Positions 1-64,000 of a DNA stretch of 64,000 nt are shown one piece after another (the stretch's first letter is position 1; every line of letters begins with the position of its first letter). The notes below the pieces were generated by a model that ran no database searches, was not told where the DNA came from, and saw only the letters and a program-made list of their open reading frames with translations. The stretch lies in IMG/VR virus record IMGVR_UViG_3300014613_000021, positions 1 to 64,000 of that record; one strand, written 5' to 3'. This DNA is from a virus (lineage: Duplodnaviria; Caudoviricetes). The translations under genes were made by a program, and so were the position numbers.

Positions 1-203
1 TGCTGATTAATCCAATAAGCAAAAAGTCCTGATATATTTTCATTCCCAAGAACTTCTTTACTTATTTCTTTTGCTTGTTGCTGTTGTTCAGCCGTTAAAC
101 TTATGGTTACTTTTTTAGTCTTCATAAATTTTGTTTTACATTTTGCACACATATAATAATTATCAATTTTATACATCATGCTTATCGGGTGTTCACACTT
201 CAT
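1..203 (-). CDS. Small hypothetical protein (runs off the window edge); N-terminal Cys motif then RHH-like segment
   Basis: Manual translation MKCEHPISMMYKIDNYYMCAKCKTKFMKTKKVTISLTAEQQQQAKEISKEVLG...; open to position 1. Confidence 0.45.
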   Translation of the reverse strand, partial: MKCEHPISMMYKIDNYYMCAKCKTKFMKTKKVTISLTAEQQQQAKEISKEVLGNENISGLFAYWINQ

Positions 204-369
204 AAAAACCTGTATTTGTTATTACTTTTAATGCTCCTGCTTTTTTTAACTTGCTTCTATTTGCTTTTGCATATTCAGCAACTTTTTCAGGGTTTGCATT
301 AGTATAGACAACTTCGTATTTATTAGCGTAAATTGCTACTACTTGTTTTTGTGTTTTTATCTTTTTCAT
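193..369 (-). CDS. Small hypothetical protein (58 aa)
   Basis: Manual translation MKKIKTQKQVVAIYANKYEVV...GFYEV*; directly downstream of promoter at 396-426. Confidence 0.55.
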   Translation of the reverse strand: MKKIKTQKQVVAIYANKYEVVYTNANPEKVAEYAKANRSKLKKAGALKVITNTGFYEV

Positions 370-395
370 ATTCGTTTATTTTAATTATTACTCAA

Positions 396-426
396 CAAAG
401 ATAGTTATTTATTTTGTATTTACAAA
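396..426 (-). promoter_or_regulatory. Bacteroidota sigmaA-type promoter
   Basis: Minus strand TTTG-N19-TATCTTTG matches the -33/-7 consensus TTTG...TAnnTTTG. Confidence 0.75.
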
Positions 427-486
427 TTATTTACCGTTTATTTTTCAATTATTTTTTTAGTTAGTTGAATATCAATATAATACAGT

Positions 487-540
487 TGCTAACACGGTAT
501 AAACCACATTAAAACGATGGTTTATACCCATCCGTTAGCA
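487..540 (-). repeat. attC-like recombination site A1 (54 bp)
   Basis: Minus strand TGCTAAC-GGATG-GGTATAAACCA...TGGTTTATACC-GT-GTTAGCA; stop codon of ORF 535-807 is the TAA in R''. Confidence 0.75.
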
Positions 541-807
541 ACAAGCGGAAGAAAGTTCCTGCTTCAATTTGCCAACCTTACGCACGGCATTTTTTTCATT
601 TAATGCCCATATTTTAATTCCATCAATATTAAATTCTTTAAGTCCTTGTTGTTTCTTGCGTTCTAATGCCTTTTGCTTACGCACACGCTCTATTTCTGCA
701 AGTTCTTCGGGAGTTAATTCTTCTCGGTAATTATGTCCACCAAACGAATCAGGCATCATTGCCCCCATCGCTGCAAACATCATCATTAATTGAGCCATTT
801 TTTTCAT
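535..807 (-). CDS. Cassette-borne hypothetical protein (90 aa)
   Basis: ORF bounded by attC A2 and A1; cassette start GTTAGCAAC is the exact complement of its R'' GTTGCTAAC. Confidence 0.75.
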   Translation of the reverse strand: MKKMAQLMMMFAAMGAMMPDSFGGHNYREELTPEELAEIERVRKQKALERKKQQGLKEFNIDGIKIWALNEKNAVRKVGKLKQELSSACC

Positions 808-832
808 AATTAAATTTTGTTAAACCGCCAGT

Positions 833-930
833 TGCTAACAAGCGGTCATAGTTAATAAAGCCAATTAAAGTTCGTGTTTCATAGCAAGCGGTGTGGATGG
901 CTTTACTAACCATACCGCCGGCCGTTAGTT
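833..930 (-). repeat. attC-like recombination site A2 (98 bp)
   Basis: Minus strand AACTAAC-GGCCG-GCGGTATGGTTAGTAAAGCCA...TGGCTTTATTAACTATGACCGC-TT-GTTAGCA; imperfect inverted repeat right after the HNH stop. Confidence 0.75.
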
Positions 931-1533
931 TTATGCACAAATGCTACGTTTGCATTCCATAAGGAAGATTCCCCATTGATTCGCCATAGCTTGTTTCCCT
1001 ATTCTTACAGCCCACTCTTGAAATTCATCTAAACTCATATCGCTTTTTGCATAATTACATATTTTACAACACGAAACAGAGTTTTCTTTAGTGTAATTTT
1101 TTGAGTTATCTATTCTGTCTATACCTGAATAAATAAAACCATCACCTATACTGTTCTTGGTTTTCTTAATATTATTAGGCTTAGAATCACAATAAAAACA
1201 ATTCATCTTAACCAATTTCTCAACGTCTTTTCTTGTTAACTGCCATTTAAAACCACGTCTTTCAGCGTGTCTTTTGTATCCTAAAATTATAGCCGTTATT
1301 TCAGAATGATTTTTTGATATTCGTTTTGACTTTTTTATTTCCTTACTCAAACAACCGCAACTTTTAGTGTTACCGCTTGTCATAGCCGAACCCATAACAA
1401 CCTTTTCCTTTCCACAGTCGCATTTTACCCTATACCATTTTCTCCATCTTTTATCTGATTTAGAAAATTCTAAAACTGTTAAGCGATTGAACTTATCCCC
1501 AGGTCGCAATTCAGGTTTATTATTTTTTGGCAT
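931..1533 (-). CDS. Phage HNH-type (His-Me finger) endonuclease, putative homing endonuclease
   Basis: N-terminal GDKFNRLTV..CDCG..SCGC DNA-binding repeat; CFYC and GIDRIDNSKNY..NSVSCCKICN nuclease motif. Confidence 0.8.
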   Translation of the reverse strand: MPKNNKPELRPGDKFNRLTVLEFSKSDKRWRKWYRVKCDCGKEKVVMGSAMTSGNTKSCGCLSKEIKKSKRISKNHSEITAIILGYKRHAERRGFKWQLTRKDVEKLVKMNCFYCDSKPNNIKKTKNSIGDGFIYSGIDRIDNSKNYTKENSVSCCKICNYAKSDMSLDEFQEWAVRIGKQAMANQWGIFLMECKRSICA

Positions 1534-1548
1534 TGTTAATAATATTAG

Positions 1549-2238
1549 TTATACATATTCAGCAAATATACGGTTTTTCTCTAAAATATGCAACTTATCC
1601 CATTCATCTAATGAATATCCACTTTCCATAAAAGCGGTAAATTGAACTGCAAGGGCTTGTGCAATGCCCGTAAAAGATTTGCTTCTTTCATTTGAATTAT
1701 CCCAAGCCTTCCTAATAGGTAATTTGCTTTTCCTCCTTGTTCCATCTTTTAGCAACCCTCCCCTTGTGCTGTTGCTCGTATAATGCCATTTTGGTTCTAC
1801 AATTTTTGTTGGCAATAAATCCGGCAAGTTTTTTAACCACAAGCACATTCTTTTTTTGAAAGGGTCGCCAAACTGAAAAGGGTTAATTATTTGATTGGGT
1901 TTTCTCCAGTTTGTGTTTAAAAAACCGGTTGGATTTTCAATTGATATGTGTCCACATTTGTTATTCCATATTTTCATCACAAAATCAACTGCCTGTTGTT
2001 GCCTGCCGTCAGCTTGTTTCTGTTTCCAGCTTGGAGCACCCGCCCCAGATAAATGAGTGCAAGGAGGAAAAGCAATTATTGCATGCCAATCATCGTTTAT
2101 GATGTCAAATAAATCCCCTTGATAATGTGGTAATCCTTTCGCTCCCGGAAGCAAATCACAGCTCATAGTATCAAAACCGGCATTTATAAATTGCTCAGTT
2201 ACTATTTGACTTTCCTCACAAGCTATTAGTATTTTCAT
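1549..2238 (-). CDS. DNA cytosine-C5 methyltransferase-like protein (short phage type)
   Basis: MKILIACEES start, catalytic FPPC motif, ENP motif, C-terminal ERSKSFTGIAQA; likely start is the ATG at 2238. Confidence 0.8.
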   Translation of the reverse strand: MKILIACEESQIVTEQFINAGFDTMSCDLLPGAKGLPHYQGDLFDIINDDWHAIIAFPPCTHLSGAGAPSWKQKQADGRQQQAVDFVMKIWNNKCGHISIENPTGFLNTNWRKPNQIINPFQFGDPFKKRMCLWLKNLPDLLPTKIVEPKWHYTSNSTRGGLLKDGTRRKSKLPIRKAWDNSNERSKSFTGIAQALAVQFTAFMESGYSLDEWDKLHILEKNRIFAEYV

Positions 2239-2259
2239 TCTATTCAAGTTTTGTAGTTA

Positions 2260-2295
2260 ACGTTTCATTTTTATTAACAATTACTCAATTATATA
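2260..2295 (-). repeat. Degenerate copy (34/36) of the 37-bp leader repeat also at 20769-20805 and 25474-25510
   Basis: Direct sequence comparison. Confidence 0.8.
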
Positions 2296-2306
2296 TAAAA
2301 ATTTGA

Positions 2307-3488
2307 TCAAATTATGTTTAATCTGATAGGGTTAAACGCTAACCCACTATTGACTATCTGTGAAACAACAGAATCGCCAAATGCTTTTCTGGCAATACCT
2401 ATGCTGCCATTTACATCTGCGTTTAATAATTTACCTATGGAACTTTGAAACAATCCACGAAACTTTCTTTTCCCTAAATACCTTTTTTGATGCTGCATTG
2501 ACTCATACGCCAAGTGGTCAACCTTTGATGTATGGTTTTCTTCCGGTAGCAGCACTCTGATACCTACGAGTTCTGCCTTGTAAGATATTTTATCAATAAG
2601 TCTCAAGTGTGGAAGGCATACAAACTTTTGGTTATTTGATTTACCTATGTTTATTGAATCTTTCCATCCCTTGTTATGACCAATTACAATTGTCCCTATG
2701 TTGTTTTCAACAGCATAATCAACAATAAACCTACTTATTTTATGAAGTTTATCCTCTATGAAATTGTTGCGATAGTGTGTCAGTTGTTTTATCCTGTTGG
2801 ACGTTCCACGATCACCAACATAAGACATTAGCTTTGCTTTGGTCTTATTGAACATTTGATTTACGGACTTCAAAACCTTACCGTTTATAATGAAAGAAGG
2901 CAATCCTACATTATTTACCTGCGTAGCGAAGTTATTCAGTCCTAAATCTATGGACAAGAATTTTGATGTGTCTAAATTTTCATTTATGATAGGTTGTTTA
3001 TTATAAACTACTTCAATTACAAAGCAGGTGGCCTGTGGCACTATACGCACTGAACAAACATTATCTACTTTAGTCTTTAATGGTTCAATAGTTCCTTTCG
3101 GAAAATATATGAATCCATCTTTCAGTCTTATCTGTTGCCCTGTGAAAATAATTAATGATAGTTGCTTTTTATACTTTGGCAACTTTGGTCTGCCTAAGAA
3201 TTTAGCAGGATTCTTTACCCACTCTTTTCTTGCTTTGTACCATGACTTATAATTCTGAAACAGTTTCTTTATTATCTGCTGCGATGTTTGAGCAGGTAAT
3301 GATCTGTAATTTTCTTCATTGAATTCTGCAAATAAACCAGAAAGCTCATATTCGCTGAAATGTTGTATCTTTCCAAATGTAGCCTGACGTAAATAGTACA
3401 AAGACTGATTATACAGGTTCTTTGCCTTAACGCAAATATCCTCTATCTGCTTGTCATTTATTACTATATGTCGCTCAACTAACTGCAT
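2307..3488 (-). CDS. tnpB: TnpB-family RNA-guided endonuclease (IS607-associated type)
   Basis: MQLVERHI N-terminus, RuvC-I SIDLGLNN, RuvC-III NADVNG, 393 aa, overlaps upstream IS607 tnpA remnant (TAATG). Confidence 0.9.
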   Translation of the reverse strand: MQLVERHIVINDKQIEDICVKAKNLYNQSLYYLRQATFGKIQHFSEYELSGLFAEFNEENYRSLPAQTSQQIIKKLFQNYKSWYKARKEWVKNPAKFLGRPKLPKYKKQLSLIIFTGQQIRLKDGFIYFPKGTIEPLKTKVDNVCSVRIVPQATCFVIEVVYNKQPIINENLDTSKFLSIDLGLNNFATQVNNVGLPSFIINGKVLKSVNQMFNKTKAKLMSYVGDRGTSNRIKQLTHYRNNFIEDKLHKISRFIVDYAVENNIGTIVIGHNKGWKDSINIGKSNNQKFVCLPHLRLIDKISYKAELVGIRVLLPEENHTSKVDHLAYESMQHQKRYLGKRKFRGLFQSSIGKLLNADVNGSIGIARKAFGDSVVSQIVNSGLAFNPIRLNII

Positions 3489-3655
3489 TATTCTGAAATA
3501 ACCTGTTTGATTGCTTTGTCTTTTCGCTTACTGTATAATTTCATAGAATAACAATGAAGCAAAGAAACTATTTCTTCAAATATTTCCTCGCTGTCTAATT
3601 TTGCGCTCCCAACCTCAGAAATAACAATGATTTTTGCACCAAATTTATTAATAAG
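3488..3655 (-). pseudogene. tnpA: 5'-truncated IS607 TnpA serine recombinase remnant
   Basis: Frame reads KFGAKIIVISEVGSAKLDSEEIFEEIVSLLHCYSMKLYSKRK..*, the IS607 TnpA C-terminus; no in-frame start. Confidence 0.75.
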
Positions 3656-3674
3656 TTTTCCATTGTTTTAAATT

Positions 3675-3860
3675 TTAACAAGTTATAGCAAGAAATCCCA
3701 TCGCCTCTGGCGTGGGTGGGTAGTTCACTTTCTTAGCATAGTCGCAATCTGTTTCATAGAGGTTGCATAAATGTTTGTGTTTATAATTAGCACAATCAAA
3801 AGGTCGAATCGTACAACCTATTTTAGTCCTTTTCGCTTCATTTAAGTCCATTTTTTTCAT
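3675..3860 (-). CDS. Small Cys-rich hypothetical protein with C-terminus derived from the IS end
   Basis: ORF track; last residues VNYPPTPEAMG are read through the IS hairpin. Confidence 0.45.
   Translation of the reverse strand: MKKMDLNEAKRTKIGCTIRPFDCANYKHKHLCNLYETDCDYAKKVNYPPTPEAMGFLAITC
3692..3728 (-). mobile_element. IS200/IS605-type terminal hairpin (putative left end)
   Basis: GTGAACTACCCACCCACGCCAGAGGCGATGGG, identical over 32 bp to 44071-44102; replaces the C-terminus of ORF 3675-3860. Confidence 0.65.
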
Positions 3861-3874
3861 CCGTAATGGGTAGT

Positions 3875-4066
3875 TTACTCCTCTTGGTAATTAACATTCT
3901 TTGACTGCCTCATAACACCCCTTATTCTCATTGCGTCCTTTAATAATTCAGGGTCAGGGTCAGACCAATGTCCGCACTCGCCATTATTGCAAATAAATCT
4001 ATCCCGATAGTACATTCCCCTTCTCATTGAACACCCGCATTTTGGACAAAATCTAATATATTTCAT
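3875..4066 (-). CDS. Small zinc-ribbon protein
   Basis: CPKC...CNNGEC. Confidence 0.55.
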   Translation of the reverse strand: MKYIRFCPKCGCSMRRGMYYRDRFICNNGECGHWSDPDPELLKDAMRIRGVMRQSKNVNYQEE

Positions 4067-4282
4067 GCTCTTTCCCTCTCTTTTGCTTCCGGGTCTTATT
4101 CTTCATCTGCCCGTTTTTATGATTTCTTTTTAAAACATTTTTAATAACATGAATCTCAAAGTTATCAAAAATATCCGTTTCTTCCTCAAAATAATTACTG
4201 TGTTTTTTCATTGTTATCTATTTTTGTGAACCACCCCTTGCCTAAAAACGAAAGTAAGTCTCATCATAATTTTCACATTTTT

Positions 4283-4318
4283 ACTATATATAGTTTAATA
4301 CTATATATAGTAAACTTA
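4283..4318. promoter_or_regulatory. Palindromic TATATA-rich operator or promoter-like motif, copy 1
   Basis: ACTATATATAGT twice in tandem followed by AAACTTA; similar to 8831-8866. Confidence 0.45.
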
Positions 4319-5203
4319 CTTTTTACCTTCCTTTTTCTTTTTAATTAAATCTAACATATCTGCCTTTATTGAATCAGCTAAATCATTTATTTCCTTAATA
4401 TCCTGTATGTTTTCTTCTCTCAAAGCAAGCCTTTCTTTCTTCTTTACATTTTCTTCATTTACTTTTTTTATTTCATCCCAATTATAAATCATCTTAGTTA
4501 TTGAGGGAATCAAGTCAGTCTCAACATCTTTCTCCGGCTTCTGCATCCCGGAAAACATCGCATAATAACTTTTATTAAGTTGAGTTAATAATTCAAGTGA
4601 ATTTAACCCTAACCTGGCAGAAACCTTTGCCACAACAATATTCATTAAGGATAAATCTTGAAATAACTCCTGGTGGATATGAACCTGAATACTCTCCTTT
4701 ACTTCCATACTTAAACTACCATATATTCGGTAATCCTTTCGTTCAGGGGCATTTAACCCCAATATCTTTGACCTCTCAGATATACACCATTGAACACCCT
4801 TTAAATATTCCGGGTTTCCACTTTGTATCACCTCCTCAGTAATAAATTCCTTCTGATACTTATCAACCTTCTCTTTAGTCTTCTCTAATAACTTTAGTTT
4901 CACAGAAGACGGCTTTTCAATAAACCTCTGTTTCTTCCTTTGATGATCTGTCCTTGATTTCTCCCATGCATCCCAATATTCAACTTCAAGTACATCTATT
5001 TTAGCAAGCTGTTTAGAAATAGCTTCTCCGGTGTGAATCATTACCTGTTCATTCCACTGTTTTCTTAACGCCTTTAAATCAAGACTTATTTGCTGTTGTG
5101 TAACCCCCACAACCTTACATATCTCTGACTGAGGGTTTCCCTTTAAATATAGTTCAGATACTAATAAAAGCCTTTCTTCAACTATGGCTTTTTTCTTAGG
5201 CAT
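4316..5203 (-). CDS. HTH protein, possible terminase small subunit
   Basis: N-terminal HTH LYLKGNPQSEICKVVGVTQQQISLDLKALR; ERSKILGLNAPERK resembles phage TerS-like proteins. Confidence 0.4.
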   Translation of the reverse strand: MPKKKAIVEERLLLVSELYLKGNPQSEICKVVGVTQQQISLDLKALRKQWNEQVMIHTGEAISKQLAKIDVLEVEYWDAWEKSRTDHQRKKQRFIEKPSSVKLKLLEKTKEKVDKYQKEFITEEVIQSGNPEYLKGVQWCISERSKILGLNAPERKDYRIYGSLSMEVKESIQVHIHQELFQDLSLMNIVVAKVSARLGLNSLELLTQLNKSYYAMFSGMQKPEKDVETDLIPSITKMIYNWDEIKKVNEENVKKKERLALREENIQDIKEINDLADSIKADMLDLIKKKKEGKK

Positions 5204-5339
5204 TTTTTCACAAGTTTTTTAATACAAACAACAATGAAAACTTAGTTATTTTTATAAATTACTTATCCTCAATAATTTAACTTATGTTATGATTCTTTAA
5301 GTTTCGGAATTATGGATTAATTGGTATTTGCTATTTTCA

Positions 5340-6167
5340 TCACATATTTAATTTTCCTTGCCCGTTTTTATCCGGTTTACGTTTTGCCTCTTTTAATACT
5401 TTTGGCATTGACGGCAATTTCAATACGTGACCGTCCAATATTTCTCGCACTGTTACGATTTTTAATTTTTCAAACTCCATATTAAAAAGTTTGTTTTTAT
5501 ATTTTCCTGCCTGCCTAATTTCGTTTATCATATCCCTTGTCGGTTCGTACAATGTAACGTACTTTGATAAATACTTTGGACTTACGTGGTGATGCTGCCC
5601 CATAATCTGACGTTCAACAATAGCCCAAAAAGATTCGATGCTGTTTGTATTGATACCACGATAGGAATACAGCTTCTTATGGTTAATCTTTATCGTGTCA
5701 ATGATTTTGTGAAGTTTAACCTGTGCCGTATCCGTATCCATCAACAAAACAGAATTATCTTTATCCACGTATTTTTCAACCAATTCTTTTAACTCTGCAT
5801 AGGTCGTATGCTGAATTACCTGTGCGATAACATCGCCGCCACGTTTAACTATTCCTGCAACAGTTTCACCGGCTGCGCCCTTGCCCCGTTTCTGTTTACC
5901 AATTTTGCAGGGCTTTTTATATTCGCCCTCCTTAAACTCATAACCAATTGCCTCGTATTTCTCCTTTGCTTCATCAAGCTCAGGTATATAGTGCGGAGTT
6001 CCTTTTTTTTCTGCTTGGCATTTACGGGGTTTGCCTCCTACTAATGTAGTATCAATCTCAAGTACGTCATCCAAAATTACATCTTTATTTTCTATTGCCA
6101 TCAGGTCTCGAATTGTACAGCACATTTTATAAACTGCAATCCATCCGGAATCTTTAATTTCCTTCAT
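5340..6167 (-). pseudogene. Chimeric ORF: truncated IS1595-family (ISXO2-like DDE) transposase fused to the C-terminal tail of a methyltransferase/restriction-endonuclease-type protein
   Basis: VLEIDTTLVGG..KRGKG..NSIESFWA..HHHVSPKYLSKYV then an abrupt switch to TLYEPTRDMINE..KIVTVREILDG; no N-terminal Zn ribbon. Confidence 0.65.
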
Positions 6168-6384
6168 TTTCTTTCTTTTTTACTCTATAATTAATGCACA
6201 CAAGTTCATTACTACCCTTTGCACATGAATAATTTTCTAATTCATTTTCTTCCTCAAATGACTTTCTTTTCTTAAAATCACAATCACCTTTCTTTTTATT
6301 GAAAAAAATACATTCTGTTTTCTGATTCTGGTTACAAGAACCTTTTGACTTTACTTCAATCACTTCTCTGTCTTTGTACTTCAT
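6154..6384 (-). CDS. Hypothetical protein
   Basis: ORF track, operonic packing. Confidence 0.5.
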   Translation of the reverse strand: MKYKDREVIEVKSKGSCNQNQKTECIFFNKKKGDCDFKKRKSFEEENELENYSCAKGSNELVCINYRVKKKENEGN

Positions 6385-6570
6385 CTCTTTACCCTTTCTT
6401 TTTTCCTTTCTATTACCACTTGTCTTGCGTACATATCAGCCTCATATTCCGTTTTAAAAAACTCTGATCCTTTTTCTGTTTCTATTACCCAATATTGAGT
6501 GAATCCGGACTTATACTTTATGTAGTCTCCGTTTGTTTCGTATCCTATTTGTGTTTTCATCTTTATCTTT

Positions 6571-7038
6571 TTACTTTCTTTCCTTTAACCATATCATAAA
6601 CTCAAATAACTTTAATTGATTCTCAACGTCAATTGAACCATCTTTTGTAAAACCTAATAATCCAAATAATTTCTTTTCTATTTCTTCCAGGCTTACTTTA
6701 AATACCCTTTCTGATTCAATCCCTAAACTCTTTTTTATTACCATCATTGACTCCGATAACATATCCTCAACCTCTCTATCATTTACTTTTATCCTGTTCT
6801 GAATAGTCTTTATCGCATAAATAACCGTCGCATGATTCCTGTCAATTGTGTTGCCTATTTCTCTGAGACTGAATTTTGCCTTGTATATTTCTTTTATGCA
6901 ATAACAAAATAACATCCTTATCATTACTATTTCATGCTTTCTATCCTTTGACTTTACTTCTTTAACAGAGATATTATAATACTCTGAAAAGTCCTTTAAG
7001 ACTTTATTTAGTCCGACAGTTTCCTTTCTCTCTATCAT
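6571..7038 (-). CDS. DnaA C-terminal (domain IV-like) HTH protein
   Basis: YNISVKEVKSKDRKHEIVMIR...SLREIGNTIDRNHATVIYA matches the DnaA_C pattern. Confidence 0.7.
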   Translation of the reverse strand: MIERKETVGLNKVLKDFSEYYNISVKEVKSKDRKHEIVMIRMLFCYCIKEIYKAKFSLREIGNTIDRNHATVIYAIKTIQNRIKVNDREVEDMLSESMMVIKKSLGIESERVFKVSLEEIEKKLFGLLGFTKDGSIDVENQLKLFEFMIWLKERK

Positions 7039-7286
7039 TTTTCTTCTTTTATGATTTCTTCTGTTATCAAAGAAAAATTAAGTAAATCTGAATAATAATC
7101 AATGAAACGATCAAAATCACTGTAACACATCAAAAAGGCTTTCATGTAAACGCCCTTATATTGCTTACAAATCTCCTTAGCTATTTTAGAAACAGAATAT
7201 AACCAGTATTCTTTACCGGTATCCTCTATCCTAAAATCTATTTCAATCGTTTTCATATTATCTAAAAAGTTTAATATTACCTTCAT
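7035..7286 (-). CDS. Hypothetical protein
   Basis: ORF track, overlapping neighbours. Confidence 0.5.
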   Translation of the reverse strand: MKVILNFLDNMKTIEIDFRIEDTGKEYWLYSVSKIAKEICKQYKGVYMKAFLMCYSDFDRFIDYYSDLLNFSLITEEIIKEEK

Positions 7287-7471
7287 TCAGTTGACTCTCT
7301 ATTTCATCAAGTATATTTAATTGTATAACGCCAGTAACAGACTCTTCTATCATATTCCTGAGACCTTCACTTATATTAAATCCTCTGTTCTTACAATATT
7401 TTTGTAACATCTCATATTGACGATCATCTATTACAAACCCTATGTGCTTTGTTTTCATTTTTTTTCTTTTT

Positions 7472-7479
<8 letters not shown>
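7258..7479 (-). CDS. Ribbon-helix-helix-like small DNA-binding protein
   Basis: HIGFVIDDRQYEMLQKYC...NISEGLRNMIEE. Confidence 0.5.
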
Positions 7480-8812
<1,333 letters not shown>

Positions 8813-8830
8813 CTCTTTTATTTTGTTTTT

Positions 8831-8866
8831 CTATTATATAGTATTATTACTATATAATAGAACTTA
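8831..8866. promoter_or_regulatory. Palindromic TATATA-rich operator or promoter-like motif, copy 2
   Basis: Perfect inverted repeat CTATTATATAGT-N6-ACTATATAATAG followed by AACTTA, upstream of the ParB-MTase. Confidence 0.45.
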
Positions 8867-8875
8867 GTTTATTTT

Positions 8876-9115
8876 CTATTCAATTTCAATGTGAATTTTA
8901 TTTACCCACACCTCTCTTTCAACACGAACACTTATTCCACAATATGTTTCTAATTCAATTTCCTTTACTTCTTTGCCCGTACATAAAAGAATGTTTTCTT
9001 TTAATTCACTCTTAAATTTTTTATACGTCCGTTCATCTAACCTTAATATTTCTGGATTAATCCCTCTTTCTTCTGCAACATCTATCAATTCATTTATTAG
9101 CTCTCTTATTTCCAT
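8876..9115 (-). CDS. Hypothetical protein
   Basis: ORF track. Confidence 0.55.
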   Translation of the reverse strand: MEIRELINELIDVAEERGINPEILRLDERTYKKFKSELKENILLCTGKEVKEIELETYCGISVRVEREVWVNKIHIEIE

Positions 9116-9203
9116 TTTAACCTTGTTTATTTTTGTTTATAGTAAGTTTCTTTGAAATTTAATGATTATACCTTATTCAAAAGAAAGGGTTCATTAAAAG
9201 GCT

Positions 9204-9386
9204 TTAAAATAACTCACATTCGATTTCTGCACTTTCACTATCTTCTTTTGTTTCTTTAGTGAAATATTTACCCCAACATTCGTCAATAAGTTTACCTCCA
9301 CATCCACAGTCAAATCCGAAACAACAAATTCTTATTTCAATTTCTTTTTCCAAACTTGCTCGTAAATATAACCTGCCAAAAGACAA
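9204..9386 (-). CDS. Small hypothetical protein
   Basis: ORF track. Confidence 0.4.
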   Translation of the reverse strand: MSFGRLYLRASLEKEIEIRICCFGFDCGCGGKLIDECWGKYFTKETKEDSESAEIECELF

Positions 9387-9422
9387 ATCATAATTGCTGA
9401 TAATGTCATTAAAATTCCCATT

Positions 9423-9614
9423 TCACAAACTTATTTTAAACTTAATTTCAACCTCTTTCTTTGTACCAAATTCCACCTTTCCAAGATCAATCTCAAAAAC
9501 ATCTTCCCACACAATCATATACAGGTCATTAAACCCGGTCTTAATTACATGAATCATTTCAGGTTCATCTTCGTGTTGAAATGATTTGATTTCTATTTTT
9601 CTTTCTATCCACAT
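9423..9614 (-). CDS. Small hypothetical protein
   Basis: ORF track. Confidence 0.5.
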   Translation of the reverse strand: MWIERKIEIKSFQHEDEPEMIHVIKTGFNDLYMIVWEDVFEIDLGKVEFGTKKEVEIKFKISL

Positions 9615-9666
9615 AACATTAACTTCTTTTAGTGAAATCTTCTCTTTTCGTGAACTAAATTTTCAT

Positions 9667-9698
9667 TAAAAATATAAAACTTATATTTAACATCCAAA
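9667..9698 (-). promoter_or_regulatory. Bacteroidota-type promoter (TAnnTTTA variant)
   Basis: TTTG-N20-TATTTTTA. Confidence 0.55.
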
Positions 9699-9743
9699 TA
9701 TTTTAACCTTTATTTTTCAAACAAAAATGTAACCTGTTTATTT

Positions 9744-11468
9744 TCAAACACCACAAACACCACCCTTACCTGACATCTCACATACATCATGACACCTTTC
9801 CTCAAATTCTTCGCCTTCATTCAAAGAAGCCATTTCGTAAGATACGGGAACTAATGGTTGACCTCCCCTTGCCATGTCTGGGTAGCAAGTGAAACCCCTT
9901 AATCTGTGAGCGTATTTAACAAGTATATAAGCAAAGTCCTTTATATTATTTTCATTATTTAATTCAGTTCCCCAAGCAGGAAGATTTATTGTTGAGGCAA
10001 TTGCCTGGTCAACATAATCCTGAACATCTGCCTGAAACTTAATCCTTCTTTCAGGGTCTTTTGCCAACCCTAATGCCGTTTCGATTTCATTCGGATTAAG
10101 TCCATGCTCATTTATTAAATGCTTTGCTGTTCCATCAATAACATATTGATATTTCCAGTCAAATTTGTTTTTGAGATACCTCCTTTTGTAGGCAATAGCA
10201 ATTAACGGTTCTATCCCTGTCGTTGTCCCTGCTAAAATACCTATTGTTCCTGTCGGAGCTATTGCCCTGAAAGCCTTTGGTCTGGAAATATTTAATTTAT
10301 CTGCTAATTCAATAGCAGATTTTTCAGATTCTTCTTTGTAAACCTTTAACCATTCATGTAACTCAGATACAACCTTATACCGATAACCCCTCTTTAAAAG
10401 CCACTCATGTACACCTAACAAACCAAGTCCAAGTCTCCTGTTCTTTTCTCTTACTTTATACATTTTTTCATAAGGTAATTTAGCAACTAATGTACCGCAC
10501 AAAAGAAACCTTACCCCAAGCCTGACACATTTTCTAAAATCTTCAATAGAATCAACATTAGCCATATTAATTGAGCCTAAGTTGCAAACATCAGAGTCAT
10601 CTTCTGAACAAATTTCTCCACAAGCATTTTTTAATGTTTCTTTTTCTTTTTCAAAGAAATTAAAGGCAAAACCAGGCTCTCCTGTTTTTAATGCCTGATG
10701 AACGTTTCTGTAAAAAACATCAGGGATGTTTTCAATAAATAAATTACCTTTATTTTCCAATCTTCCCTTTATTACATTAATCGGTAATTGATAAATTTCT
10801 TCAAGAAAAGCATTGTCATAATTTATTGAAATATTTGTCATATCTAATGGGGCTGGAAAATTAAAGTCAGTTTCCTTTACTTTTCCTACTGACAAATGAT
10901 TCCCTAACAAATCAAACGCTCCTGCTATTTTAAGATTATACCAATCTTTAACATGAAGCAATTCATTAATATCTCCATGTTTCCAATTCAAAGAAGCAAA
11001 GATTGCTGATCGCCTACTCCCACCCTGCATTACTTCACGGCCTATCTCGTTAATTATTTTCATTTTTGATATTGAGCCTGAAGCAACCCCCCCAGTCCTT
11101 TTTATTTGCTCCCCTTTTGGCCTGTAAACAGAATAATCACAGCCTATTCCCCCACCTGTCATTAAACATGACTCTGCTTTCCAAGATAGGCTTGCCCAAT
11201 CTTCACGTGAATCACATTCTGCTTTTAAAAGAAAACAGTTATTATAGAACTTATTATCTCGACCTGCATAATACAAATACCTCCCCCCGGCAATAAACTG
11301 CATTTTTCTGTGAATCTCTTTCAGTTCACTCAACTCATCTTTACTTAGTTTCCCTGAACAAACATCGTCTACAACTAAATTAGAAAGTTTTTCCCATGTT
11401 TCAGCCCCTTCATGCCAATATTTATTCTGAAATATTGTCTTTCCAAAATCAGTACGAAAATTACTCAT
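9744..11468 (-). CDS. nrdJ: Ribonucleotide reductase large subunit, probably class II (B12-dependent)
   Basis: NNCF, NACGE, CNLGSIN, IAPTGT motifs; C-terminal Cys pairs; no ATP cone and no nrdB-like neighbour. Confidence 0.75.
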   Translation of the reverse strand: MSNFRTDFGKTIFQNKYWHEGAETWEKLSNLVVDDVCSGKLSKDELSELKEIHRKMQFIAGGRYLYYAGRDNKFYNNCFLLKAECDSREDWASLSWKAESCLMTGGGIGCDYSVYRPKGEQIKRTGGVASGSISKMKIINEIGREVMQGGSRRSAIFASLNWKHGDINELLHVKDWYNLKIAGAFDLLGNHLSVGKVKETDFNFPAPLDMTNISINYDNAFLEEIYQLPINVIKGRLENKGNLFIENIPDVFYRNVHQALKTGEPGFAFNFFEKEKETLKNACGEICSEDDSDVCNLGSINMANVDSIEDFRKCVRLGVRFLLCGTLVAKLPYEKMYKVREKNRRLGLGLLGVHEWLLKRGYRYKVVSELHEWLKVYKEESEKSAIELADKLNISRPKAFRAIAPTGTIGILAGTTTGIEPLIAIAYKRRYLKNKFDWKYQYVIDGTAKHLINEHGLNPNEIETALGLAKDPERRIKFQADVQDYVDQAIASTINLPAWGTELNNENNIKDFAYILVKYAHRLRGFTCYPDMARGGQPLVPVSYEMASLNEGEEFEERCHDVCEMSGKGGVCGV

Positions 11469-11522
11469 ATAGTATAGAAGTTATATTTTTTATGAAATGC
11501 TTTCTTAAAGATAATAATTTTC

Positions 11523-12980
11523 TCAAAAATCATTAATAAACACCAATAATTTCCTTGCCCTCGTTATTGCAACATACTTTAAATTATCTTCCTGCCTTAA
11601 CTCCCAATCTTCTGTTGCATATTGACTTGGAATAAGATGAGGACGCAAAATAAAAACAGAATCAGACTCCAACCCTTTGCTCTTATGTATAGTTGACAAA
11701 ACGATTCCTTTGTTACTATCTTCTACAAACATCTTTTCAAGTTCTTTCTTAACTAAATCAAATGATCCAAAATGATTTGCAAGTATCTGTATTATATTTA
11801 TTTTCTCAAACAAACTTATATATCTCGGATGATTTACGTATTTTTTTACGCCTTTCTCCGCAAGTTCTTCTATTAATTCATCCAGATACCTCTTTAAAAC
11901 CCTCATTCCATGCTCAAATGAGCCATTTATTTCCGAAACTAAACTTAACAGGTTCTTTCCTATGTCCTTTCCTTTAATAAAACTTTTCTTTCCTTCCAGT
12001 AAAAATCTTAAATACAACTCAAATAACGGTAAATTATTCCGACAAAGAACAAAATCACCCTCTTTCACTTCCTTATAACTTCCATTTCTTACAACCCCTT
12101 TTTCTTTCTTCTCAGGGCTTTCTATTGTTTCAAATACTCCATTAGCTAAACTAACTATATCAGTTCCGCACCTGTAACAAACAGATAAAGGCAGGGAAAT
12201 CGTATTAGGTTCTCTTTTAAAATCATTGAAGGATTCAGGATTTGCAAAAAGAAATGAATAAATTGTTTGATTTACATCGCCAACAGCAACAAACCTGCCT
12301 CCGGGTTTCATTATCCTTTTTACTATTATCTGCTGAAGTCTATTCAAATCCTGACATTCATCCACAAAAACTTCATCAAATTGAGGTAATTCTATGTCAT
12401 TTCTTGTTGCAGGCAAATAAATCATATCGGTGAAATCAATAAACTTCTGTTCTTCAAAATTCATATTATTATACCTGTTCAGATAATCAAATAATTCAAT
12501 CGAATAACTAAGTTCATTTTCCGTATAATCTATTCCATACATATACGCCTTACTTGCAAGTTCTTGTTTTGATGAACACATTGCCAGCCTGTAAAGGTCA
12601 ACTAATTTACAAACATTATATAATATCTTCCCGTTTTTCTTTACGTCAATTCCCCATTTCTTTACAAACTCAAACGCTGCGCCAAATGTTTTGTTTTCTT
12701 TCAAAACAACCTTTGAATATCTTTTATAAAGTCCTCCTGCACCTATCGAATGAAGTGTTGCTACTTTAACTCCTTTCCGTACCCTATCCTTTAATTCGTT
12801 TACAATCGACTTATTAAAGGCTACAAAAACACAAGTCTTTCCTGCCGGAACAAATTTCAATAATTCCAATATTGTGGTTGTCTTTCCGCTTCCAGGAACG
12901 GCAGATATAACAATGTTTTTGTTTGTTTTACGATAAGTATCAAATATTTGCAATTGATAAATGGAAGGCTTAAAAGACAT
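11523..12980 (-). CDS. Superfamily 1 (UvrD/Rep-like) helicase
   Basis: AVPGSGKT Walker A, VDECQD, STIHKSKGLE, YVAITRAR. Confidence 0.9.
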   Translation of the reverse strand: MSFKPSIYQLQIFDTYRKTNKNIVISAVPGSGKTTTILELLKFVPAGKTCVFVAFNKSIVNELKDRVRKGVKVATLHSIGAGGLYKRYSKVVLKENKTFGAAFEFVKKWGIDVKKNGKILYNVCKLVDLYRLAMCSSKQELASKAYMYGIDYTENELSYSIELFDYLNRYNNMNFEEQKFIDFTDMIYLPATRNDIELPQFDEVFVDECQDLNRLQQIIVKRIMKPGGRFVAVGDVNQTIYSFLFANPESFNDFKREPNTISLPLSVCYRCGTDIVSLANGVFETIESPEKKEKGVVRNGSYKEVKEGDFVLCRNNLPLFELYLRFLLEGKKSFIKGKDIGKNLLSLVSEINGSFEHGMRVLKRYLDELIEELAEKGVKKYVNHPRYISLFEKINIIQILANHFGSFDLVKKELEKMFVEDSNKGIVLSTIHKSKGLESDSVFILRPHLIPSQYATEDWELRQEDNLKYVAITRARKLLVFINDF

Positions 12981-13266
12981 TCTCTCTTTCTTTCTCTTGA
13001 TAAATCTTAATTACAGGTCTTGTGTCCATCGGATCACCGTAAAAAATATAAATACACTCTCCATCTTCATCTTTGAACCAGATACCTCTTTTATGAAGTT
13101 TTTCAAATAACCCTTTATCTACATAAATAATCAAAGGAATCCACTGATTAAGAATCCTTTTTATTATTTCATCCAGATTAGGCTTTATTATCTCCCTTAA
13201 TTCAGGAATATTTACTGCATTATATACAGTACCAAGTTTCTTTACGTAAAATTTTAATTGTAGCAT
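12970..13266 (-). CDS. Hypothetical protein
   Basis: ORF track, overlaps helicase start. Confidence 0.55.
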   Translation of the reverse strand: MLQLKFYVKKLGTVYNAVNIPELREIIKPNLDEIIKRILNQWIPLIIYVDKGLFEKLHKRGIWFKDEDGECIYIFYGDPMDTRPVIKIYQEKERENVF

Positions 13267-13337
13267 GGGTTATACTGTTTTTGTTTTCAAATTTCGTAAT
13301 AGTCTGTGTTTTCCATATTGATTTTCAGTTAATTAAG

Positions 13338-13375
13338 AGGGGTTGTGTATATATAATAGTTAGCAACAATATGGG
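13338..13375 (-). repeat. Truncated attC-like site B1 (R'' and left arm only)
   Basis: Minus strand CCCATATTGTTGCTAAC-TATTA-TATATACACAACCCCT; R'' region complements the cassette start at 14400-14416 in 15/17 nt; no right arm found. Confidence 0.6.
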
Positions 13376-13407
13376 CTTAGTTCGTACCTCGTTTGAAAGT
13401 TTGTCGG

Positions 13408-14418
13408 TTAATCCCATAATTTTAAAATATTTTTGCCCTCGCACTTTGGCTTTTTCAAAGCCATTTGGATAGCATCATAGTAAGTAACTCCATTATTTGT
13501 TAGTTCCATTGCTGTTTTATATGCTTTAGGTTCAATTTCTTTTAATCTTTCAAATCTATCATCGTATTGGCAACCAAAACCGCAAACCATACAACCTGTT
13601 TGCGTTTCTCCTTTATCGTAAATTCCACAATAAGGTATTTTGTTTTTTCTTATAAAATCCCATTTATTTTCCTCAGTCCAAATTGATAAAGGATAACTTG
13701 CAATTCTTTTTGTATCAAATGAATTACATCCAGTAACCAAATATTTTTGTTTGCGTAATGTACTCTCATTTACTGATGTTCCGATGATTGGCTTTAATCC
13801 TGTTTCTTTCTCAAATTTAATAGCAGGTTTTTTCTTCAAATAATAGCAACATTTTTCAGATATTTCAAAAGGTGCATTTATTAAGTGTTGCCATTTATTC
13901 GATATTTTACCCTGATATGGTTTATCTGGTCTTCCATTTAATCTTAAATATTTATGCTTTTCGCTTTTCGCATGGCGATATTCTCTCAAATATTGCGATT
14001 GTTCTTTCGATATTAAAGGAAAGCCAAATTTTTCAATTACTTGTTTTAAGTTCATTTCAGGTTGCACCCATTCTATTCCATCTATATTTTTTAAAAACCT
14101 ATACATCTCAGGAAATTCATTTGTAGTGTTGAAAAATATTGCTCTAATATCTTTTTTTATTATCCTTGATAGATATAAAAGTATTGTACTGTCCTTACCT
14201 CCCGAATACGAAACATAAGCAGGATTAACGCCCATAAAAACATCAATAGTTTCAAGAGAATGAAATATCTTTTGTTCAAGCGTCCAACTTAATCTTTTGT
14301 TAAGTTCAGTAGTTGTTATTTTGTTTTCTTTTTTCCCCACCTTAAAATATTTTAAAATTATTACTGTGTTCCTCGTATTAGCATTTATAGTAATTGTCGC
14401 CCATACAGTTGCTAACAC
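13408..14418 (-). CDS. PAPS reductase-family protein, cassette-bounded
   Basis: SYSGGKDST PP-loop, KKKPA, YPLSIW, TGCMVCG; true start may be the downstream GTG (VGKKENK). Confidence 0.85.
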   Translation of the reverse strand: MLATVWATITINANTRNTVIILKYFKVGKKENKITTTELNKRLSWTLEQKIFHSLETIDVFMGVNPAYVSYSGGKDSTILLYLSRIIKKDIRAIFFNTTNEFPEMYRFLKNIDGIEWVQPEMNLKQVIEKFGFPLISKEQSQYLREYRHAKSEKHKYLRLNGRPDKPYQGKISNKWQHLINAPFEISEKCCYYLKKKPAIKFEKETGLKPIIGTSVNESTLRKQKYLVTGCNSFDTKRIASYPLSIWTEENKWDFIRKNKIPYCGIYDKGETQTGCMVCGFGCQYDDRFERLKEIEPKAYKTAMELTNNGVTYYDAIQMALKKPKCEGKNILKLWD

Positions 14419-14469
14419 GTCCTATATGTCATGGCGAAAAGCCACGCCACATAGCCCTATTCGTTGTGT
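14410..14469 (-). repeat. attC-like recombination site B2 (60 bp)
   Basis: Minus strand ACACAAC-GAATAGGG-CTATGTGGCG...CGCCATGACATATAG-GACGT-GTTAGCA. Confidence 0.7.
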
Positions 14470-14475
14470 GCAATA

Positions 14476-14715
14476 CTACCCAGCGTTAATACCAAGTAAC
14501 TTATTAAACTCTTGCATCACTTCTCCATCACCAGTAATCTTATGTATTCTGCTTTGAAGTTGAGTAATATCATTTTCTGTAAAATTACTCTCACTTAAAG
14601 ATTCAATACCTTCTTTTATTCGTTTCATATCGGCAGCCGAATCATATTCTTCCCGTTCTGCTGCGAGTTTCATTGAGCGTGTAAGCTCTGTAATTGCATA
14701 TTCATTTATTCTCAT
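14476..14715 (-). CDS. Cassette-borne small protein with UVR-like coiled motif
   Basis: LAAEREEYDSAADMKRIKE; cassette start GTTGTGTGCA complements its R'' TGCACACAAC exactly (10 nt). Confidence 0.7.
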   Translation of the reverse strand: MRINEYAITELTRSMKLAAEREEYDSAADMKRIKEGIESLSESNFTENDITQLQSRIHKITGDGEVMQEFNKLLGINAG

Positions 14716-14725
14716 ACCGTACTGC

Positions 14726-14856
14726 ACACAACAACAAATATAAATCAGTGGGGTTGCTGGTGTCTTTTTAACCCACGTGCCTTGTAATTAAGTTTGTAGC
14801 GGTTTGAAAGTGCAAGGCTTCAAATCCCCACCGCTTCATATTTTCGACCGTTATAA
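14726..14856 (-). repeat. attC-like recombination site B3 (131 bp)
   Basis: Minus strand TTATAAC-GGTCGA-AAATATGAAGCGGTGGGG...CCCCACTGATTTATATTT-GTT-GTTGTGT. Confidence 0.75.
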
Positions 14857-14985
14857 AACAGTTTGCCCCTTACAAGCTGGACAAACTTCATCAATCAGTG
14901 GGTTACAATTAGGGAATACCCTTCTACCTTTGCCATCACATAGAGGGCAAACCGATCCGTTAAAAATCAGAGCACATTTATTATT
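14851..14985 (-). pseudogene. 5'-truncated DnaJ-type zinc-finger mini-ORF ending in the B3 R'' box
   Basis: Frame KCALIFNGSVCPLCDGKGRRVF...CPACKGQTVL*; two CxxCxG motifs, no canonical start. Confidence 0.55.
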
Positions 14986-14989
14986 TACG

Positions 14990-15550
14990 TTACCTCATGT
15001 ATTTATCAATTCCCGATTTTACCTTTCTTACTCTATTTTTGTCTTTTGCTTTAAAATCCCGTATTGTGTTTAAATCCTTTTTTAATAATTCTTCATTCTC
15101 CTTACTCGTTAAAAGCTTTTCAATAGAAACAACCTCCAAATAAGTTTGTTTAACCTGAGAAACTTCACAAAGAAAAGTTTCGTTATTTCTTACAAACTCG
15201 CTTTTCTCTTTATTCAGAAAACAAATAATTTCTTCTTCTGTTTTTCCAATTAGCCTTTTATATCCCTTTCTTTCATCAAATACTTTCAAAAAATGAATCC
15301 GGACAGGATCTCCTACTTTATATGGTAAAACCTTGTTAATTGGTATAAGTTGTTCCGAAAACTCAGTTTCATTTCCATCGTTCACAATCTCACACACCCA
15401 CTTTTCACCATCTTCAAACCACTTTCCTGCAAGAGTTTTAAAAGACAAAACCTTTCCGTCTCCGGTTTTTCCTGTAAAAATATATTTTCCACTTTTACTT
15501 TCATTTTCGATAACAGTTACCTGAACTGTCTGTTTTTCGCCCGCTTTCAT
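14990..15550 (-). CDS. Hypothetical protein with repeated beta-barrel-like segments
   Basis: ORF track; internal repeat GKT..GKVLSF / GKT..EEIICF. Confidence 0.55.
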   Translation of the reverse strand: MKAGEKQTVQVTVIENESKSGKYIFTGKTGDGKVLSFKTLAGKWFEDGEKWVCEIVNDGNETEFSEQLIPINKVLPYKVGDPVRIHFLKVFDERKGYKRLIGKTEEEIICFLNKEKSEFVRNNETFLCEVSQVKQTYLEVVSIEKLLTSKENEELLKKDLNTIRDFKAKDKNRVRKVKSGIDKYMR

Positions 15551-15556
15551 GGTTTA

Positions 15557-17530
15557 CTATTTATTTAAAAGTTTACTAATCAATTCATTCATTATCTTCA
15601 TTGAATCACCCTCAACAAATTCACCTTTGTTTACTGCATTGGTTATAAACCTCTTTTCTTCAATCAAATCATGTATATCATGGTCAATAGTGTTTTCTCC
15701 TGAAAGATACCACGCCATAACAGAATTATCCTGCCCAATTCTGTGAACCCTGTCTTCCCCCTGATCATGTTCGGCAGGAGTCCATCCGTATTCCAAAAAT
15801 GCCACATTAGATGAAGCTGTTAAAGTTAACCCTACTGAACCGGCTTTTAAATTCAAAACAATGAGTTTTACATTAGGATCATTCTGAAACCTGTCAACTA
15901 CCTTTTGTCTTTCTTCTGCACTAACTGAACCGTCTATTTTATCACAATTAAAAGTTTTAGAAAGTTCATCAATTGTTTCCCTGTGATACGCAAACAAAAC
16001 TAACTTTTCTCCACTTTCAAGAAAATCCTGAACCCATTCAATAGCAGCTTTCATTTTTCCCTTTACTGAAAGTTGCTTTAACATATTGATTTTAACAAGA
16101 TGTTCTGCCCTTTCAGCGGCAGCAGCCCTCTGTTCTCTTTGTGCTTTTCTTGCTTCCCTCTGTTCTTCTTCTGACAAATGACTTATTGATTGCTCAAAAT
16201 CAACAGCTACATTCGATTCATTTCTCAAGTAATTGATAACATCTGCCTCAGCTTTTTTATATTCAGACTGATTCGTTATCGGTAAAGTAATCGAACACCT
16301 TTGTTTTGCAGGAAGTTCCTTTAATACTTCTGATTTATTCCTGCGGATATAACAGGTCGCCCTTAACTTTGTGTGAAGTTCATCCAGATTCTTTGCTCCG
16401 GAAACATCAAGTCCAAAACGTGACCTGTGAGCATCACAATACCTCTGCGCAAACTTCCACCACCCGCCAAATGAATCAAGTTTACTAAGTATTTCAAGTT
16501 GAGACGTTAATTCGATTGGTCTGTTAAGTATTACCGTGCCGGTAAGCATTATCAGATAATCAATTCCCTTTGTTAATTTCCTGACAGCTTCGGTTCTTTG
16601 CGCCTTTCTGGATTTAAGGTAATGGGATTCATCCATGATAATTGCCTTAAACCCCATTTTTCCTAAATTTTCAGACTGTTTCTTTACAATGTCGTAGTTG
16701 ATAACCATTACATCAAAATCATTACTTAAAACAGTATTAGAATCAATGACACAAACTTTATACTGAGTCCATTTCTCAAACTCTCTTTTCCAATTATACT
16801 TTAAAGAGTTTGGGCAGATAACAAGAGTAGGGGTTAAGTTCATGTAACGAATTGAAGCTAATGCCATTACTGTTTTTCCTAAACCCATTTCATCCCCTAT
16901 TATTATCTTCTTGTTCTTGACCGCATACTCAACTCCTACTTTCTGGAAAGGACGCAATACACAGCCTTCATTCAGTCCGGTAACATCAAAGTCTGTATCA
17001 TAACTTCCCGAAAGTTCTATATTCTTACTTACAGATTTCACATAGTCCTCAACTTCTTTTTCTATTTTTTTTATCAATTCAAAAACACCATTATCAATTT
17101 CAAATTCAGGATACTTTGAAATAAAATCCTGAACTTTTTTATATGAAATACGATCTAATACAACCGTCCAGATTTTAGAAATCGGATTAAACTTTTTTCC
17201 GTCAATAAGTTTAATATCATTGATAATTGAAGGATTGTAAGGAAAAAGAAAAGAAAGTCTAATCCCTTCAAGTTTTATCTTATAAGGATTTTCTTTCTTT
17301 CCATTACAGAAAATTTTAATCTTATCCAGTATTTCCTTTTCAACAGGAAATTCAAATTCCTGAAAAAAGTCAAGTGTTGGTTGTGAACTATCTTTTTTCA
17401 GTTCTATTTCCCACAATTTCCTTTCCCCATTCCACCTTCTTCCAGGAATAGTTTTTACTCCGGAAACAATTTGAGGATTGTAATCAAACTGTATTGAAAG
17501 TGTATTGTCGGATAAACTAACTTTTTTCAT
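15557..17530 (-). CDS. SNF2-family helicase with two N-terminal HARP-like domains (SMARCAL1-like annealing helicase)
   Basis: Duplicated F.YNP.I...K.I.G..W/FN motif; GDEMGLGKT, DESH, QGEDRVHRIGQ. Confidence 0.85.
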   Translation of the reverse strand: MKKVSLSDNTLSIQFDYNPQIVSGVKTIPGRRWNGERKLWEIELKKDSSQPTLDFFQEFEFPVEKEILDKIKIFCNGKKENPYKIKLEGIRLSFLFPYNPSIINDIKLIDGKKFNPISKIWTVVLDRISYKKVQDFISKYPEFEIDNGVFELIKKIEKEVEDYVKSVSKNIELSGSYDTDFDVTGLNEGCVLRPFQKVGVEYAVKNKKIIIGDEMGLGKTVMALASIRYMNLTPTLVICPNSLKYNWKREFEKWTQYKVCVIDSNTVLSNDFDVMVINYDIVKKQSENLGKMGFKAIIMDESHYLKSRKAQRTEAVRKLTKGIDYLIMLTGTVILNRPIELTSQLEILSKLDSFGGWWKFAQRYCDAHRSRFGLDVSGAKNLDELHTKLRATCYIRRNKSEVLKELPAKQRCSITLPITNQSEYKKAEADVINYLRNESNVAVDFEQSISHLSEEEQREARKAQREQRAAAAERAEHLVKINMLKQLSVKGKMKAAIEWVQDFLESGEKLVLFAYHRETIDELSKTFNCDKIDGSVSAEERQKVVDRFQNDPNVKLIVLNLKAGSVGLTLTASSNVAFLEYGWTPAEHDQGEDRVHRIGQDNSVMAWYLSGENTIDHDIHDLIEEKRFITNAVNKGEFVEGDSMKIMNELISKLLNK

Positions 17531-17532
17531 TT

Positions 17533-17934
17533 TTATAGTTTGTAAAAATGAATCAATAATCCTCTAACAAGTTCTAAATCTTTCCTGTATTTTTCAACAA
17601 GAAATGCAACATCTCTTTTAGACTGCATTTTTCTTGCCATAACGCATGGATTATCAACATTTTTAATTACAGCAATCCCTTTACTAATCCATTGCTGAAC
17701 TATTTCAGGAATACCAGAATCATAAATAGTAACGCCTCCAGAAAAAATCATATTGATTTTTTGAAGACTTTCTCTTGCCAAAGAAACCTCATCACTTTCA
17801 ATTTCTTCAGTAATTGCTTTTTTATTTCGTCTTTTTGGGTTGCCTTCTAAAGACCATGATCCGGTATTACGCTCATTAATTCTTCCCGTTTGACCTATTT
17901 TCATGATTCTAATTTTAATTAGTTTACTCAACAA
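17533..17934 (-). CDS. Hypothetical protein
   Basis: ORF track. Confidence 0.55.
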   Translation of the reverse strand: MLSKLIKIRIMKIGQTGRINERNTGSWSLEGNPKRRNKKAITEEIESDEVSLARESLQKINMIFSGGVTIYDSGIPEIVQQWISKGIAVIKNVDNPCVMARKMQSKRDVAFLVEKYRKDLELVRGLLIHFYKL

Positions 17935-17963
17935 AAATATAACTTTTATATTTATTTTCCAAA
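17932..17963 (-). promoter_or_regulatory. Bacteroidota sigmaA-type promoter
   Basis: TTTG-N20-TATTTTTG. Confidence 0.7.
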
Positions 17964-18008
17964 CAACAAACTAACTTTCTTCACCAAAAACAGTAATTTA
18001 AAAACAAT

Positions 18009-18515
18009 CTAAATAACAGAACCTTTAAGGTCTTTCTCATAACTCTTTTGAAACTTATAGTCAGCAAGCCTGTCAGCAATTTCATTGCCCTCGTCTCCGC
18101 TATGTCCGGGAATCCAGTTTATAGAAATATTTCCCTCTGGAAACATCCGATATTCTTTGAGCAACAAAAGCAGTAAATCAGTATTTTTTCTACCAAGAAA
18201 ATCATCCTTTTCCCACTGAAATATCCATCCTTTACGGAACGAATTAACCACATACTGAGAATCTGAATGAATTTCAAGTTTAACCGATTTGCCTGTGACA
18301 GTTTGAAATGCGGTTATCAAGGCTCTCAATTCCATCCTGCCAATTTTAGTATTTGAAAAACCTTTGGAGACTTTCTTTGTGTACCCGTTGTAAGTCAGGT
18401 AAACGCCAACGCCACCTAATTTTTCAGGATGTTTTGCATAACACGATCCGTCTACCCAACATTTTACTATCCTTTCTTCTTTTTTCATTTTCTTGTTTTC
18501 TCTGCTTCTATTCAC
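18009..18515 (-). CDS. rnhA: Ribonuclease HI
   Basis: WVDGSC, RMEL, HSDSQY, GHSGDEGNEIADRLA. Confidence 0.9.
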   Translation of the reverse strand: MNRSRENKKMKKEERIVKCWVDGSCYAKHPEKLGGVGVYLTYNGYTKKVSKGFSNTKIGRMELRALITAFQTVTGKSVKLEIHSDSQYVVNSFRKGWIFQWEKDDFLGRKNTDLLLLLLKEYRMFPEGNISINWIPGHSGDEGNEIADRLADYKFQKSYEKDLKGSVI

Positions 18516-18519
18516 TTTC

Positions 18520-18645
18520 TTACTGTCTCCTCCCTCTCACGTGTACGTGCGCATGTGCGCCTGCGTTTCTCCCTGTTCTTAACTGTCTATTACTTCTTAC
18601 TGTCTATTAGTGTCTATTATTACTCTTATATCCTATACTGTCCCA
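18520..18645. other. Candidate replication origin: iteron-like A(C/G)TGTCY repeats and an alternating purine/pyrimidine tract
   Basis: Five copies at 18522, 18582, 18599, 18609, 18637; non-coding; just downstream of the putative initiator. Confidence 0.4.
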
Positions 18646-18720
18646 AATTAAGTATAATAAGTCTACTTATTTAAAAGTAGTCTCTATGTTCATTTGTTTT
18701 CTAATAGTCATCAAAAAAAA

Positions 18721-19629
18721 TTAAATTTCGATGTAATTAGGCAAATTAAAATAGAAACTTTTGTCAAGAAATGACCAAATGAAATTTTGAGAAAACCGTT
18801 TTAGTTCCCTCACTTTTCTGATAGCTGCGGTCTGATTTTCTTCTTTTCCAAGAAAAACACGTTGCTTAAATACCGTACAGAAATTCAATCGCTCAATTCT
18901 TTGAAGTAACTTATAACTGCAACTTGTAGATTTGAACCCTAATAATTCACATAAACCGACACATGAAATTGTTGGCATTAAATTCAGGTTAAGTTTCTTG
19001 GAAACCTGATATTTTAATAAACCATTCAAGTATTCATCCAGATAATAAGGATCAGAGTCTATATTGGTGTTTAATGGTCGATATGTAAGGATATTCCCCG
19101 TCACGTCCATTTTAGCTCTGTTCGACACCACGTCTAATCTTTTCTTTTCTGAAATATACTTTCCAACTTCATAGTTCTGCCTGCGAATATTGAGGTTTAT
19201 TTCTTCAAAATCACAGTAATTAACAAAATTTGATAAGTATTCCTGAACATTCAATTTAACCAGCCTGAAATTACCCCTTCTAAAACGTTTTTTCTTTGTT
19301 TTTTGAACGGATAAGTCATAACCGAATATATCCCATAGCTTATGATAAGATATTAGATTGTAACTAAACTTTAGATTAACCACAATACCTAAATCAATAA
19401 GTCTTTTTAATTTTCGGAATAAAGAAGGTTCAGAAATTGAGAATCGTTCTGATACCATCTTTGCGAACCCTTCTTTTTTAAAGTATCCCTCTTTATTAAT
19501 TGATTTTAACTGATAAAAGAACACCATGTCTGAAAGAATTTTGTTCTTTCGGCATATCTTTAAAAACCCTTCAGGTACTTTTAAAACAGTTGTGGGGTCG
19601 TTATGTTCTTCTATTTCAGTTTCTTTCAT
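18721..19629 (-). CDS. Winged-HTH protein, putative replication initiator
   Basis: SERFSISEPSLFRKLKRLIDLGIV wHTH plus a second HTH-like segment; likely start is the ATG at 19629 after a structured leader. Confidence 0.5.
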   Translation of the reverse strand: MKETEIEEHNDPTTVLKVPEGFLKICRKNKILSDMVFFYQLKSINKEGYFKKEGFAKMVSERFSISEPSLFRKLKRLIDLGIVVNLKFSYNLISYHKLWDIFGYDLSVQKTKKKRFRRGNFRLVKLNVQEYLSNFVNYCDFEEINLNIRRQNYEVGKYISEKKRLDVVSNRAKMDVTGNILTYRPLNTNIDSDPYYLDEYLNGLLKYQVSKKLNLNLMPTISCVGLCELLGFKSTSCSYKLLQRIERLNFCTVFKQRVFLGKEENQTAAIRKVRELKRFSQNFIWSFLDKSFYFNLPNYIEI

Positions 19630-19730
19630 TAAAACAAAAAAAGCCCGCAGTTTGTTGCTAAACATCTAATATTGACAATACTGGAAGTTACAAACTTTGG
19701 GCAATATTTTATTGTCAAAATGTTTAGCTA
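19630..19730 (-). ncRNA. Structured 5' leader with alternative helices and U-tract (attenuator or riboswitch-like)
   Basis: GCTAAACAT/ATGTTTAGC, TTGACAATA/TATTGTCAA and GCCC..AGTTTGT/ACAAACT..GGGC followed by T7. Confidence 0.55.
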
Positions 19731-19733
19731 TCA

Positions 19734-19764
19734 CAAAAATACAAAAACTTTTGTAATAACCAAA
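19734..19764 (-). promoter_or_regulatory. Bacteroidota sigmaA-type promoter
   Basis: TTTG-N19-TATTTTTG directly upstream of the structured leader. Confidence 0.75.
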
Positions 19765-19769
19765 ACATT

Positions 19770-20078
19770 TTACCTGTGTGCCGGGTAAAAAATATATTTT
19801 TCGTCTTTGTGGAATTCCCGGTAATATAATTTCAGGTCTTCTATTTCAGAATAGATATTTAGTTTTTGTTGCTCTATGTTCTTTAAATTAACAGACATAG
19901 CTTTACCATGAATGATTTTTGTAATATCCTTTCCTTTGAGGGAATGTTTTGTAACCATGTTTTCAGAATGAATCCATGATTCTGCCACATAATACCGATC
20001 ATTAATAAAAAGGATGTTATATCCTATCTCATTTAATGCCTGAATAAACTCTTCTCTGTTATCTTTTTCTGTATCCAT
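19770..20078 (-). CDS. Hypothetical protein
   Basis: ORF track. Confidence 0.55.
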   Translation of the reverse strand: MDTEKDNREEFIQALNEIGYNILFINDRYYVAESWIHSENMVTKHSLKGKDITKIIHGKAMSVNLKNIEQQKLNIYSEIEDLKLYYREFHKDEKYIFYPAHR

Positions 20079-20090
20079 TGTTGTAAAATT

Positions 20091-20390
20091 TTAGTTAAAT
20101 GGTAATCCTTTATCCCTTAATATTTCTCTTTCTTTATAGGTCTTTTCGTAATCCCGTTTTGACCGGGCTTTCAGAATTTTTTTCTTTTCTTCTGCCGGAA
20201 GAGCAAAGAATTTTGTATAATTTATATTGAATTCACCTTCTTTCGGAATAGGTTCTAATCCAACTTTACAATCAGAACATTTTATTTCTTTTCCCTTTTC
20301 AAGATATATAGAATCCCCATCTTTAACTTTTATTGAGTAAGATGGAATAAATACTTCCTTTTTACATTTTGGACAAAAAAAATTATTCAT
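20091..20390 (-). CDS. Zinc-ribbon protein
   Basis: CPKC and CSDC pairs. Confidence 0.6.
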   Translation of the reverse strand: MNNFFCPKCKKEVFIPSYSIKVKDGDSIYLEKGKEIKCSDCKVGLEPIPKEGEFNINYTKFFALPAEEKKKILKARSKRDYEKTYKEREILRDKGLPFN

Positions 20391-20549
20391 AAATCAAGAT
20401 TTTTAATTTTTTTATTTTAAACTGCACAAGAAAACCCTTTATGGTCGGGGTGATTGACTAAGAACAATCCAAAACTCAGTTCCAAAATATTTACCAAAAG
20501 AAAAACAATCTTCCATCCCTAAAGTGCCATATTTTGTTTGTTCTCCCAT

Positions 20550-20771
20550 TTAATACGAAATTATTTCTTGAATTTCATCAATAAAAATAACATCCCTTGT
20601 GTATTCCCTTCCCGGAACAACAATTGGATGTTTAAGTAAAAATCTGTTTTCAGACAATGCAGAACCAATATACACTTCTTGTCCATATACACTAACTAAA
20701 AGATCAATATCATTTATAATGACACAATGCAAAAAGTTGAATATAGCTTTTTTGTCTGTTATTTTATCCAC
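20550..20771 (-). CDS. Hypothetical protein (GTG start supplied by the 37-bp repeat)
   Basis: ORF track. Confidence 0.5.
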   Translation of the reverse strand: MDKITDKKAIFNFLHCVIINDIDLLVSVYGQEVYIGSALSENRFLLKHPIVVPGREYTRDVIFIDEIQEIISY

Positions 20772-20805
20772 GTTTCATTTTTATTAACAATTATTTAATT
20801 ATATA
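20769..20805 (-). repeat. 37-bp leader repeat, identical to 25474-25510
   Basis: Minus strand TATATAATTAAATAATTGTTAATAAAAATGAAACGTG. Confidence 0.9.
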
Positions 20806-21160
20806 ACTTAAACATTAATTCAATTTCTTCTGAAGTAAACCTTTTCCAATTCTTTAAAAACGCTTCTATTTTATAATCCTCATCAAGTGTTTTTGTATTA
20901 ATGAAAATAGTTTTAGACCAATCATTGATTTTTTCTTTTATGGTTTCTATATCCTCTTCGTCGGCGTCTTTTTCAATAAATTCAAGAATGTTTTCTATTG
21001 TAATATCCGGTTTGTGATTTGTTGAAATAAGTTTTTTGATTCTTTCAATTATTGAATCAATATTATCAATGAATTCGTCAATTTCACCGTCAATAAGATA
21101 ATTATAAATTTTAGCAAGTAATTCTAAAGAATCTTCTGTAAGGTCTCTTTCTTTTTTCAT
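20795..21160 (-). CDS. Acidic hypothetical protein
   Basis: ORF track. Confidence 0.55.
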   Translation of the reverse strand: MKKERDLTEDSLELLAKIYNYLIDGEIDEFIDNIDSIIERIKKLISTNHKPDITIENILEFIEKDADEEDIETIKEKINDWSKTIFINTKTLDEDYKIEAFLKNWKRFTSEEIELMFKLYN

Positions 21161-21602
21161 AGTAATTCGTTTTAAACGGATTCATTACTGCTTCAATAAC
21201 TTTATAAACTCCCTGCCAGTCTTTTCTCCTGTTAAACCTGGCCTTTGCTTTCAAAACATTAATCGGACTGTTTACTTTCACATCATCATAAACAAAATAA
21301 TTATCAATTGTTTGAGTAAAAACATCAATGTTCACCTTATCAATATGAAATTGATATTTAACCTTTGCGGAATAAATATCCCGAACAGGACATGAACTCG
21401 GACAAACATCGCTTAACAACTTAAAGGTTTCTTTGTCCTTATCTGTAAGATACGGAGAAACAATTAAATCAATGTCGTGAGGCGTAAAGTCATTCAATAA
21501 CCCGTATAGTTTAAGGGCAAAACTTCCGGTTAATATTACATTTGACTTTGTAAGATTCTGAACCTTTTTAACAATGGTCAATAACTCTTTTTCTGTTTTC
21601 AT
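21111..21602 (-). CDS. Nucleotidyltransferase-fold protein
   Basis: ILTGSFAL...HDIDLIV (GS..DxD), later IDVF. Confidence 0.65.
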   Translation of the reverse strand: MKTEKELLTIVKKVQNLTKSNVILTGSFALKLYGLLNDFTPHDIDLIVSPYLTDKDKETFKLLSDVCPSSCPVRDIYSAKVKYQFHIDKVNIDVFTQTIDNYFVYDDVKVNSPINVLKAKARFNRRKDWQGVYKVIEAVMNPFKTNYYEKRKRPYRRFFRITC

Positions 21603-21635
21603 AAGTTTGAAGTTTTATAAGTTTGAGGTATTAGT

Positions 21636-22097
21636 TCACTTAAAATTACGTTTGCAATATTCAGCAATCAATAAAGCGTCAGCATTCCACAAAGTGACTT
21701 TTGTTTTTGGAAATAACTGTTGCGCTCTTCCTTTTAACCTGTTTTTCCAGCTTGTATCAGTTTCATTTTTTTCTTTTTTCATTCCGTAATATTTCATCCA
21801 CGCTTGAGGTGAAACCATTTCATGTGGAATCTTTGAAATAAGTAAAACAGTATGAAGTATCCCGTTAATATAACCGAAAGTAAAATTAGCCTTCGCTCCG
21901 TTGAAAGGTCTGGAATGAACTTTTTCAGTTATACAAAATACAGATTCATTCATATACTTACCTAACAAATCAATGAAATCTTGAATAGTTTGAGGTGTTT
22001 TGCTTACCTCAATAACATTTGAAACAGGATCAATAACAGCTATTCCACCTGATAAACCCGGATCAACACCTATAAAATATTTATAGGTTATTTTCAT
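21636..22097 (-). CDS. RuvC-like Holliday junction resolvase (phage type)
   Basis: IGVDPGLSGGIA, ITEKV, NADALLIA. Confidence 0.8.
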   Translation of the reverse strand: MKITYKYFIGVDPGLSGGIAVIDPVSNVIEVSKTPQTIQDFIDLLGKYMNESVFCITEKVHSRPFNGAKANFTFGYINGILHTVLLISKIPHEMVSPQAWMKYYGMKKEKNETDTSWKNRLKGRAQQLFPKTKVTLWNADALLIAEYCKRNFK

Positions 22098-22375
22098 AAT
22101 TGAATATTATCCAATATTTCCTGATACTTTGAAGTAAGTATTCTTACGTATTTCCCAAGTTGAACAGTTATATTTTCTTTGTCAGCCTCAAAATGAGCAA
22201 TATCTTTCATACACTTTTCAAAAGATATTGAATAGCCTATTATTTCTTCACTTTCGTAAGTTTCTCCGGCTTTTCTTTCTTCCGTATCTTTTTCAACAGT
22301 TCGTATCACTTTTTGATACAGATTAAATCTATCCTTTTCTGGATACATTATGTAATTTAAGTATTCTATTTTCAT
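22094..22375 (-). CDS. Hypothetical protein
   Basis: ORF track. Confidence 0.55.
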   Translation of the reverse strand: MKIEYLNYIMYPEKDRFNLYQKVIRTVEKDTEERKAGETYESEEIIGYSISFEKCMKDIAHFEADKENITVQLGKYVRILTSKYQEILDNIQL

Positions 22376-22394
22376 TATTTTGTTAAATTATCCA

Positions 22395-24452
22395 TTATTC
22401 AAATATTTTGCTTATACCATTTTCCTTTACTACCGTTACAATATTGTCATAAACCTTTTCGTGACTGGAATGGGTTATAACAAGTATTGTTTTATGTAGG
22501 TTGTCCAGTGATTGAATCAAACTCTCAATTCCGGTTCTGTCAATAGATTCTGTTATTTCATCACAGAAACACAGATCAACGCCTCCAGTTAATGAAGACA
22601 GGTTTATAAGTTGTTGTAAGGCCACAATAGAGCAAACTTCAATCTTTCCTTTTTCTCCTTTTGAAAACTTACCAATCACCCCCTCACTCATTCCATTTCT
22701 TAAAACCTGTGTTGTTATCTTTTCCCGGATTGTTTTCCCATCAGCAAGCAATTTATACCCTTCCATTTGGATTTGAAGGTTACATTTACTCATTTCAAGA
22801 AAATAGTTCGTAAAGCCTTCTATTGATTTAATGGCCTTATTTGCAAGATATGACCTGAACCGAACAAAATTGTGTTTCCACTGTTCAATATCAAATTTTT
22901 CCTGCTCAACCTGTTGTTTTAATTCATTGATAACAATAAGTTGTTCCTGGCAGTCCTCAATTTGTTTTTCAATAGTTTTAGTGTCTCTTTCGATTTTCTT
23001 TTTCTTTACTTCTTCAATCTGGACATTAATACCGGATATTGTCTGATTAATAGATTCAATTTGTTTTTCTGTTTGTTCTATTAAAGAGTTATTTGTTTCA
23101 ATAGATTGTTCCAGTTTCTTTATTGAAGATTCACAATATAAAATCTTTTCTTCAACAGATTGTTTCATTCTCTGAAACTTCCTGATTTCTTCCCGGTACA
23201 GTTCCCTTGTTTTATCAAGTTCTGAAAGTTTTTTATCAAACAAACTAACTTTTTCAGATACCTTATTTATTTCTTCATTACAAACATTTAATTCAAGTTC
23301 AATCCCTAAAATACCCTCTTTTATTTCAGGTATCATTGTCTTTGCTTCTGAAACATCAATTTCACTGTCTCCCGGCAAAAACTCAAATGAACATTTAGGA
23401 CACTCAATACTGCCGGAAATATTCAGTTCAGTCTTTTTCAAAAATGTTTCAAATTCCTGCAACGACCTTTCTGTTTCTTTCCTGAGATTTTTTAATTCAA
23501 CGGTTTTTTCAAAATACTCTTTTTTGAGTTTATTTGTTTCTTCCTGTTCTTTGTCAACTTCAGATATTTTTTCTTTTACCTTGTTATCTTCGCTTAATTC
23601 TGATAATTGCTGTTCGTGTATCTTTTTTTCTGATTTTTTAGCTTCAATTGATTTTTTCGTTGAAACAGAGGATTCATTAATAGAATGAATTTTATAATGT
23701 TTTTCTTTTAACTCGTTTTCATAAAACCGTATTTTTTCTTCCAGTCTTTCAATTTCTTCAGCTTTTTCTTCTTCAACGGTCTTTAAATTAAGTTTCTCAA
23801 CCTGCTCCTGATAAACCTGAATTCGGGTGTTTATTGTTAATTCTTCGTCATAAATCCTTTTTAGTTCACCATCTTTTTTGTCAACATCAACCTGAACCAA
23901 ATCTTCAACTCCATTAATTAAACTTGCTCCGGAAAACCTTGCGATAATGTCCTTTTTCTTGTTATCAGATAATTTAAAAAATGAAGTATAGTTTTCTTTA
24001 TTAACTATATAATAATTGGAAAGATCATCCTGAGTTATACCTAATTCCTGAAAAATTAACTTCGTCCCTTCGTCAACAGAACTAAATTTATCGCTTTGGT
24101 CAACTCCATTTATTTCAATCCTTAATTTGGATGAACTTTTACGGAAAAACTCCCGGTTAATTAACAGGGTATTTTTCGTTATCGTATTAGTAAAATAAGA
24201 TTCAAGTTCAGCAGAATCACATCCGTTTCTTATAAGGTCAACCATCACTAATCCTTTATCTCTTAAAATAAGGTTAGTTATACAGGTATATAGCCCTTCA
24301 ATTAAGATAGATTTACCTGAACCGTTTGATTCTCCTTCATCTTCATCAAGATTAACACCCTGTATTAACGTAGCCCTGCCTTTTGGAAATTCAAACTTCT
24401 GTTCTTTAATTGACAGGAAATTTTTTATTATTAAATAATCTGGTTGGTACAT
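22395..24452 (-). CDS. SbcC/Rad50/gp46-like ATPase subunit
   Basis: NGSGKS Walker A, long coiled coil with CPKC zinc hook, FSKGE signature, FCDE, ITH. Confidence 0.9.
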   Translation of the reverse strand: MYQPDYLIIKNFLSIKEQKFEFPKGRATLIQGVNLDEDEGESNGSGKSILIEGLYTCITNLILRDKGLVMVDLIRNGCDSAELESYFTNTITKNTLLINREFFRKSSSKLRIEINGVDQSDKFSSVDEGTKLIFQELGITQDDLSNYYIVNKENYTSFFKLSDNKKKDIIARFSGASLINGVEDLVQVDVDKKDGELKRIYDEELTINTRIQVYQEQVEKLNLKTVEEEKAEEIERLEEKIRFYENELKEKHYKIHSINESSVSTKKSIEAKKSEKKIHEQQLSELSEDNKVKEKISEVDKEQEETNKLKKEYFEKTVELKNLRKETERSLQEFETFLKKTELNISGSIECPKCSFEFLPGDSEIDVSEAKTMIPEIKEGILGIELELNVCNEEINKVSEKVSLFDKKLSELDKTRELYREEIRKFQRMKQSVEEKILYCESSIKKLEQSIETNNSLIEQTEKQIESINQTISGINVQIEEVKKKKIERDTKTIEKQIEDCQEQLIVINELKQQVEQEKFDIEQWKHNFVRFRSYLANKAIKSIEGFTNYFLEMSKCNLQIQMEGYKLLADGKTIREKITTQVLRNGMSEGVIGKFSKGEKGKIEVCSIVALQQLINLSSLTGGVDLCFCDEITESIDRTGIESLIQSLDNLHKTILVITHSSHEKVYDNIVTVVKENGISKIFE

Positions 24453-24469
24453 TGTTATTATTTATTCAG

Positions 24470-24500
24470 TAAAAATATAAAATTTATATTAAATATCAAA
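24470..24500 (-). promoter_or_regulatory. Bacteroidota-type promoter (TAnnTTTA variant)
   Basis: TTTG-N19-TATTTTTA. Confidence 0.55.
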
Positions 24501-25476
24501 ACAAAATTTCTAAAACTTTTGTTCTTAATTCATCTCTTAATTCCGGGTTGTCTTTTAATAACTCAATCACTGAGATTCTTCCTTGTCCAAGTTTAGTTTT
24601 TCCATAACTAAACCATGAACCGCTTTTTTTTACTATTTCAGCTTCTACACTAATATCCAGTATTTCTCCGCTTTCATCAATTCCCTGGCCAAAGAAAATA
24701 TCAAATTCAGCTTGTTTAAAAGGAGGTGCGACTTTGTTTTTTACAACTTTGACACGAGTTTTATTAGAAACAACTGTTTCTCCGTCCTTATTACTTCCAA
24801 TCCGGCTTACTTCAAGCCTTATCGTTGCATAAAATTTTAAAGCATTTCCTCCGGTTGTTGTCCAGGGATTACCCCAGCTAATTCCAATCTTTTCCCTCAT
24901 CTGGTTTGTAAAGATTATCAGACACTTATTCTTATTAACAACGCCCGTAATTTTACGTAAAGCCTGAGACATTAGTCTTGCATGAAGTCCCATTTTTGAA
25001 TCACCCATTTCTCCATCAATTTCAGCCTTTGGTGTTAATGCTGCGACAGAATCAATGATTATTAACCTTATTTCTCCAGATTTTACTAAATGTTCAACAA
25101 TATTCAATGCCTGATCTCCATCGTCAGGCTGAGAAATTAATAAAGGGTTGTCACCGGTTAATTGAATTCCTAATGCCTTTGCATATTCAACATCTAATGA
25201 GTGTTCAGCGTCAATAAAAACAGCAGAATAACCCATTTTTTGAGTATTGGCGATAGCATGAAGACAAAGGGTTGTCTTTCCTGACGATTCTTGTCCATAT
25301 ATCTCAATAATCCTCCCAAAAGGATACCCCCCGACACCTAAAGCATGGTCAAGAAGCAATGATCCGGATGAAACTATTTCAATATCTTTTTGTGCCTTTG
25401 AATCAGAAGTAATGACAGAAAATTTACCAAAGGCTTTTTCAATATTATCTATTGTTGTTTGTAGTCCTTTTCTCAC
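24496..25476 (-). CDS. recA: RecA recombinase
   Basis: [40 protein letters not shown]. Confidence 0.95.
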
Positions 25477-25510
25477 GTTTCATTTTTATTAACAATTATT
25501 TAATTATATA
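25474..25510 (-). repeat. 37-bp leader repeat supplying the recA GTG start
   Basis: Identical to 20769-20805. Confidence 0.9.
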
Positions 25511-25597
25511 TATTCATATTTTGTGAATATATAAACTATTTACCTACAAGCACTACACCCGTTCATTTAATCAACATCATAAAAATTAATAATTTGC

Positions 25598-25837
25598 TCA
25601 TTTCCTGTCCCCCTGAATCTTTTGCTCATAAAAATTCCCAACGCAATCAACCAACTCGTTATATTCTTCAACCCATTCAATATCTATCTTCAACCCTGCA
25701 TTATAGAATCGGATAATTACTTCACACACTTCGCCAAACCGTTTTATTTTTACAAACTCATCATGTATTTTTTTAGGCATTAATCCTAATGGTGGCCTCA
25801 ATGTTAGCTGTATGACATGATTATATTTCTCTTTCAT
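25598..25837 (-). CDS. Hypothetical phage protein
   Basis: ORF track; RPPLGLMPK...EWVEEYNEL. Confidence 0.6.
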   Translation of the reverse strand: MKEKYNHVIQLTLRPPLGLMPKKIHDEFVKIKRFGEVCEVIIRFYNAGLKIDIEWVEEYNELVDCVGNFYEQKIQGDRK

Positions 25838-25840
25838 CTT

Positions 25841-26869
25841 TTACAATATTTCACTTAAGTATTTCTGACCAATTTCATAATCAACTTTATTTAATTCACA
25901 AAATTCCTTAAAACCCTCCTTAATTGCCTTTTTATCAAATGAAACAAATTCCTGACCCTTTGCACTGTCAATGTTAGTTTGTACATCAGAAGGCTTCATT
26001 TTAACGTCTATCCCGGCTTCATTTATCTTTGTTGTGTTTATTGCTTTTAGTCTTGAACTATCACCGATAAATTCAAATCTTGTTTTCTTTTCTGATCCGG
26101 AATATTGTTTTAACAATCCATCAATAGCTTTTAAGTCTGTTTTGTCAATATCAACCTCAATTTTCCTATATTCCTGAAAACTAAGTTTAACAAATTCATG
26201 TGAACCGTCAGAATAAAGAACTGTCATCCCTTTTGAAGTGTCTTCATTAAAACACCTCTGATCTGTTGACCCAATATAATATACATTATTCCCAACAAAT
26301 GACTGATCGTGATAATGACCAACAAAACAAGAATGAAATTTCTTAAATAACTCTCCTTTTATTTTATTTGAAACAAGGTTTTTGTCATTATTTTTAACCC
26401 CGTCAAATGAAATATGAGTGCCAAGTATATTTATTCTGGTTTTATCAACCTTAACTTGTTTCAAATAATTAAGATAAACAGTGTCTTCTTTGAAATAAGG
26501 AATTAAGTGAAGAACCAAATTGTCTAAACAAATTAAATCAGTTTTATCAATTAACTTAAAATTTGGATGGAACTTAAATTCATCAAGATAACTTTTTTCA
26601 CTTTCATAGTCAACTTTGTCGTGGTTTCCAGGAATAGCAGTCAAATCAATTTTTGATTCCTGAAACATAGAAAGAACTTCTCCAAATCCATTCAATACAT
26701 GAAGTGGCTGTGCTTTACGGCTTTTAAAAAAATCACCAAGCCCAATGACAGTGGAACAATTAAGTTCCACTGCCTTTGTTATGACCTGACCAATTATCTC
26801 CTTAACATGAACAAGATTGTTTTTGTCAAGGTGAATGTCTGTAATTAAAATTGCTACCGGCTTTTTCAT
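25841..26869 (-). CDS. SbcD/Mre11/gp47-like metallophosphoesterase nuclease
   Basis: TDIH, GDFF, GNHD, GTH, GHYH motifs. Confidence 0.9.
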   Translation of the reverse strand: MKKPVAILITDIHLDKNNLVHVKEIIGQVITKAVELNCSTVIGLGDFFKSRKAQPLHVLNGFGEVLSMFQESKIDLTAIPGNHDKVDYESEKSYLDEFKFHPNFKLIDKTDLICLDNLVLHLIPYFKEDTVYLNYLKQVKVDKTRINILGTHISFDGVKNNDKNLVSNKIKGELFKKFHSCFVGHYHDQSFVGNNVYYIGSTDQRCFNEDTSKGMTVLYSDGSHEFVKLSFQEYRKIEVDIDKTDLKAIDGLLKQYSGSEKKTRFEFIGDSSRLKAINTTKINEAGIDVKMKPSDVQTNIDSAKGQEFVSFDKKAIKEGFKEFCELNKVDYEIGQKYLSEIL

Positions 26870-28230
26870 TTTCCACCCATTTTAGCTCTTAACTTTTCCC
26901 TGAGTTCTTCTCTTTTTCTTGCAAGATCGTCCTGTACATTATCAGACTTTGTTTCAGAAGAGGATTCTTCTTTTTTTATAGTTGTTTTAACATTCTCTTT
27001 ACTTTCTTTTTTCCAGGGAATTTTTTCTTTCTCAACAGGTTTTTCAGGTTCTTTTTCTTCCGGTTCTTCAGATTTTCTTTCTTCTTCCAAATCCGCAAGT
27101 TCCTCACGAATAGCCCCACGAATATCATCGTCAGAATGACTTTGTGTTACCATTATCGGGAGGTTGTTGTCACGAATAAATTTTTTCAGGTCTTTCCTTC
27201 CCATGTTATCAAGGTCAACGTCACTTGAAACATTTTCTTCCGGTTCACCATCTTCTTCTTTTTTGTCAAACGAAAGGTCTGATTCAGGTTCATCATCATT
27301 GATATTGCCTGCGTTTTCTTCTGGATAATCATCGCTATCACTTTCTTCATCAGAATCAGGATAATATCCGGCAATCTCCTCAACAATATCAAGCCACTCA
27401 TCATGTGCAAAAACACCGATCTTGTTTTGTTCATCAAAAATACGTAACCCTTCAAGAGACTTTGTAAAATCTGAAGTGCGGTATTTGAAAATTTCCTGTA
27501 ATGGTTCAAGTTCCATGAAGTCCTCAAGTTGTTTTTCAGTCAACTGGTACTTTCCCCTCCACTCCAAAGAAAGTTTGTAATAATCGTCTTTTTTCTTCTC
27601 TTTGTTATTATAAACAATAATAAGAGCCTTTCCATCGTCCGGATCAGAAAACGGATCGGTCATAATTGGTTCATCTGCCTGTTCTCCAATACACAGGTTA
27701 TTCATTTTTTCAGCAGTTCTATCTGAAAACTCAAGTCTGCCAAATTCTGAACCACTTATTTTCAGTTTATCGGCGTAACAAACCCATGATGTTTTTGCGG
27801 ATATACCCTTTTCCCAGTCCGTCATCGGAAAAATAAGTTTCGCAATTTCTTTTTGTTTTTCTTTTTCAGTTGCCTTTGACGGACCGTTTACTTCATCTGT
27901 AATAAGATTTGTAGCAAACTTAATATATTCTTCAATCAAATCTTTTTCTGTCTTAGCATGTACTTTTGAATTGAAAATAGGTCTTCTGACAATTTCTTTT
28001 ACACCGTCTTTGTCGATTTCCTGCGGAAGCCAGTGTACAACCTTCGGAACAATAAAAGAATCATGTTCAGGATAAGCCGGATACAACCTGAATTTATTTG
28101 TTCCAATATCAATGTCAAGATAACCGGGTCTTCCTGAATTTTTTTTCTTTACAACAATACCAACTTCTTTCATCTTCCCTTTTAAGACTTCAACAGAAGT
28201 GGCTTTAAACTTTGATCTGTCAATTTTCAT
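26866..28230 (-). CDS. Putative single-stranded DNA-binding protein (gp32-like) with acidic C-terminal region
   Basis: Position in recombination block, TNKFRLYP..HW N-terminal fold, long D/E-rich tail with small helical domain. Confidence 0.55.
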   Translation of the reverse strand: MKIDRSKFKATSVEVLKGKMKEVGIVVKKKNSGRPGYLDIDIGTNKFRLYPAYPEHDSFIVPKVVHWLPQEIDKDGVKEIVRRPIFNSKVHAKTEKDLIEEYIKFATNLITDEVNGPSKATEKEKQKEIAKLIFPMTDWEKGISAKTSWVCYADKLKISGSEFGRLEFSDRTAEKMNNLCIGEQADEPIMTDPFSDPDDGKALIIVYNNKEKKKDDYYKLSLEWRGKYQLTEKQLEDFMELEPLQEIFKYRTSDFTKSLEGLRIFDEQNKIGVFAHDEWLDIVEEIAGYYPDSDEESDSDDYPEENAGNINDDEPESDLSFDKKEEDGEPEENVSSDVDLDNMGRKDLKKFIRDNNLPIMVTQSHSDDDIRGAIREELADLEEERKSEEPEEKEPEKPVEKEKIPWKKESKENVKTTIKKEESSSETKSDNVQDDLARKREELREKLRAKMGGK

Positions 28231-28248
28231 AACTTTACGGTTTTTTAG

Positions 28249-28800
28249 TTAATACTTATTTTTAGTTAATTTATCAAAACACTTAATCATAATTCCGTTT
28301 ATTGTTCCTTCCATTATTTCATCTTCAAACTCACTTGGACGTAATTTTTCAGATATTTTGTTCAGTTTATCGTCTTTTGACTTAGCTGACCAGTATAATG
28401 AATTAAGATAATCCCTGTATTTTTCTACTTTAAAAAGTTTTTTTGATTTTAGGTTATTTCCGGTATCCTGTAAAACACTCCACTCAACCTCATCGTTTGT
28501 TGGTGCTTTCATTTTTGCTGCGCCACCTGAACCGTCAACTTTCCTGAGATTCTTTTTATACCTCTCTTTTAATTCAGCCCGATAAACTTCCAGATCAAAC
28601 TTAGTATGTTTAACCATATCCTCTGCGTCTGCAAGTAATAAACCAAGCCTATTAAGTAAAACGGGAAAAGTAAGTATCTCACCAAGTATATTGGAATAAT
28701 CAATTTTAAGAATATCGTCAACGTCAATTTCACCGTCAAAATCGGTTACTTTCAATACAACAATTTTATTTTCCAGTGGAATTTTAATTAATTCTAACAT
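28249..28800 (-). CDS. Coiled-coil protein, possible UvsY-like recombination mediator
   Basis: Helical sequence next to SSB and recombination genes; context-based call. Confidence 0.35.
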   Translation of the reverse strand: MLELIKIPLENKIVVLKVTDFDGEIDVDDILKIDYSNILGEILTFPVLLNRLGLLLADAEDMVKHTKFDLEVYRAELKERYKKNLRKVDGSGGAAKMKAPTNDEVEWSVLQDTGNNLKSKKLFKVEKYRDYLNSLYWSAKSKDDKLNKISEKLRPSEFEDEIMEGTINGIMIKCFDKLTKNKY

Positions 28801-28819
28801 TGTTGAGGTAAATTTTTGT

Positions 28820-28850
28820 TAAAGATATATAATTTATATTTATCTACAAA
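28820..28850 (-). promoter_or_regulatory. Bacteroidota-type promoter (TAnnTTTA variant)
   Basis: TTTG-N19-TATCTTTA. Confidence 0.55.
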
Positions 28851-28853
28851 ATT

Positions 28854-31800
28854 TTAATTTAAAATTTCTACTTGTGAGTTATCTTCTGTATAAAGAACGT
28901 TCATGTTCTTATAATCATCATATCCGATTTTTCCGTCTATTATCAAAAGTTTTCCTTTAGCTAAAGACAGTTGTTTTCCGTAATCAGCCCAAGTAATCGG
29001 CCAACAAACAACCCAAATCATTTCATCATTACATTCAATTTGTATTTGCGCAAACTTGCCATTTTTACTGTTTCTTTCAATAAATCCAGAAATAACCCCT
29101 GCAATAATACCTCTTTTGTTTCCTCGTGAATTAAATTCAGAATAAAATTCAATAGGGTCTATTAATTTATTTGCACTTTGTTTGAATATTATAGAGAATT
29201 TAAGAATTACTCTTTTATAATTAAGATAACCAAATCCACATAATTCTTTCTGTCGTAATATCCACCAATATTCTTCATCTATTCTATTATTGTCAGTAAA
29301 AGTATCTTTTCCTTTATCAATTTTAATGCCTACTATTTTTCTGTATTTTTCAATCAAAGAAAGTCTTTCTTGTGGAGTTTTTATGCTTTCTATATTATCA
29401 AAACACCCTGAAAAAATAAGACTTTCGACAACTCTTTTATTGACTTTACTTTTAGGGACCCTTTCATAAAATTCCTTTAGTGAATAAAAATCGCCATTCT
29501 TTTCTCTTTCTTCTACTATTATTGAAACAGCTATATCGCCAACATTTTTTATTTTAGAAAGAGACCAATATATTTTAGCTTGCTCAAAATCAGTATAAAA
29601 ACTTTGTCTTGAATAATTAATATCTGGCGGCAATACTTTAATAAAATCACCTATTTTATTTATCTCACAAATCAATTTTGAAATATTACTTTCTTTTGCG
29701 TACTCTAATGCAACAGTCCAAAACTGAATCGGATATTTATATTTTAACCACTGCCCTATATATCCAGTAATAGCATAAGCGACCGCATGAGAACGATTAA
29801 AAGAATATCCGGCAAACGCTTGTAATTTATTCCATATTTTTTTTACTATTTTTTCTTCATAACCGTTTTCAATAGCCCTGTCAATAAATAATTGTTTGTA
29901 ACTATCAAGTAATGATTGTATTTTTTTTCCCATCGCCTTCCTTATTTCATCTCCTTCGCTAAAAGAAAAATCAGAAAGTATTTGTGTTACTTTGATAGCT
30001 TGCTCCTGATATATATATAAACCATAAGTGTTTTCTGTAACCTCTTTTAACACTTCAAGATCATATTCAGTGTTTTTTCTTCCATGCCTTAAATTAATAT
30101 AGTCAATGTGAGCGTTTGAAATCATTGTTCCCGGTCTGTATAATGAAATCATTGAAATAAGATGCTCCATGTTATCAGGTTTCACATTTAAAGAATAACC
30201 TATCAATCCAGTACTTCCAAAATGATGTATATCCTGATTAAACCCTTTTTGAAACAATTTATAAACTCCTTTATCATTATATTCTAAATTAAAAACATTA
30301 ATTTCTTCTCCTGTTGTTTTCTTTACAAGTTCTGTTATTTCCTTAAATTTATCAAGTTGTTCAAGCGAAAGAAGGTCTTCTTTTAAAAAACCTATTTTAT
30401 CTAAATCACTTCCTTTCCATTCAGAAACTAAATTTCCGTCTTCCATACGAACGGGAATCCAATCAAAAATCTCCATAAAATTATCATCCCCGTCATGTTC
30501 TGGAAAAATAATCATTGCTGACGCATGAACGGATTTATTCCTTACCTGTGATATTATTAATTGAATGGCATTGATTAACTCAAAGTTTTTCCTTATAAAG
30601 TCAGTAAAAACAGGGTTTTTAATAGTATTTTTAAACACATCAATAAAAGTATCTGTTTCCTCCGGCTTTGTCTTTACATCTTTAAAATTAAACACAACAG
30701 ATGCAGGATACCCATAAACACTCGCAAGGTCTTTTAACGCCGCCTTTAATTGAAATGTATTGTTATTTCCCACATAGCAGATATGATTATATCCATATTT
30801 TTGAACCAGGTATTGTTTTACGACATCCCTTTTACCAGCCTCTATATCTATATCAATATCCGGACAACCTTCTTTAATCCTTGCCTCATTTAAAAACCTC
30901 TCAAAAATCAAATCATAATCAAAAGGGTTTATTTTTATTATTCCAAGTAAATATGAAATTAACGACCCTGACGCACTTCCACGACCAATGCCAACGTATA
31001 TATTTTCTTTTTTACAAAATTCAATAACATCCCAAAGAATAAGAAAATAATCAATAAAGCCTCCTCTTATTATTACATCAACTTCTTTTTCTATTCTTTC
31101 ATAATACTTTTCTAAATCCTGTTCTTTTGACAATTTTTCTTCAACCCCTTTCTGAATTAAATTAAAAAATAATTCTTCACTATTTTCACATTTAAACTTT
31201 GGGAGGTGAAGTTTCTTTTCAATTCTAAAATCAACATTATTACTTACCCAATTTGTATTTGAACTGGCTTCAGTAAATATTTCCAATACCTTTTTTTTAT
31301 CTGAAAACAAGGAACTCAATATTTCAAAATTATCATCAAGGTTTTTAAAATATTGATTTTTTGATTCATGCTGAAATCCCACATCACCTATTTTATTAAG
31401 GATTTTCTTGATATAACCGTCTCCTTTATCAAGGTAATAAGAATCATTTATTAAAATAGGCTCTACAAGATTTATATACCTGTCAAAATATTCTTTTAAA
31501 ACCAAAAGACTTTCTTTATCTTTTTCATCTCTTTCCCAAACAACGGTATCTATTTGATAAAAAACTTTTTCAAAATTTCTTTTGAGAATAGGTAAATCAC
31601 TGAAAAACAAATTGTCGCATAAAATAAGAACAAGTCCAGAACTATACTGAATTAAGTCATCAATTGTAACACCTCTTTTTTGAACATTTATAATGCAATT
31701 TAGCCTTAATAAGTTTTTCCACCCCTGATTATTTAAAACATATATTTTTATATTTGCGTTTTCTCCTTTTCTTACAATATTAATGCTCTCTCCTATAACA

Positions 31801-32279
31801 AATTTTATATTTTCTTTCTGACACTGAAACTGTAATTGAAGAACCCCCGCTAATGTATTTTTATCACAAATTCCAACAGTGTCATATCCATAAAACTTAG
31901 CTTTCTTAATCCAATCCGGAAACTTTCTTGAACCATTACAAATGTCATATTCTGAATGAATGCCTAAATAAGAAAATGGTTGCTCAATTTCTTGAACACA
32001 CTTACCTAAATATTTAAACGGATTAACTTCTGGATTCTTTTCTGTTTTAATTGGTGTATAGTAATACTTTCCACCAAATTTGAATAAATAAAAATCTGTT
32101 AAGTCTTCCATTGCTTTTTCAGCCGGAGAAAGAATTAATTCAAACTTATCAGTAAACATTTTTTTCTTATATTCAATTAAAAGAAATTTACCAACACCCT
32201 CAATTTTAAAAACATCTTCTAATTCGGAATTTAACAAACTAAGTTTATTATCAACTATCCATTCACTTAATTCAGTCAT
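28854..32279 (-). CDS. dnaE: DNA polymerase III alpha subunit (family C) with N-terminal extension
   Basis: PHP domain, GRGSASGS, PDIDIDIE catalytic motif, YSFNRSHAVAYA, C-terminal OB fold. Confidence 0.95.
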   Translation of the reverse strand: MTELSEWIVDNKLSLLNSELEDVFKIEGVGKFLLIEYKKKMFTDKFELILSPAEKAMEDLTDFYLFKFGGKYYYTPIKTEKNPEVNPFKYLGKCVQEIEQPFSYLGIHSEYDICNGSRKFPDWIKKAKFYGYDTVGICDKNTLAGVLQLQFQCQKENIKFVIGESINIVRKGENANIKIYVLNNQGWKNLLRLNCIINVQKRGVTIDDLIQYSSGLVLILCDNLFFSDLPILKRNFEKVFYQIDTVVWERDEKDKESLLVLKEYFDRYINLVEPILINDSYYLDKGDGYIKKILNKIGDVGFQHESKNQYFKNLDDNFEILSSLFSDKKKVLEIFTEASSNTNWVSNNVDFRIEKKLHLPKFKCENSEELFFNLIQKGVEEKLSKEQDLEKYYERIEKEVDVIIRGGFIDYFLILWDVIEFCKKENIYVGIGRGSASGSLISYLLGIIKINPFDYDLIFERFLNEARIKEGCPDIDIDIEAGKRDVVKQYLVQKYGYNHICYVGNNNTFQLKAALKDLASVYGYPASVVFNFKDVKTKPEETDTFIDVFKNTIKNPVFTDFIRKNFELINAIQLIISQVRNKSVHASAMIIFPEHDGDDNFMEIFDWIPVRMEDGNLVSEWKGSDLDKIGFLKEDLLSLEQLDKFKEITELVKKTTGEEINVFNLEYNDKGVYKLFQKGFNQDIHHFGSTGLIGYSLNVKPDNMEHLISMISLYRPGTMISNAHIDYINLRHGRKNTEYDLEVLKEVTENTYGLYIYQEQAIKVTQILSDFSFSEGDEIRKAMGKKIQSLLDSYKQLFIDRAIENGYEEKIVKKIWNKLQAFAGYSFNRSHAVAYAITGYIGQWLKYKYPIQFWTVALEYAKESNISKLICEINKIGDFIKVLPPDINYSRQSFYTDFEQAKIYWSLSKIKNVGDIAVSIIVEEREKNGDFYSLKEFYERVPKSKVNKRVVESLIFSGCFDNIESIKTPQERLSLIEKYRKIVGIKIDKGKDTFTDNNRIDEEYWWILRQKELCGFGYLNYKRVILKFSIIFKQSANKLIDPIEFYSEFNSRGNKRGIIAGVISGFIERNSKNGKFAQIQIECNDEMIWVVCWPITWADYGKQLSLAKGKLLIIDGKIGYDDYKNMNVLYTEDNSQVEILN

Positions 32280-32316
32280 ATTGGTAAATTCACAGTATAA
32301 GATAGTATTCCGCTAA

Positions 32317-34137
32317 TTAACAAGGACACCACCATGCCTTTAATTTATTTGTTTTAAAAATAAAAATATCGCCCTTTGTATTGTTATAGATGATTTTCAA
32401 CTGTTCAAAATTAAAACCCTCTTTTAATTCATCATTTTCTTTTAAACATAACACGCTTACAAAATATCCGTTTTCTATTAATTCATTATTATTTAAACTA
32501 ATAACCGAATCAATAGATTCTATTTTTAATTCTTTATAAACTGAATTTACTTTTGTTATCTCGTTTTCAAAATCAATTATAAACCCGTAATTTTTTTTAC
32601 TTTTTTCTTTATTTTTCCTTTCTTCTTTTCTTAATTCTTCTAAAAATGAAATATATTTTTGAGCTACTTCTTTATTAATAACAATTCCGTTATTAATAAA
32701 GATTTTTCTTTCTATTATATATTTTTTTATAATAGAGTTTTCTTCAAATAATCTTGAATATAGATCTATATTATCTGATTTTAAAATAATCTCTTTTTCA
32801 TTAAAATAAATATCTATTTCTCCGTCCGGAATTACACCAAATACTTTAGAAAAATCTTTATTAATTATTATTGAATCACAATTAATATTTAATTGATCTG
32901 AATTGAAATAATCAAAATATAAATGCATCTTATTTACCCCCCCTATATATGTTTTATCATTAATATTAAATAAATGAATTTGGTTAGAAATACCCTTTTT
33001 TACAATATTAAACTTATTTATAAATTCCTGCGATTGAAGTTTTCCTATATATATATAATCAGAAATATTCTTTTGACAAAACGGATATTCACTAATAGTT
33101 TTATAAAAGATTAAAGCATTTCCTTCAAGTTTATAAAGGCCATCCGGTTTATTTATTCCTGAAATATTTATAATATTTTCAAGATCAGTACAGGTCAAAA
33201 TTTTATTTTCGATTTTTATAAAATCAAGTATTGGAAGATATGTTTTGTTATTATTATTAATAAAGCTCTTTATTACGGATATTTGTTCTTTAGTTAAATC
33301 AGAATATTCACCTTTCTTTATTTCTATATTTACTTCATCAATATATTGTTTATTATTTGAATAAACAATGTTTTCAATTAAATCATAATTTGAACAAATC
33401 CCTACATTTCTATCAATATCACCATACCATCCATCTTCAGAAATCTTTCCATAATCCCCCGGCATTAACATAGCAAATAATGAAAATTTATTTCCTTTAT
33501 ATTCAAATAAAATAGAGTTATTATATGATAATTTAATTGATATTTTACTAATACCTGTTTTTATAAATAGAATAAGTAAATCTCTTATAAAATTCAATTT
33601 ATATGTAATTATCAATTCGCCAACAAAACTGAATTTCATTAATTTATTTGATTCATTTGTTAAATTTGTTCTATCAATAAATTGAATAAAAGCAAGGCAT
33701 CTATGACAATCTAATTCACCGTCAACTAAAAAATCTGTTAGAACAACATTGTGATAATCCGGGTATTTAAAATCAACCTTATCACCTATTTTATATTCTT
33801 TTTCACCAAATTCTATATTATGAACTAAATATTTACCGTCATATTTTACGTTTTCTATATCACTTATGATAACTAATTTCATTGTATCATTAAAAACTAT
33901 TTCATTTTTTTCTTTATTAAAAAAAACACAAAAGGTAAATTGACTATCATTTTGCGGATAAAGAATAGACTTAACCAAACCCATAAATTGTTTGTTTTCC
34001 GGGCTAAATTCAAATTTAACCGGTTTTGGTCTTTCATAATACTTATTCGCTAAAGGAATAATTTTATTAAAATCACTTTCAGCATTATTTATTTCCATGA
34101 TTCTTTTTTTTATATGATGATATAGTACTGTAAACAA
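32317..34137 (-). CDS. Divergent beta-clamp-fold (DnaN-like) multidomain protein
   Basis: LPILDFIKIENKILTCTDLE, KYPDYHNVV, EIDIYFNEKEIILKSDNIDLYSRLFE resemble DnaN segments; very AT-rich. Confidence 0.5.
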   Translation of the reverse strand: MFTVLYHHIKKRIMEINNAESDFNKIIPLANKYYERPKPVKFEFSPENKQFMGLVKSILYPQNDSQFTFCVFFNKEKNEIVFNDTMKLVIISDIENVKYDGKYLVHNIEFGEKEYKIGDKVDFKYPDYHNVVLTDFLVDGELDCHRCLAFIQFIDRTNLTNESNKLMKFSFVGELIITYKLNFIRDLLILFIKTGISKISIKLSYNNSILFEYKGNKFSLFAMLMPGDYGKISEDGWYGDIDRNVGICSNYDLIENIVYSNNKQYIDEVNIEIKKGEYSDLTKEQISVIKSFINNNNKTYLPILDFIKIENKILTCTDLENIINISGINKPDGLYKLEGNALIFYKTISEYPFCQKNISDYIYIGKLQSQEFINKFNIVKKGISNQIHLFNINDKTYIGGVNKMHLYFDYFNSDQLNINCDSIIINKDFSKVFGVIPDGEIDIYFNEKEIILKSDNIDLYSRLFEENSIIKKYIIERKIFINNGIVINKEVAQKYISFLEELRKEERKNKEKSKKNYGFIIDFENEITKVNSVYKELKIESIDSVISLNNNELIENGYFVSVLCLKENDELKEGFNFEQLKIIYNNTKGDIFIFKTNKLKAWWCPC

Positions 34138-34687
34138 ATGAATAGTCAGATTCCATTAATTTTGAAATCTCTTTTATTGTTAATCCGGTATCATAAAGTC
34201 TTCTAAATTTTTCCGATTTACTTATTTTTTTTTCTCTAAATACCCTTATTTGTTTCATTGTTAATTTAATTCTGTACTTTTTCTTTCCAATTTTTGGAGG
34301 GGTTAAATACAATCTTATTTGTATTAAATACTCAATCCAATGACAACCAGATTTTACTAAATGATCAGTCAATTCAATAATTCTTTTTGCTTTTTCTTCC
34401 CCAAATTGATTTACAATTTCTTCTTCAAGTTCATCTTTTGCAATTTCATTTTTTGTATTGTTCTGATAAACATAGAAAAACCTCTTTATTTCAGAAAAAT
34501 CAATTGAAGTTTTTTCTGCAACAGGTTTGTTTTCCTTTTTTCCCCACTTTATTTTCTTTATTATCTCTGCCTTTAACTCCGTTTTTGTTTTCTTTTCAGG
34601 TTTCCTTATTTCTAATTCATCAGATATACTCCGTAATTCAGACAATGAATAACGAAATATATTCTCAATAATTATTTCTGGATTCAT
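34085..34687 (-). CDS. Hypothetical protein with C-terminal HTH
   Basis: SKSEKFRRLYDTGLTIKEISKLMESDYSFVYS. Confidence 0.6.
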   Translation of the reverse strand: MNPEIIIENIFRYSLSELRSISDELEIRKPEKKTKTELKAEIIKKIKWGKKENKPVAEKTSIDFSEIKRFFYVYQNNTKNEIAKDELEEEIVNQFGEEKAKRIIELTDHLVKSGCHWIEYLIQIRLYLTPPKIGKKKYRIKLTMKQIRVFREKKISKSEKFRRLYDTGLTIKEISKLMESDYSFVYSTISSYKKKNHGNK

Positions 34688-34693
34688 TTTTAT

Positions 34694-35395
34694 TTATTTA
34701 TTAACAAAATTAAATTGAAATCCTGGAGAAAAGTTATACCCTTCTTCAATACACATTTTGTAAAAAATAACATTTAACTTTTTTTCTTGTTCTTTTGTAA
34801 TACATTCAACAGTTAAATATATTTTGTGATTGGGTATTTTAAGTTTTTCTTGTAATTTAATTAATTCATTTATGTTTTCCTGAGTAGAAATACGAGGTTT
34901 TAACTGATAATCTTCATGCTTTGTTATTAACTCATACATTGCATCATAATTCTTTCTTAACTTTTCATGTCTTTGATAAATTTCTTTTGAGACAGAATTT
35001 TTTGTTGGGGTTGAGTTTGAAAGTTTTAGAGACAAAGAAATAAAATCAGCACAAGTACTTACAAATTTTGAACCTTCAGTTTCTATTGTTGTAAATTTTT
35101 TATAATGACTTGCTAATAGACAAATTTCTTGTAATAACGGAGGATGAAGTGTTGGACTTCCGCCAGTTATTAATACGTGTTTTATTTGTTCATTTTTTGA
35201 TAAATATGTTTCAATTTCTTCAAGTGTATAGTTTTTCTTTTTATGGTCATTTTCAAATGAAAAATCACAAAACACACAGCTTAACGGACATCCTGAGAAT
35301 TGAATTAAAATATGAGGTATACCAATATACATACCTTCATATTGTATTACAGTTGATAATTCAATTATTGGTCGTTCTTGTTTATAATTCATCAT
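34694..35395 (-). CDS. queE: QueE-like radical SAM protein (7-carboxy-7-deazaguanine synthase family)
   Basis: TVIQYEG..IG, GCPLSCVFCD (CxxxCxxC), ITGG, IETEG, SLSLKL. Confidence 0.7.
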   Translation of the reverse strand: MMNYKQERPIIELSTVIQYEGMYIGIPHILIQFSGCPLSCVFCDFSFENDHKKKNYTLEEIETYLSKNEQIKHVLITGGSPTLHPPLLQEICLLASHYKKFTTIETEGSKFVSTCADFISLSLKLSNSTPTKNSVSKEIYQRHEKLRKNYDAMYELITKHEDYQLKPRISTQENINELIKLQEKLKIPNHKIYLTVECITKEQEKKLNVIFYKMCIEEGYNFSPGFQFNFVNK

Positions 35396-35401
35396 AATTT
35401 A

Positions 35402-35662
35402 TTAGTCTTTTAAATATTTTTCAATAGCTTCTAATTTATTATCAGATTCAGTTTTTAAATGGCCATGAACGTGATATTTTTTACTTCCATCAGGAAATTG
35501 TTTTGTAACAATTCCGACGTTCCATTTTAATTCAAAATCTTTAACCTTTATTTCTGTGAATTTTTCTCTTGCTGACTTTATAACTATAAGCATTTCGTCT
35601 GGAGTTAATCCGTTTTCCTGCATTTCTTTAATTATCTTATCAACTATTTCTTTTTCTTTCAT
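35402..35662 (-). CDS. Hypothetical protein
   Basis: ORF track. Confidence 0.5.
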   Translation of the reverse strand: MKEKEIVDKIIKEMQENGLTPDEMLIVIKSAREKFTEIKVKDFELKWNVGIVTKQFPDGSKKYHVHGHLKTESDNKLEAIEKYLKD

Positions 35663-35684
35663 AATTTTTATATTTTAAAATTTA

Positions 35685-36146
35685 TCACAATATTCTTGTT
35701 ATTAACTCAATATCAAAATATTTAATCACTTTATCAATTTTAACCTTTACCTTGTTTTTTTTTCCATCATACCCTAAACTCTTACAGACAATAGTTTCAT
35801 TGTTTATTACCACTGATACATCCTCCCCTTCAAAATAATAATTTTTTTTATCAAGTGTTCCAAAAATAGACTCTGGAAGTTTATCACTATAATAAAATTT
35901 TGGATAACCTCCACTTCCATAAACTTCTAAATAAATTTCTTTCTTTACTGTTTCATTATCAAATATATTTGGGAGTCTATTCCTCAAACTAATGTCATCT
36001 ATTTTTATCTTTTTCCAAATTATTAATTTTGAATAAAAATTTTTATCTTGTTGATATGGATAAATTCTTCTTCTCAACTCGGTAATAACATATTCAATCT
36101 GCAATTGTTTTAAATAACTAACTAAACTTAAACCCTTATCACCCAT
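35685..36146 (-). CDS. Hypothetical protein
   Basis: ORF track, coupled to primase. Confidence 0.6.
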   Translation of the reverse strand: MGDKGLSLVSYLKQLQIEYVITELRRRIYPYQQDKNFYSKLIIWKKIKIDDISLRNRLPNIFDNETVKKEIYLEVYGSGGYPKFYYSDKLPESIFGTLDKKNYYFEGEDVSVVINNETIVCKSLGYDGKKNKVKVKIDKVIKYFDIELITRIL

Positions 36147-37138
36147 TAAACTAAATTTTTTATGAATAATTTTGAATATTTATAAGAAAATGGTGACTCC
36201 AAATTGCAAAAAATATCTGATAATTCACCAAAGGTTAAATCACCGGGATCACTGTCTGAACTTTTAATGTGTGCAACCTGAACATTAAACCACATTTCCA
36301 ACTCAAATGAATTTTCCTGAACTTCCTTCAAAGCATCAGGATCATATAATAATATAATGTTTTTAATTTTTTTGTCCTTTAGTCTTTGAATATGATACTT
36401 TGTTATTCTTTTTCCAAATGTACAGCAACACTTCATTTCTAATAAATCATCTAATCCAAGTAAATTTTCAATATTGAATTTATCTGTAATACCTTCAACT
36501 AAAATAACTGTATTAGTTTCATTCTCTATTATTTCTTCAAACCCGAACAAAATCTTCTCAAAATCAGTATTAGTTGAGTTTATATATCTTTGGTGTCTTT
36601 TTTTGGAACCCTCAAGTTTCCTTCTTTCATTGAACCATTCAATCCATTCTTTTGTTTTTCTGCTTCTTGAAACATACCCGACACATACATCATTTTCCAT
36701 TATTAAAAGAGTAATGTAATTTTTTCTTAATCTCGGTTCTAATTGAGCAAATCCAAATATATATTTTTCAAATTGATAAGTTTTCACTCCTCTGCTTTTT
36801 AAATACCAATCTGAATAAACCCTTTTAAATCCAAGAGGGATGTTTTTCTTTTGTAATATGTAGTCTTTTTCTTCTTCTTCAAATAATTCCTTTTGTTCAA
36901 TACGAGGTACTGTTTCATCAAACTCAACTAAATCAAGTCTCCCTATTTTTTCAAGTAAAATGTTTATATGTCCCTTTTCGCCACATTTTCCTGAAAAACA
37001 ATTAAATGATGAACTTTTATACCCAAAAACAACGCCCATTTTTTCGCCACCACAAAAAGGACAATTCTCAGCAACATACCATCCTTTGTTACCTGACTTT
37101 CTTAATTTAAGACATTCTATGATAGCTTCTTTATTCAT
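36146..37138 (-). CDS. DNA primase (Zn finger + TOPRIM)
   Basis: CPFC..CFSGKC zinc domain, LVEGITD, YDPD. Confidence 0.85.
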   Translation of the reverse strand: MNKEAIIECLKLRKSGNKGWYVAENCPFCGGEKMGVVFGYKSSSFNCFSGKCGEKGHINILLEKIGRLDLVEFDETVPRIEQKELFEEEEKDYILQKKNIPLGFKRVYSDWYLKSRGVKTYQFEKYIFGFAQLEPRLRKNYITLLIMENDVCVGYVSRSRKTKEWIEWFNERRKLEGSKKRHQRYINSTNTDFEKILFGFEEIIENETNTVILVEGITDKFNIENLLGLDDLLEMKCCCTFGKRITKYHIQRLKDKKIKNIILLYDPDALKEVQENSFELEMWFNVQVAHIKSSDSDPGDLTFGELSDIFCNLESPFSYKYSKLFIKNLV

Positions 37139-37167
37139 TGTTTTTTAAATAATTTTCAATAATCATA

Positions 37168-38532
37168 TCAATAAAAGTTTTCAATCGTTTTCATCCTATC
37201 ATAAAACCTATCATACCGATAATTCTGATAAATTTTAATTGTTTGTCCTGCTTTGAAGTGCCTTAATTTATCCAAATAAATCCTCATCATTCCATCCCTA
37301 TATTCATCTTTTGTTTGATTCAGAGACATCACGAAACTAAATGAATTTGTTAATTCTTTTGTATTTGAAGCATAATGCCTGTCTATAACCCACTCCGGAT
37401 CATTCCATAAAGTTGGAGGCACATCACTTGCTTGTGTAGGGACAGTTACCCTTGTTTGATATTCAACAGCAATATTTTTTAATTTATCGGCAATCGCTTC
37501 CCTTCTTTGCTTTTCATCATTTACACCATATCTTTTGCCGTTTCCGGGATGGGAAATTTTTTCAAGATAATCTATATAAACATCGTCAATCCGGCCATGT
37601 ATTTTGATTAAATCAGAAACAAATAATTTTATATCAAACATTGAAGCAGACTCAAACTGTTCGTAAGCATGAACATAAATATCTGACCCTTTTGCTCTTA
37701 TATCTTTTACTATCTTTTGAAGTTTCTGATATGTTTTATTATGTATATTACCAATTTTTACATCACTCATTAAACAAGCCGTCCAAGTAGCATCATAACC
37801 ATTTAAGCATTCTTGCTCCGAACCTTCCAACTGAACATGAGCAACTAAATTACCTCTCCTTGCCGAATGAACTGCCATGTGTCGGACACATTTCGTTTTA
37901 CCAACCCCTGACCGGGATATTACCAGTGTTGTGTCAGTTACATCTTTCCCTCCATTAGTAATATCATCAATTTCATCAATTCCAAAAGGTATCTTGTGAA
38001 TAAACTTACTTGTTTTTGAATTTATAACTCTTATTTTGTTTCTATTTTCAAAATCACCAAATATTGATTCATAATATTTAGTCCCCTTTTTAATTGAAAA
38101 AGTAGATAGTTTTTCAGAAAATTTATTTAACTCTCCCCTTGCTTTTTCTTTCTCACCCTTACTATAAGTCTCACCAAATTTATAATAAAAGGTTTCTGCC
38201 ATTGCATCTTTTAAAAAATCCTCAAGTGACTCCATTGCAGAATCAACTTCAAGTACATCAGCTTCTTTTATTTTTTCAAGTAATTCAACTGCATCCTGAT
38301 CTTTTTTAACCCTTCTGTCAAAATACTGAGAAATCATACCAATAGTAGGAACTTTCTTCGTTTCACTTATTGAATATTCAGTCTTTATAGCTTTCCAAAT
38401 TTTTTTATATCCCTCGATCGGAAGATAGCTATATTCTAAATGTTCAATTAATATACTGATAACCTTTGAGTTTCTAAAACAAAGTTTAAACAATTCATTA
38501 AGAAAATTATCACTGAGTTTGTTTGAGGCCAT
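37168..38532 (-). CDS. Replicative SF4 (DnaB-like) helicase
   Basis: SRSGVGKT Walker A, QLEG, YIDY Walker B, TQA, LDKLRH. Confidence 0.8.
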   Translation of the reverse strand: MASNKLSDNFLNELFKLCFRNSKVISILIEHLEYSYLPIEGYKKIWKAIKTEYSISETKKVPTIGMISQYFDRRVKKDQDAVELLEKIKEADVLEVDSAMESLEDFLKDAMAETFYYKFGETYSKGEKEKARGELNKFSEKLSTFSIKKGTKYYESIFGDFENRNKIRVINSKTSKFIHKIPFGIDEIDDITNGGKDVTDTTLVISRSGVGKTKCVRHMAVHSARRGNLVAHVQLEGSEQECLNGYDATWTACLMSDVKIGNIHNKTYQKLQKIVKDIRAKGSDIYVHAYEQFESASMFDIKLFVSDLIKIHGRIDDVYIDYLEKISHPGNGKRYGVNDEKQRREAIADKLKNIAVEYQTRVTVPTQASDVPPTLWNDPEWVIDRHYASNTKELTNSFSFVMSLNQTKDEYRDGMMRIYLDKLRHFKAGQTIKIYQNYRYDRFYDRMKTIENFY

Positions 38533-38582
38533 TTATTATAGATAATTCGCTATAAATATAAATAATATATTTTGAAAACCAA

Positions 38583-40232
38583 TTAAAGAAAATCAAATGA
38601 AAATGATTCATTGACATATTTACAAGCCAAAATAGCTAACCATAACGAATAAACTGTATCATCATTTTCACTTATACTTGCAAGTCTGTTTTTATCAGTC
38701 CATGTTATACTACTTAATTCTGATGCAACTACATCTGTCATATCTCTTGACTGTGCGTCACCTCTCGGAAATTTCATCCTGCTTTGTTCAAATAAAATAG
38801 CCAGTCCCGGTAACCCTTTATCCAAATCAAACTTATTTGTTCCAGTTGTATGAGGAACAACATTCAAATTTGAATCATTTGCCAAATCTATCATTACTTT
38901 CTGAAAAGCGTTCGCCTCTGCCATAATTACGTCAGGAAGAAAATTAGCCTTTATTTGTTTTAACATTGCAATCTGCTTACTATAATGAACCCCCTTTTCT
39001 CTCCAATACCACAACAACCAATAATTGTCAAGTTCATCAATCCCTATTATTGTATAAACTGTATAATCGGCATCCATTTTTTCAGAAATAGCAAAGTCAC
39101 AACCAACACCTATTTTAACAAATTTTTTCTTAAATGAAAATATATTAGGTGTCATTATATAATCATCCATCCCTACAAATGCTTTTCTTATAATCTCATA
39201 AGGGAAAATAGAATTAGCATCTGAAACAGGAGTCACAAGTATTTCTCTTGAAAATTTAATTGAACCCTGTGAATCTTTTTTATCTAACAAATCTTGAAGT
39301 GTCCATCTATCTTCCCACAACAATTTTCCATTTGGAAAAACACCAGGATACTCAAAGACCCTCCACTTAGGATTAACTTTTAAATTCCCGTATAAATCTT
39401 TTTCATGGAATGGTGTTCCGATAACCTTAACCTCACCGGCCTTTAATACCATGTTCATTATTTCAGAATGGAAAACTTCTTCAAACTTTTCTCTCTGTTC
39501 TAATGAATATAAAGCTGATTTATTCAAAAAATCATCTACAACAATATAACCTGGATGAAACCCCCTTAAGGAACTATCAAAAGCTCCAAGCATTAACATT
39601 GCTCCATTTAAACAAGTTACCCCGTCCTCACCCCAACCTATTTTACCAGGATACAGTCTCTCTCTCAATATATTGTTGCCTTCAACTTCTTCTCTTATAA
39701 ATTTTAATAAATGCCTTGATAATTTAAACCGATTAGTTATAAGCATTCCAAGTTTAGTTAATCTTGCAGAAGGGGTATTTGGTTTATGTTGATACATTTT
39801 CCACAAAAGATATGCAAAAGAAAAAGCATGAGATTTACCATGATCTCTGGCCGCAAGAATACAAAGAAACCTGTGAAGTTGAATTAAATTAAACCATTCA
39901 ATATGATGCCAGCTTACATCAAACCCCGAAAGACAACTGATAACAAAATAATTAAGACTTATACACCTTAATTCTTCTTCTACATCTTTCGTTAAATATT
40001 GAAGATAATCAAATGTTAAGTTTTTTATGGGTTTAACTTTACATGAAAAAGCCTTCAATGTTTCGTCTGTAAGAACCTTTAAAATTTTATCTATATCCGT
40101 TTCATTCCCTGAAAACAACTCGTTTAGTGCCTCCGGAGAAAGACTGGAAATAATTTGTTCAGTAAACTTATAGGATTGATTTATTTCTTCAATAGAAATA
40201 ATTCTTTTTTTTGGAAGAAAAACCTTTTTCAT
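38583..40232 (-). CDS. terL: Terminase large subunit
   Basis: ARDHGKS Walker A, IVVDD, IGTP, GCDFAI nuclease, ENDDTV. Confidence 0.85.
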   Translation of the reverse strand: MKKVFLPKKRIISIEEINQSYKFTEQIISSLSPEALNELFSGNETDIDKILKVLTDETLKAFSCKVKPIKNLTFDYLQYLTKDVEEELRCISLNYFVISCLSGFDVSWHHIEWFNLIQLHRFLCILAARDHGKSHAFSFAYLLWKMYQHKPNTPSARLTKLGMLITNRFKLSRHLLKFIREEVEGNNILRERLYPGKIGWGEDGVTCLNGAMLMLGAFDSSLRGFHPGYIVVDDFLNKSALYSLEQREKFEEVFHSEIMNMVLKAGEVKVIGTPFHEKDLYGNLKVNPKWRVFEYPGVFPNGKLLWEDRWTLQDLLDKKDSQGSIKFSREILVTPVSDANSIFPYEIIRKAFVGMDDYIMTPNIFSFKKKFVKIGVGCDFAISEKMDADYTVYTIIGIDELDNYWLLWYWREKGVHYSKQIAMLKQIKANFLPDVIMAEANAFQKVMIDLANDSNLNVVPHTTGTNKFDLDKGLPGLAILFEQSRMKFPRGDAQSRDMTDVVASELSSITWTDKNRLASISENDDTVYSLWLAILACKYVNESFSFDFL

Positions 40233-40868
40233 CTAAATTTCAAATGTATCCCTGAACCTTTCTTCTTTTTTTTCTTCTTTTACAATAACTGTGCTTTCTC
40301 TAAAGCAATTTGCAAAATATTTAAATAAGCGCATTGTTGCCTCTGTATCTGGCATAGCTCTGTGAGCGTCCACAAGATTAAACCCGGATTTCTGACAACA
40401 AGTACTTAACTTATGGTTTTTCATTGTATCATCCAATCCCCATTTTAATCTTGAGATACACATAGTATCCCACATAAAACTATCCACAACAGAATATAGG
40501 TTTTTCTCACAAAACTCAAAAGCATATTCAAGAAATGGTGAGTCAAAACTTTTAAAATTATGTCCAACCATTTGAATCTTTTTATACTTACCCATCTTTA
40601 ACATTGAAAAGGCTTCGGTTAATTCGTCAACTATATCTTTTATCTCTCTTCCTTCTTTCTCAAGTAATTCAGGTATTATTCCTGTTACCTTTTGAGCTTC
40701 TGGACTGTAAAATAAGCCATTATAATTTTTTACTAATGATTCATATCTATATATTTCTTCCAAATTAGTATCAAGAAATATAATAGCTATTTCAGTTATT
40801 GGGTTTTTTTCAGCAGAAAAACCTCCTGTTTCGAGGTCTATTACTGCAAAATTATTGTCATAAATCAT
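40233..40868 (-). CDS. DEDDh 3'-5' exonuclease (Pol III epsilon-like)
   Basis: IDLETGG, GHNFKSFD, AHRAMPD. Confidence 0.9.
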   Translation of the reverse strand: MIYDNNFAVIDLETGGFSAEKNPITEIAIIFLDTNLEEIYRYESLVKNYNGLFYSPEAQKVTGIIPELLEKEGREIKDIVDELTEAFSMLKMGKYKKIQMVGHNFKSFDSPFLEYAFEFCEKNLYSVVDSFMWDTMCISRLKWGLDDTMKNHKLSTCCQKSGFNLVDAHRAMPDTEATMRLFKYFANCFRESTVIVKEEKKEERFRDTFEI

Positions 40869-40984
40869 TTGAGATAATTTTTTTTATTAATATTTAGTTT
40901 TATTTCACAATCTTTATAATTTTGTTATTCATTTCACTGTATTTTAATTAATTAAAATTTAAAAAAGTAATAAACGAAGTTAAC

Positions 40985-41009
40985 TACCACTGCATATTAG
41001 TTATAAGCC
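40985..41009 (-). repeat. Truncated attC-like site C1 (R'' and short left arm)
   Basis: Minus strand GGCTTATAAC-TAATA-TGCAG; R'' complements the cassette start GTTATAAGCC (41758-41767) exactly. Confidence 0.6.
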
Positions 41010-41783
41010 ATTAGCCCAACGCTCTGTTGCTTCCTTATATATTTCCGTGTCCAATTCGCTTAATATCCATTTTCTATTTAAACTATCTGCCACCTTACCC
41101 GTAGTTCCGCTACCACCAAAGCAATCAAATACAGTCTCGTTTTCATAAGAATAATATCGTATTACATTTTCCGCAAGTTTTTTTGGGAAGGATGCTGTGT
41201 GCCAACTTTTGGTTTCGGGTTGTATTTCCCACACGTTAGTTCGTTCATATTCACCGTTCACAAAGCTGTTATTTTGTAGTACCTTATCAATCAAAAAATT
41301 GGCTTTTTTCTTAAATACAAGTACATATTCTGTAACTATGTTCGGCTTGTATGCTACTGGCTTTCTATGTCTGTAAAACCCACCATTTCTATTCGCTGCT
41401 GCTCCATCAGGTTTCTTCCAAATTATATCTTCCAAAAACTCAAAGCCAATTTTCTCCATCATTGGTACAAAGTAGTAAGGTAATGGTATTCGGTAGCTTT
41501 GTTCACTACGTTTCTGCCTCTTTACAAGTACAGGGCTAATATTAATTACACACATTCTACTTGGTTTTAGCACTCGTTCAATCCCAAAAAAAACTTGCTC
41601 CATTTCGTGCATATAATCCGCTACACTACTATATTGGCTGTATTCTCTTGCATTGTAGTAAGGTGGCGAAGTGAACACTAAGTCTATGCTATTATCATCG
41701 AGTCTATTTATAGTTTCTTTACAGTCCTCATTCCAAAATTCCCCACGCTCAAATAACGGCTTATAACACGTGGTTAACGTCAT
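41001..41783 (-). CDS. Cassette-borne DNA N4C/N6A methyltransferase (beta class)
   Basis: FTSPPY, WHTASFP, FDCFGGSGTT; stop in R''; nearest in-frame ATG lies inside the upstream attC. Confidence 0.85.
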   Translation of the reverse strand: MTLTTCYKPLFERGEFWNEDCKETINRLDDNSIDLVFTSPPYYNAREYSQYSSVADYMHEMEQVFFGIERVLKPSRMCVINISPVLVKRQKRSEQSYRIPLPYYFVPMMEKIGFEFLEDIIWKKPDGAAANRNGGFYRHRKPVAYKPNIVTEYVLVFKKKANFLIDKVLQNNSFVNGEYERTNVWEIQPETKSWHTASFPKKLAENVIRYYSYENETVFDCFGGSGTTGKVADSLNRKWILSELDTEIYKEATERWANGL

Positions 41784-41891
41784 TGCCTTTTTCTTCGTTG
41801 ATAATTTCTTGGTTTTCCATGTTTTGTATTTCAATTAAAGTTTGTACTAAATTTAAGGTCGGCAACGAACGCCAACCGTCAAACATTATAG
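41761..41891 (-). repeat. attC-like recombination site C2 (131 bp)
   Basis: Minus strand CTATAAT-GTTTGAC-GGTTGGCGTTCGTTGCC...GGCAATGACGTTAACC-ACGT-GTTATAA. Confidence 0.7.
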
Positions 41892-42218
41892 CCAATATGA
41901 AATAAACTTACCAGCCATAAATAAAAGTCCGAATATTGCAATTAATCCTATCATTTCAACGCATTTATTTTGGAAGTGCTGTTTAAACGATAGCTTTGAC
42001 CTACTTACACATTTACCTGAATAAGATAAATGTATCCTTATCCAGTAAGTCATTTCAATTGCACTATCAATATTACCTTTGCAAAATTGAATAATCATCC
42101 ATCCTATTTCCCAAAATAAATGCTCAGCCCAGTTAAACATACTGGCTATAATACCGCATAAAACCAATAAAGGTTTCAGTGCATTTCGTAGGTTAGTAAT
42201 TCTATTTAAGTATTTCAT
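41886..42218 (-). CDS. Cassette-borne small membrane protein
   Basis: C-terminal hydrophobic helix; stop in R'' of C2; cassette start ATTATAGCCA complements R'' TGGCTATAAT. Confidence 0.65.
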   Translation of the reverse strand: MKYLNRITNLRNALKPLLVLCGIIASMFNWAEHLFWEIGWMIIQFCKGNIDSAIEMTYWIRIHLSYSGKCVSRSKLSFKQHFQNKCVEMIGLIAIFGLLFMAGKFISYWL

Positions 42219-42274
42219 ATATTGATAATTAAGTGTTTCAAATTCCTTTACTGGTCTTATGCAAAACGTTATAA
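42146..42274 (-). repeat. attC-like recombination site C3 (129 bp)
   Basis: Minus strand TTATAAC-GTTTT-GCATAAGACCAGTAAAGG...CCTTTATTGGTTTTATGC-GGT-ATTATAG. Confidence 0.7.
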
Positions 42275-42532
42275 AACAGTTTGCGAATATCGTTTCAGTG
42301 TTTTACCGCAAATCTGGCATTTATCAGTAAATGTTTTTTCAATCGGAATTGCACAATCGCAAACCGATTTTATAGCAGGTATAACACAATTTTTTGCTTG
42401 CGTTAGTGCTGCTATAATGTCATTGCAATTAATAAGCATTTCTGCTATTTGCTTTTTAGGCAACTTCATATACATTGCCATTTTTTCTTCTTTTGTCTGT
42501 TGTACTATCTGTAACATATTTTTAAGTTTCAT
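42269..42532 (-). CDS. Hypothetical protein with C-terminal Cys motif, stop in R'' of C3
   Basis: MYMKLPKKQIAEMLINCN...CDC..KCQIC..QTVL*. Confidence 0.65.
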   Translation of the reverse strand: MKLKNMLQIVQQTKEEKMAMYMKLPKKQIAEMLINCNDIIAALTQAKNCVIPAIKSVCDCAIPIEKTFTDKCQICGKTLKRYSQTVL

Positions 42533-42586
42533 AGTCTTTAATTTGTTAATATATATGTATATTTTCGTATCTACATATCAAAAATT

Positions 42587-42832
42587 TCACTCACCTAATA
42601 ACCTATAAACCTTCACTCCCGCAAAACGCAAATCAAGAGGCATTATTTCATTTCCCCCTAAATATGGAGGTAAGTAACCTCTCCTGATATAACCCTGAAC
42701 ATCAGAAACAGTAAAAGGGACACCTGATTTTTTCTTTCCAAATTTCTCATTTAAAAAATTAGTAAGCTGTGTTAATGTAAAATCTTTACCTTCCTGAATA
42801 GTTTGTTTCTTGTTTTCCATTTCATAAGACAT
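42587..42832 (-). CDS. Hypothetical (possible HTH) protein
   Basis: FTLTQLTNFLNE..SDVQGYIRRGYLP. Confidence 0.55.
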   Translation of the reverse strand: MSYEMENKKQTIQEGKDFTLTQLTNFLNEKFGKKKSGVPFTVSDVQGYIRRGYLPPYLGGNEIMPLDLRFAGVKVYRLLGE

Positions 42833-42839
42833 ATTGTTT

Positions 42840-43340
42840 TTAAACCAATTTTGACATTAATAGACAATAATATTGATAATCATTCACTTTTATAAACTTC
42901 ATCCTTTCATTAAAATTCAAAAGTTTTCTTTTTTCATTCATTGAACCGTGTTCCCAAATATCATGGCAACCTTTATTTCCGTTCATACTTAAACAATCGA
43001 ATACAATGTTTTCTTTTACACACTCAAATTTAGTGTTTTGACCTACCGGAATTATATGTGAATGACTTAATGGATTTACCCGACTTCCGCACCCTGAACA
43101 TATCCTTTCTCTTTCGGTATCTATTTCCCGGTAAACTTTGTTTTTAAGTTTCATTATTTCAGCTTTCTTTTTTGAAACCTGATTTATTACTTTTGATTGT
43201 GTTGGTAAATTATATTTTATATGACAATAATAAGATTCTCCCGGATGAAGTCTTTCCCAATTACATCTATTACACAACCAATATTTTTTGTTTACTATTG
43301 GTAGGTTTTTATTACACTTTTCGCAAAGTCCTCTCTGCAT
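42840..43340 (-). CDS. Zinc-binding HNH/NinG-like endonuclease
   Basis: CEKC..CNRC, CSGC..SHSHII..ENI..C..CH. Confidence 0.55.
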   Translation of the reverse strand: MQRGLCEKCNKNLPIVNKKYWLCNRCNWERLHPGESYYCHIKYNLPTQSKVINQVSKKKAEIMKLKNKVYREIDTERERICSGCGSRVNPLSHSHIIPVGQNTKFECVKENIVFDCLSMNGNKGCHDIWEHGSMNEKRKLLNFNERMKFIKVNDYQYYCLLMSKLV

Positions 43341-43893
43341 ATATTTTAGGTAAATTTATTTTCAATAATCCAATGCAACTGTTTTTAAAAAGACAACTAA
43401 AACAAAACTTACTTTTTCGATTGTAAAAGGTTGTGTTTTCAATACAATTTAAAAACCCCTCAGTATTGCCATAAAACCTTTCCTTTTCTTCTTCTTCTCT
43501 TTTACTTATATCAGTATGGGTTTTTTGCTCTGTTTTTATTAAATCACCCTTTTTTATTTCATATTGTCTACAAAATAATTCTGAAAAATAAATCTGGTTA
43601 TTGTCTTTCTCAATGAATCTTTTTAAAGCCTTGTTTCCAATAATCCAATTAAAATAAACCCTTCTTTTCCCGAGTTTCGTTCTTTTCTCATCCCAATACA
43701 TAAACTGAAAAGAAAAATAAAAAAATAACCAATCAAACCCAATTCCATCACCGTATTTTTTTTGAACCTTCTTTATAAAATTTTGGGTTGTTTTCTTGTC
43801 TTTATCAGTATATGTTAACGAAAATAATTCATTATTCGTTATCTTCCTATAAAAGTACTCAAAGAACTTTATTGTTTCACTTTCAGAAATCAC
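43312..43893 (-). CDS. Hypothetical phage protein
   Basis: ORF track; follows promoter at 43912-43943. Confidence 0.6.
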   Translation of the reverse strand: MISESETIKFFEYFYRKITNNELFSLTYTDKDKKTTQNFIKKVQKKYGDGIGFDWLFFYFSFQFMYWDEKRTKLGKRRVYFNWIIGNKALKRFIEKDNNQIYFSELFCRQYEIKKGDLIKTEQKTHTDISKREEEEKERFYGNTEGFLNCIENTTFYNRKSKFCFSCLFKNSCIGLLKINLPKIYAERTLRKV

Positions 43894-43911
43894 AATTAAA
43901 TATAATTTTTA

Positions 43912-43943
43912 TAAAAATATAAATAATATATTAATTTTCCAAA
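43912..43943 (-). promoter_or_regulatory. Bacteroidota-type promoter at the head of the replication/packaging block
   Basis: TTTG-N20-TATTTTTA. Confidence 0.55.
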
Positions 43944-43978
43944 TTTAGACAAACACCTTGTACTGCCCCTTACTGACT

Positions 43979-44020
43979 AAAAAATCCCCCAAGTATGCAT
44001 TAGAAAGAGGCATGGGGGAT
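43979..44020 (-). terminator. Rho-independent terminator at the end of the tail operon
   Basis: ATCCCCCA...TGGGGGAT stem followed by T6 on the minus strand. Confidence 0.75.
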
Positions 44021-44070
44021 ATATTGCCAGCAAGGGCTACTTCAAAGATACAAAATATTTAGGAACAAAG

Positions 44071-44235
44071 GTGAACTACCCACCCACGCCAGAGGCGATG
44101 GGTTTGGCTTCGGAAGTATGTGCAAATATACAAAAGTTTAAAGAAGAAACAATATTTATTTAAAATAATCATTAGCTTTGTATTGGGTCGCTTACATCCC
44201 CATAGCCTAAAGGCGTAGGGGTTTACGCTCAATTA
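44071..44235 (+). mobile_element. ORF-less IS200/IS605-type mini-element (both terminal hairpins, about 165 bp)
   Basis: Left hairpin identical to 3697-3728; right hairpin GCCTAAAGGC-containing palindrome followed by TTTACGCT; no ORF between. Confidence 0.6.
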
Positions 44236-44276
44236 GGTGAACTAAAAAAATTAAATTACAAAGAATAAGAAGTTAA

Positions 44277-44438
44277 TTATTTAGATGGGTAAGAATAAGA
44301 ATTAAATCGCTTATCTTGCGGATTGCCAAGACGTAAGTAATTGATGACCGTTTCTAATCTTATATTCTCCTTCTCTAATTCTTTTATTTTTTCTTTAAGT
44401 TCGATAATTTTCAATTCAAGAATTTCAAATTTATCCAT
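44277..44438 (-). CDS. Small coiled-coil protein (53 aa)
   Basis: Manual translation MDKFEILELKIIELKEKIKELEKENIRLE... Confidence 0.5.
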   Translation of the reverse strand: MDKFEILELKIIELKEKIKELEKENIRLETVINYLRLGNPQDKRFNSYSYPSK

Positions 44439-44446
44439 ATATTGTT

Positions 44447-45157
44447 TTATCTATCAATTGAATACGCCAATCTCAATGACCAATTTTGATTAAGTTTTTC
44501 AATATTGGGATTTGGATATTTATTCCAATATTCAACAGAATAAACACATTTTATTAACAGTTTTTTCAACAAATTGCAAGTAATTTGAAAATCACAATCA
44601 ATATCGTAATCAGAGAAATCGTAAATATTTGGTTTGTAAAAGAAAATCAACTCGGCGAAAATCCTGTCTGAAATATTTTGTTTCAACTTCGGTCGGATAG
44701 ATAACCGTATTCTGTTCTGTTCATCAATATCTGAAACAAAAACAGTCTTTTCATATAAAATAGCTGCACTAATAGAATATTTTGCCCTTTGCCTTTTTAG
44801 GAATAAATATTTTAGTCCAAATAAACCATAATTTTTACTCTTAATATCCTTTATTTCATTAACCCTATACTGGTATAATACAAACGGACTTAAGGTTGAT
44901 TGTGGCTTGTAATCAACCTGAAAATATATCTTTAAATCTCTATTTGTTACCCTATTCTCATTTTCTGAATATAGAAATTCACACCCCGTTGAATATTCAA
45001 ATAACGAATCCTTTCTTATAACCTCAAATAAACTGTTTAAATTCAAGTTTTGTATCTGTCCTAATGACAATCTACCTCCGGTTTCAAAACTTAGTTTAAA
45101 TTGAGAAAAACAAGGTATAAAGGAAAATAGCAATATAGATAAGAAAACAAACCTCAT
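44447..45157 (-). CDS. Signal-peptide-bearing outer-membrane beta-barrel-like protein (DUF481-like)
   Basis: Sec signal MRFVFLSILLFSFIPCFSQ; alternating amphipathic strands; terminal WSLRLAYS. Confidence 0.55.
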   Translation of the reverse strand: MRFVFLSILLFSFIPCFSQFKLSFETGGRLSLGQIQNLNLNSLFEVIRKDSLFEYSTGCEFLYSENENRVTNRDLKIYFQVDYKPQSTLSPFVLYQYRVNEIKDIKSKNYGLFGLKYLFLKRQRAKYSISAAILYEKTVFVSDIDEQNRIRLSIRPKLKQNISDRIFAELIFFYKPNIYDFSDYDIDCDFQITCNLLKKLLIKCVYSVEYWNKYPNPNIEKLNQNWSLRLAYSIDR

Positions 45158-45705
45158 TAATCCCAGTCAAAAATAATACTTATTTCATCTTCTGTTGAAA
45201 GGGTTTCTCCATAATGTTCTTCCAGATAGTCAAGTGATCTTTGTTCATCAATAACATCTGTTTCTAACGCTCTCTTTATCCAAAGGCCGACATACTTTCC
45301 GGCTAAAATATTTCCAAGAAGTTTCTTGTTTACAACCCCGTCAGCTTCATAAAATGTAGCATAATAAGGTAATGCTTTTCCACTTGCAATTTCCTCCATA
45401 TAATAGCCGCCATCACCGTCTTCCATTAATTCAACAGCGGCAAATTCAAGTTTAGAAAAGCATCCGTCCGGATAATCAAAATAAATATAAACATTAGAAA
45501 GCATTGAAACAGCCTCATTCTTTATGACAATCCCGATAATATCAAATCCGCCTCTGGATTCAGTAAGCAAACTTATGTCTCCAAAAAGATTATTTACTAA
45601 AGCATTTGGAATAGGTATTGAAGAAACATAACCACCTAAAGAATATTCTTTTTTCGGTTGTGATTCAAGATAAGACTTACCTCCGGTATAATAAAGTTTA
45701 ATCAT
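45157..45705 (-). CDS. Putative virion structural protein
   Basis: Position in tail operon; GKYVGLWIKR motif. Confidence 0.5.
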   Translation of the reverse strand: MIKLYYTGGKSYLESQPKKEYSLGGYVSSIPIPNALVNNLFGDISLLTESRGGFDIIGIVIKNEAVSMLSNVYIYFDYPDGCFSKLEFAAVELMEDGDGGYYMEEIASGKALPYYATFYEADGVVNKKLLGNILAGKYVGLWIKRALETDVIDEQRSLDYLEEHYGETLSTEDEISIIFDWD

Positions 45706-45707
45706 AA

Positions 45708-46145
45708 CTAACTAAGTTTACCTCCTACAACAATTATTAAAGTAGCATACTCTCCGGCAGCTAACCCCGCTATCTCTGAAATAAGTATCTCTTTGTCAAA
45801 ATCACTTATGTTTGCCAACTGAAACTGACTTCCCTTAAACACTTCAACAGCATCAAAAGAAACCGTGAATTTTATAGGATCAGGTGTTACACTCGTTGAC
45901 GTTTCCCTTTTGTAACAAAGTACATGAATAAAGGTTGCGTTTGCTTTTGTTATGCTTACATGATCAAAAATATTAATCGAATAAGTTGCAGACAAAGTGT
46001 AACTTACTGAAAATATTTTTCTGTCAACAGCGTCTATTTGAAAGTCAGAAGACTCATCTCCTTCAATGAGATTGTTTACAAGAAATTGATTTTCTAAAGA
46101 ACCTTCTTGTTCTTCTGTTAATGTGGTTTGAATTTTTAAACTCAT
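45708..46145 (-). CDS. Putative virion structural protein
   Basis: Position, beta-rich. Confidence 0.45.
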   Translation of the reverse strand: MSLKIQTTLTEEQEGSLENQFLVNNLIEGDESSDFQIDAVDRKIFSVSYTLSATYSINIFDHVSITKANATFIHVLCYKRETSTSVTPDPIKFTVSFDAVEVFKGSQFQLANISDFDKEILISEIAGLAAGEYATLIIVVGGKLS

Positions 46146-46159
46146 GTCTTATTGTGTTT

Positions 46160-48943
46160 TTAACCTTCGTACATAACTGTCAACCATCCACGGTTAGGAG
46201 GTGTTCCTGGGGGTGTTACATAAGTTCCCCAAGAACCCCCTGAATTTCTTATCAAAACAACCCTATTCCCAATAGATTGAAGAGAGCTTATTCCAAAATA
46301 ACTTGAACCATCTGAAATTACAGAAGGTGTCATTAAAAAATTAGCGGCGAAATCATCCCATATTTGAACGCCAATAATTCTGCTTTTTAAAACATCAATA
46401 GGGTTACCTTCGGCATCGTTTCCAAGTGGAACATCATGTGTTGCATCATTTAATAAATCCCAGTCTCCAATAGTAACAACTTTCGTTTTAAGTCCTACAT
46501 TGCCTGTAATAACTTCTTCTTCTGCTACATAAATAGCATCTGGAACGTGAATATTACCTAAAACATTTGATTCCTGAATAATTGTTTCACCTCCAACATT
46601 ACCAACCGGAAGATCATTATAATATAAATCCCATCCTGTTTCATATCCTTTGTATCCAAAATCAATTAATTGTAATCCAAAACCAGTTAAATCAGTATTA
46701 AAATAAACCTCAATATACTGAGCTTGTGAATCGGGGTTTCCAAGTCCATCGTCAATATAAACAAGTCTTACTTTATCCCATCTCGTTGACCCTGTAAACA
46801 TATTTCTATCCAAAGTAAATCCACCATAAGCGTCAGACCAAAATGAATCAACCCTTATTGTTAAGTAATCTGGAGCGTAAACGCCTCCCGCAATATAAAG
46901 GTTAATAATTGCCTGCCCCCGTCCAGAACCAAGAATATTTTTCGCAACTCTTCTCCAAACACCCGCTCCATTTGTATTCGCTGAATATTGTTGCTTCGTT
47001 ATTTCATTAGTTGAGTTTAATATCCAGTCAGTTGCATCAAAAATACACTTTACAAAGTATCCGGCAGGAGAATAACTAACAAAACTGTCAATTTCTTCTG
47101 TATATTCTCTTAGTAAAACATAACTTGATGGACTGACATAATCTGTAACAATCTTTATAGTACATCCGTTAAAATCAGCTATTGCCTGATTAAAATGAAG
47201 TATAAAGTTGTTTCCGTTAATGCAAGAATCACCGTCTACATTTGTTTTCTTTATATTAATGTACATGTCAGAAGAAAGGGTTATCCCATTTCCTTTAATC
47301 ACTTGATACTGATAACTACTTCCTACTGTCAAATGAACAACAGAAACGGCAGGATCAAGCATTAATTCCTGAACACCAAATAAATCACCTGTTTCAAGAC
47401 CGGCTAATCTGTTATAATAACTTCTTGAACTCGGTATTAATTCAATATAACCGTCATCCAGATCAGGTAAAGCTGAAGGTTCATAGGTTTTTCTGTTTCT
47501 GTCAAGTGGATTGAGATTCAGTACACCATTCTCATCATAAGAAGTTTCATCATAGTAACCTGAAATTATATCATCCGGTAAAACTGTCCACTCAGTGTAT
47601 TCCCTGAATTTCTTATAACGATATTTGATATTATACTTATAAACAACAGAAGCTGAAGGAACAAGTAAAAATAACTTTCCAAACGCTTTATTTATCGGAA
47701 AAGTAAATACGTTATCTATCTGCTCAATCTCTGTATCTGCCTCATCGTACCAAGCCTGTATTTGAATTTCTTCAACATCCGGAACAATTATTATTTCATC
47801 TACTGATTCTTCATAATCGTCTATGTCTAATGAATCAACTGTAATTAATAAAGAACCTCCAGATTTTATGCTTGAAATAACTGTTTTCCAACTTCCATTT
47901 TTAGCATAAAGCCTCCAACCGTTAAAATCTCCATCCGTAAAATTTATAAATCCATCAGCGTCTTTATACCTTCCGTTATCACAGTTTGTTATTGTAAATT
48001 TTCTTAATTCAGGGGAATAACTCCAATCAAAGGTTCTTATCCCCCATCCTATCATTACCTGATTTTTTACTCTGGGGGAAAATGGATTATCATATTTTAC
48101 ACTTTCAATACCGATAACTGAGTTTACTGTTGTTTTATCTATATACCATAAATCATAACCAACCTTTGTTCTCCAAAAGTCAGTTCTTTTGTCATGTATT
48201 GTAATAACTCCAGAATCATTTTTTACTCTTGCAATATAAAATTCTTCATCAGTTAAAGTTATTGTCGGAGGAACATTTGGTGTTAAGGGGTCTTCTGCAA
48301 CTAATCCACCAGCCGCAACCGTAAAAGCAATACAACTGTCATATTGAAATATTTCTTTTTCATCAGAAATAGGAACCGCATCAGGAGAAAATGTGCCAAT
48401 AACTGAATATTCCAAATCAGTTTCAGCCTGAAAAACACCTGAAAGAACAACATTATTGTCGTCTATTACCTCAACAACATCATATTCTAAAATGTTAAGT
48501 GTAGAACCGTAAAACTTAATTCTTGCCGGAAAATTAGGCTGACCTCTCAAAACGTCCTCAAAAGCTGTTCCTGTTCCAGTTAAATTCCCGTTCGCATCAA
48601 TAGAAACTGTTCCGGTTTCTTTAGGTGAATATTCGTGTTTTATTTTAATCCAATACCAATCCCCTCCTGCCGGAATTGCTATATCAGATTGTGGGTTTTT
48701 TACAATAATTAAACCATTCTTGTCAATAGCATAAGAAGTATTAACTATCTTAACTTCACCAGAACCAGAAGTTTCAACTTTAAAATTATTTAAAACTGAA
48801 TCATCTTTTGTTTTGATAATTCCAAAACTAAAAGAATTATCAAGCAAACTTTTTCTGTATCCCTCATCAACGATAAATTGAATCAGTCTATTAAGTTCCT
48901 GTTTTTCAAGAAAACAATCCGTACTAAATTTCAAATATGACAT
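46160..48943 (-). CDS. Large baseplate/tail fibre protein
   Basis: 927 aa, beta-rich, in baseplate cluster. Confidence 0.6.
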   Translation of the reverse strand: MSYLKFSTDCFLEKQELNRLIQFIVDEGYRKSLLDNSFSFGIIKTKDDSVLNNFKVETSGSGEVKIVNTSYAIDKNGLIIVKNPQSDIAIPAGGDWYWIKIKHEYSPKETGTVSIDANGNLTGTGTAFEDVLRGQPNFPARIKFYGSTLNILEYDVVEVIDDNNVVLSGVFQAETDLEYSVIGTFSPDAVPISDEKEIFQYDSCIAFTVAAGGLVAEDPLTPNVPPTITLTDEEFYIARVKNDSGVITIHDKRTDFWRTKVGYDLWYIDKTTVNSVIGIESVKYDNPFSPRVKNQVMIGWGIRTFDWSYSPELRKFTITNCDNGRYKDADGFINFTDGDFNGWRLYAKNGSWKTVISSIKSGGSLLITVDSLDIDDYEESVDEIIIVPDVEEIQIQAWYDEADTEIEQIDNVFTFPINKAFGKLFLLVPSASVVYKYNIKYRYKKFREYTEWTVLPDDIISGYYDETSYDENGVLNLNPLDRNRKTYEPSALPDLDDGYIELIPSSRSYYNRLAGLETGDLFGVQELMLDPAVSVVHLTVGSSYQYQVIKGNGITLSSDMYINIKKTNVDGDSCINGNNFILHFNQAIADFNGCTIKIVTDYVSPSSYVLLREYTEEIDSFVSYSPAGYFVKCIFDATDWILNSTNEITKQQYSANTNGAGVWRRVAKNILGSGRGQAIINLYIAGGVYAPDYLTIRVDSFWSDAYGGFTLDRNMFTGSTRWDKVRLVYIDDGLGNPDSQAQYIEVYFNTDLTGFGLQLIDFGYKGYETGWDLYYNDLPVGNVGGETIIQESNVLGNIHVPDAIYVAEEEVITGNVGLKTKVVTIGDWDLLNDATHDVPLGNDAEGNPIDVLKSRIIGVQIWDDFAANFLMTPSVISDGSSYFGISSLQSIGNRVVLIRNSGGSWGTYVTPPGTPPNRGWLTVMYEG

Positions 48944-48944
48944 A

Positions 48945-50564
48945 TCAAATGAATTTATTTTTTATTGTTGAATTATACGGTATCAAATATTCTCTTATTA
49001 TCTGTTCCACCTGATCATCTGAATATTTTCCACTATTATTTTTTAACCATGTCAAAATTAAATTTTTTACACCTAAAAACCCAAAAGATTGATCAGTAAC
49101 CAATGGTCTCACTTTAAAATCCCATACTTTAATTGTACTTGAAAAAGCCTCTGAATTATTATTAAGTATCAAAACAGGAACAATATAACATGGATTTACA
49201 GAACCAAACTTTAAGTGCTCTCCATACCCTATATTTAATGTCCCTTCTAATGACGGTAACAATGATTTATCTTTATTAAAAATGACACCCCTTATAAAAT
49301 ACCATGTATCAACTATGTTTAACTGTATTCTATTAAAAAACAACCCTACTCCAACTTCTAATGCTCCTGTAACCGCATTATACAAACTTATCATATTATC
49401 ATTTATATCATAAGCTGCAACAGCAAAAGATATATTCTGAACAAGAGTTTCTTGTTTTACCAAAAATGTTATTTCATAATCAACTGTATTATCAACCTTT
49501 ATTTTTTTACTTAAATCACTTCCATCTGGAAAAATACCGGACTGTTCATTTAAAGGAACCCCTGTTATTTGTAAAACATCCCTGCCTCCATCTGTTACAA
49601 TAGAACAATAAGAATCATTATTTAAAGGATAGTTGTTTAAATCAACAAAATCCTGTGTATTCTCATAACCCTTTATAACATTAAACATATTTTTTATTCC
49701 TCTGTACATCGGGGAGGAACTTCCAATATTAAACCCTATCTTCCAGGGTTCAACTAAAGAAAAAATAAATTCATCACATTCTTTTTTACAAAGAAGTCTC
49801 AATAATTCACCGCTAACTTGTCTTCCACTATCCTCACTTGAAACAGCAACTTGTAATGTCCCCCTAAACCTAAACTCATTATAAAGGTTATTAACCAAAT
49901 AAATCAAATCTTCTTGTTCAATTGAATCACATACAAACAAACCCTTATTCCTTACATATTCTGTTAATAATTGTTGATTTCCTGTAAAATTTTCAAATTG
50001 TCTTACATAATTTACAAATAATGAAAAATAACAAGTTATTGATCTCCAAAAATTCAAATAATCTTTGTCTTCCCAATTGAAATTATTATTTTCCCCCCTT
50101 ATAATATATTCAGGAACAATACCAGGTTTGTAAATTTTTTCAAGAACATTTATGCACCAATTAAGAACATCTATTGAAGCACATGAAAAAAATTGAGCAA
50201 AAATACTGTTATTATAAACAGCAGGACATTCAGAACTTACATACTGTCCTTGCAAAGTTATATCGTCAAACTCTAATTCACCTGAATGATCAGTACCAGA
50301 CCTTATATATCTATATTCAACAAAAAAGGCAAATGTAGGTTCTGTTTGAACCGCTGATACATTTGCTGTTGTTAATTCAATCCATGCAGACCAGTTTATT
50401 GCATCAACTTTATACCGAAATTCTTTATAAAAATACCTCGTAGCAGTTTCACCAACAACAGTGTCAATAAAATCACTAAGCAAAAGTAACCCAATCAAGG
50501 GAACCTCTACTTGAATAACTAAAACATCACCAATCTCAGTTGTTCTATTTTCTATTACTGCCAT
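48945..50564 (-). CDS. Baseplate wedge / tail protein I-like structural protein
   Basis: Position after baseplate J; LYNEFRFRGT motif. Confidence 0.5.
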   Translation of the reverse strand: MAVIENRTTEIGDVLVIQVEVPLIGLLLLSDFIDTVVGETATRYFYKEFRYKVDAINWSAWIELTTANVSAVQTEPTFAFFVEYRYIRSGTDHSGELEFDDITLQGQYVSSECPAVYNNSIFAQFFSCASIDVLNWCINVLEKIYKPGIVPEYIIRGENNNFNWEDKDYLNFWRSITCYFSLFVNYVRQFENFTGNQQLLTEYVRNKGLFVCDSIEQEDLIYLVNNLYNEFRFRGTLQVAVSSEDSGRQVSGELLRLLCKKECDEFIFSLVEPWKIGFNIGSSSPMYRGIKNMFNVIKGYENTQDFVDLNNYPLNNDSYCSIVTDGGRDVLQITGVPLNEQSGIFPDGSDLSKKIKVDNTVDYEITFLVKQETLVQNISFAVAAYDINDNMISLYNAVTGALEVGVGLFFNRIQLNIVDTWYFIRGVIFNKDKSLLPSLEGTLNIGYGEHLKFGSVNPCYIVPVLILNNNSEAFSSTIKVWDFKVRPLVTDQSFGFLGVKNLILTWLKNNSGKYSDDQVEQIIREYLIPYNSTIKNKFI

Positions 50565-51817
50565 TAATTTACAGACTGTGAAACTTCATAAAAATAATTG
50601 CCTCTACGTTGTAATATTATAATATCATCAGGAGTATAAGCAAAGGTATTACTTATCTTCAAATTTTTACCTTTTACAAGTCCATTGGTTGCTTTTGTTC
50701 CGGTAAACTCAATATAAATCAATGCCCAATCTGGAACAGTAGACGCAATATCAATGCTATCTATATCTGCTGTTCCTGAAATAACAAAATTATTATATAA
50801 ACCTAATGTTACTGTTGCTGCGCTCGCAACTGTATCACAATCAATTGATGTTATTACTTTATTACATTGAAACAAACCTGATGTCCACAAATTTCCCGTA
50901 ATCTTTGTCGTGTCTTCTGTAATATTAAAAAGGGTTGAGCTTGAATAATCAAAAATAAGTCCCGTCTTAAATACCATTGAGTTCTGTTGAACCCTATACT
51001 GATTAATACCAGAACAAATAAATTCAATAGTATTACTTACAGAACCACCAATTCCTGTTGTAGAACTTGAACGATAAGGTATTAGAGAAGGAACCGTAGA
51101 TGATGCCCCAGTTTCCAACAATTCAATTCCATCATTAGCATTAGAAAATATTTTTGTAGGAGTTAAATACCAGGACTTAACATCATTTAAGTAAAACAGT
51201 AACGTATCGTCAGTTAAATTAGTTATCCATTCATCATCTCCAAAATGAATACCATAAGTTGATTTATCTCCAACAGGAACAAATAAATTAGCTGTTGTCA
51301 TTAAAACACCCTTTCCCTTAATGGTATCTTCTGTTAGTGTTAATAAAGTGGATCGGGGATTGATAATATATGATCCGTTTTTCCCTGAAAGAGTGTCAAA
51401 TGATATATTGTGAACATTATCTAAACTATCTTGAATATCAGCATTCTTTAAAAACGTAACATCAATCCAATTATGAGTTAAAGAAGTATCGTAGAGTGTA
51501 ATGTAGTTGCCGGTCGAATCAGAAAATTCCATAAAATAAGTGTTAATCCAATTGTGGGTTAATGTAGTGTCATAAGGGGTAATATAAACCCCTATTGAAT
51601 CTTCAATATCAATATATCCAACTAATGAATCTATTTTAACTTTACCAGTTGAAATAAATTTAACAGTATCACCTATTTGTATTTGAAGTGTATCTGAACC
51701 ATGATAAATAGTTACTGTACTATCAACACACACAACCCTATAAGTTTGACTTATTGCAAAAAATGAAACCAAACTAAACAAAATAGAAAATAAAATCTTT
51801 TTCATATTATTCAACAT
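50564..51817 (-). CDS. Tail fibre-like protein with apparent signal peptide and internal repeats
   Basis: MKKILFSILFSLVSFFAISQ; repeat DS.G.YIT.YDT.LTHNWI twice. Confidence 0.45.
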   Translation of the reverse strand: MLNNMKKILFSILFSLVSFFAISQTYRVVCVDSTVTIYHGSDTLQIQIGDTVKFISTGKVKIDSLVGYIDIEDSIGVYITPYDTTLTHNWINTYFMEFSDSTGNYITLYDTSLTHNWIDVTFLKNADIQDSLDNVHNISFDTLSGKNGSYIINPRSTLLTLTEDTIKGKGVLMTTANLFVPVGDKSTYGIHFGDDEWITNLTDDTLLFYLNDVKSWYLTPTKIFSNANDGIELLETGASSTVPSLIPYRSSSTTGIGGSVSNTIEFICSGINQYRVQQNSMVFKTGLIFDYSSSTLFNITEDTTKITGNLWTSGLFQCNKVITSIDCDTVASAATVTLGLYNNFVISGTADIDSIDIASTVPDWALIYIEFTGTKATNGLVKGKNLKISNTFAYTPDDIIILQRRGNYFYEVSQSVN

Positions 51818-52709
51818 TTGAGTCTCTTAAAATAATATCAACCAATTCAGTAACATTAGCGTTTTTTGAAAGACAATTTGTTCTTGCGTCATAAACAACA
51901 ACATTTTGTGAAGTTGCTGCATAAACATCTTCGGCAGAAGCATGGGTTTTAATCATTGTAACCCCGTCAAGAACTAATTTACCGCCACCTTTCTCAATAC
52001 AATGACTGTTTGCAGAATTTACTTCATTATAAATTTTACTATTAATTATGTCAATTTTTCCCCCTGAAACTTCGATTAATGATTCATCGTCTGCTTTTCT
52101 TACTATTTCACACCCGGACAACCTTAAATAACCATTTGAAACTGACATCCCGCTTTTTACTCCGGATGTTTTTTCAATATAAAAGTCACCAAGAAAACGT
52201 AAATCAGCAGAAGCATGACTTATATTCACTATATAACCAGCAAGGGTATTTTTTATTATACATCTTCCCGTAAATACAGAAACTATTGCAGTAGATGCTA
52301 AAAACATTGCCGTAGTTGAAGAAGTATTGTTTATTATAACACCATTCTCAAAATGATAATTAACCCCGTCCTTTAAAATATCGGCTTCATTAAATATGCC
52401 ATCCAAAACCCAAATTAAATCCCCTGAAACAGCAGCAGTAACAGCAGCACGTAAGGATGAATAAGATAAAACAATATTTCCTTTAACAGCCGTTCCATCA
52501 TTGCCAACAGATTGAGAAACAAATAAAACCTTATCGCTTACAATAAATGAACTTGTTATTGTACTTCTTAATAACTCCCATGTACTTGACCCGAAATTAT
52601 AATAATACCATTCATTATCCGTTGTTTTATACCACAACAACTCCGTATTTGTCGGATTTGTTGACCCTCTATAAAAAGATGATATTTGTCCTAAATTAGT
52701 TGTTGGCAT
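51807..52709 (-). CDS. Tailspike-like parallel beta-helix protein
   Basis: YSSLRAAVTAAVSGDLIWVLDGIF cap motif typical of pectin-lyase-like beta-helices. Confidence 0.6.
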   Translation of the reverse strand: MPTTNLGQISSFYRGSTNPTNTELLWYKTTDNEWYYYNFGSSTWELLRSTITSSFIVSDKVLFVSQSVGNDGTAVKGNIVLSYSSLRAAVTAAVSGDLIWVLDGIFNEADILKDGVNYHFENGVIINNTSSTTAMFLASTAIVSVFTGRCIIKNTLAGYIVNISHASADLRFLGDFYIEKTSGVKSGMSVSNGYLRLSGCEIVRKADDESLIEVSGGKIDIINSKIYNEVNSANSHCIEKGGGKLVLDGVTMIKTHASAEDVYAATSQNVVVYDARTNCLSKNANVTELVDIILRDSNVE

Positions 52710-52711
52710 GA

Positions 52712-53005
52712 CTAAATTGTATATTGTAATTGACCAGTTAAAATATCTATTCCATAACTTAAAGCATCACTTGCTTGTATTACCAAATCACCGTCTGAAT
52801 TTACATAAAAAACAGGAGGTGTAGATGTTTTGTTTATTCCACCTTCACCCTCAACAAATGAAATACCACCAACTAACTGAACTAATTGAGAAATAAAGGC
52901 AGAGGTAACGACAGGAGGAGGTTGATTATAAAAAGTATAAATTTCTATATCTGTCCCTATTACTGTTACATCAGTGCTTGTCGATATTATTTGAGTTTGT
53001 GGCAT
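52712..53005 (-). CDS. Small tail-associated protein
   Basis: Position. Confidence 0.45.
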   Translation of the reverse strand: MPQTQIISTSTDVTVIGTDIEIYTFYNQPPPVVTSAFISQLVQLVGGISFVEGEGGINKTSTPPVFYVNSDGDLVIQASDALSYGIDILTGQLQYTI

Positions 53006-53008
53006 TTA

Positions 53009-54211
53009 TTATGTTATACTTGCTAAAATCGTATTTTGATAACTTATATTTGGCTCATTTGGATAATACACAGGGTTTAATGTACCAGAAATATTACTAA
53101 TGATATTACCGTCAATATCCCTCATTATAAAACTTTTTAATCTTGGCAGTTTCCCTCTCACAATCTGAATGTCTGCATTTGGAGTGAAATATTGGTCAGG
53201 CACATATTTAACGCCACCTGTATTTTTTACAACTTCCATTAATTCATCCCATTCAACCAACTTATCATAAGTCCAAAATCGAAAATCTAAATATTTTGAA
53301 CCTGCTATCTGTATTTCCTTTCTTACTTCATCAGGATCATAACCATTCAATAATTGTACCCTAAAGTCCCAATCTATTTCTTGATATTCGATATTTCTTA
53401 ACTCAACCCCATATATTTGAACATCATAAGAACGTAAATCAGTCAAAGACAAATATTGTTCTGCTTGTTCTAAAATATCACTTAATTCACCTGCCGTTAA
53501 ATCAACCCCGTTTTGTGTTGCTATCGCTAAAACAGTTTGTCCGGTTTCATTTATCCCCTGATAAGATACCCTTAAAACATTATTATTTATTTTTATAAAA
53601 ACCTGAGTGAGTTTAGCAAGTGTTCCGGTTGCTGCCAAGTTACATCCGTCTTTTATTCTTTTCCTAAAAATATCATCTTGTTCAGCATCCCGACCTCCAG
53701 TAGCCATATATTCATTAATACAGTATGAGTGACCAACTGGTTCAGGCGTAACAGTGCTTAATGTTAACGGGTCAACATTTACTTTACTTCCTGTATCAGA
53801 GCTTCTTACTTTTGCATAAGTATAACCTATTGCAGGAATGGTAATATCATCCTCAAGAACAAACGTATACCCATGTGAACCTGTAAAAGTATTTGTAACA
53901 ATAAAATACTGAGTTCCAGGGTCACCAACAAGTCTTACATAAGTTGAAGATTCAGATGCCCCAAATCTGGCAGAAACACCCATAAATTCAGCAATATCAT
54001 CCAAATACTGACCATAAGCAGAATCTACCATCAAATGTATTTCAACAAGCGATATTTCTTTTAAAACCTTTTGAGCAACCTTCGCTGTACCAAAAGCAAC
54101 CCCGTTCAAAACGCTATTGTCGCTTATCTCAGTTACCTCAGAACAGTGATTTAACAACCCTTGAACAAAAAGCTCCTTTAATTCTGATATGGTAGATATT
54201 TTTGTAAACAT
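53009..54211 (-). CDS. Baseplate J-like protein
   Basis: SAYGQYLDDIA, GSKVNVDP..L, ATGGRDAEQDDIFRKRI. Confidence 0.85.
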   Translation of the reverse strand: MFTKISTISELKELFVQGLLNHCSEVTEISDNSVLNGVAFGTAKVAQKVLKEISLVEIHLMVDSAYGQYLDDIAEFMGVSARFGASESSTYVRLVGDPGTQYFIVTNTFTGSHGYTFVLEDDITIPAIGYTYAKVRSSDTGSKVNVDPLTLSTVTPEPVGHSYCINEYMATGGRDAEQDDIFRKRIKDGCNLAATGTLAKLTQVFIKINNNVLRVSYQGINETGQTVLAIATQNGVDLTAGELSDILEQAEQYLSLTDLRSYDVQIYGVELRNIEYQEIDWDFRVQLLNGYDPDEVRKEIQIAGSKYLDFRFWTYDKLVEWDELMEVVKNTGGVKYVPDQYFTPNADIQIVRGKLPRLKSFIMRDIDGNIISNISGTLNPVYYPNEPNISYQNTILASIT

Positions 54212-54214
54212 TTT

Positions 54215-55132
54215 CTAAATTATTGTTGAAGTTCTTATTATATCACTCAATTTTGTCTCAACAATAAATTCAATAAAAACAGCATCTTCCTGTTGTTTTA
54301 CATTTGTTATTTGTATTGATTTTATTGAATCCTTTGTTTGGAATGTATTGTAAATCTGTCTTATTAATGCAGGATAATAAACAGAACCGATATTCGTTCC
54401 TGCAACTAAAGAAACCTGCATTCCGTCTTCAGGAAACTCAGGGTTGTCGCCTTTCTTTAAATTAATAAGCGTTTCAATGGTTTGTGTTATTGTTTCCCTA
54501 TAAGACAAAACCTTTAAATCATTATTTTCAAAAGTAAGTTTGTTATAAATGTCAATTCCATAAATATTTTCTCCAGTAAGATTATCAACAACAGACTGTA
54601 TATCTATCGAAATATTATTTTGAAAACTGATTTTTGCTACATAACCGCCTTCAGGAGTGTAGTCTTCCTCCTTTATGTCGTTTCTTAAAGCCACATTAAC
54701 CCAATCATTTTGTTCATCAGAATAACCGGCTTCCCGTGACATTCTTTCTAATGTCTGATTCTGTCCAAGTACTTTATCAACTTCAACAAAAGGATTAAAA
54801 TTATTATTTGTTATTGAACTCCGTGACCACCTTGAATAATTACTTATTGTAAGTAATGAATCAGCAACAGATTGAACAGCATCAATTAATTCCCAGAAAT
54901 CACCTGTTGTGAACTTATTCTTATTTGAAGCAAATACGGATTCAATTTTCTTTGATTCCTTTATAAGTCTTTCCAATTCATTAAAAGCGGCAATATTCGG
55001 CTTCAAAGAATACCCCCGATAATAATTAAGTATATATTGTTGTTTTTCGTCAACAAATGATGTAAAATCAGCTAAATAATCAGCTAATTTATACTTAGTT
55101 ATCTTTTGAAAATTTTCAACAGTCTCTTTCAT
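54215..55132 (-). CDS. Baseplate wedge protein with C-terminal gp25-like domain
   Basis: LKKGDNPEFPEDG..LIRQIYNTFQTKDSIKSIQI. Confidence 0.6.
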   Translation of the reverse strand: MKETVENFQKITKYKLADYLADFTSFVDEKQQYILNYYRGYSLKPNIAAFNELERLIKESKKIESVFASNKNKFTTGDFWELIDAVQSVADSLLTISNYSRWSRSSITNNNFNPFVEVDKVLGQNQTLERMSREAGYSDEQNDWVNVALRNDIKEEDYTPEGGYVAKISFQNNISIDIQSVVDNLTGENIYGIDIYNKLTFENNDLKVLSYRETITQTIETLINLKKGDNPEFPEDGMQVSLVAGTNIGSVYYPALIRQIYNTFQTKDSIKSIQITNVKQQEDAVFIEFIVETKLSDIIRTSTII

Positions 55133-55137
55133 TTTTC

Positions 55138-55899
55138 TTAAAGGAATCTTCTTTTTATGTCGCCCCCTAACTGATTAACGCCATTCTGCAAATTGTCAAC
55201 TGTTAACGCTGTTGCCAAACTTCTTCTGAAATTACTTATCAAATTATCCAACGGAGCTATCGCCTTAAATTGAAGGTTATAATTCCAAAGCATATTCCTG
55301 TCTCTTTCATTTGCATCAACAGTGAGAACCATTTTCTTTACCAACCAACTTTCACTTAACGCAAGGTTGTAAAAATATAATTTAAAAGGCTTATTATCAA
55401 TGCCAACCGAATTGGACTTATCGCAAATACTCTGTAATATTTTTAAACACCCAAATCCGGTTTTTATTGAAGGATCAAAAGCCATTGTTTTTATTTCCGA
55501 TAAAACGACTAAATAATTAGACTTTTTATAAACGCCAGCGTCAGCAGAATAACGTATTGCTGAAAAATCCAGTGTTTTGCCTGACCGATTTAAAATAACC
55601 TTAAATTTCCTTCCAAATGTTCCCTGAATTGTTATTTCTTTCGGCACAAAAACAGAACTTGAAACCGAAACAACACCTCCAGCAGTTTGTTTTACATTTG
55701 TTATTTCCGGTTCTGTTTGTGAAATGCTACTTGGAGAAACCGGAAAAGAAAAATAATCAATGGTCATTCCTCTACTATCAACTAACTCCAAAGCAACCAT
55801 ATAATACTCAAAATCATTTGGGAAAAGCATGTTTAACCCTGCCTTTCCAATAGAACTAAGTAAACCAGAATATCTACTTATAGCTTCTGTTTCTGCCAT
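55138..55899 (-). CDS. Tail tube initiator / baseplate hub-proximal protein
   Basis: FSFPVSPSSIS..EITIQGTFG..WNYNLQFKAI. Confidence 0.55.
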   Translation of the reverse strand: MAETEAISRYSGLLSSIGKAGLNMLFPNDFEYYMVALELVDSRGMTIDYFSFPVSPSSISQTEPEITNVKQTAGGVVSVSSSVFVPKEITIQGTFGRKFKVILNRSGKTLDFSAIRYSADAGVYKKSNYLVVLSEIKTMAFDPSIKTGFGCLKILQSICDKSNSVGIDNKPFKLYFYNLALSESWLVKKMVLTVDANERDRNMLWNYNLQFKAIAPLDNLISNFRRSLATALTVDNLQNGVNQLGGDIKRRFL

Positions 55900-55996
55900 A
55901 GTTGGTTCTCACAATAAATATAAAAATACTTAAATTTAACGAATAAAAAAAATACAGTATTCTGGACTGAATTTTTAATGTTTGATTTTCAAAAAA

Positions 55997-56443
55997 TTAC
56001 TCAAACCCTAAAATACTGTTAAGTATATTTAATGGAGGAGGTGTGAGTGCATTTTTAGCTGTATTTATAATACCTTGTGCAGCTTCAATAGCTTCAATCA
56101 ATGGAGTCAGTGCATCTGGTATTGAAATGTTTAAATTAGCTAACATATTAAGTGTTGAAGGCAACAAGGCTTTAACAGTTGCAAGAGCTAAAGGGATGGT
56201 TACCGGAACTGCTAATAAAGGTAATTGACTTATCAAAGTATTTAATTGAGACCTTGTTTGAGATATTTCCATGTCAATCCCCTTTAAAGCAGGCGAATTT
56301 TCATTAACACTGTTCAAACTATCTTCTGTAACCCCCTGTGCTTCCATTCTTGCCTTTAAAACATCAATTGCAGCAGGAAATGTCACTCCTGATAAATCCG
56401 GCAATGAATCAGCAAGTGCTTTTATATCTTCTGTTGTTGCCAT
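55997..56443 (-). CDS. Hypothetical helical protein next to spike
   Basis: ORF track. Confidence 0.5.
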   Translation of the reverse strand: MATTEDIKALADSLPDLSGVTFPAAIDVLKARMEAQGVTEDSLNSVNENSPALKGIDMEISQTRSQLNTLISQLPLLAVPVTIPLALATVKALLPSTLNMLANLNISIPDALTPLIEAIEAAQGIINTAKNALTPPPLNILNSILGFE

Positions 56444-56444
56444 A

Positions 56445-57236
56445 TCATTTTAGTATTTGAGCTACTTTTTCTTTTAAAGCTAAAATCGTTGCACTATTCA
56501 ACAGAGGCATATTTCCTAATGAAGTTGCCACTGTTGAAATAGCAATTTCATCTATTGTATCATTTAATAAATCAAATATCGAATAATCTCCGTTTCCTAA
56601 ATTCATTTTTTTAAACTGTCCTGTTAAATCACCCTTTTCTTCTATCTTAAAAATATTTTCAAATCCGTTATTTTTAATATCTTGGACTTTAATATTCAGT
56701 TCTTGTGTAGAAAATATATTTACCTTCCCTTCATTTTCAATATTAATGATTCCCTTTACATTAACATTAACCTGAGATTCTTTGTTTACATTGGAAACAT
56801 TCATGTAAACATTTCCTCCGTCTTTCAAACTTGAATCAATATCAATGAAAAAATTTCCTTTATTACCATCACCAGTTATTATAACGCTTCCGGTTTCGGT
56901 TATTTTAGCAAGCCTGAACAAATTTCTTGCTAACCCTGATTCCTCGTCATTCTTATCTAAAACAGCTATTATAATAGGCGTATTGCTGACATATTGATTA
57001 ATGAAAACAACACAACTCCCTAATTGCATATTTTCATCCGGGAAATCAATTAACTGTAAACTCCACCTGTCAACTTTTACATTTAATAAAAACTCATTAT
57101 CTTCAGTTATCATGGCAACCATACCAGTACGATAACAGGTTTCAATGTAAGCGTTAATATTTGTTTTTGCCGGAACAGTTACATAACCGATCCCAACCGT
57201 ATATCTTGCGCTTTTTATTCTTACTGTTTTTTTCAT
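56445..57236 (-). CDS. Baseplate central spike (gpV/gp5-like)
   Basis: N-terminal OB-like region followed by beta-strand repeats. Confidence 0.55.
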   Translation of the reverse strand: MKKTVRIKSARYTVGIGYVTVPAKTNINAYIETCYRTGMVAMITEDNEFLLNVKVDRWSLQLIDFPDENMQLGSCVVFINQYVSNTPIIIAVLDKNDEESGLARNLFRLAKITETGSVIITGDGNKGNFFIDIDSSLKDGGNVYMNVSNVNKESQVNVNVKGIINIENEGKVNIFSTQELNIKVQDIKNNGFENIFKIEEKGDLTGQFKKMNLGNGDYSIFDLLNDTIDEIAISTVATSLGNMPLLNSATILALKEKVAQILK

Positions 57237-59645
57237 TTATTCGTCAAATTGTCTCCGCTTCAAAAAGAAATTGAAAACCTTCTCATTAACCGCAAAGTTA
57301 GTTTTCAGTTTTGTACTCATTTTTGTTTCAATAGTATCTTCACCGGGCTTCGTTAACCTCTCTATGATAAAATCTTTTATTGCTTTACTGTCAACGATAT
57401 TAAAGTAACTTATTTCACCTGTTAAATAAGCCTTTTTCATTCCCCTGCTTACCGATAATGTAGTAACCCTGTCTATTGAACTTGTTGAAATAGAAAAATT
57501 ATTGCTCACAGCATCTACATAAAATATTTCATCTGTCAGTTCAAACTCAATCCATGTTCCTCTTTTTATTCTCCTGTCACCATTGATTGTTATTGTTCCA
57601 GACCGGGTAAAAGGAACGTAAGCATTACAATCTATCAAAAACTTCAAATCATTAACAACCTGTTCAAGAAAATAATTTCTGTCCTCTGACCATTGTTCTC
57701 CTTCAATACCTGAATAAGAAATATAATTAGAAACAACAGAAAGTCTTTTAGCCCCCCAAATATTAGCATATAACGGAAAATAAACAATCGGAATATACGC
57801 AAGTGCCATTTGATTTGCAAGACCTAAAAACGCTCCCTTCGGTTGTATCTCATAAAAGGAATAAATCCCATCTTCTGTATATGATAAAGATTTACTTAAA
57901 ACATCAGCCGGACTAATTGAAAGTAATATTGATTTTCTTTCTTTCTTTAACTCCACATTAACAGGAGTATTTATTTGACCTCTTAATTGTACCTGATTTA
58001 ATAAGTCTGGGGTTTTTTCGGCATAACCTACTTCATCTTCACCAGGCAACGTTTTGTTTATAAAATCAAGAACAGCCCTTCCGGTAAAAGGAGGCTGTCG
58101 AACCGTATAATAAAACTCGTCTCCATAAGTATCGGTCATAAATTCAACAAATGGTTCTTGACATACCTTCCAGACAGAATTTATTAAACTACCATCAGGC
58201 TGAGAAATACTTGAATCAGCGATCCGTCTGTCAGCAATGTTTTCATCAAATAAAAGTTTTATTATCTGCCAAATTCCTTCATGTAACCTTTCAGAAAATA
58301 ATTTAGGATTTTCATTATTCAGTCTATAAACATACGTTCTCCTGTCAATAACCTCACCCTTTAATTCATATCTATAACTCGTAAATAAATCGTCTGGTAC
58401 AATGCCTAAATTAGCCAAATGATTTATAATAAATTTCATTACATCCGGTATTGAATAAAATGAATAAGCCATTAATAATTCATCATATTTACCAGATGAA
58501 AAAAGTCTTTTAATTAACCTATCGTCTTCCTGTGTATTCAAAAAAATATCAGTAGCGTATTGTAAAGCGTAAAAATAACTCCCGTCTTCAATCAGCGGTT
58601 TTATTAAATCCCTTCCGGTAATACTTATATTAACATCATTTGAACCGTAATTTGTGGCCAAAGTGTTTGAATCAACAAGACCAATCATGTCATAAATCTG
58701 ATTTGCTATTTTAGACTTTGACACATTCATACTAAATTCCTTAGTCCTTAGTTTTTCTATTTCAAGTTTCTCAAATTTTATGAAAACAAGGTCATTAGTA
58801 TTGATTATCTTGTGAAACAAAAAATCATTCTCTTTTATTTTTCCCTGAATTATTTTAAAAACATTTGAATCAGAAACAAACCCATTTCCTGACCTCAATA
58901 CGCTTCCTTTTGTTATTGGCGCAAGCGACATACTGAAATTACCGCCTGTCTTTGTGACATTGATAGATATATTTTCAATGAACGGGGTTATATCAATCAT
59001 ACTCCCATTTGTCAAAAAACTCTCATCAAACCGTATTTTATTAAAATCTACTCCTGTGTTTACCTGTTTATGTTGTCTTACCTGATTTAAAAGCTCCGAA
59101 ACCTGAGCTTCTGTATATTCGTCCTGTGGATACTCTAAACTCCTTACCCACATCCATACCGTTATATACGGGTAAATGTCCTGTACTGCTGAACCACCCC
59201 TTAAATTATATTTTACAGAAGGCGTATATAAAGGATCAGAAAGTAATTGTTCGAGTTTGTCAGCTAAAAATGTAGTGAATTGTCTTTGAGTAGCTACCTG
59301 GTTTTTACCTGTTATTGCAAGAGCTTCACGGTTAGCCTTATCAGTTGGAATAAGAACGGTTGTGTTTACTTTAAAAAGTATTGCGCCAAATTCACTAAAC
59401 AAGGAAAATTGAACACTTAATTTATAAGTAAACTGATTTATTAATCCTTCATATTGTTTGCTTTCCAATACATTGTATTTTTCATAAATACGTTCAATAT
59501 TCATTTTATCAGTGTCACCCTTATAACTCAAAAAATCTTTTATACTCATTCCCTTTGCAACAGAAGTGGCACTACTCAAAAACTTTGAAACAGTATTTAT
59601 TTCAGGTGAAATATGGGGGTGTGGTATGTAGGGTTTGTTGTTCAT
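57237..59645 (-). CDS. Baseplate hub (gp27-like) protein
   Basis: ITGRDLIKPLIED, RSGTITINGDRRIKRG, follows tape measure. Confidence 0.65.
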   Translation of the reverse strand: MNNKPYIPHPHISPEINTVSKFLSSATSVAKGMSIKDFLSYKGDTDKMNIERIYEKYNVLESKQYEGLINQFTYKLSVQFSLFSEFGAILFKVNTTVLIPTDKANREALAITGKNQVATQRQFTTFLADKLEQLLSDPLYTPSVKYNLRGGSAVQDIYPYITVWMWVRSLEYPQDEYTEAQVSELLNQVRQHKQVNTGVDFNKIRFDESFLTNGSMIDITPFIENISINVTKTGGNFSMSLAPITKGSVLRSGNGFVSDSNVFKIIQGKIKENDFLFHKIINTNDLVFIKFEKLEIEKLRTKEFSMNVSKSKIANQIYDMIGLVDSNTLATNYGSNDVNISITGRDLIKPLIEDGSYFYALQYATDIFLNTQEDDRLIKRLFSSGKYDELLMAYSFYSIPDVMKFIINHLANLGIVPDDLFTSYRYELKGEVIDRRTYVYRLNNENPKLFSERLHEGIWQIIKLLFDENIADRRIADSSISQPDGSLINSVWKVCQEPFVEFMTDTYGDEFYYTVRQPPFTGRAVLDFINKTLPGEDEVGYAEKTPDLLNQVQLRGQINTPVNVELKKERKSILLSISPADVLSKSLSYTEDGIYSFYEIQPKGAFLGLANQMALAYIPIVYFPLYANIWGAKRLSVVSNYISYSGIEGEQWSEDRNYFLEQVVNDLKFLIDCNAYVPFTRSGTITINGDRRIKRGTWIEFELTDEIFYVDAVSNNFSISTSSIDRVTTLSVSRGMKKAYLTGEISYFNIVDSKAIKDFIIERLTKPGEDTIETKMSTKLKTNFAVNEKVFNFFLKRRQFDE

Positions 59646-61607
59646 TTATTCAACTGCATTTTTTACAATGGAATCCGTTTCAATTTTCATGACTTGCTTA
59701 TATGCCTCTATCGCTTTATCTAAATCAATTAAGGAAGCATTAATAACCCTCAAATTCGTATCAGCAGCCGTTCCATAATCTTCTCCAACAACGCCTGTTT
59801 TAACCCTCTTTTCTTCCCATTGACGCTGTTCTTCTGCCATTCGTTTTTCTTTTTCTGACTTTTCTTTATCTCGATCTTTTAAATATTTCATAAATTCATC
59901 AATCTTCTTTATAACAAATTCAGAAACATTCGTTATAGACTTGCCAACATCCATAAATATGTTTTCCATATTTGCCGTAGATTCTTCGAGTAATCCTACC
60001 GTTCCCTTTGCTCTTGTAGAAAGATCAACTCCTTGCGCCTCTTGAATTTTTCTTGATAAGGCAGCTTCATCTAAACCACCCGTTTCAAAACCTCTTCCAA
60101 TTTCTTCTGACAATGTTGCAGAAAGACCAAAAACATTTTTAATATTTCTATAAAACTGTTCTCCGCCACCCATTCTCCCTAATCTACCCAAAATACCCCT
60201 CAAATAACCGGGTTGAGAAACGCCACCTTCACGCATCTTTTCAAGTTCCCATAAACTCGCTCCCGGCATTATTCCTGAAAGTGTCGCAAATTGTAATGCC
60301 TCGACCTGCGGAGTTGAAGGAGAAATTAATCCTTCCTGCAATCTACTTATTACGCCACCTAATACAGCAGGATTTGTTAATGAAGTGCTTAAACTGGCTA
60401 TTCCTGCTATCATACGATTATTAACACCTAAATCAATACGGCCAAGTCTCGCTAACTGTTCTTTTCCATAAGACTTCATTATATCAACAAACTCAGGAAA
60501 CATTGATAAATCACCTCCCCTTCCAACTCCGGCAGACTGCATTGCTTTTATTAAATTTTCAGCAGTACCTTGTGTTGTCATTCCGCTAATATCACCTCTT
60601 GAAAGACCAAATAACTCAGCAGCAACCCCTTGAGACAAACCCCCTCCTTTTTGCAAAGCAATTGATTCATAAGTAGCCTTCTCAACATCCTTTATTTTTC
60701 CCTTTGACCTTGCTGTTCTTACAGCCTCCTCAATAAATTGAGCTTGATTATAACCGTATGATTCGGCTAATGATGTATCCCCCCATTTACCTCCACCGCC
60801 AAGATTTTCATAAACCCCCGGAACAGTTTCAAATAACTTTGTAAAAATACCTGGAGTTACCTTATCTTTAATCTTACTACGGACAGACCCTCCCGCAATT
60901 TGAACCAACCCGCCACGAGCAATATCATATTGTTCAGCCGCCCCTAAAGCCTTTTGGCCAATCATACTTAATCCCTGTCCAACCCAGGGTATAACAGCTA
61001 ATGTCGCAGCTAATCCATAAATCTCATTTTTTGACATAGCTAATCCACCGGCAATACCAACCCCTCTTTCAATACCTCTGCCCGTAAAACCCCTTCTTTC
61101 TTCTTCTGTTTGTTGCTTATCAGTTGCAAGCTGTTCCCTCTGATATTTTAATTTTAGTTCTTCTTCAGGAGATAGACCTTTTAATTCGCCTTCCTGATAA
61201 GACCTGATTTGATTCTCTACATTAGACCTGTCATGTATTATTTCCTGCCTGGAAGTGCCTTTAATAGCATCAATAATTTCCCTTAAAAGTTGGGTTTGTA
61301 ATTTATCTTCTTCACTTTCAAACTTTATTTCTGTCGCTCTCTTTGTAAAATCTTCTTTAGATATTTCTCCACCGAATCGTGCCCTTTCAAGTTCTAAAGT
61401 TCTTGTTTTTTCATAAAGCCTGTTTCTTTGTTCAAGAAGCCTTATTTCATCTTCTAAATACCTTGTCACCTGTTTGCCGGAAGTGGCAAAAGCGTTTGCG
61501 TCTTCAATTAATTCACGACCGAGTTCAGCAGCACTTTGTTTTAACCGGTTTACAGTAGACTCTACATTACTGTCTTTCGCTCTAAAAGTAATTTCCCTGT
61601 CAGCCAT
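59646..61607 (-). CDS. Tape measure protein
   Basis: 653 aa helical, G/A-rich, downstream of tube and chaperones. Confidence 0.65.
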   Translation of the reverse strand: MADREITFRAKDSNVESTVNRLKQSAAELGRELIEDANAFATSGKQVTRYLEDEIRLLEQRNRLYEKTRTLELERARFGGEISKEDFTKRATEIKFESEEDKLQTQLLREIIDAIKGTSRQEIIHDRSNVENQIRSYQEGELKGLSPEEELKLKYQREQLATDKQQTEEERRGFTGRGIERGVGIAGGLAMSKNEIYGLAATLAVIPWVGQGLSMIGQKALGAAEQYDIARGGLVQIAGGSVRSKIKDKVTPGIFTKLFETVPGVYENLGGGGKWGDTSLAESYGYNQAQFIEEAVRTARSKGKIKDVEKATYESIALQKGGGLSQGVAAELFGLSRGDISGMTTQGTAENLIKAMQSAGVGRGGDLSMFPEFVDIMKSYGKEQLARLGRIDLGVNNRMIAGIASLSTSLTNPAVLGGVISRLQEGLISPSTPQVEALQFATLSGIMPGASLWELEKMREGGVSQPGYLRGILGRLGRMGGGEQFYRNIKNVFGLSATLSEEIGRGFETGGLDEAALSRKIQEAQGVDLSTRAKGTVGLLEESTANMENIFMDVGKSITNVSEFVIKKIDEFMKYLKDRDKEKSEKEKRMAEEQRQWEEKRVKTGVVGEDYGTAADTNLRVINASLIDLDKAIEAYKQVMKIETDSIVKNAVE

Positions 61608-62004
61608 TTATACCCGGTATTTTAAGTTTGCTAATATCCAAATTGTCAAATGCCTCGTCTATTTCTTTCTCTGTCAATTTCTTTTTCTTTAAATAATCAC
61701 CGTAACCCGGCTTATAAATATCTTCATCTTTCTTTTCTTCCCTTTTCGACATTATTTCAGCAAATATCTTATCTTCCTGATACTCAAAAAACATATCTAT
61801 AAAACAAAATTCCCTGTGTTGAAGTGAATTAAAGGGTATTTTGTGTTTTTCCCTCCACCACCTATCCACAGGGTAATTATTATTCCAATGATAAACAAAA
61901 GACTTAAAAGCCTTTAAACTTAGTTTACTCAGGTCAAATTCATCTAAAGATAAGTTTTGAGGTTTTTCCTTAGTAAACAACTTCTTAAAGAAATCAATGA
62001 ACAT
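61600..62004 (-). CDS. Tail assembly chaperone-like protein (GT-type)
   Basis: Position; WNNNYPVDRWWREKHKIPF. Confidence 0.5.
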   Translation of the reverse strand: MFIDFFKKLFTKEKPQNLSLDEFDLSKLSLKAFKSFVYHWNNNYPVDRWWREKHKIPFNSLQHREFCFIDMFFEYQEDKIFAEIMSKREEKKDEDIYKPGYGDYLKKKKLTEKEIDEAFDNLDISKLKIPGING

Positions 62005-62373
62005 CTATTCATCCTTATTTTCTTTTTTTTCATCACCACGTAACACCTTCAACCAACTTTCTATCCAGGGATTGAAGTTTTCTTTATAAACCGTTAAAAG
62101 TTCATTCGCATCCATCACATCCAAATCAAGATAACTGTCAGACTTCAAGTCTTTCAGTAAATTCGGAACAAGTACTGAAAAGTAAGAAATCATATCAACA
62201 AAATCTAACGCCTTCAGCGAATTCCTCGTTAATGACTGGATAAATCCGCCATATTCATTCCGGGAAACCTTTATTTTTGTTGACTCAATGTCAAGAAATT
62301 TCCCTACTGTCGGAAACTCTACTTTGTAAGTGTTTCCCTTTACTTGTAAATTAAGTTCTCTTTGTAAATTCAT
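62005..62373 (-). CDS. Tail assembly chaperone (G-type)
   Basis: Position between tube and tape measure; YKVEFPTVGKFLDIE. Confidence 0.55.
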   Translation of the reverse strand: MNLQRELNLQVKGNTYKVEFPTVGKFLDIESTKIKVSRNEYGGFIQSLTRNSLKALDFVDMISYFSVLVPNLLKDLKSDSYLDLDVMDANELLTVYKENFNPWIESWLKVLRGDEKKENKDE

Positions 62374-62397
62374 TTGAGGTAAGTGATTAAATTATTA

Positions 62398-63036
62398 TTA
62401 TAAATTAAAAACAGCAAAAGCCTTTTCAAGTTCAGATTGTTCCGTTGAAGAAACCTCAGTTTTGACTCCTTTCTGAAAAACATCATTTGAATAAACCCCA
62501 ATAACGCCATCAGAAAATTTAACATGAATATCACCGTGTTTTGGATCAATCTTCACAACCTTACCCGATTCACCTTGTTTCTTTTTCGGATCGGTCGTAA
62601 GTGTTTTAGGAATAGTGACCGTACTACCTATTTTTACTCCACCTTTAAATTCTAATTTATCATAGTATTTAAACAATGCTGCCTCATATCTTTCTTGTGA
62701 ATCAAATTCATATCTTTGTGGTCTCACTAATTTACCTGATTCTTTTTGTAAAAGCTGTCTTTTTACTTTGTGCATTTCTTCTTTTTCAGAAGATTTTTCT
62801 GCACCAAATTTCTGTCCAACCCTGCCTAACTTCCGGTTTTCAGGAGTATCGGCATAAATACCGGACTTGGCTTTCTCCAATTCATCTTCCTGAACTTCTT
62901 CAAAACTAAGTTCAGTTTCAGACTTCTCAATCTGTTCTTCTTTTTTATCTATTTCAAAAGTTCCAGTGAAACCCTTGTAAATAAGAGACTGTTGCTCAAA
63001 TCTCTTTCTTTTTATTTCTTCCCAAATCATAGTCAT
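62398..63036 (-). CDS. Hypothetical virion-associated protein
   Basis: ELEKA repeats, SGIYADTPENRKLGRVG motif, C-terminal SH3-like strands. Confidence 0.5.
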   Translation of the reverse strand: MTMIWEEIKRKRFEQQSLIYKGFTGTFEIDKKEEQIEKSETELSFEEVQEDELEKAKSGIYADTPENRKLGRVGQKFGAEKSSEKEEMHKVKRQLLQKESGKLVRPQRYEFDSQERYEAALFKYYDKLEFKGGVKIGSTVTIPKTLTTDPKKKQGESGKVVKIDPKHGDIHVKFSDGVIGVYSNDVFQKGVKTEVSSTEQSELEKAFAVFNL

Positions 63037-63043
63037 ATATGTA

Positions 63044-63547
63044 TTAGCTTACCGGTAATAATATTGGATTGAGATAAGTAAATGACTGATCCATTCCTGA
63101 AATCTGACCTTCACTTATATCAAAAGACTGACTGTCTGTAAACGCCCCAAAAATAACAGCAAAATCACCATTTTCTATCTCCGTAACAAGTCCTGTCGTA
63201 GCGTCAATGCCTGATACTGTTGCCTGTTTTTTATAAATATAAATATCAACCCCATTCTCCTGAAGTAAAAGACTGTTTACAAACTCCTCAACAACACCCG
63301 TTTCTCTATGGACAGACTGGGGAAGTCCTGTTGAAACTAAATCAATCGTATAAAATGAACAAGTCAGTGTTCCATTCCACGAAAGAGCCGGTTTTTCCTT
63401 TGGAAGAAGCTCTCCAAGCCCTCTTACATCACCTCGCTGTATATTTTCTGTTACCCGAATGTTTTTCATTTTGCCAATAATCTGACCACCTGCAATAATT
63501 ATTGCAAGAGGGGCTGTCATTACCGCTGTATTTGTACTTGATGGCAT
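63044..63547 (-). CDS. Tail tube protein
   Basis: IGKMKNIRVTENIQRGDVRGLG; follows sheath. Confidence 0.75.
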   Translation of the reverse strand: MPSSTNTAVMTAPLAIIIAGGQIIGKMKNIRVTENIQRGDVRGLGELLPKEKPALSWNGTLTCSFYTIDLVSTGLPQSVHRETGVVEEFVNSLLLQENGVDIYIYKKQATVSGIDATTGLVTEIENGDFAVIFGAFTDSQSFDISEGQISGMDQSFTYLNPILLPVS

Positions 63548-63581
63548 AACTGTAAAATATTAAATCCTAAAAACCAATTTC

Positions 63582-64000
63582 CTAATTAATCATAAATCCT
63601 GTAAAGAAAACCTTCGTTATCTCACTGTTCGGAGTAAACTTATATGTCACCTGATACGAGTCTTGAACTTTAGTTACATTAATAGTTGCAGGATAAAATT
63701 TCTTTATCAAATTATCTGTCGTTGGAGTGATTGTCCTGGATTGCAAATAACCAATCAGCCAGTCACGTACCCTTTTAGTTGAAAGAGTATATTGATTAAC
63801 TCCCGAAGGATTCCCAAATAACTGATTTTTTGCATTAATAACAATCTCCTTGTTCAACTGAGAAGTTATGTTTTTGATTTGAATAACATGAGACGTTCCA
63901 TCATCATTTATCTCATAATCATTTCTTTGAAGTGAATTAACATCCTGAACAATAACGAATTTTCCAAAATCACTGTCATATTCAGTGCAAAGAACTCCAT
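63582..64000 (-). CDS. Tail sheath protein, C-terminal part (open at window edge)
   Basis: Frame is open to 64000 (GVLCTEYDSDFGKFVIVQDVNSLQ...); ends YKFTPNSEITKVFFTGFMIN. Confidence 0.75.
   Translation of the reverse strand, partial: GVLCTEYDSDFGKFVIVQDVNSLQRNDYEINDDGTSHVIQIKNITSQLNKEIVINAKNQLFGNPSGVNQYTLSTKRVRDWLIGYLQSRTITPTTDNLIKKFYPATINVTKVQDSYQVTYKFTPNSEITKVFFTGFMIN

Follow-up and report, generated by a model that had tools for sequence, protein, structure and literature searches.

The window analysed here, the first 64,000 bases of an 88,406-bp phage contig estimated to be 78% complete, contains six imperfect hairpin sites (A to F) arranged in three clusters. Every gene of the contig lies on the minus strand, which is the gene sense for all six sites. 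In this sense each site opens with a box whose last letters are AAC; a spacer of 5-8 nt leads into an imperfect stem-loop, and a further 1-5 nt separate the stem-loop from a box starting with GTT. The core exceptions are AAT instead of AAC in site E and ATT instead of GTT in site F. In length (within about 50-150 bp), in their AAC and GTT cores and in the conservation of structure rather than sequence, the sites are attC-type elements. Judged by the covariance models built in this analysis rather than by IntegronFinder, the clusters are CALINs (at least two attC-type sites close together, no integrase nearby), each with two sites.

Covariance model R1 comprises 50 sites, all from other contigs, and R2 represents the short site classes, built only from other phage contigs. 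Together they return exactly the six window sites as top matches (E from 3e-11 to 0.011), all on the minus strand, with no further match in the window or in bases 64001-88406; R1 matches D, F and E, and the top four of R2 are A, E, B and C (E = 1.7e-4 to 0.011). Site A (484..543), of the minimal class, consists of box GTTGCTAAC, a 5-nt spacer, an 11-bp stem, loop TCGTTTTAATG, a 2-nt spacer and box GTTAGCAAC (R2, E = 1.7e-4), and its loop recurs in P12002L, L181 and L211. Site B (830..933) has a stem-loop of about 79 nt (R2, E = 2.3e-3) and shares 79.5% identity with a site of L115, the match spanning the GTT box and ending at the AAC box. Site C (14407..14472) is of the short class (R2, E = 0.011), and sites D (14723..14859; full-length R1 match, E = 2.9e-11), E (41758..41894; crossover box AAT; R1 E = 6.9e-8, R2 E = 8e-4) and F (42143..42277; distal box ATT; R1 E = 4.4e-11) are of the long class. 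Site F is 78% identical to the final pre-recombinase hairpin of G002 and G024. All six fold better on the site-sense strand than on the complement, single bulges are present in some stems, and no extended sequence is shared among them. The sequence-only reading had described six coding-strand hairpins of attC layout, and this observation is confirmed for both position and layout by models derived from other contigs; its interpretation is supported only in part.

The first cluster includes a 90-aa cassette gene (535..807; phrog_37413) flanked by GTTAGCAACTGGCGG and CCGCTTGTTGCTAAC (13/15). An HNH endonuclease gene (931..1533; phrog_374, 1.3e-18) sits between site B and an AAC/TAATAT half-site. 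This half-site, ATGTATAAC (1548..1556, minus strand), lies at the stop codon of a 232-aa DNA methyltransferase (1549-2247) and is followed by TAATATTATT, with the hairpin absent. Homologues of the methyltransferase are array cassettes in L180, L181, L217 and L201. At this array end attI similarity is not above shuffles, though the half-site is present.

The second cluster ends in a half-site joined to the attI-like AAC/TAYTATATGTA. The attI-like segment and recombinase-leader homologue (TATTATATATAC...AAAATCAATA; 13313..13358, minus strand) matches the leader of L173, L175 and L181 at 38/47 positions, scoring 27 against a shuffle maximum of 22, with no recombinase gene after it. The adjoining terminal half-site CATATTGTTGCTAAC (13359..13373, minus strand) complements the GTT box of site C. 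The cassette genes encode a PAPS-reductase-fold protein of 336 aa (13408..14418; PF01507, 2.3e-22) and an 83-aa hypothetical protein (14476..14727) flanked by GTTGTGTGCAGTACG and AGTATTGCACACAAC. A zinc-ribbon mini-cassette without a canonical start codon (14850..14975, minus strand) ends in the 16-mer CAAACTGTTTTATAAC, which occurs in 97 IMG/VR stretches with many different hairpins after it.

The third cluster has the terminal half-site GGCTTATAAC (41000..41009, minus strand), followed by TAATATGCAG with the hairpin absent; attI similarity next to this half-site is again not above shuffles. The cassette genes specify an N6/N4 DNA methyltransferase of 277 aa (41001..41834; PF01555, 2.8e-40) and a product of about 85-110 aa without a family match (41886..42218; likely start ATG at 42142), which appears hydrophobic from our reading of its translation. 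An 87-aa ORF (42269..42532, minus strand) is read as two cassettes fused. The upstream ORF runs into the zinc-ribbon mini-cassette (42268-42376) because the junction, TAAC-CTGCT-GTTATAAAATCGG in relatives, is TAC-CTGCT-ATAAAATCGG in the window. The three hairpin remnants proposed by the sequence-only reading, at about 1548-1556, 13359-13373 and 41000-41009, all exist; at least 13359-13373 is read not as a decayed hairpin with a surviving left arm, but as a normal terminal half-site beside an attI-like site.

The boxes pair across genes and not across hairpins in the window. The box of B pairs with that of A at 13/15 positions, D with C at 13/15 and F with E at 15/16; C pairs with the half-site at 13359-13373 at 13/15, and E with that at 41000-41009 at 10/10. 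Across the family to which these sites belong, complementarity of at least 11/13 is observed in 56% of adjacent sites versus 0.5% of random box pairs, with own-site pairing at the random level, and in 30 of 45 loci the last hairpin has a GTT box that matches the half-site beside the attI-like site. Complementary cassette ends of this kind, found in both the window and the family, follow from a crossover in only one core.

The sites belong to a large integron-like family of Bacteroidota phages, usually with its own small Xer-type recombinase. All six window sites share the family design, in which, on the gene-sense strand, AAC is followed after about 5 nt by a stem-loop and then, 1-3 nt further on, by GTTA. 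A Xer-like tyrosine recombinase of ~274 aa directly follows the arrays in 80 IMG/VR loci, with 168 same-strand sites upstream of the gene against 4 downstream (7 and 5 on the opposite strand), and a site is present in 46/53 loci having at least 2 kb upstream. A conserved attI-like AAC/TAYTATATGTA lies between the array and the recombinase gene, about 55 nt upstream of the latter. The link between enzyme and site is one of association. The recombinase retains the catalytic R, K, HxxR, H and Y residues; the IntI patch-III/I2 insertion is absent in alignment with VchIntIA (residues 176-201 opposite 179-247), and the TIGR02249 score falls under its cut-off. The family arrays therefore adjoin an enzyme other than the IntI that had been proposed. 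As that reading had also noted, the window contains no integrase: neither PF00589 (E<=1) nor the family recombinase profile (E<=10) has a match in the 88-kb contig, so that no IntI with a patch-III insertion stands beside any of its arrays, although a recombinase could sit in the missing part of this incomplete contig. The ~274-aa recombinase is likewise absent in 19 of the 24 array-bearing records searched, and complete recombinase-less phage genomes with large arrays exist (G001, with 15 R1 matches).

A search for close relatives of the window phage found none, so cassette polymorphism is documented only in other family members. There, near-identical phages differ by whole cassettes gained, replaced or reordered, with breaks exactly at (C)TAAC, and the comparison of related phages suggested by the earlier reading is thus positive within the family. 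Contigs with identical recombinase and attI have attI joined to four different cassettes. One 331-bp cassette is attI-adjacent in L171, L174 and L176 and internal in L173, and every block edge in the compared cassette contigs is (C)TAAC. G010 carries a perfect 6,235-bp tandem duplication with TAAC/G at both ends, which could be an assembly artefact. Since the breaks fall in the AAC box that precedes each hairpin, the hairpin travels with its downstream gene, contrary to the proposal of a crossover at G/TT with the hairpin owned by the upstream gene. The ORFs of phage arrays point towards attI and the recombinase, and the hairpin precedes its ORF, so the order differs from that of an integron, in which an ORF is followed by its own attC, read outward from attI. 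ORF-to-site polarity is opposite between phage arrays (28/28) and bacterial arrays (8/8), which indicates that phage cassettes are not simply host cassettes.

We consider it probable that the three clusters of the window are orphan arrays belonging to a site-specific, integron-like cassette system that is widespread in Bacteroidota phages. In gene sense, a cassette would begin with the last base of the AAC core, an approximately 5-nt spacer, the imperfect hairpin and a 1-3-nt spacer, and continue with a cassette-specific GTT box, the ORF and a complementary box ending in AA. In the free circle both boxes would pair outside the hairpin, the gene-sense strand thereby folding into an attC-like site, with the crossover point at AA/C. 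Insertion, excision and shuffling would most likely be carried out by the ~274-aa Xer-like recombinase. The cargo of the window phage includes DNA methyltransferases, the PAPS-reductase-fold protein, the HNH endonuclease and small hypothetical proteins. The earlier suggestion that attC-like sites bound mobile cassettes with accessory and DNA-modification cargo is supported.

The arrays could alternatively be canonical CALINs, with cassettes captured from a chromosomal integron of the host and exchanged by the host's IntI; the crossover would then lie at G/TT of the box after each hairpin, and the hairpin would form a unit with its upstream gene. The attC-like layout, AAC/GTT cores and 54-131 bp lengths would suit this, as would the homologous arrays on Bacteroidota chromosomes and the published assay in which IntI1 recombined one attC of P12002L (PMC9892861), a phage that carries family sites. 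It is nevertheless unlikely, given that relatives break at the upstream AAC box, hairpin homology extends into the GTT box and not into the AAC box, each array closes with a cassette that has no hairpin and adjoins an attI-like site, polarity is reversed, and the IntI insertion is missing from the array-adjacent recombinases of phages and of the bacterial loci tested. We regard as very improbable a second reading, in which the hairpins act at the RNA level or in regulation, as terminators, processing sites or PeSL-like units, and shuffling proceeds by homologous recombination between repeats. The hairpins do separate genes of the same orientation, are on the transcribed strand and have G-U-compatible pairs, and PeSL elements drive modular shuffling in T4-type phages (PMC2839356). 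However, the stems are followed by GTTA boxes and not by a T-run, a scan of 1-15600 gave no terminator-like call on the true stems of sites A-D (E and F, outside the scan, were judged by sequence only), and no promoter excess was seen. Hairpin sequences that differ within the genome would offer little homology for recombination, the cassette-specific boxes are complementary across genes, and the link to a tyrosine recombinase is close and one-sided. The better-folding strand also tracks site polarity in the family, and does so in bacterial arrays too, although there it is the antisense strand of the genes.

A further reading accepts the integron-like system but holds that it functioned in an ancestor and that the sites of the window phage, as inert fossils, no longer recombine at all; we give this a real though minority chance. 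The contig lacks a recombinase, and some of its sites look degraded, with AAT/ATT cores and a decayed junction fusing two ORFs. G025, a distantly related 88,301-bp contig whose helicase is 44% identical to that of the window, retains only a 31-aa C-terminal recombinase fragment beside a half-site; the gene may similarly have been lost from the window phage. Against complete inertness, box complementarity (13/15 to 15/16) equals that of arrays beside intact recombinases, and the strand-biased fold is kept by all six hairpins. Complete recombinase-less phages with large intact arrays are common, which suggests that the recombinase is supplied in trans. With no recombinase in the contig and with cluster 2 keeping attI and leader only, present mobility of the cassettes under the favoured reading would need such a supply.

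The system shares with integrons its single-gene cassettes, set in arrays with imperfect hairpin sites between them, the AAC/GTT cores, the complementary cassette ends, a fixed insertion site beside a tyrosine recombinase gene and one strand that folds better. In canonical attC sites the spacers measure about 6 versus 5 nt and extrahelical bases are present; those of the family measure 4-5 nt on one side and 1-2 nt on the other. IntI needs the I2 insertion for attC recognition, whereas the ~274-aa, Xer-like phage enzyme has none; moreover, the phage hairpin precedes an ORF that faces attI and the recombinase, and the system lives in phage genomes, the recombinase gene being absent from the contig of the window. 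It also resembles the CTX phage, in which a Xer-type enzyme (XerCD) acts on the hairpin formed by one DNA strand of attP. There the whole phage genome integrates at dif by host enzymes, and we know of no cassette arrays, gene-adjacent attI or phage-encoded enzyme in that system.

PeSL units combine a promoter with a terminator in a conserved sequence, and their recombination depends on homology. Those of T4-type phages likewise flank accessory genes with stem-loops in plastic regions and are tied to gene gain, loss and shuffling (PMC2839356). The window hairpins differ in varying in sequence and in having AAC/GTT cores and complementary boxes, no conserved promoter-plus-stem-loop is repeated among them, and sites of the family adjoin a site-specific recombinase.

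Homologous arrays are also present in chromosomes of Bacteroidota (for example Christiangramia and Winogradskyella); they share the site design and have a homologous recombinase (34-42% identity). In L270, L283 and L279, the three loci examined, an attI-like site adjoins the recombinase gene, with a half-site at the start of the first cassette. The chromosomal recombinase is 385-404 aa long with an N-terminal extension, compared with ~274 aa in phages; its array sits after the recombinase stop codon, whereas the phage array is upstream of the gene; and its ORFs run opposite to the site sense (ORF, then hairpin), the reverse of the phage order.

CALINs in virulent phages have been published, including Polaribacter phage P12002L (Qi 2023, PMC9892861), so the novelty implied by the sequence-only reading is lower. 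That paper reports 17 CALINs, which it regards as infrequent parts of integrons that bacterial IntI can use, and HattCI/Infernal runs that called sites in P12002L; in the sections covered here a phage recombinase, an attI-like site and reversed cassette polarity are not described (PMC9892861). The published clusters and those of the window have in common attC sites without an integrase, virulent phages as carriers and DNA methyltransferase cassettes. P12002L itself holds five sites of the family, one of which has the loop of site A.

Judged from its sequence, the cassette element in the window belongs, as a member without a recombinase, to an integron-like cassette system of phages. The sequence-only reading was confirmed in its observation and upheld in part in its interpretation. 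All six hairpins that the sequence-only reading had claimed were confirmed, each with an attC-type layout in gene sense, which is the minus strand that carries every gene of the contig. The sites lie in cluster 1 (A and B, 484-933), cluster 2 (C and D, 14407-14859) and cluster 3 (E and F, 41758-42277), and run in gene sense from a box ending in AAC through a spacer of 5-8 nt, a stem-loop with imperfect pairing and a second spacer of 1-5 nt to a box starting with GTT, with AAT as the core at site E and ATT at site F. The two boxes flanking the same hairpin have little in common beyond AAC/GTT, while complementarity links the box that follows one hairpin to the box preceding the next, across the gene between them. 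Such pairing joins B with A (13/15), D with C (13/15) and F with E (15/16), and connects C with a half-site lacking a hairpin at 13359-13373 (13/15) and E with the half-site at 41000-41009 (10/10), with complementarity extending past the common core into cassette-specific bases. The bare 9-mer GTTGCTAAC showed no enrichment with one mismatch allowed; the signal of the window sites is position and pairing, not motif count. A free-standing HNH endonuclease gene (931-1533) lies exactly between an AAC/TAATAT half-site and site B; it lacks a complementary 5' box and therefore may have inserted on its own.

These sites form part of a large family, and their design recurs in other phages. The 16-mer preceding hairpins D and F is present in 97 IMG/VR stretches, where a wide variety of hairpins of like design come after it. 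Site detection relied on a bounded hairpin detector with shuffled controls and then on covariance models; the detector returned 199 sites over 1.46 Mb where shuffles gave 46, and same-strand arrays comprised up to 11 sites in 10 kb. In the family, most 5' spacers measure 4-5 nt and most 3' spacers 1 nt, and boxes of adjacent sites are complementary at 11/13 or better in 56%, compared with 0.5% of random pairs. Both covariance models were trained only on sites outside the window contig. The first matched the entire length of D, F and E (E = 2.9e-11, 4.4e-11 and 6.9e-8), and the four best matches of the second, built on the short classes, were A, E, B and C; neither had further matches in the window or the remainder of the 88,406-bp contig. 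Five sites of this family occur in Polaribacter phage P12002L.

An array-bearing phage contig, G002, encodes a 274-aa tyrosine recombinase ~60 nt beyond its last cassette, and three diverged homologues show a like arrangement. A profile built from the four recombinases retrieved 367 viral contigs, with site counts taken from the best 80 loci; there, 168 sites lay upstream of the recombinase gene on the gene strand and 4 downstream on it, with 7 and 5 on the opposite strand. Of the 53 recombinase loci that have 2 kb or more of upstream sequence, 46 had a site. Between array and recombinase gene, ~55 nt before the ATG, stands a conserved attI-like sequence, AAC/TAYTATATGTA, and the half-site beside it pairs with the GTT box of the last hairpin in 30/45 loci. 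The catalytic residues are conserved in the phage recombinases, and the best model matches of these enzymes are XerA-type. VchIntIA aligns with them in two pieces, with ~40 residues absent from the phage enzymes at the IntI-specific insertion; the accepted definition of IntI therefore excludes them.

Homologues of these recombinases, 34-42% identical, are common in Bacteroidota genomes, and two scanned against NCBIfam are 385-404 aa long with an N-terminal extension. The arrays differ in polarity, since ORF coverage is on the site-sense strand in 28/28 phage arrays and on the opposite strand in 8/8 bacterial arrays. Phage cassettes therefore cannot simply be host cassettes. Across 80 bacterial loci, sites are mostly downstream of the recombinase gene on the opposite strand (62 sites). 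At three Flavobacteriia chromosomal loci (L270, L283 and L279), the array begins directly past the recombinase stop codon, at an attI-like site. This sequence, AAC/nnGTTATATCnnnnCAAATATA on the site strand, begins within ~30 nt of the stop codon, and the cassette ORFs point away.

The sequence-only reading had assigned each hairpin to the gene upstream of it, with crossover at G/TT. That part was not supported, as four lines of evidence locate the crossover at the AAC box that precedes the hairpin in gene sense. In contigs with 100% identical recombinase and attI, the attI adjoins four different cassettes at the array end; a 331-bp cassette is attI-proximal in L171, L174 and L176 and internal in L173, and (C)TAAC is the sole sequence common to all block edges. 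Contig G010 (L153-L157) carries, at 81151-93620 in L115 orientation, a perfect tandem duplication, 6,235 bp long, of a multi-cassette block; its two ends lie at TAAC/G, and it reflects unequal site-specific recombination or else an assembly artefact. Homology between window hairpin B and a hairpin of locus L115 begins just past AAC and continues through the GTT box, with unrelated genes downstream. Finally, no hairpin follows the last cassette before attI. Ownership of the hairpin by the upstream gene was rejected on the (C)TAAC block edges, the G010 ends and the hairpin B homology. With crossover at the upstream AAC box, a cassette thus comprises hairpin, GTT box, ORF and a box ending in AA.

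The hairpins might also be read as transcription terminators, but this was rejected because the stems have no T-run after them, according to a terminator scan for A-D and, for E and F, sequence inspection only. Folding is more favourable for the gene-sense strand than for its complement at each of the six window sites (by 0.5-4.2 kcal/mol) and in 90/110 family sites. Under Watson-Crick-only detection the bias is kept in phage sites (43 vs 10) and also seen in bacterial sites (20 vs 5), where the favoured strand is antisense to genes; the bias therefore tracks site polarity, not transcription. It argues for a single-stranded DNA substrate and speaks against an RNA element.

The absence of an integrase from the window was borne out and extends to the whole contig, in which no recombinase occurs. 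This contig is linear, 88,406 bp long (the window being its bases 1-64000) and an estimated 78% complete; its AT-rich genome encodes, within the window, DNA polymerase, helicases, large terminase and a baseplate wedge protein, and therefore belongs to a tailed phage. Megablast found no close relatives among GenBank phages, the best IMG/VR relative of its 657-aa helicase is 39-44% identical, and a pattern scan of IMG/VR found no relatives of the 90-aa and 83-aa cassette proteins. Cluster 2 ends in a half-site followed by 46 nt matching the attI and leader of L173-type loci (38/47; score 27 against a shuffle maximum of 22); a very small ORF and an unrelated 98-aa gene come next. Where clusters 1 and 3 end, attI-like similarity was not above shuffles. 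A distant relative, G025 (88,301 bp; helicase 44% identical), carries, next to a half-site, 31 aa of a recombinase C-terminus that look like a decayed recombinase gene. At this locus (L320:1430-1600), the fragment, with its KTTEIYTHV motif, lies just past the half-site, which ends in GATTGCTAAC. The cluster 2 end and the G025 fragment make recombinase gene loss in the window lineage plausible; alternatively, the gene may lie in the 22% of the genome that the contig lacks. Decay is indicated in the window by the AAT and ATT cores of sites E and F and by a cassette junction in cluster 3 without GTT, where TAAC has become TAC and two ORFs are fused into an 87-aa protein. Complete phages with intact arrays and no recombinase are common (e.g. 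G001), so that supply of the recombinase in trans is a live possibility.

Together, these observations allow a joint reading that we consider quite possible but short of probable, namely that Bacteroidota phages have their own integron-like system with a phage-only cassette pool, in which recombinase-less arrays are functional and shuffled in trans. A short recombinase of Xer type, devoid of the IntI insertion, would recombine folded single-stranded hairpin sites at AA/C, drawing cassettes from a phage-only pool with gene-to-site polarity opposite to that of bacterial arrays. Recombinase-less phages, such as the window phage, would keep functional arrays shuffled by co-infecting phages or host homologues. 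Qi et al. 2023 (PMC9892861) describe 17 CALINs in phages and report that IntI1 recombines 5/6 tested phage attCs, including one of P12002L. Among the journals covered by the literature search, no published description of a phage recombinase and attI with such arrays, or of the reversed polarity, was found. If the proposed mechanism holds, site-specific cassette capture would be a common way for Bacteroidota phages to swap counter-defence and DNA-modification genes, neither a purely bacterial trait nor a rare phage curiosity, with reversed polarity keeping phage and host pools separate. It would also make attC-type recombination feasible with a small Xer-like enzyme lacking a domain held essential in IntI, bearing on integron integrase evolution, and would account for the methyltransferase, PAPS-reductase-fold and HNH genes of the window phage in three small islands within conserved replication/packaging modules.

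An invariant 11-nt loop, TCGTTTTAATG, is common to minimal-class sites of unrelated phages, namely site A (window 496-528), P12002L (L152, ~30010-30050), L181:117-176 and L211:4195-4255, which suggests a sequence-specific contact in the loop. A very widespread zinc-ribbon mini-cassette of ~110 bp (CxxC...CxxC), with ends GTTATAAAATCGGTTTGC and GCAAACTGTTTTATAAC, lies at 14850-14975 and 42268-42376 and in 97 IMG/VR stretches; in other arrays it is preceded by a mere 4-5-nt spacer (CTGCT) and no hairpin. Both P12002L arrays (L152, ~29150-29240 and ~37180-37270) terminate at one repeated ~65-nt sequence, AAC/AACGGATAAAACAAGTTTTACC..., unlike the attI-like consensus of recombinase-bearing phages. 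Two perfect 15-bp palindromes with a common core occupy intergenic gaps at 4280-4314 (TTTACTATATATAGT / ACTATATATAGTAAA) and 8829-8862 (TTCTATTATATAGTA / TACTATATAATAGAA); they have no relation to the cassette sites and may serve as operators or terminators.

Follow-up and report, generated by a model that had tools for sequence, protein, structure and literature searches.

Does the PAPS-reductase-family gene that sits between two helicase genes of a Bacteroidota phage belong to the fixed genome, or is it a cassette that can be exchanged as a unit? The question was raised by an earlier note, which described a 1-kb unit with complementary ends around this gene and a neighbouring cassette, and which inferred a swappable modification or anti-defence module. 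The window analysed here is the first 64,000 nt of an 88-kb record that is about 78% complete. Both inverted repeats are present at the positions the note gave. The first, 13359-13375 (+, GTTAGCAACAATATGGG), pairs with 14400-14416 (reverse complement GTTAGCAACTGTATGGG) at 15/17 positions, or 16/18 with the next base, while the second, 14463-14475, pairs with 14720-14732 at 12/13 positions and brackets a 79-aa ORF (ATG 14715, stop 14478-14476) with 4 nt before the start and 0 nt after the stop. A further inner repeat in the PAPS unit that the note had missed is perfect (18/18 nt, 14361-14344 against 13433-13416). The cluster lies between an SNF2 helicase (15557-17530) and a UvrD helicase (11523-12980), and its features, all on the minus strand, are as follows.

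14850-14966 (-), hairpin Z: TTTTTAAC (14966-14959), a 6-nt spacer, stem GTTTGCCC (14952-14945) pairing with GGGCAAAC (14868-14861), 1 nt, then GTTTTATAAC (14859-14850); its loop holds a zinc-ribbon-like frame without a start codon, and its last 17 nt, CAAACTGTTTTATAACG, recur at about 42282-42266.
14733-14849 (-), hairpin B2: 5' spacer GGTCGA (6 nt), stems 14843-14826 pairing with 14753-14736, and 3' spacer GTT (3 nt); by the family rule described below it belongs to the 79-aa cassette.
14463-14732 (-), the 79-aa unit: 5' arm GTTGTGTGCAGTA (14732-14720), ORF 14715-14476 carrying a weak UVR motif, and 3' arm TATTGCACACAAC (14475-14463).
14417-14462 (-), hairpin B1: 5' spacer GAATAGGG (8 nt), stem CTATGTG pairing with CATATAG around an inner stem-loop, and 3' spacer GACGT (5 nt); the predicted 5' part of the PAPS cassette.
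14399-14416 (-), outer 5' arm of the PAPS unit, GTTAGCAACTGTATGGGC.
14344-14361 (-), inner repeat, 5' copy (ATAATTTTAAAATATTTT), 3 nt (AAG) upstream of the GTG start.
13408-14340 (-), PAPS-reductase-family gene, 310 aa from the GTG start, with the motifs SGGKDS (P-loop), CCYYLKK and GCMVCGFGC.
13416-13433 (-), inner repeat, 3' copy, inside the last codons of the ORF.
13359-13376 (-), outer 3' arm, GCCCATATTGTTGCTAAC; the cassette ends at the C of AAC (13359).
13342-13358 (-), array-end (attI-like) sequence TATTATATATACACAAC.

As the window is AT-rich between genes and contains 1018 inverted pairs of at least 13 nt, chance matching was considered first. Using a plain +1/-2 score, the repeats were not exceptional genome-wide and gene-flanking repeats were no commoner than in mismatched controls. 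This test was replaced with a composition-weighted scan with mismatched-flank controls, in which the five best start/end complementarities among about 110 genes belonged to the PAPS gene, the 79-aa gene, and genes 41886-42218, 535-807 and 41001-41834, five genes in three clusters (control frequencies, 0.0007 to 0.013). The core 9-mer GTTAGCAAC occurs 5 times in 88 kb (expected, 0.32; at most 2 in 300 shuffles), and the unit ends co-fold strongly (ddG -21.6, z -8.2 for PAPS; z -6.0 for the 79-aa unit). Together with the architecture and sequences shared with unrelated genomes, these results contradict a chance origin, which is very improbable. Not every signal was specific, as B1 and B2 are not significantly more stable than shuffles (z -1.5 and -0.8 as DNA), a generic scan for the bare AAC-stem-GTT layout returned about 60 hits per strand, a search with the 14-mer GTGTTAGCAACTGT returned chance hits and a coding repeat, and tRNA and Rfam searches found nothing.

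The units match a large hairpin family of Bacteroidota phages with the layout YAAC, a spacer of n+3, a stem-loop, a spacer of n, then GTT, on the coding strand. In the window, B1 has spacers of 8 and 5 nt, B2 of 6 and 3 nt, and hairpin 485-542 of 5 and 2 nt. Hairpin 485-542 shares its 11-nt loop TCGTTTTAATG and R'' TGCTAACGG with a published site, P12002L_attC1 (Qi et al. 2023, PMC9892861). Among loci fetched from IMG/VR (fetched loci are numbered with the prefix L), 131 of 168 occurrences of the loop have covarying stems of at least 7 bp, and at least 38 more occur, mostly in Bacteroidota genomes or MAGs. The spacer asymmetry is +2 to +4 in 137 of 154 hairpins and flanking ORFs run in the sense of the hairpin 138:21. 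A literature search for the loop sequence found only unrelated primers, and no paper was found that describes the system beyond isolated attC calls.

The arms follow the pattern RTT-N5-Y-AGT / ATT-R-N5-AAY with a G.T at position 11, which all five units of the window show. Across the family, the two arms of one unit match at 9.8 of 17 positions, compared to 6.3 for arms sharing one hairpin and 6.0 for random pairs, such that the start of a cassette matches its own far end and not its hairpin partner. Position 11 is A in 92% of reverse-complemented 3' arms and G in 55% of 5' arms. A transposon with fixed terminal repeats was rejected, as the arms vary and covary pairwise. It is also improbable that the repeats are sites of a DNA invertase flipping single genes for phase-variable modification, although they bracket single genes whose relatives are mostly methyltransferases and invertible DNA is common in Bacteroidota. 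All five units face the same way as the operon, inverted units would put G at position 11 of the reverse-complemented 3' arm (seen in only 1%), and the polymorphisms observed in relatives are insertions and deletions, not inversions.

Those polymorphisms respect the unit ends. L213 and L246, from phages that are 99% identical, differ by a hairpin+gene unit inserted at CTAAC|GG and by a second unit at the array end, L177 and L264 diverge exactly after TTGTTGCTAAC|G, and L165 and L220 carry different arrays on a 95.6%-identical backbone. In L213 compared to L246 the hairpin travels upstream of its gene, so the unit of mobility here probably includes B1 and spans 14462-13359 (1,104 nt rather than 1,058 nt). 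An alternative is that the hairpins and arms are expression signals (terminators, processing sites or mRNA end-pairing) between which genes are shuffled by ordinary or microhomology recombination without a dedicated recombinase, as proposed for the PeSL promoter-terminator cassettes of T4-type phages (PMC2839356, PMC4122927). The coding-strand bias, the conserved G.U-compatible wobbles, the strong pairing of unit ends as RNA, and the position of the inner repeat, which could mask the PAPS start, would also fit an RNA-level role. However, junctions in independent pairs fall exactly at AAC|G with only 5–6 nt shared, neighbouring hairpins are too dissimilar for homologous recombination, arrays abut a tyrosine recombinase gene in many relatives, and the Bacteroidota -7 box TAnnTTTG occurs within 40 nt downstream of only 9 of 137 hairpins, a result on which a PeSL-like promoter reading of the 5' arm was also rejected. 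This alternative is considered unlikely.

PF00589 genes were found in 3 of 5 array-bearing records, with homologues in 13 fetched loci. The gene encodes a small Xer-like tyrosine recombinase (265–281 aa) and lies about 50–90 nt past the array end where its start is mapped (L178, L213, L246, L165 and L220), and downstream of the array in L001. The best NCBIfam matches are XerA/XerC/XerD-like and below cut-off, while the integron integrase model (TIGR02249) scores 150–159 bits against a cut-off of 265, in two stretches that skip the middle of the model, and the IntI-specific segment is lacking. A canonical CALIN, in which true attC sites are exchanged by a bacterial IntI integrase as proposed for phage CALINs (PMC9892861), is therefore an improbable reading, though HattCI called a family member as attC and the site has the AAC/GTT boxes, a two-stem hairpin and the classical own-end complementarity. 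No match exceeded the IntI cut-off in five hairpin-bearing Bacteroidota genomes, and in the published assay P12002L_attC1 was the one of six sites that did not recombine with IntI1; recombination by an integron integrase was not assayed in this study. Compared to the attC definition (a hairpin of about 55–140 nt with R'' RYYYAAC, L'', L', R' GTTRRRY, an unpaired centre and extrahelical bases), the boxes, two stems and unpaired centre are present, but the box consensus is satisfied only in part and a +3 spacer replaces the extrahelical L bases, so that attC identity is left undecided, with neither HattCI nor the IntegronFinder model applied here. Further, an attC lies downstream of its ORF and integron cassettes are read away from the integrase, while these arrays are read towards the recombinase gene.

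In the window, TATTATATATACACA directly after the PAPS 3' arm equals the L178 array end, where the first 15 nt of the array-end sequence are identical to the sequence that follows the last cassette and precedes the recombinase gene. No PF00589 or PF00239 match, and no tyrosine or serine recombinase, was found in the 88-kb record, which is about 78% complete, so that with one element of the array end present and the other absent this feature of the family settles neither way. The MAG contig L342 has the same arms and homologous leader and trailer, including a relic of the PAPS C-terminus, around a different gene of 375 aa. Synteny with relatives lacking the block, a check suggested in advance, was limited by the absence of any close relative: the phage collection gave only a 173-nt match, SNF2 relatives are at most 39% identical, UvrD gave none, and no fetched locus shares two backbone genes with the window, such that no empty site or alternative occupant of this exact locus was seen. 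DNA homology to the 64–70% identical PAPS genes of L001–L003 stops inside the ORF. The note would have been contradicted by a gene that is core and fixed with different flanks in relatives, and on this point the outcome was only partly so, as in L003 the gene sits packed with no cassette signals, whereas in L001 and L181 it lies next to family hairpins.

The predicted protein is a PF01507 PP-loop enzyme (2.3e-22; phrog_424, 1.2e-41) with the SGGKDS motif. Similarity to BrxP (3.9e-14) and SspD (2.1e-8) covers only the P-loop stretch and no dnd, ssp or brx partner genes are nearby, so that membership of the DndC/SspD/BrxP DNA-modification enzymes is not supported. The interpretation in the note thus holds in part: that the cassette is swappable is supported, but a role in DNA modification or anti-defence was not shown and rests on association only, as methyltransferases dominate the cargo of related arrays.

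The best explanation (probability, about 0.7) is that the cluster is the end of a small array of mobile gene cassettes belonging to an integron-like system common in Bacteroidota phages, with the PAPS cassette as its last unit. In this view, a cassette consists of a hairpin, a 5' arm starting GTT, a leader, one gene, a trailer, and a 3' arm ending AAC, and in an excised circle the complementary arms would close a long stem under the hairpin, giving a folded site with two stems and an unpaired spacer 3 nt longer on the AAC side. Cassettes would enter and leave by site-specific exchange within AAC|GG, with the Xer-like enzyme as the likely catalyst in related phages. Here the circle would join ...GTTGCTAAC to GAATAGGG... 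(at the cassette ends, ...TTGTTGCTAAC to GAATAGGGCTATG...), and loss of the unit would join ...GCACACAAC (the end of the 79-aa unit, TATTGCACACAAC) to TATTATATATACAC... As the recombinase gene is absent from the record, the array is orphan or served in trans. The analysis demonstrates the architecture, the covariation, the precise presence/absence junctions in relatives, the adjacency of the recombinase in relatives, the shared array-end sequence and the replacement of cargo within the same cassette ends, while the circular intermediate, folded single-strand recognition, the identity of the acting enzyme and the role of the PAPS-reductase protein are inferences, no circle, excision or recombinase activity having been observed. 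A broader reading, about as likely as not, is that Bacteroidota phages run their own integron-like exchange system, with a dedicated small Xer-like recombinase, a folded two-stem site read in mirror image to attC and reusable ends into which new genes are captured, and with it trade counter-defence genes, the PAPS-reductase cassette being a new DNA- or nucleotide-modifying example.

If the model holds, integron-like cassette exchange is not confined to bacterial IntI integrons, and a second system based on a Xer-like recombinase would operate inside virulent phage genomes and concentrate methyltransferases and other counter-defence genes. That would explain how accessory genes move singly between unrelated Bacteroidota phages and would give a practical way to find new anti-defence genes, by listing what lies between these hairpins. 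The PAPS-reductase cassette is a concrete candidate, as phrog_424 is very common in phages and has no established role, and the recurrence of the same cassette ends around different genes also points to how new cargo is captured.

Among known systems, integron cassettes and CALINs, including those reported in virulent phages (PMC9892861), share arrays of mostly single-gene units separated by imperfect hairpins with AAC...GTT boxes at the base, a central unpaired spacer and a second stem, own-end complementarity, exchange next to the AAC/GTT box, addition of new units at a fixed site beside a tyrosine recombinase gene, and methyltransferases as common cargo. They differ in that the recombinase here is Xer-like rather than IntI and is absent from this record, the hairpin lies upstream of its gene with the array read towards the recombinase, the basal stem is 12–18 bp with a fixed G.T at position 11, the spacer is 3 nt longer on the AAC side, many hairpins share a conserved loop, and the published member did not recombine with IntI1. 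In the pdif (XerC/XerD) modules of Acinetobacter plasmids (PMC7399989, PMC13141974), discrete gene modules are likewise bracketed by inversely oriented Xer-type sites and shuffled between replicons, and the arms here (TTAT-N4-AGT / ATT-N4-ATAA) resemble by eye, without a formal test, a XerD-type arm such as TTATGTTAAAT, with the TTAT end facing the spacer; however, there are no 28-bp sites with a 6-nt centre on both sides (the spacing is 6 nt on one side and 3 nt on the other), the inner stems are not Xer arms, and a dedicated recombinase gene sits beside the arrays. CTX-phi-type elements integrate as folded single strands using host XerCD, and similarly a folded hairpin with an unequal, unpaired centre would serve here as substrate of a Xer-family enzyme, though those are whole phage genomes integrating at dif and not gene cassettes inside a phage genome. 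Lastly, in PeSL cassettes (PMC2839356, PMC4122927) small accessory genes in phage hyperplastic regions are flanked by repeated stem-loop motifs and are gained or lost between close relatives, but PeSLs are conserved promoter-terminator sequences thought to recombine by homology, while here the hairpins differ in sequence, the junctions are exact, the promoter motif is mostly absent, and a recombinase is linked.

The window is the first 64 kb of an 88.4-kb IMG/VR virus record that is about 78% complete, has a GC content of about 32%, and carries nearly all of its genes on the minus strand. Read on this coding strand, the region containing the PAPS-reductase-family gene comprises, in order:

17530-15557 (minus strand), an SNF2 helicase
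15550-14990 (minus strand), a 186-aa ORF
14851-14994 (minus strand), a zinc-ribbon-like frame (CxxC...CxxC, 47 codons) without an ATG, GTG or TTG start
14715-14476 (minus strand), a 79-aa ORF
14340-13408 (minus strand), the PAPS-reductase-family gene, from a GTG start
13266-12970 (minus strand), a 98-aa ORF
12980-11523 (minus strand), a UvrD helicase
next in order, ribonucleotide reductase

The observation in the earlier note holds, as both inverted repeats that it had named are present where it placed them, with 16/18 positions paired around the PAPS gene and 12/13 around the 79-aa gene. The PAPS unit also has an inner, perfect 18-nt repeat, with one copy 3 nt before the start codon and the other in the last codons. 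The zinc-ribbon-like frame lies in the loop of a 100-nt hairpin of the same family, and so may be a decayed cassette or a gene with an unusual start.

With plain scoring, gene-flanking inverted repeats were no commoner than repeats between mismatched flanks. With composition-weighted scoring over about 110 genes, however, the five best start/end complementarities belonged to the PAPS gene, the 79-aa gene, and genes 41886-42218, 535-807 and 41001-41834 (control frequencies, 0.0007 to 0.013), and these five genes sit in three small clusters. The 9-mer core of the PAPS arms occurs five times in 88 kb (0.32 expected), always at gene borders. As RNA, the unit ends co-fold far better than shuffled sequences (z = -8.2 for PAPS; z = -6.0 for the 79-aa unit).

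The two further clusters (clusters A and C; window 485-1554 and 41000-42376) follow the same rules as the PAPS cluster (cluster B). Their cargo consists of a C5 methyltransferase, a 200-aa ORF that had first been called HNH but that has no Pfam match, a 90-aa gene, an N6/N4-type methyltransferase and a 110-aa gene. Two methyltransferase ends share TATAAC/TAATAT (here and below, a slash marks the junction), with no hairpin after it. Clusters B and C both start at the same 17 nt, CAAACTGTTTTATAACG (window 14853-14869 and about 42266-42282, minus strand), which end two otherwise unrelated small ORFs (both reading ...QTVL followed by a stop) and are each followed at once by a different hairpin.

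On the coding strand each unit consists of a 5' arm starting GTT (once ATT), the gene, and a 3' arm ending AAC (once AAT), with a hairpin between units. Aligned from GTT, the five 5' arms share RTT-R-N4-C-N-G-T, and in all five units position 11 is G in the 5' arm and T in the 3' arm, a G.T wobble on the coding strand only. The spacer between AAC and the stem is 3 nt longer than the spacer between the stem and GTT (8/5 for B1, the hairpin preceding the PAPS arm; 6/3 for B2, the hairpin preceding the 79-aa unit; 5/2 for hairpin 485-542), though spacer lengths depend on how stems are delimited and B1 and B2 are weak hairpins by energy. Arms that share one hairpin pair only through the conserved positions, while arms of the same gene pair throughout.

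Other repeats in the window include two families of repeated upstream sequences, of three copies (2259-2295, 20769-20805 and 25474-25510) and four copies (9653-9699, 24456-24502, 28806-28852 and 43898-43944), which are probably phage promoters or leaders. The first family ends in ATGAAACG, possibly a shared start. Further, three close copies of TAATAGACA(C/G)T lie in a 205-nt gap upstream of the RNase H gene (18560-18640, minus strand), followed by a GC-rich palindrome (GCGCACATGCGCAC), and look like iterons.

Outside this genome, hairpin 485-542 has the same 11-nt loop (TCGTTTTAATG) and the same R'' (TGCTAACGG) as "P12002L_attC1" of Polaribacter phage P12002L, a site published as a HattCI-predicted attC in a phage CALIN (PMC9892861). 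In P12002L the same layout, including the gene-specific complementarity of the arms, surrounds the methyltransferases gp35, gp36, gp38 and gp54 and the Mom-like gp53. The phage has many more family hairpins and arm pairs (29974-32278 and 37200-39252) than the two attC sites published, and no integrase is annotated in this complete genome.

A pattern built on the loop found more than 119 viral loci, in which 131 of 168 loop occurrences have stems of at least 7 bp that covary freely, and at least 38 further copies occur, mostly in Bacteroidota genomes or MAGs. The loop TCGTTTTAATG is invariant in about 130 hairpins of the fetched loci L165-L403 while the stems covary, suggesting a sequence-specific contact, whereas other hairpins of the same arrays have long, unrelated loops. 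Over 170 hairpins, the 5' spacer was longer by 2-4 nt in 137 of the 154 that could be measured and shorter in only one, and the hairpin lay in the sense of the flanking ORFs 138:21 upstream and 125:38 downstream. In other genomes, the arm after one hairpin matched the arm before the next hairpin at 9.8 of 17 positions, compared to 6.3 for arms sharing a hairpin and 6.0 for random pairs, and short units reached 16-18 of 20. Position 11 was A in 92% of reverse-complemented 3' arms and G in 55% of 5' arms. Neighboring ORFs were small (median near 90 aa), and among those with a Pfam match DNA methyltransferases dominated (N6_N4, n = 12; Dam, n = 3; MT-A70, n = 3; C5, n = 2; D12, n = 1), alongside one PAPS reductase, one Acb2/Tad1-like protein and one UVR-motif protein.

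Comparison of closely related array-bearing loci provided evidence of movement. L213 and L246 are 99% identical, but L213 carries an extra hairpin, 5' arm, 85-aa gene and 3' arm inserted exactly between ...CACCTAAC and GGCTGC..., with AACGG as the only shared junction bases, and L246 carries another extra unit inserted after ...TTTCTAAC/G at the very end of the array. L177 and L264 (99.8% identical) diverge exactly after ...TTGTTGCTAAC/G. L165 and L220 share a 95.6%-identical backbone but hold different arrays, both ending ...ATAAC/TAGATTATATC... So the mobile unit is the hairpin plus the gene downstream of it, and exchange falls within AAC/GG, which on the opposite strand reads CCG/TT and is compatible with the classical G/TT crossover, but with the gene in mirror orientation. 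A circle of such a unit, which is inferred and was not observed, would join its own 3' arm to its hairpin and 5' arm to give a fully paired two-stem site, and this explains the gene-specific complementarity.

No tyrosine or serine recombinase was found in the 88-kb record. An ORF that runs off the contig end downstream of cluster A (window 1-192, minus strand; MMYKIDNYYMCAKCKTKF...) is not similar to the Xer-like recombinases of related arrays. In contrast, a tyrosine recombinase homologue (265-281 aa where full length) is present in three of five array-bearing phage records and in 13 fetched loci. Its gene starts about 50-90 nt after the last cassette, in the same orientation, in L178, L165, L220, L213 and L246, and a homologue also lies downstream of the PAPS cassette array of L001, though the link of the recombinase to the arrays is by adjacency only. 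The enzyme is Xer-like, with a best match to the XerA-type model (194 bits; cut-off, 220), and on the IntI model it scores 150-159 bits (cut-off, 265), in two stretches that skip the IntI-specific segment. Five hairpin-bearing Bacteroidota genomes had no match above the IntI cut-off.

By the family rule the PAPS cassette spans 14462-13359 (1,104 nt) and consists of hairpin B1, outer arm, leader with the inner repeat, gene, trailer and outer arm. Directly after its AAC comes TATTATATATACACA, which is identical over 15 nt to the sequence that follows the last cassette and precedes the recombinase gene in L178, and is close to the corresponding sequences of loci L280 and L224. The PAPS cassette therefore occupies the position next to the docking site, where L246 shows a fresh insertion. 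Here a 98-aa ORF follows instead of the recombinase gene.

L342, a 2.5-kb Bacteroidota MAG contig, has arms identical to those of the window's unit 535-807, and a leader (72% over 81 nt) and trailer (69% over 121 nt) homologous to those of the PAPS unit, with the inner repeat included and matching changes on both sides. Its gene (923-2047), however, encodes an unrelated 375-aa protein with a CX3CX2C motif (radical-SAM-like spacing) and no Pfam or PADLOC match. The L342 trailer still reads ...LKKPKRAGK..., like the PAPS C-terminus ALKKPKCEGK (and ALKKPMCGG in L001), and is therefore a relic of a replaced PAPS gene. Three other cassettes (L165, L220 and L213) likewise share ends but carry different genes, with paired changes in the arms.

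PAPS genes 64-70% identical occur in loci L001-L003 among unrelated neighbors. The earlier note had named a core gene, fixed with different flanks in relatives, as the finding that would speak against a cassette, and on this point the loci differed. In L001 the gene is followed by a family hairpin (spacers of 6 and 3 nt) and a distant PAPS gene in L181 sits just after one, but in L003 the gene is packed with no signals, beside a C5 methyltransferase. As no relative of this particular phage was available for the synteny comparison that the note had also suggested, mobility of this exact cassette is inferred from the family and from L342. The PAPS protein is a PF01507 PP-loop enzyme (phrog_424) with SGGKDS and conserved cysteine motifs, and its similarity to BrxP, SspD and solved structures covers only short stretches of the PP-loop/PAPS-reductase fold. 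A role in DNA or nucleotide modification against host defence is plausible from the company it keeps, about as likely as not, but nothing here shows it. Overall, the note's interpretation of a swappable modification or anti-defence module is supported in part, for exchange of the cassette but not for the function of its product.

The system works like an integron, but departs from one in the integrase, in the orientation of site and gene, and in details of the site. In the literature searched, only Qi et al. 2023 (PMC9892861) was found, which reports isolated attC predictions, and the one published member did not recombine with IntI1. The nearest mechanistic relatives are pdif modules and CTX-phi-type Xer exploitation, and the nearest ecological ones are PeSL cassettes.

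Follow-up and report, generated by a model that had tools for sequence, protein, structure and literature searches.

Illegitimate recombination and subsequent selection are the usual explanation for how phages acquire and lose small accessory genes, for example ORFans and anti-restriction methyltransferases. Cluster C, a short run of genes at 41000-42274 of the window (the whole 64,000-nt stretch of phage DNA that was analysed), all of them on the minus strand, raises the question of whether such genes can travel as units with defined ends. The genes of this cluster are accessory, as shown by comparison with one relative, a viral contig with 47% terminase identity, which runs straight from its homologue of an 81-aa gene to the exonuclease. 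This contig was the only close relative of the window phage that the searches returned, and none was found among metagenome contigs. Our results show that the units of cluster C recur as separate blocks across unrelated phage genomes, and that the window holds two cassettes, an intact one carrying a membrane protein and a chimeric one carrying a methyltransferase. On balance, we lean towards reading cluster C as a short array of integron-like phage cassettes of the CALIN type (attC sites without integrase). An earlier note on this locus, made from sequence alone, had proposed the cassette reading, and overall it is supported; recombination itself is inferred and not shown. The comparison sequences were metagenomic contigs throughout, and the evidence for mobility is comparative, with no circle, empty site or recombination event directly observed.

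The membrane-protein cassette and its upstream neighbour comprise the following features.

42269..42532, minus strand: g87, an ORF for an 87-aa Cys-rich protein, with its TAA stop inside the opening TAAC box of the membrane-protein cassette
42370..42417, minus strand: hairpin inside g87, an inverted repeat with a TAAC/GTTA pair
41886..42270, minus strand: complete membrane-protein cassette (site and ORF), about 385 nt, a homology block with unrelated flanks
42146..42274, minus strand: attC-like site of this cassette, with TAAC 42271-42268, spacer 42267-42263, L'' 42262-42245, a loop holding ATG 42218, L' 42173-42156 and R' 42152-42149
41886..42218, minus strand: 110-aa membrane-protein ORF, with two hydrophobic segments in our reading of the sequence and no function assigned
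42138..42152, plus strand: start arm of the ORF body, pairing with 41885-41899 in a 15-nt inverted repeat (93%)
41885..41899, plus strand: end arm of the ORF body, including the stop and the box TATAA(T)

Across precisely this span, the membrane-protein block shares 89% identity with L017 and L018 and 83% with L019 and L020; its ends vary slightly between comparisons (from 42271/42270 to 41886/41882). In L018 and L019 it likewise begins at the TAA of the upstream gene. The circle unit of about 0.38 kb predicted by the earlier note therefore held in size, as it matches the 385-nt block. Homologues of the membrane protein adjoin Dam-type methyltransferases in L019-L021, and a host-genome scan with the membrane-protein profile gave no match. 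In L026 and L028 an alternative gene occupies the slot; the first 10 nt of the unit are common, after which the sequences diverge, and the joint lies 7 nt beyond the box, which means that some joints deviate from TAA|C. A search for an empty site via the neighbours of L017 and L018 returned only L026 and L028, where homology did not resume before the contig end. Upstream, g87 is without a Pfam or PHROG match. Its DNA homology to L029, L033 and L034 (94-95%) is limited to 42542-42374 and stops just 3' of the internal hairpin, and its homologues keep the first ~50 residues with a variable C-terminal tail.

The second cassette is built from two parts of different origin.

41764..41890, minus strand: attC-like site before the methyltransferase, here called the head and foreign to the gene body, with L'' 41877-41861, L' 41787-41772 and R' GTTA 41767-41764
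41761..41819, minus strand: short reading frame of the head itself, in a different frame from the methyltransferase and ending at the TAA in the R' box
41001..41783, minus strand: N6/N4 DNA methyltransferase ORF, 260 aa from ATG 41783 or 277 aa from TTG 41834
40998..41768, minus strand: methyltransferase body module, bounded by a 10/10 inverted repeat
40869..41000, minus strand: spacer 3' of the methyltransferase stop, with a TAAC box, no stem found and a fold no better than shuffles

The methyltransferase body is 94.4% identical to L003-L008 exactly over 41768-40998 and 81-84% identical to L009, L010, L012 and L013. The head is 91% identical over 128 nt to the head of L073, with homology confined to that span. 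Since the head matches a different cassette, the methyltransferase gene is a chimera joined inside the GTTA box. The head's own ATG is out of frame, and the methyltransferase start must therefore be a later ATG. The spacer at the other end has no matching right arm and is thus a remnant or the array end. The earlier note had given a methyltransferase cassette of about 0.76 kb; this held only in part, as that length is the ORF body alone and the unit with its site is about 0.885 kb. The protein matches Pfam PF01555 (E 2.5e-40, 139 bits against a cut-off of 26.7, profile positions 1-220/221) as well as phrog_67 and has thousands of homologues, while all its tblastn matches in isolated phages were below 60% identity. 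The scan of neighbouring genes revealed no restriction endonuclease. The methyltransferase likely guards the phage DNA from restriction, a role presumed from what is generally known of orphan phage methyltransferases and also argued by Qi et al. (2023).

Within the window, GTTATAAGCC (41000-41009) and GGCTTATAAC (41758-41767) form a 10/10 inverted repeat, which reaches 13/14 if extended, and ATTATAGCCA (41885-41894) and TGGCTATAAT (42143-42152) form another, which reaches 14/15. The TAA stops of all three genes lie inside TAAC-type boxes (methyltransferase 41001-41003, membrane protein 41886-41888, 87-aa gene 42269-42271). Both repeats and the three stops had been noted before and held, positions included. 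By themselves, 10-mer inverted repeats are at chance level in the window and prove nothing: 289 perfect pairs 100-1000 nt apart were observed against 216 ± 18 in Markov shuffles. The significance of the cluster C boundaries thus comes from the comparative data, and not from the inverted repeats alone.

The comparative data place the joints narrowly. Homology blocks shared with unrelated phage contigs stop within a few nt of all four predicted boundaries. The earlier note had stated that a lack of variation at these boundaries across relatives would refute the cassette reading; the opposite was seen, as the boundaries do vary. Pairwise BLAST among the loci gave only two classes of 5' homology end, the upstream AAC box or the GTT of R'. 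The joints are mostly TAA|C and less often inside GTTA. Identical cassettes are also found with unrelated flanks on either side, the homology ending at TAAC. L039 and L058 are 99.6% identical over 284 nt with unrelated flanks, and in this comparison of cassettes the 5' homology end was at the upstream TAAC in 23 of 30 pairs.

After the head, each ORF body carries its own inverted repeat of the form GTTA-N10...N10-TAAC. The pairing of body start with body end is a general rule for modules of this kind and is specific to each pair. Complementarity between the two scored 8.85/14, compared with 6.64 ± 0.23 for permuted partners and a maximum of 7.41 in 1000 permutations, and the partner arm reached at least 12/14 in 38 of 51 bodies (the permutation tests used 39-51 independent bodies). 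The upstream and downstream flanks of one site were not pair-specific in their complementarity (6.21 against 6.54 permuted), and this lack of flank-to-flank specificity is a prediction of shuffled cassettes. The bases that open a cassette pair with its own R''; the match to neighbouring cassettes is limited to the consensus. In a model of the circle junction the fold reached -42.4 kcal/mol (z -6.2), compared with -31.1 kcal/mol (z -2.5) for the integrated form, and at the membrane-protein arms the modelled junction forms a 14-bp outer helix.

The head is also found far beyond this phage. Its 17-mer at 41861-41877 is present in 60 viral contigs, and about 50 of these have the complete ~135-nt head, at one copy per locus and in 43 distinct contexts. 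Elsewhere the ATG of the head runs on in frame into diverse ORFs, and in this way the head is fused to about two dozen unrelated small ORFs. The cassette reading explains the puzzle of one 19-20-residue N-terminus common to many unrelated small phage proteins.

Two full attC-like sites of 131 and 129 bp had been described in the earlier note, and both held as folds of ~130 nt at 41761-41891 and 42146-42274. In both, a short outer helix is followed by an asymmetric internal loop and then an inner helix of 16-18 bp. The fold z is -2.4 and -2.5, respectively, under RNA parameters, while with DNA energy parameters both window sites fold no better than shuffles, which is due to G.T wobbles. Across the window and relatives, 8 of 9 folded sites had z from -2.0 to -4.8 (-4.2 for the L017 copy of the membrane-protein site), and the L019 copy has a different fold. 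The attC architecture R''-L''-loop-L'-R' with AAC and GTT triplets is present in both cluster C sites and in relatives (inner helix 13-21 bp), with one decayed box per window site: R' of the membrane-protein site is ATTA (GTTA in relatives), and R'' of the methyltransferase site is TAAT. The site in L022 has an unrelated stem sequence and an identical architecture, and a compensatory change between L003 and L009 can be read off the arm sequences. The stems could not be aligned by sequence among sites. Additional sites of matching design were found 3' of the membrane-protein gene in L017 and L018. A strict site scan gave 16 matches, compared with 2-7 in shuffles. The folding strand was sense in 19 sites and antisense in 2, and interior mismatches were G.T in 20 cases and A.C in 4. 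These sites were defined by structure and not by the attC covariance model; an Rfam search gave a sub-threshold chance match only and nothing relevant. The earlier claim that the sites separate the genes held in part, as the start and initial codons of the gene that follows also lie within each site (ATG 42218 for the membrane protein, ATG 41783 or TTG 41834 for the methyltransferase).

With two sites within 0.5 kb (41761-41891 and 42146-42274) and no integrase in the record, cluster C meets the CALIN definition. The 88-kb record gave no tyrosine recombinase match (PF00589) at E <= 1, so an integron integrase IntI beside the array is absent, and no Y1 HUH (PF01797) or serine recombinase (PF00239). 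The record is an estimated 78% complete. The units have the same end points in unrelated phage genomes and so behave like integron cassettes, despite the lack of an integrase in the record. An Xer-like enzyme, a 277-aa protein in L045, adjoins some cassette copies. Cassette neighbourhoods also encode the recombination functions ERF, NinG and YqaJ.

Under the cassette reading, a unit on the gene strand would begin with the C right after the TAA of the upstream gene. The site would follow, with a 4-7 nt spacer, a long L'', a loop, L', a 1-3 nt spacer and GTTA, the loop being able to hold the 5' leader of the gene, the start codon and the first ~20 codons. The ORF body would come next, its first ~14 nt being the reverse complement of its last ~14 nt, ending TAA. 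We infer that cassettes move as circles, in which the joined ends would rebuild the full two-helix hairpin on the sense strand. A recombinase acting in trans, from the host or a co-infecting phage, may cut at TAA|C; the Xer-like enzyme is one putative candidate.

Several observations count against this reading. They include the missing tyrosine, serine and Y1-HUH recombinases, the window folds that do not beat shuffles under DNA parameters, the offset joints of L026 and L028, and the purely metagenomic comparison set with no directly observed circle, empty site or recombination event. The joints fall on stop codons, where selection alone tends to leave phage mosaic boundaries, and the G.T bias on the sense strand is equally compatible with mRNA structure. 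Furthermore, sites that overlap gene starts and a unit made of a site and the ORF downstream of it are unlike canonical integron cassettes. A bolder reading is that cluster C represents a phage-specific exchange system, and not stray bacterial integron parts, with gene-strand sites carrying leader, start and ~20 codons, cuts at TAA|C, and an unidentified recombinase in trans (the 277-aa Xer-like enzyme or host Xer). We regard this as tentative and, at present, less likely than not; if true, it would explain a large part of how small accessory genes turn over in Bacteroidota-type phages.

The alternative that survives best, and which remains possible, is that the sites are regulatory RNA hairpins of each accessory gene (a 5' leader, an RNase III site or a translational coupling element) that travel along with the genes, and that, as in PeSLs, homologous recombination of the ordinary or relaxed kind uses the boxes only as micro-homology. 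In its favor, the structure in the window is significant with RNA and not with DNA parameters, wobbles on the sense strand are G.U, and the start codon lies in the loop, with a Bacteroidetes-type -7-like box in many copies by our reading. With the upstream stop 5 nt ahead of the stem, the arrangement is also the classic one for coupling. ERF, NinG and YqaJ recombination functions are nearby, and PeSLs are a precedent for shuffling and mini-circles driven by regulatory cassettes (Arbiol et al., 2010, PMC2839356). However, in L017, L018 and the Polaribacter phage P12002L the site is wholly intergenic and the next ATG comes after R', so enclosing the start codon is not required. The RNA explanation also leaves unexplained the ~14-nt complementarity of body ends across 150-800 nt and the fixed TAAC and GTTA sequences. 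The 4-5 nt common between sites are too short for homologous recombination to set the joints precisely, and, unlike in PeSLs, each cluster C motif occurs only once in the window.

An unlikely explanation is that the units resemble non-autonomous transposons (of MITE or IS200/IS605 type), with GTTA...TAAC as terminal inverted repeats, TAAC as the target and movement by a transposase from elsewhere. The terminal inverted repeats on the bodies, TAAC at both sides of the unit and a strand-biased structure, as in single-strand transposition, speak for this, and such elements do circulate in the gene pool, as seen from an IscB-like insertion in L003. Against it, the record has no Y1 transposase, and the inverted repeats bound the ORF body only, whereas the co-inherited unit adds the upstream site. 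IS200/IS605 elements are without terminal inverted repeats, which also counts against this explanation. In addition, the R''-L''-L'-R' design is that of attC, and IntI1 acts on related phage sites.

Chance features of AT-rich coding sequence combined with ordinary gene-border mosaicism are very unlikely: 10-mer inverted repeats do occur about once per 220 nt, both inner arms lie within coding sequence and the motifs are not enriched in the window, but the observed body complementarity was never reached in permutations, the boundary at 41768/41764 falls within an ORF and precisely in the GTTA box, a ~135-nt element is kept in about 50 contigs, and stems show compensatory changes or full replacement, so that body complementarity and head boundary data contradict it. 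Chance had been the initial reading, based on the background repeats and the insignificant DNA folds, and was dropped on the block boundaries and permutation tests.

Returning to the cassette reading, joints that are defined by sequence and structure and recur in dozens of unrelated contigs point to a dedicated exchange mechanism. The reading gives a testable rule, namely TAAC-spacer-stem-loop-stem-GTTA sites, body-specific inverted repeats, circles of ~385 and ~885 nt and an active sense strand, and this rule could flag cassette cargo in viral metagenomes.

Among known systems, lambdoid morons and boundary mosaicism resemble cluster C in that accessory genes lie between conserved genes with joints at gene borders, in nin-like neighbourhoods with NinG, ERF and DnaB. 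However, the lambdoid model needs no structure or boxes, and predicts neither body-specific inverted repeats nor joints stacked on motifs. The criteria for IS200/IS605 elements (a Y1 HUH transposase and no terminal inverted repeats) are not met by cluster C. The PeSLs of T4-type phages are stem-loop intergenic modules that flank non-essential ORFs, with shuffling and mini-circles (Arbiol et al., 2010), and the likeness lies in small stem-loop modules and modular shuffling in phage genomes. PeSLs differ in that a promoter and terminator are repeated many times per genome and recombine by homology, whereas the cluster C sites are unlike in sequence with only short boxes common, their motifs occur once in the window and the bodies have their own inverted repeats. 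A PeSL-like repeated promoter/terminator in the window was rejected, as the three tested motifs were single copy.

Bacterial attC sites are imperfect palindromes of the form R''-spacer-L''-loop-L'-spacer-R', in which only AAC and GTT are fixed. In bacterial integrons the stop often lies in R'', structure is kept while sequence varies, and a cassette begins with bases that pair with its own R''; Vibrio chromosomal integrons have near-identical repeats with many cassettes per site type, and a single strand folds. These features are also found in the cluster C sites. The differences are that cluster C has no IntI, and that its unit is a site with the downstream ORF, joined on the gene strand at TAA|C. 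It departs from the canonical geometry of an ORF followed by its own attC, with a joint at G|TT of R', so that the ORF has the opposite orientation to that in a usual cassette. Bacterial attC sites use the folded bottom strand (PMC9892861), and the geometry seen in cluster C would fit only if the gene strand were the recombining 'bottom' strand. Moreover, the internal loop is asymmetric, with 4-7 nt on one side and 1-3 nt on the other, and the loops reach 50-90 nt and may hold the start and ~20 codons.

The closest known system is the phage CALINs. Integrase-less attC clusters with N6_N4 methyltransferase cassettes are already known from virulent phages (Qi et al., 2023, PMC9892861), and the two share a setting in phage genomes and hairpin sites with AAC...GTT boxes. 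In that study, sites were predicted with IntegronFinder and HattCI and tested with IntI1, without cross-genome cassette boundaries. Five of six tested phage attC sites recombined with IntI1, and P12002L_attC1 was the one that failed. This site is the closest experimentally tested relative of those described here, and its failure is a point against the cassette reading. Compared with window site 548-484, it has the same R'' box and loop, while the L arms differ yet pair. The gene strand of P12002L has five or more sites of this kind, and its site homologous to that of the window was called by HattCI only. Unlike those phage CALINs, the cluster C sites overlap 5' coding ends; the phrase 'start codon' is absent from the main text of PMC9892861, and gene starts inside sites are not discussed there. 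Collectively, the published phage CALINs gain comparative evidence for real mobility, and what is new in cluster C is the gene start inside the site, folding of the sense strand and joints at TAA|C.

The record is an IMG/VR virus sequence of 88.4 kb, estimated to be 78% complete, and the window comprises its first 64 kb. The window has a GC content of about 31% and carries practically every gene on the minus strand. In gene order, the region analyzed here reads:

42832-42587, minus strand: 81-aa gene
42532-42269, minus strand: g87, an 87-aa Cys-rich gene
42218-41886, minus strand: 110-aa membrane protein
41783-41001, minus strand: N6/N4 DNA methyltransferase (PF01555, E 2.5e-40)
Following the methyltransferase: RNase T-type exonuclease, then large terminase, then DnaB-like helicase

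In L002, the only related viral contig found (terminase 47% identical), the exonuclease directly follows the homologue of the 81-aa gene, which marks the three genes that lie between them in the window (g87, membrane protein, methyltransferase) as accessory insertions. Another accessory insertion lies at 44059-45157, where two small ORFs and a DUF481 gene (outer-membrane beta-barrel family) sit between conserved genes and are missing from L002. Among the comparison contigs, L003 carries a 1.48-kb insertion (L003:207-1683) relative to the otherwise identical L004 (L004:1111-1131); it interrupts a 61-aa gene, has a sequence of about 14 nt repeated at both ends, and encodes a 417-aa RRXRR and HNH protein which we take to be IscB-like.

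The methyltransferase gene is a chimera of an attC-like site, i.e., a hairpin running from a TAAC box to a GTTA box, and an ORF body which follows the GTTA. Six metagenomic contigs match the methyltransferase DNA at 94.4% identity solely across 41768-40998, from one arm of the methyltransferase inverted repeat to the other, and four further contigs match it at 81-84% with unchanged limits. The site in front of the body (41890-41764) instead matches, at 91% identity, its counterpart in contig L073, where the cassette is an unrelated one. This identifies the gene as chimeric, with the TGTTA of the box as the sole overlap between site and body. From the ATG that belongs to the site (41819), reading runs outside the methyltransferase frame and stops at the TAA within the box, so translation of the methyltransferase must start at ATG 41783 or TTG 41834. 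Just upstream of the start codon, at 41834-41853, lies a loop motif of 18-20 nt with an exact match in an unrelated site (L022:736-755). The motif is present in 22 viral contigs (L095-L115), similar strings occur in the loops of the window sites 833-930 and 14726-14856, and it might be a promoter or initiation signal.

For the membrane-protein gene, the homologous block runs from 42271/42270 to 41886/41882, with 89% identity in L017 and L018 and 83% in L019 and L020. This block likewise starts at the TAA of another upstream gene in L018 and L019, and in L017 and L018 the gene is followed by wholly intergenic sites of the same design with unrelated stem sequence. Around the membrane-protein start (42205-42245), the window has a short tandem duplication compared to L019, with a TTG-led and an ATG-led copy of about 13 nt. 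Homologues of the 110-aa protein directly follow Dam-type (PF05869) methyltransferase genes in L019:847-1644 and L021:2824-4033, and in the window the gene directly precedes the N6/N4 methyltransferase; a functional link between the two proteins is conceivable. The g87 gene (42269-42532) is modular like these two units. Its first ~50 codons are 94-95% identical to homologues with unrelated C-terminal tails; the conserved part closes with a hairpin inside the ORF, which holds a TAAC/GTTA pair and marks the point of the switch. Across the family (homologues P0135-P0168), the N-terminal part of about 50 residues is kept and the Cys-rich C-terminal tails are swapped.

Comparison between loci shows that discrete units, each a site plus its downstream ORF body bounded by TAAC, are common to otherwise unrelated phage genomes. 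In pairwise comparison, 5' homology ends occur at just two kinds of position, namely the AAC box upstream and the GTT within the 3' box, and 3' ends lie 0-5 nt past the unit's own stop. Among 30 pairs sharing site and body, the 5' end lies -15 to +10 nt from the upstream TAAC in 23, and in 16 the 3' end coincides with the TAAC of the body itself. L039 and L058, for instance, have 284 nt in common at 99.6% identity and no similarity beyond. The 5' stem arm of the site in front of the methyltransferase is formed by a 17-mer with matches in 60 viral contigs; the whole element of ~135 nt is present in about 50 of these, with divergence starting at TAAC upstream and after GTTA downstream. About two dozen unrelated ORFs (62-116 aa) are read in frame from the element's ATG and consequently have one common N-terminus of 19-20 residues. 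By our reading, site variants track the downstream body and not the upstream flank. Site structure is conserved without sequence conservation, and a strict scan gave 16 sites of this design versus 2-7 in shuffles.

The bodies bear cognate end repeats. Within one body, the ~14 nt at the start pair specifically with the ~14 nt at the end (8.85/14 versus 6.64 +/- 0.23 with permuted partners; maximum 7.41 in 1000 permutations), and a free search for the partner arm gives at least 12/14 in 38 of 51 bodies. The two flanks of one site, in contrast, are complementary at consensus level only (6.21/12 versus 6.54 +/- 0.20). The start/end inverted repeat proposed in the earlier note thus held and generalises to ORF bodies across loci. 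Both 10/10 repeats claimed for the methyltransferase and membrane-protein cassettes were confirmed and lengthen to 13/14 and 14/15, respectively, as were the three TAA stops in boxes, which are of TAAC type. On their own these features are unremarkable; the window contains 289 perfect inverted repeats of 10 nt whose arms are 100-1000 nt apart, versus 216 +/- 18 in shuffles. The claim that attC-like sites separate the genes held only in part: sites of ~130 nt are present, yet they are not pure spacers, as in both the downstream gene already begins inside the site, with its start codon and initial codons in the loop and 3' arm. With DNA parameters, neither site folds better than shuffles. RNA parameters, which credit G.U pairs, gave z -2.5 (membrane protein) and -2.4 (methyltransferase), with a common fold in which the boxes on the TAAC and GTTA sides form a short outer helix that an asymmetric internal loop separates from an inner helix of 16-18 bp.

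An unbiased scan found 19 sites on the gene strand versus 2 on the opposite strand, and interior mismatches were G.T in 20 cases and A.C in 4, so the folding strand is the gene strand. When unit end and start were joined in silico, an outer helix of 14 bp formed anew above the inner one; modelled energies for circle versus integrated form were -42.4 versus -31.1 kcal/mol for the membrane-protein unit (z -6.2 versus -2.5) and -38.4 versus -31.1 kcal/mol for the methyltransferase unit. We infer that the units may move via a circular form, and that a putative site-specific exchange would take place at TAA|C, with the gene strand folded; no recombination event has been shown. Profiles for tyrosine recombinase, Y1 transposase and resolvase had no match in the 88.4-kb record, which is an estimated 78% of the genome. 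Genes around the conserved element are typical early/nin-type genes (ParB-methyltransferase fusion, NinG, DnaB, ERF). A minority of loci (four to six, among them L045:3108-3941, L057 and L084) encode a Xer-like tyrosine recombinase of 277 aa, 1.2-1.6 kb downstream of the element. Its scores stay under the XerA, XerD and integron-integrase cut-offs, and as a possible cassette recombinase it is a lead rather than a finding.

The main rival, which remains possible, is that the sites are RNA leader structures and the short boxes recombination micro-homologies, as in the PeSL stem-loop regulatory cassettes of T4-type phages. This would account for the strand bias and the starts within loops, but leaves the wholly intergenic sites, the fixed boxes and the body-specific repeats unexplained. 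A transposon-like reading is unlikely, and pure chance is very unlikely.

The reading as mobile attC-like cassettes belongs to an already published kind, since such cassettes with methyltransferase cargo are described in integrase-less phages. Qi et al. 2023 (PMC9892861) reported 17 phage attC clusters that lack an integrase; these include five methyltransferase cassettes, and IntI1 recombined five of the six phage sites tested. The exception, P12002L_attC1, corresponds to a site between two methyltransferase genes of Polaribacter phage P12002L (NC_028924 29960-30100), which has at least five sites of this design. Four further sites of the present genome were folded, including a strong hairpin at 548-484 (z -5.7); this site and P12002L_attC1 have identical R'' box and loop, while the L arms differ with pairing kept. 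Within the limited literature searched, what appears to go beyond Qi et al. 2023 is the comparative evidence of discrete mobility, the gene start inside the site, the TAA|C joints, the sense-strand folding, and one site family fused to dozens of ORFs. Compared to the usual integron cassette, the orientation proposed for these units would be a mirror image.
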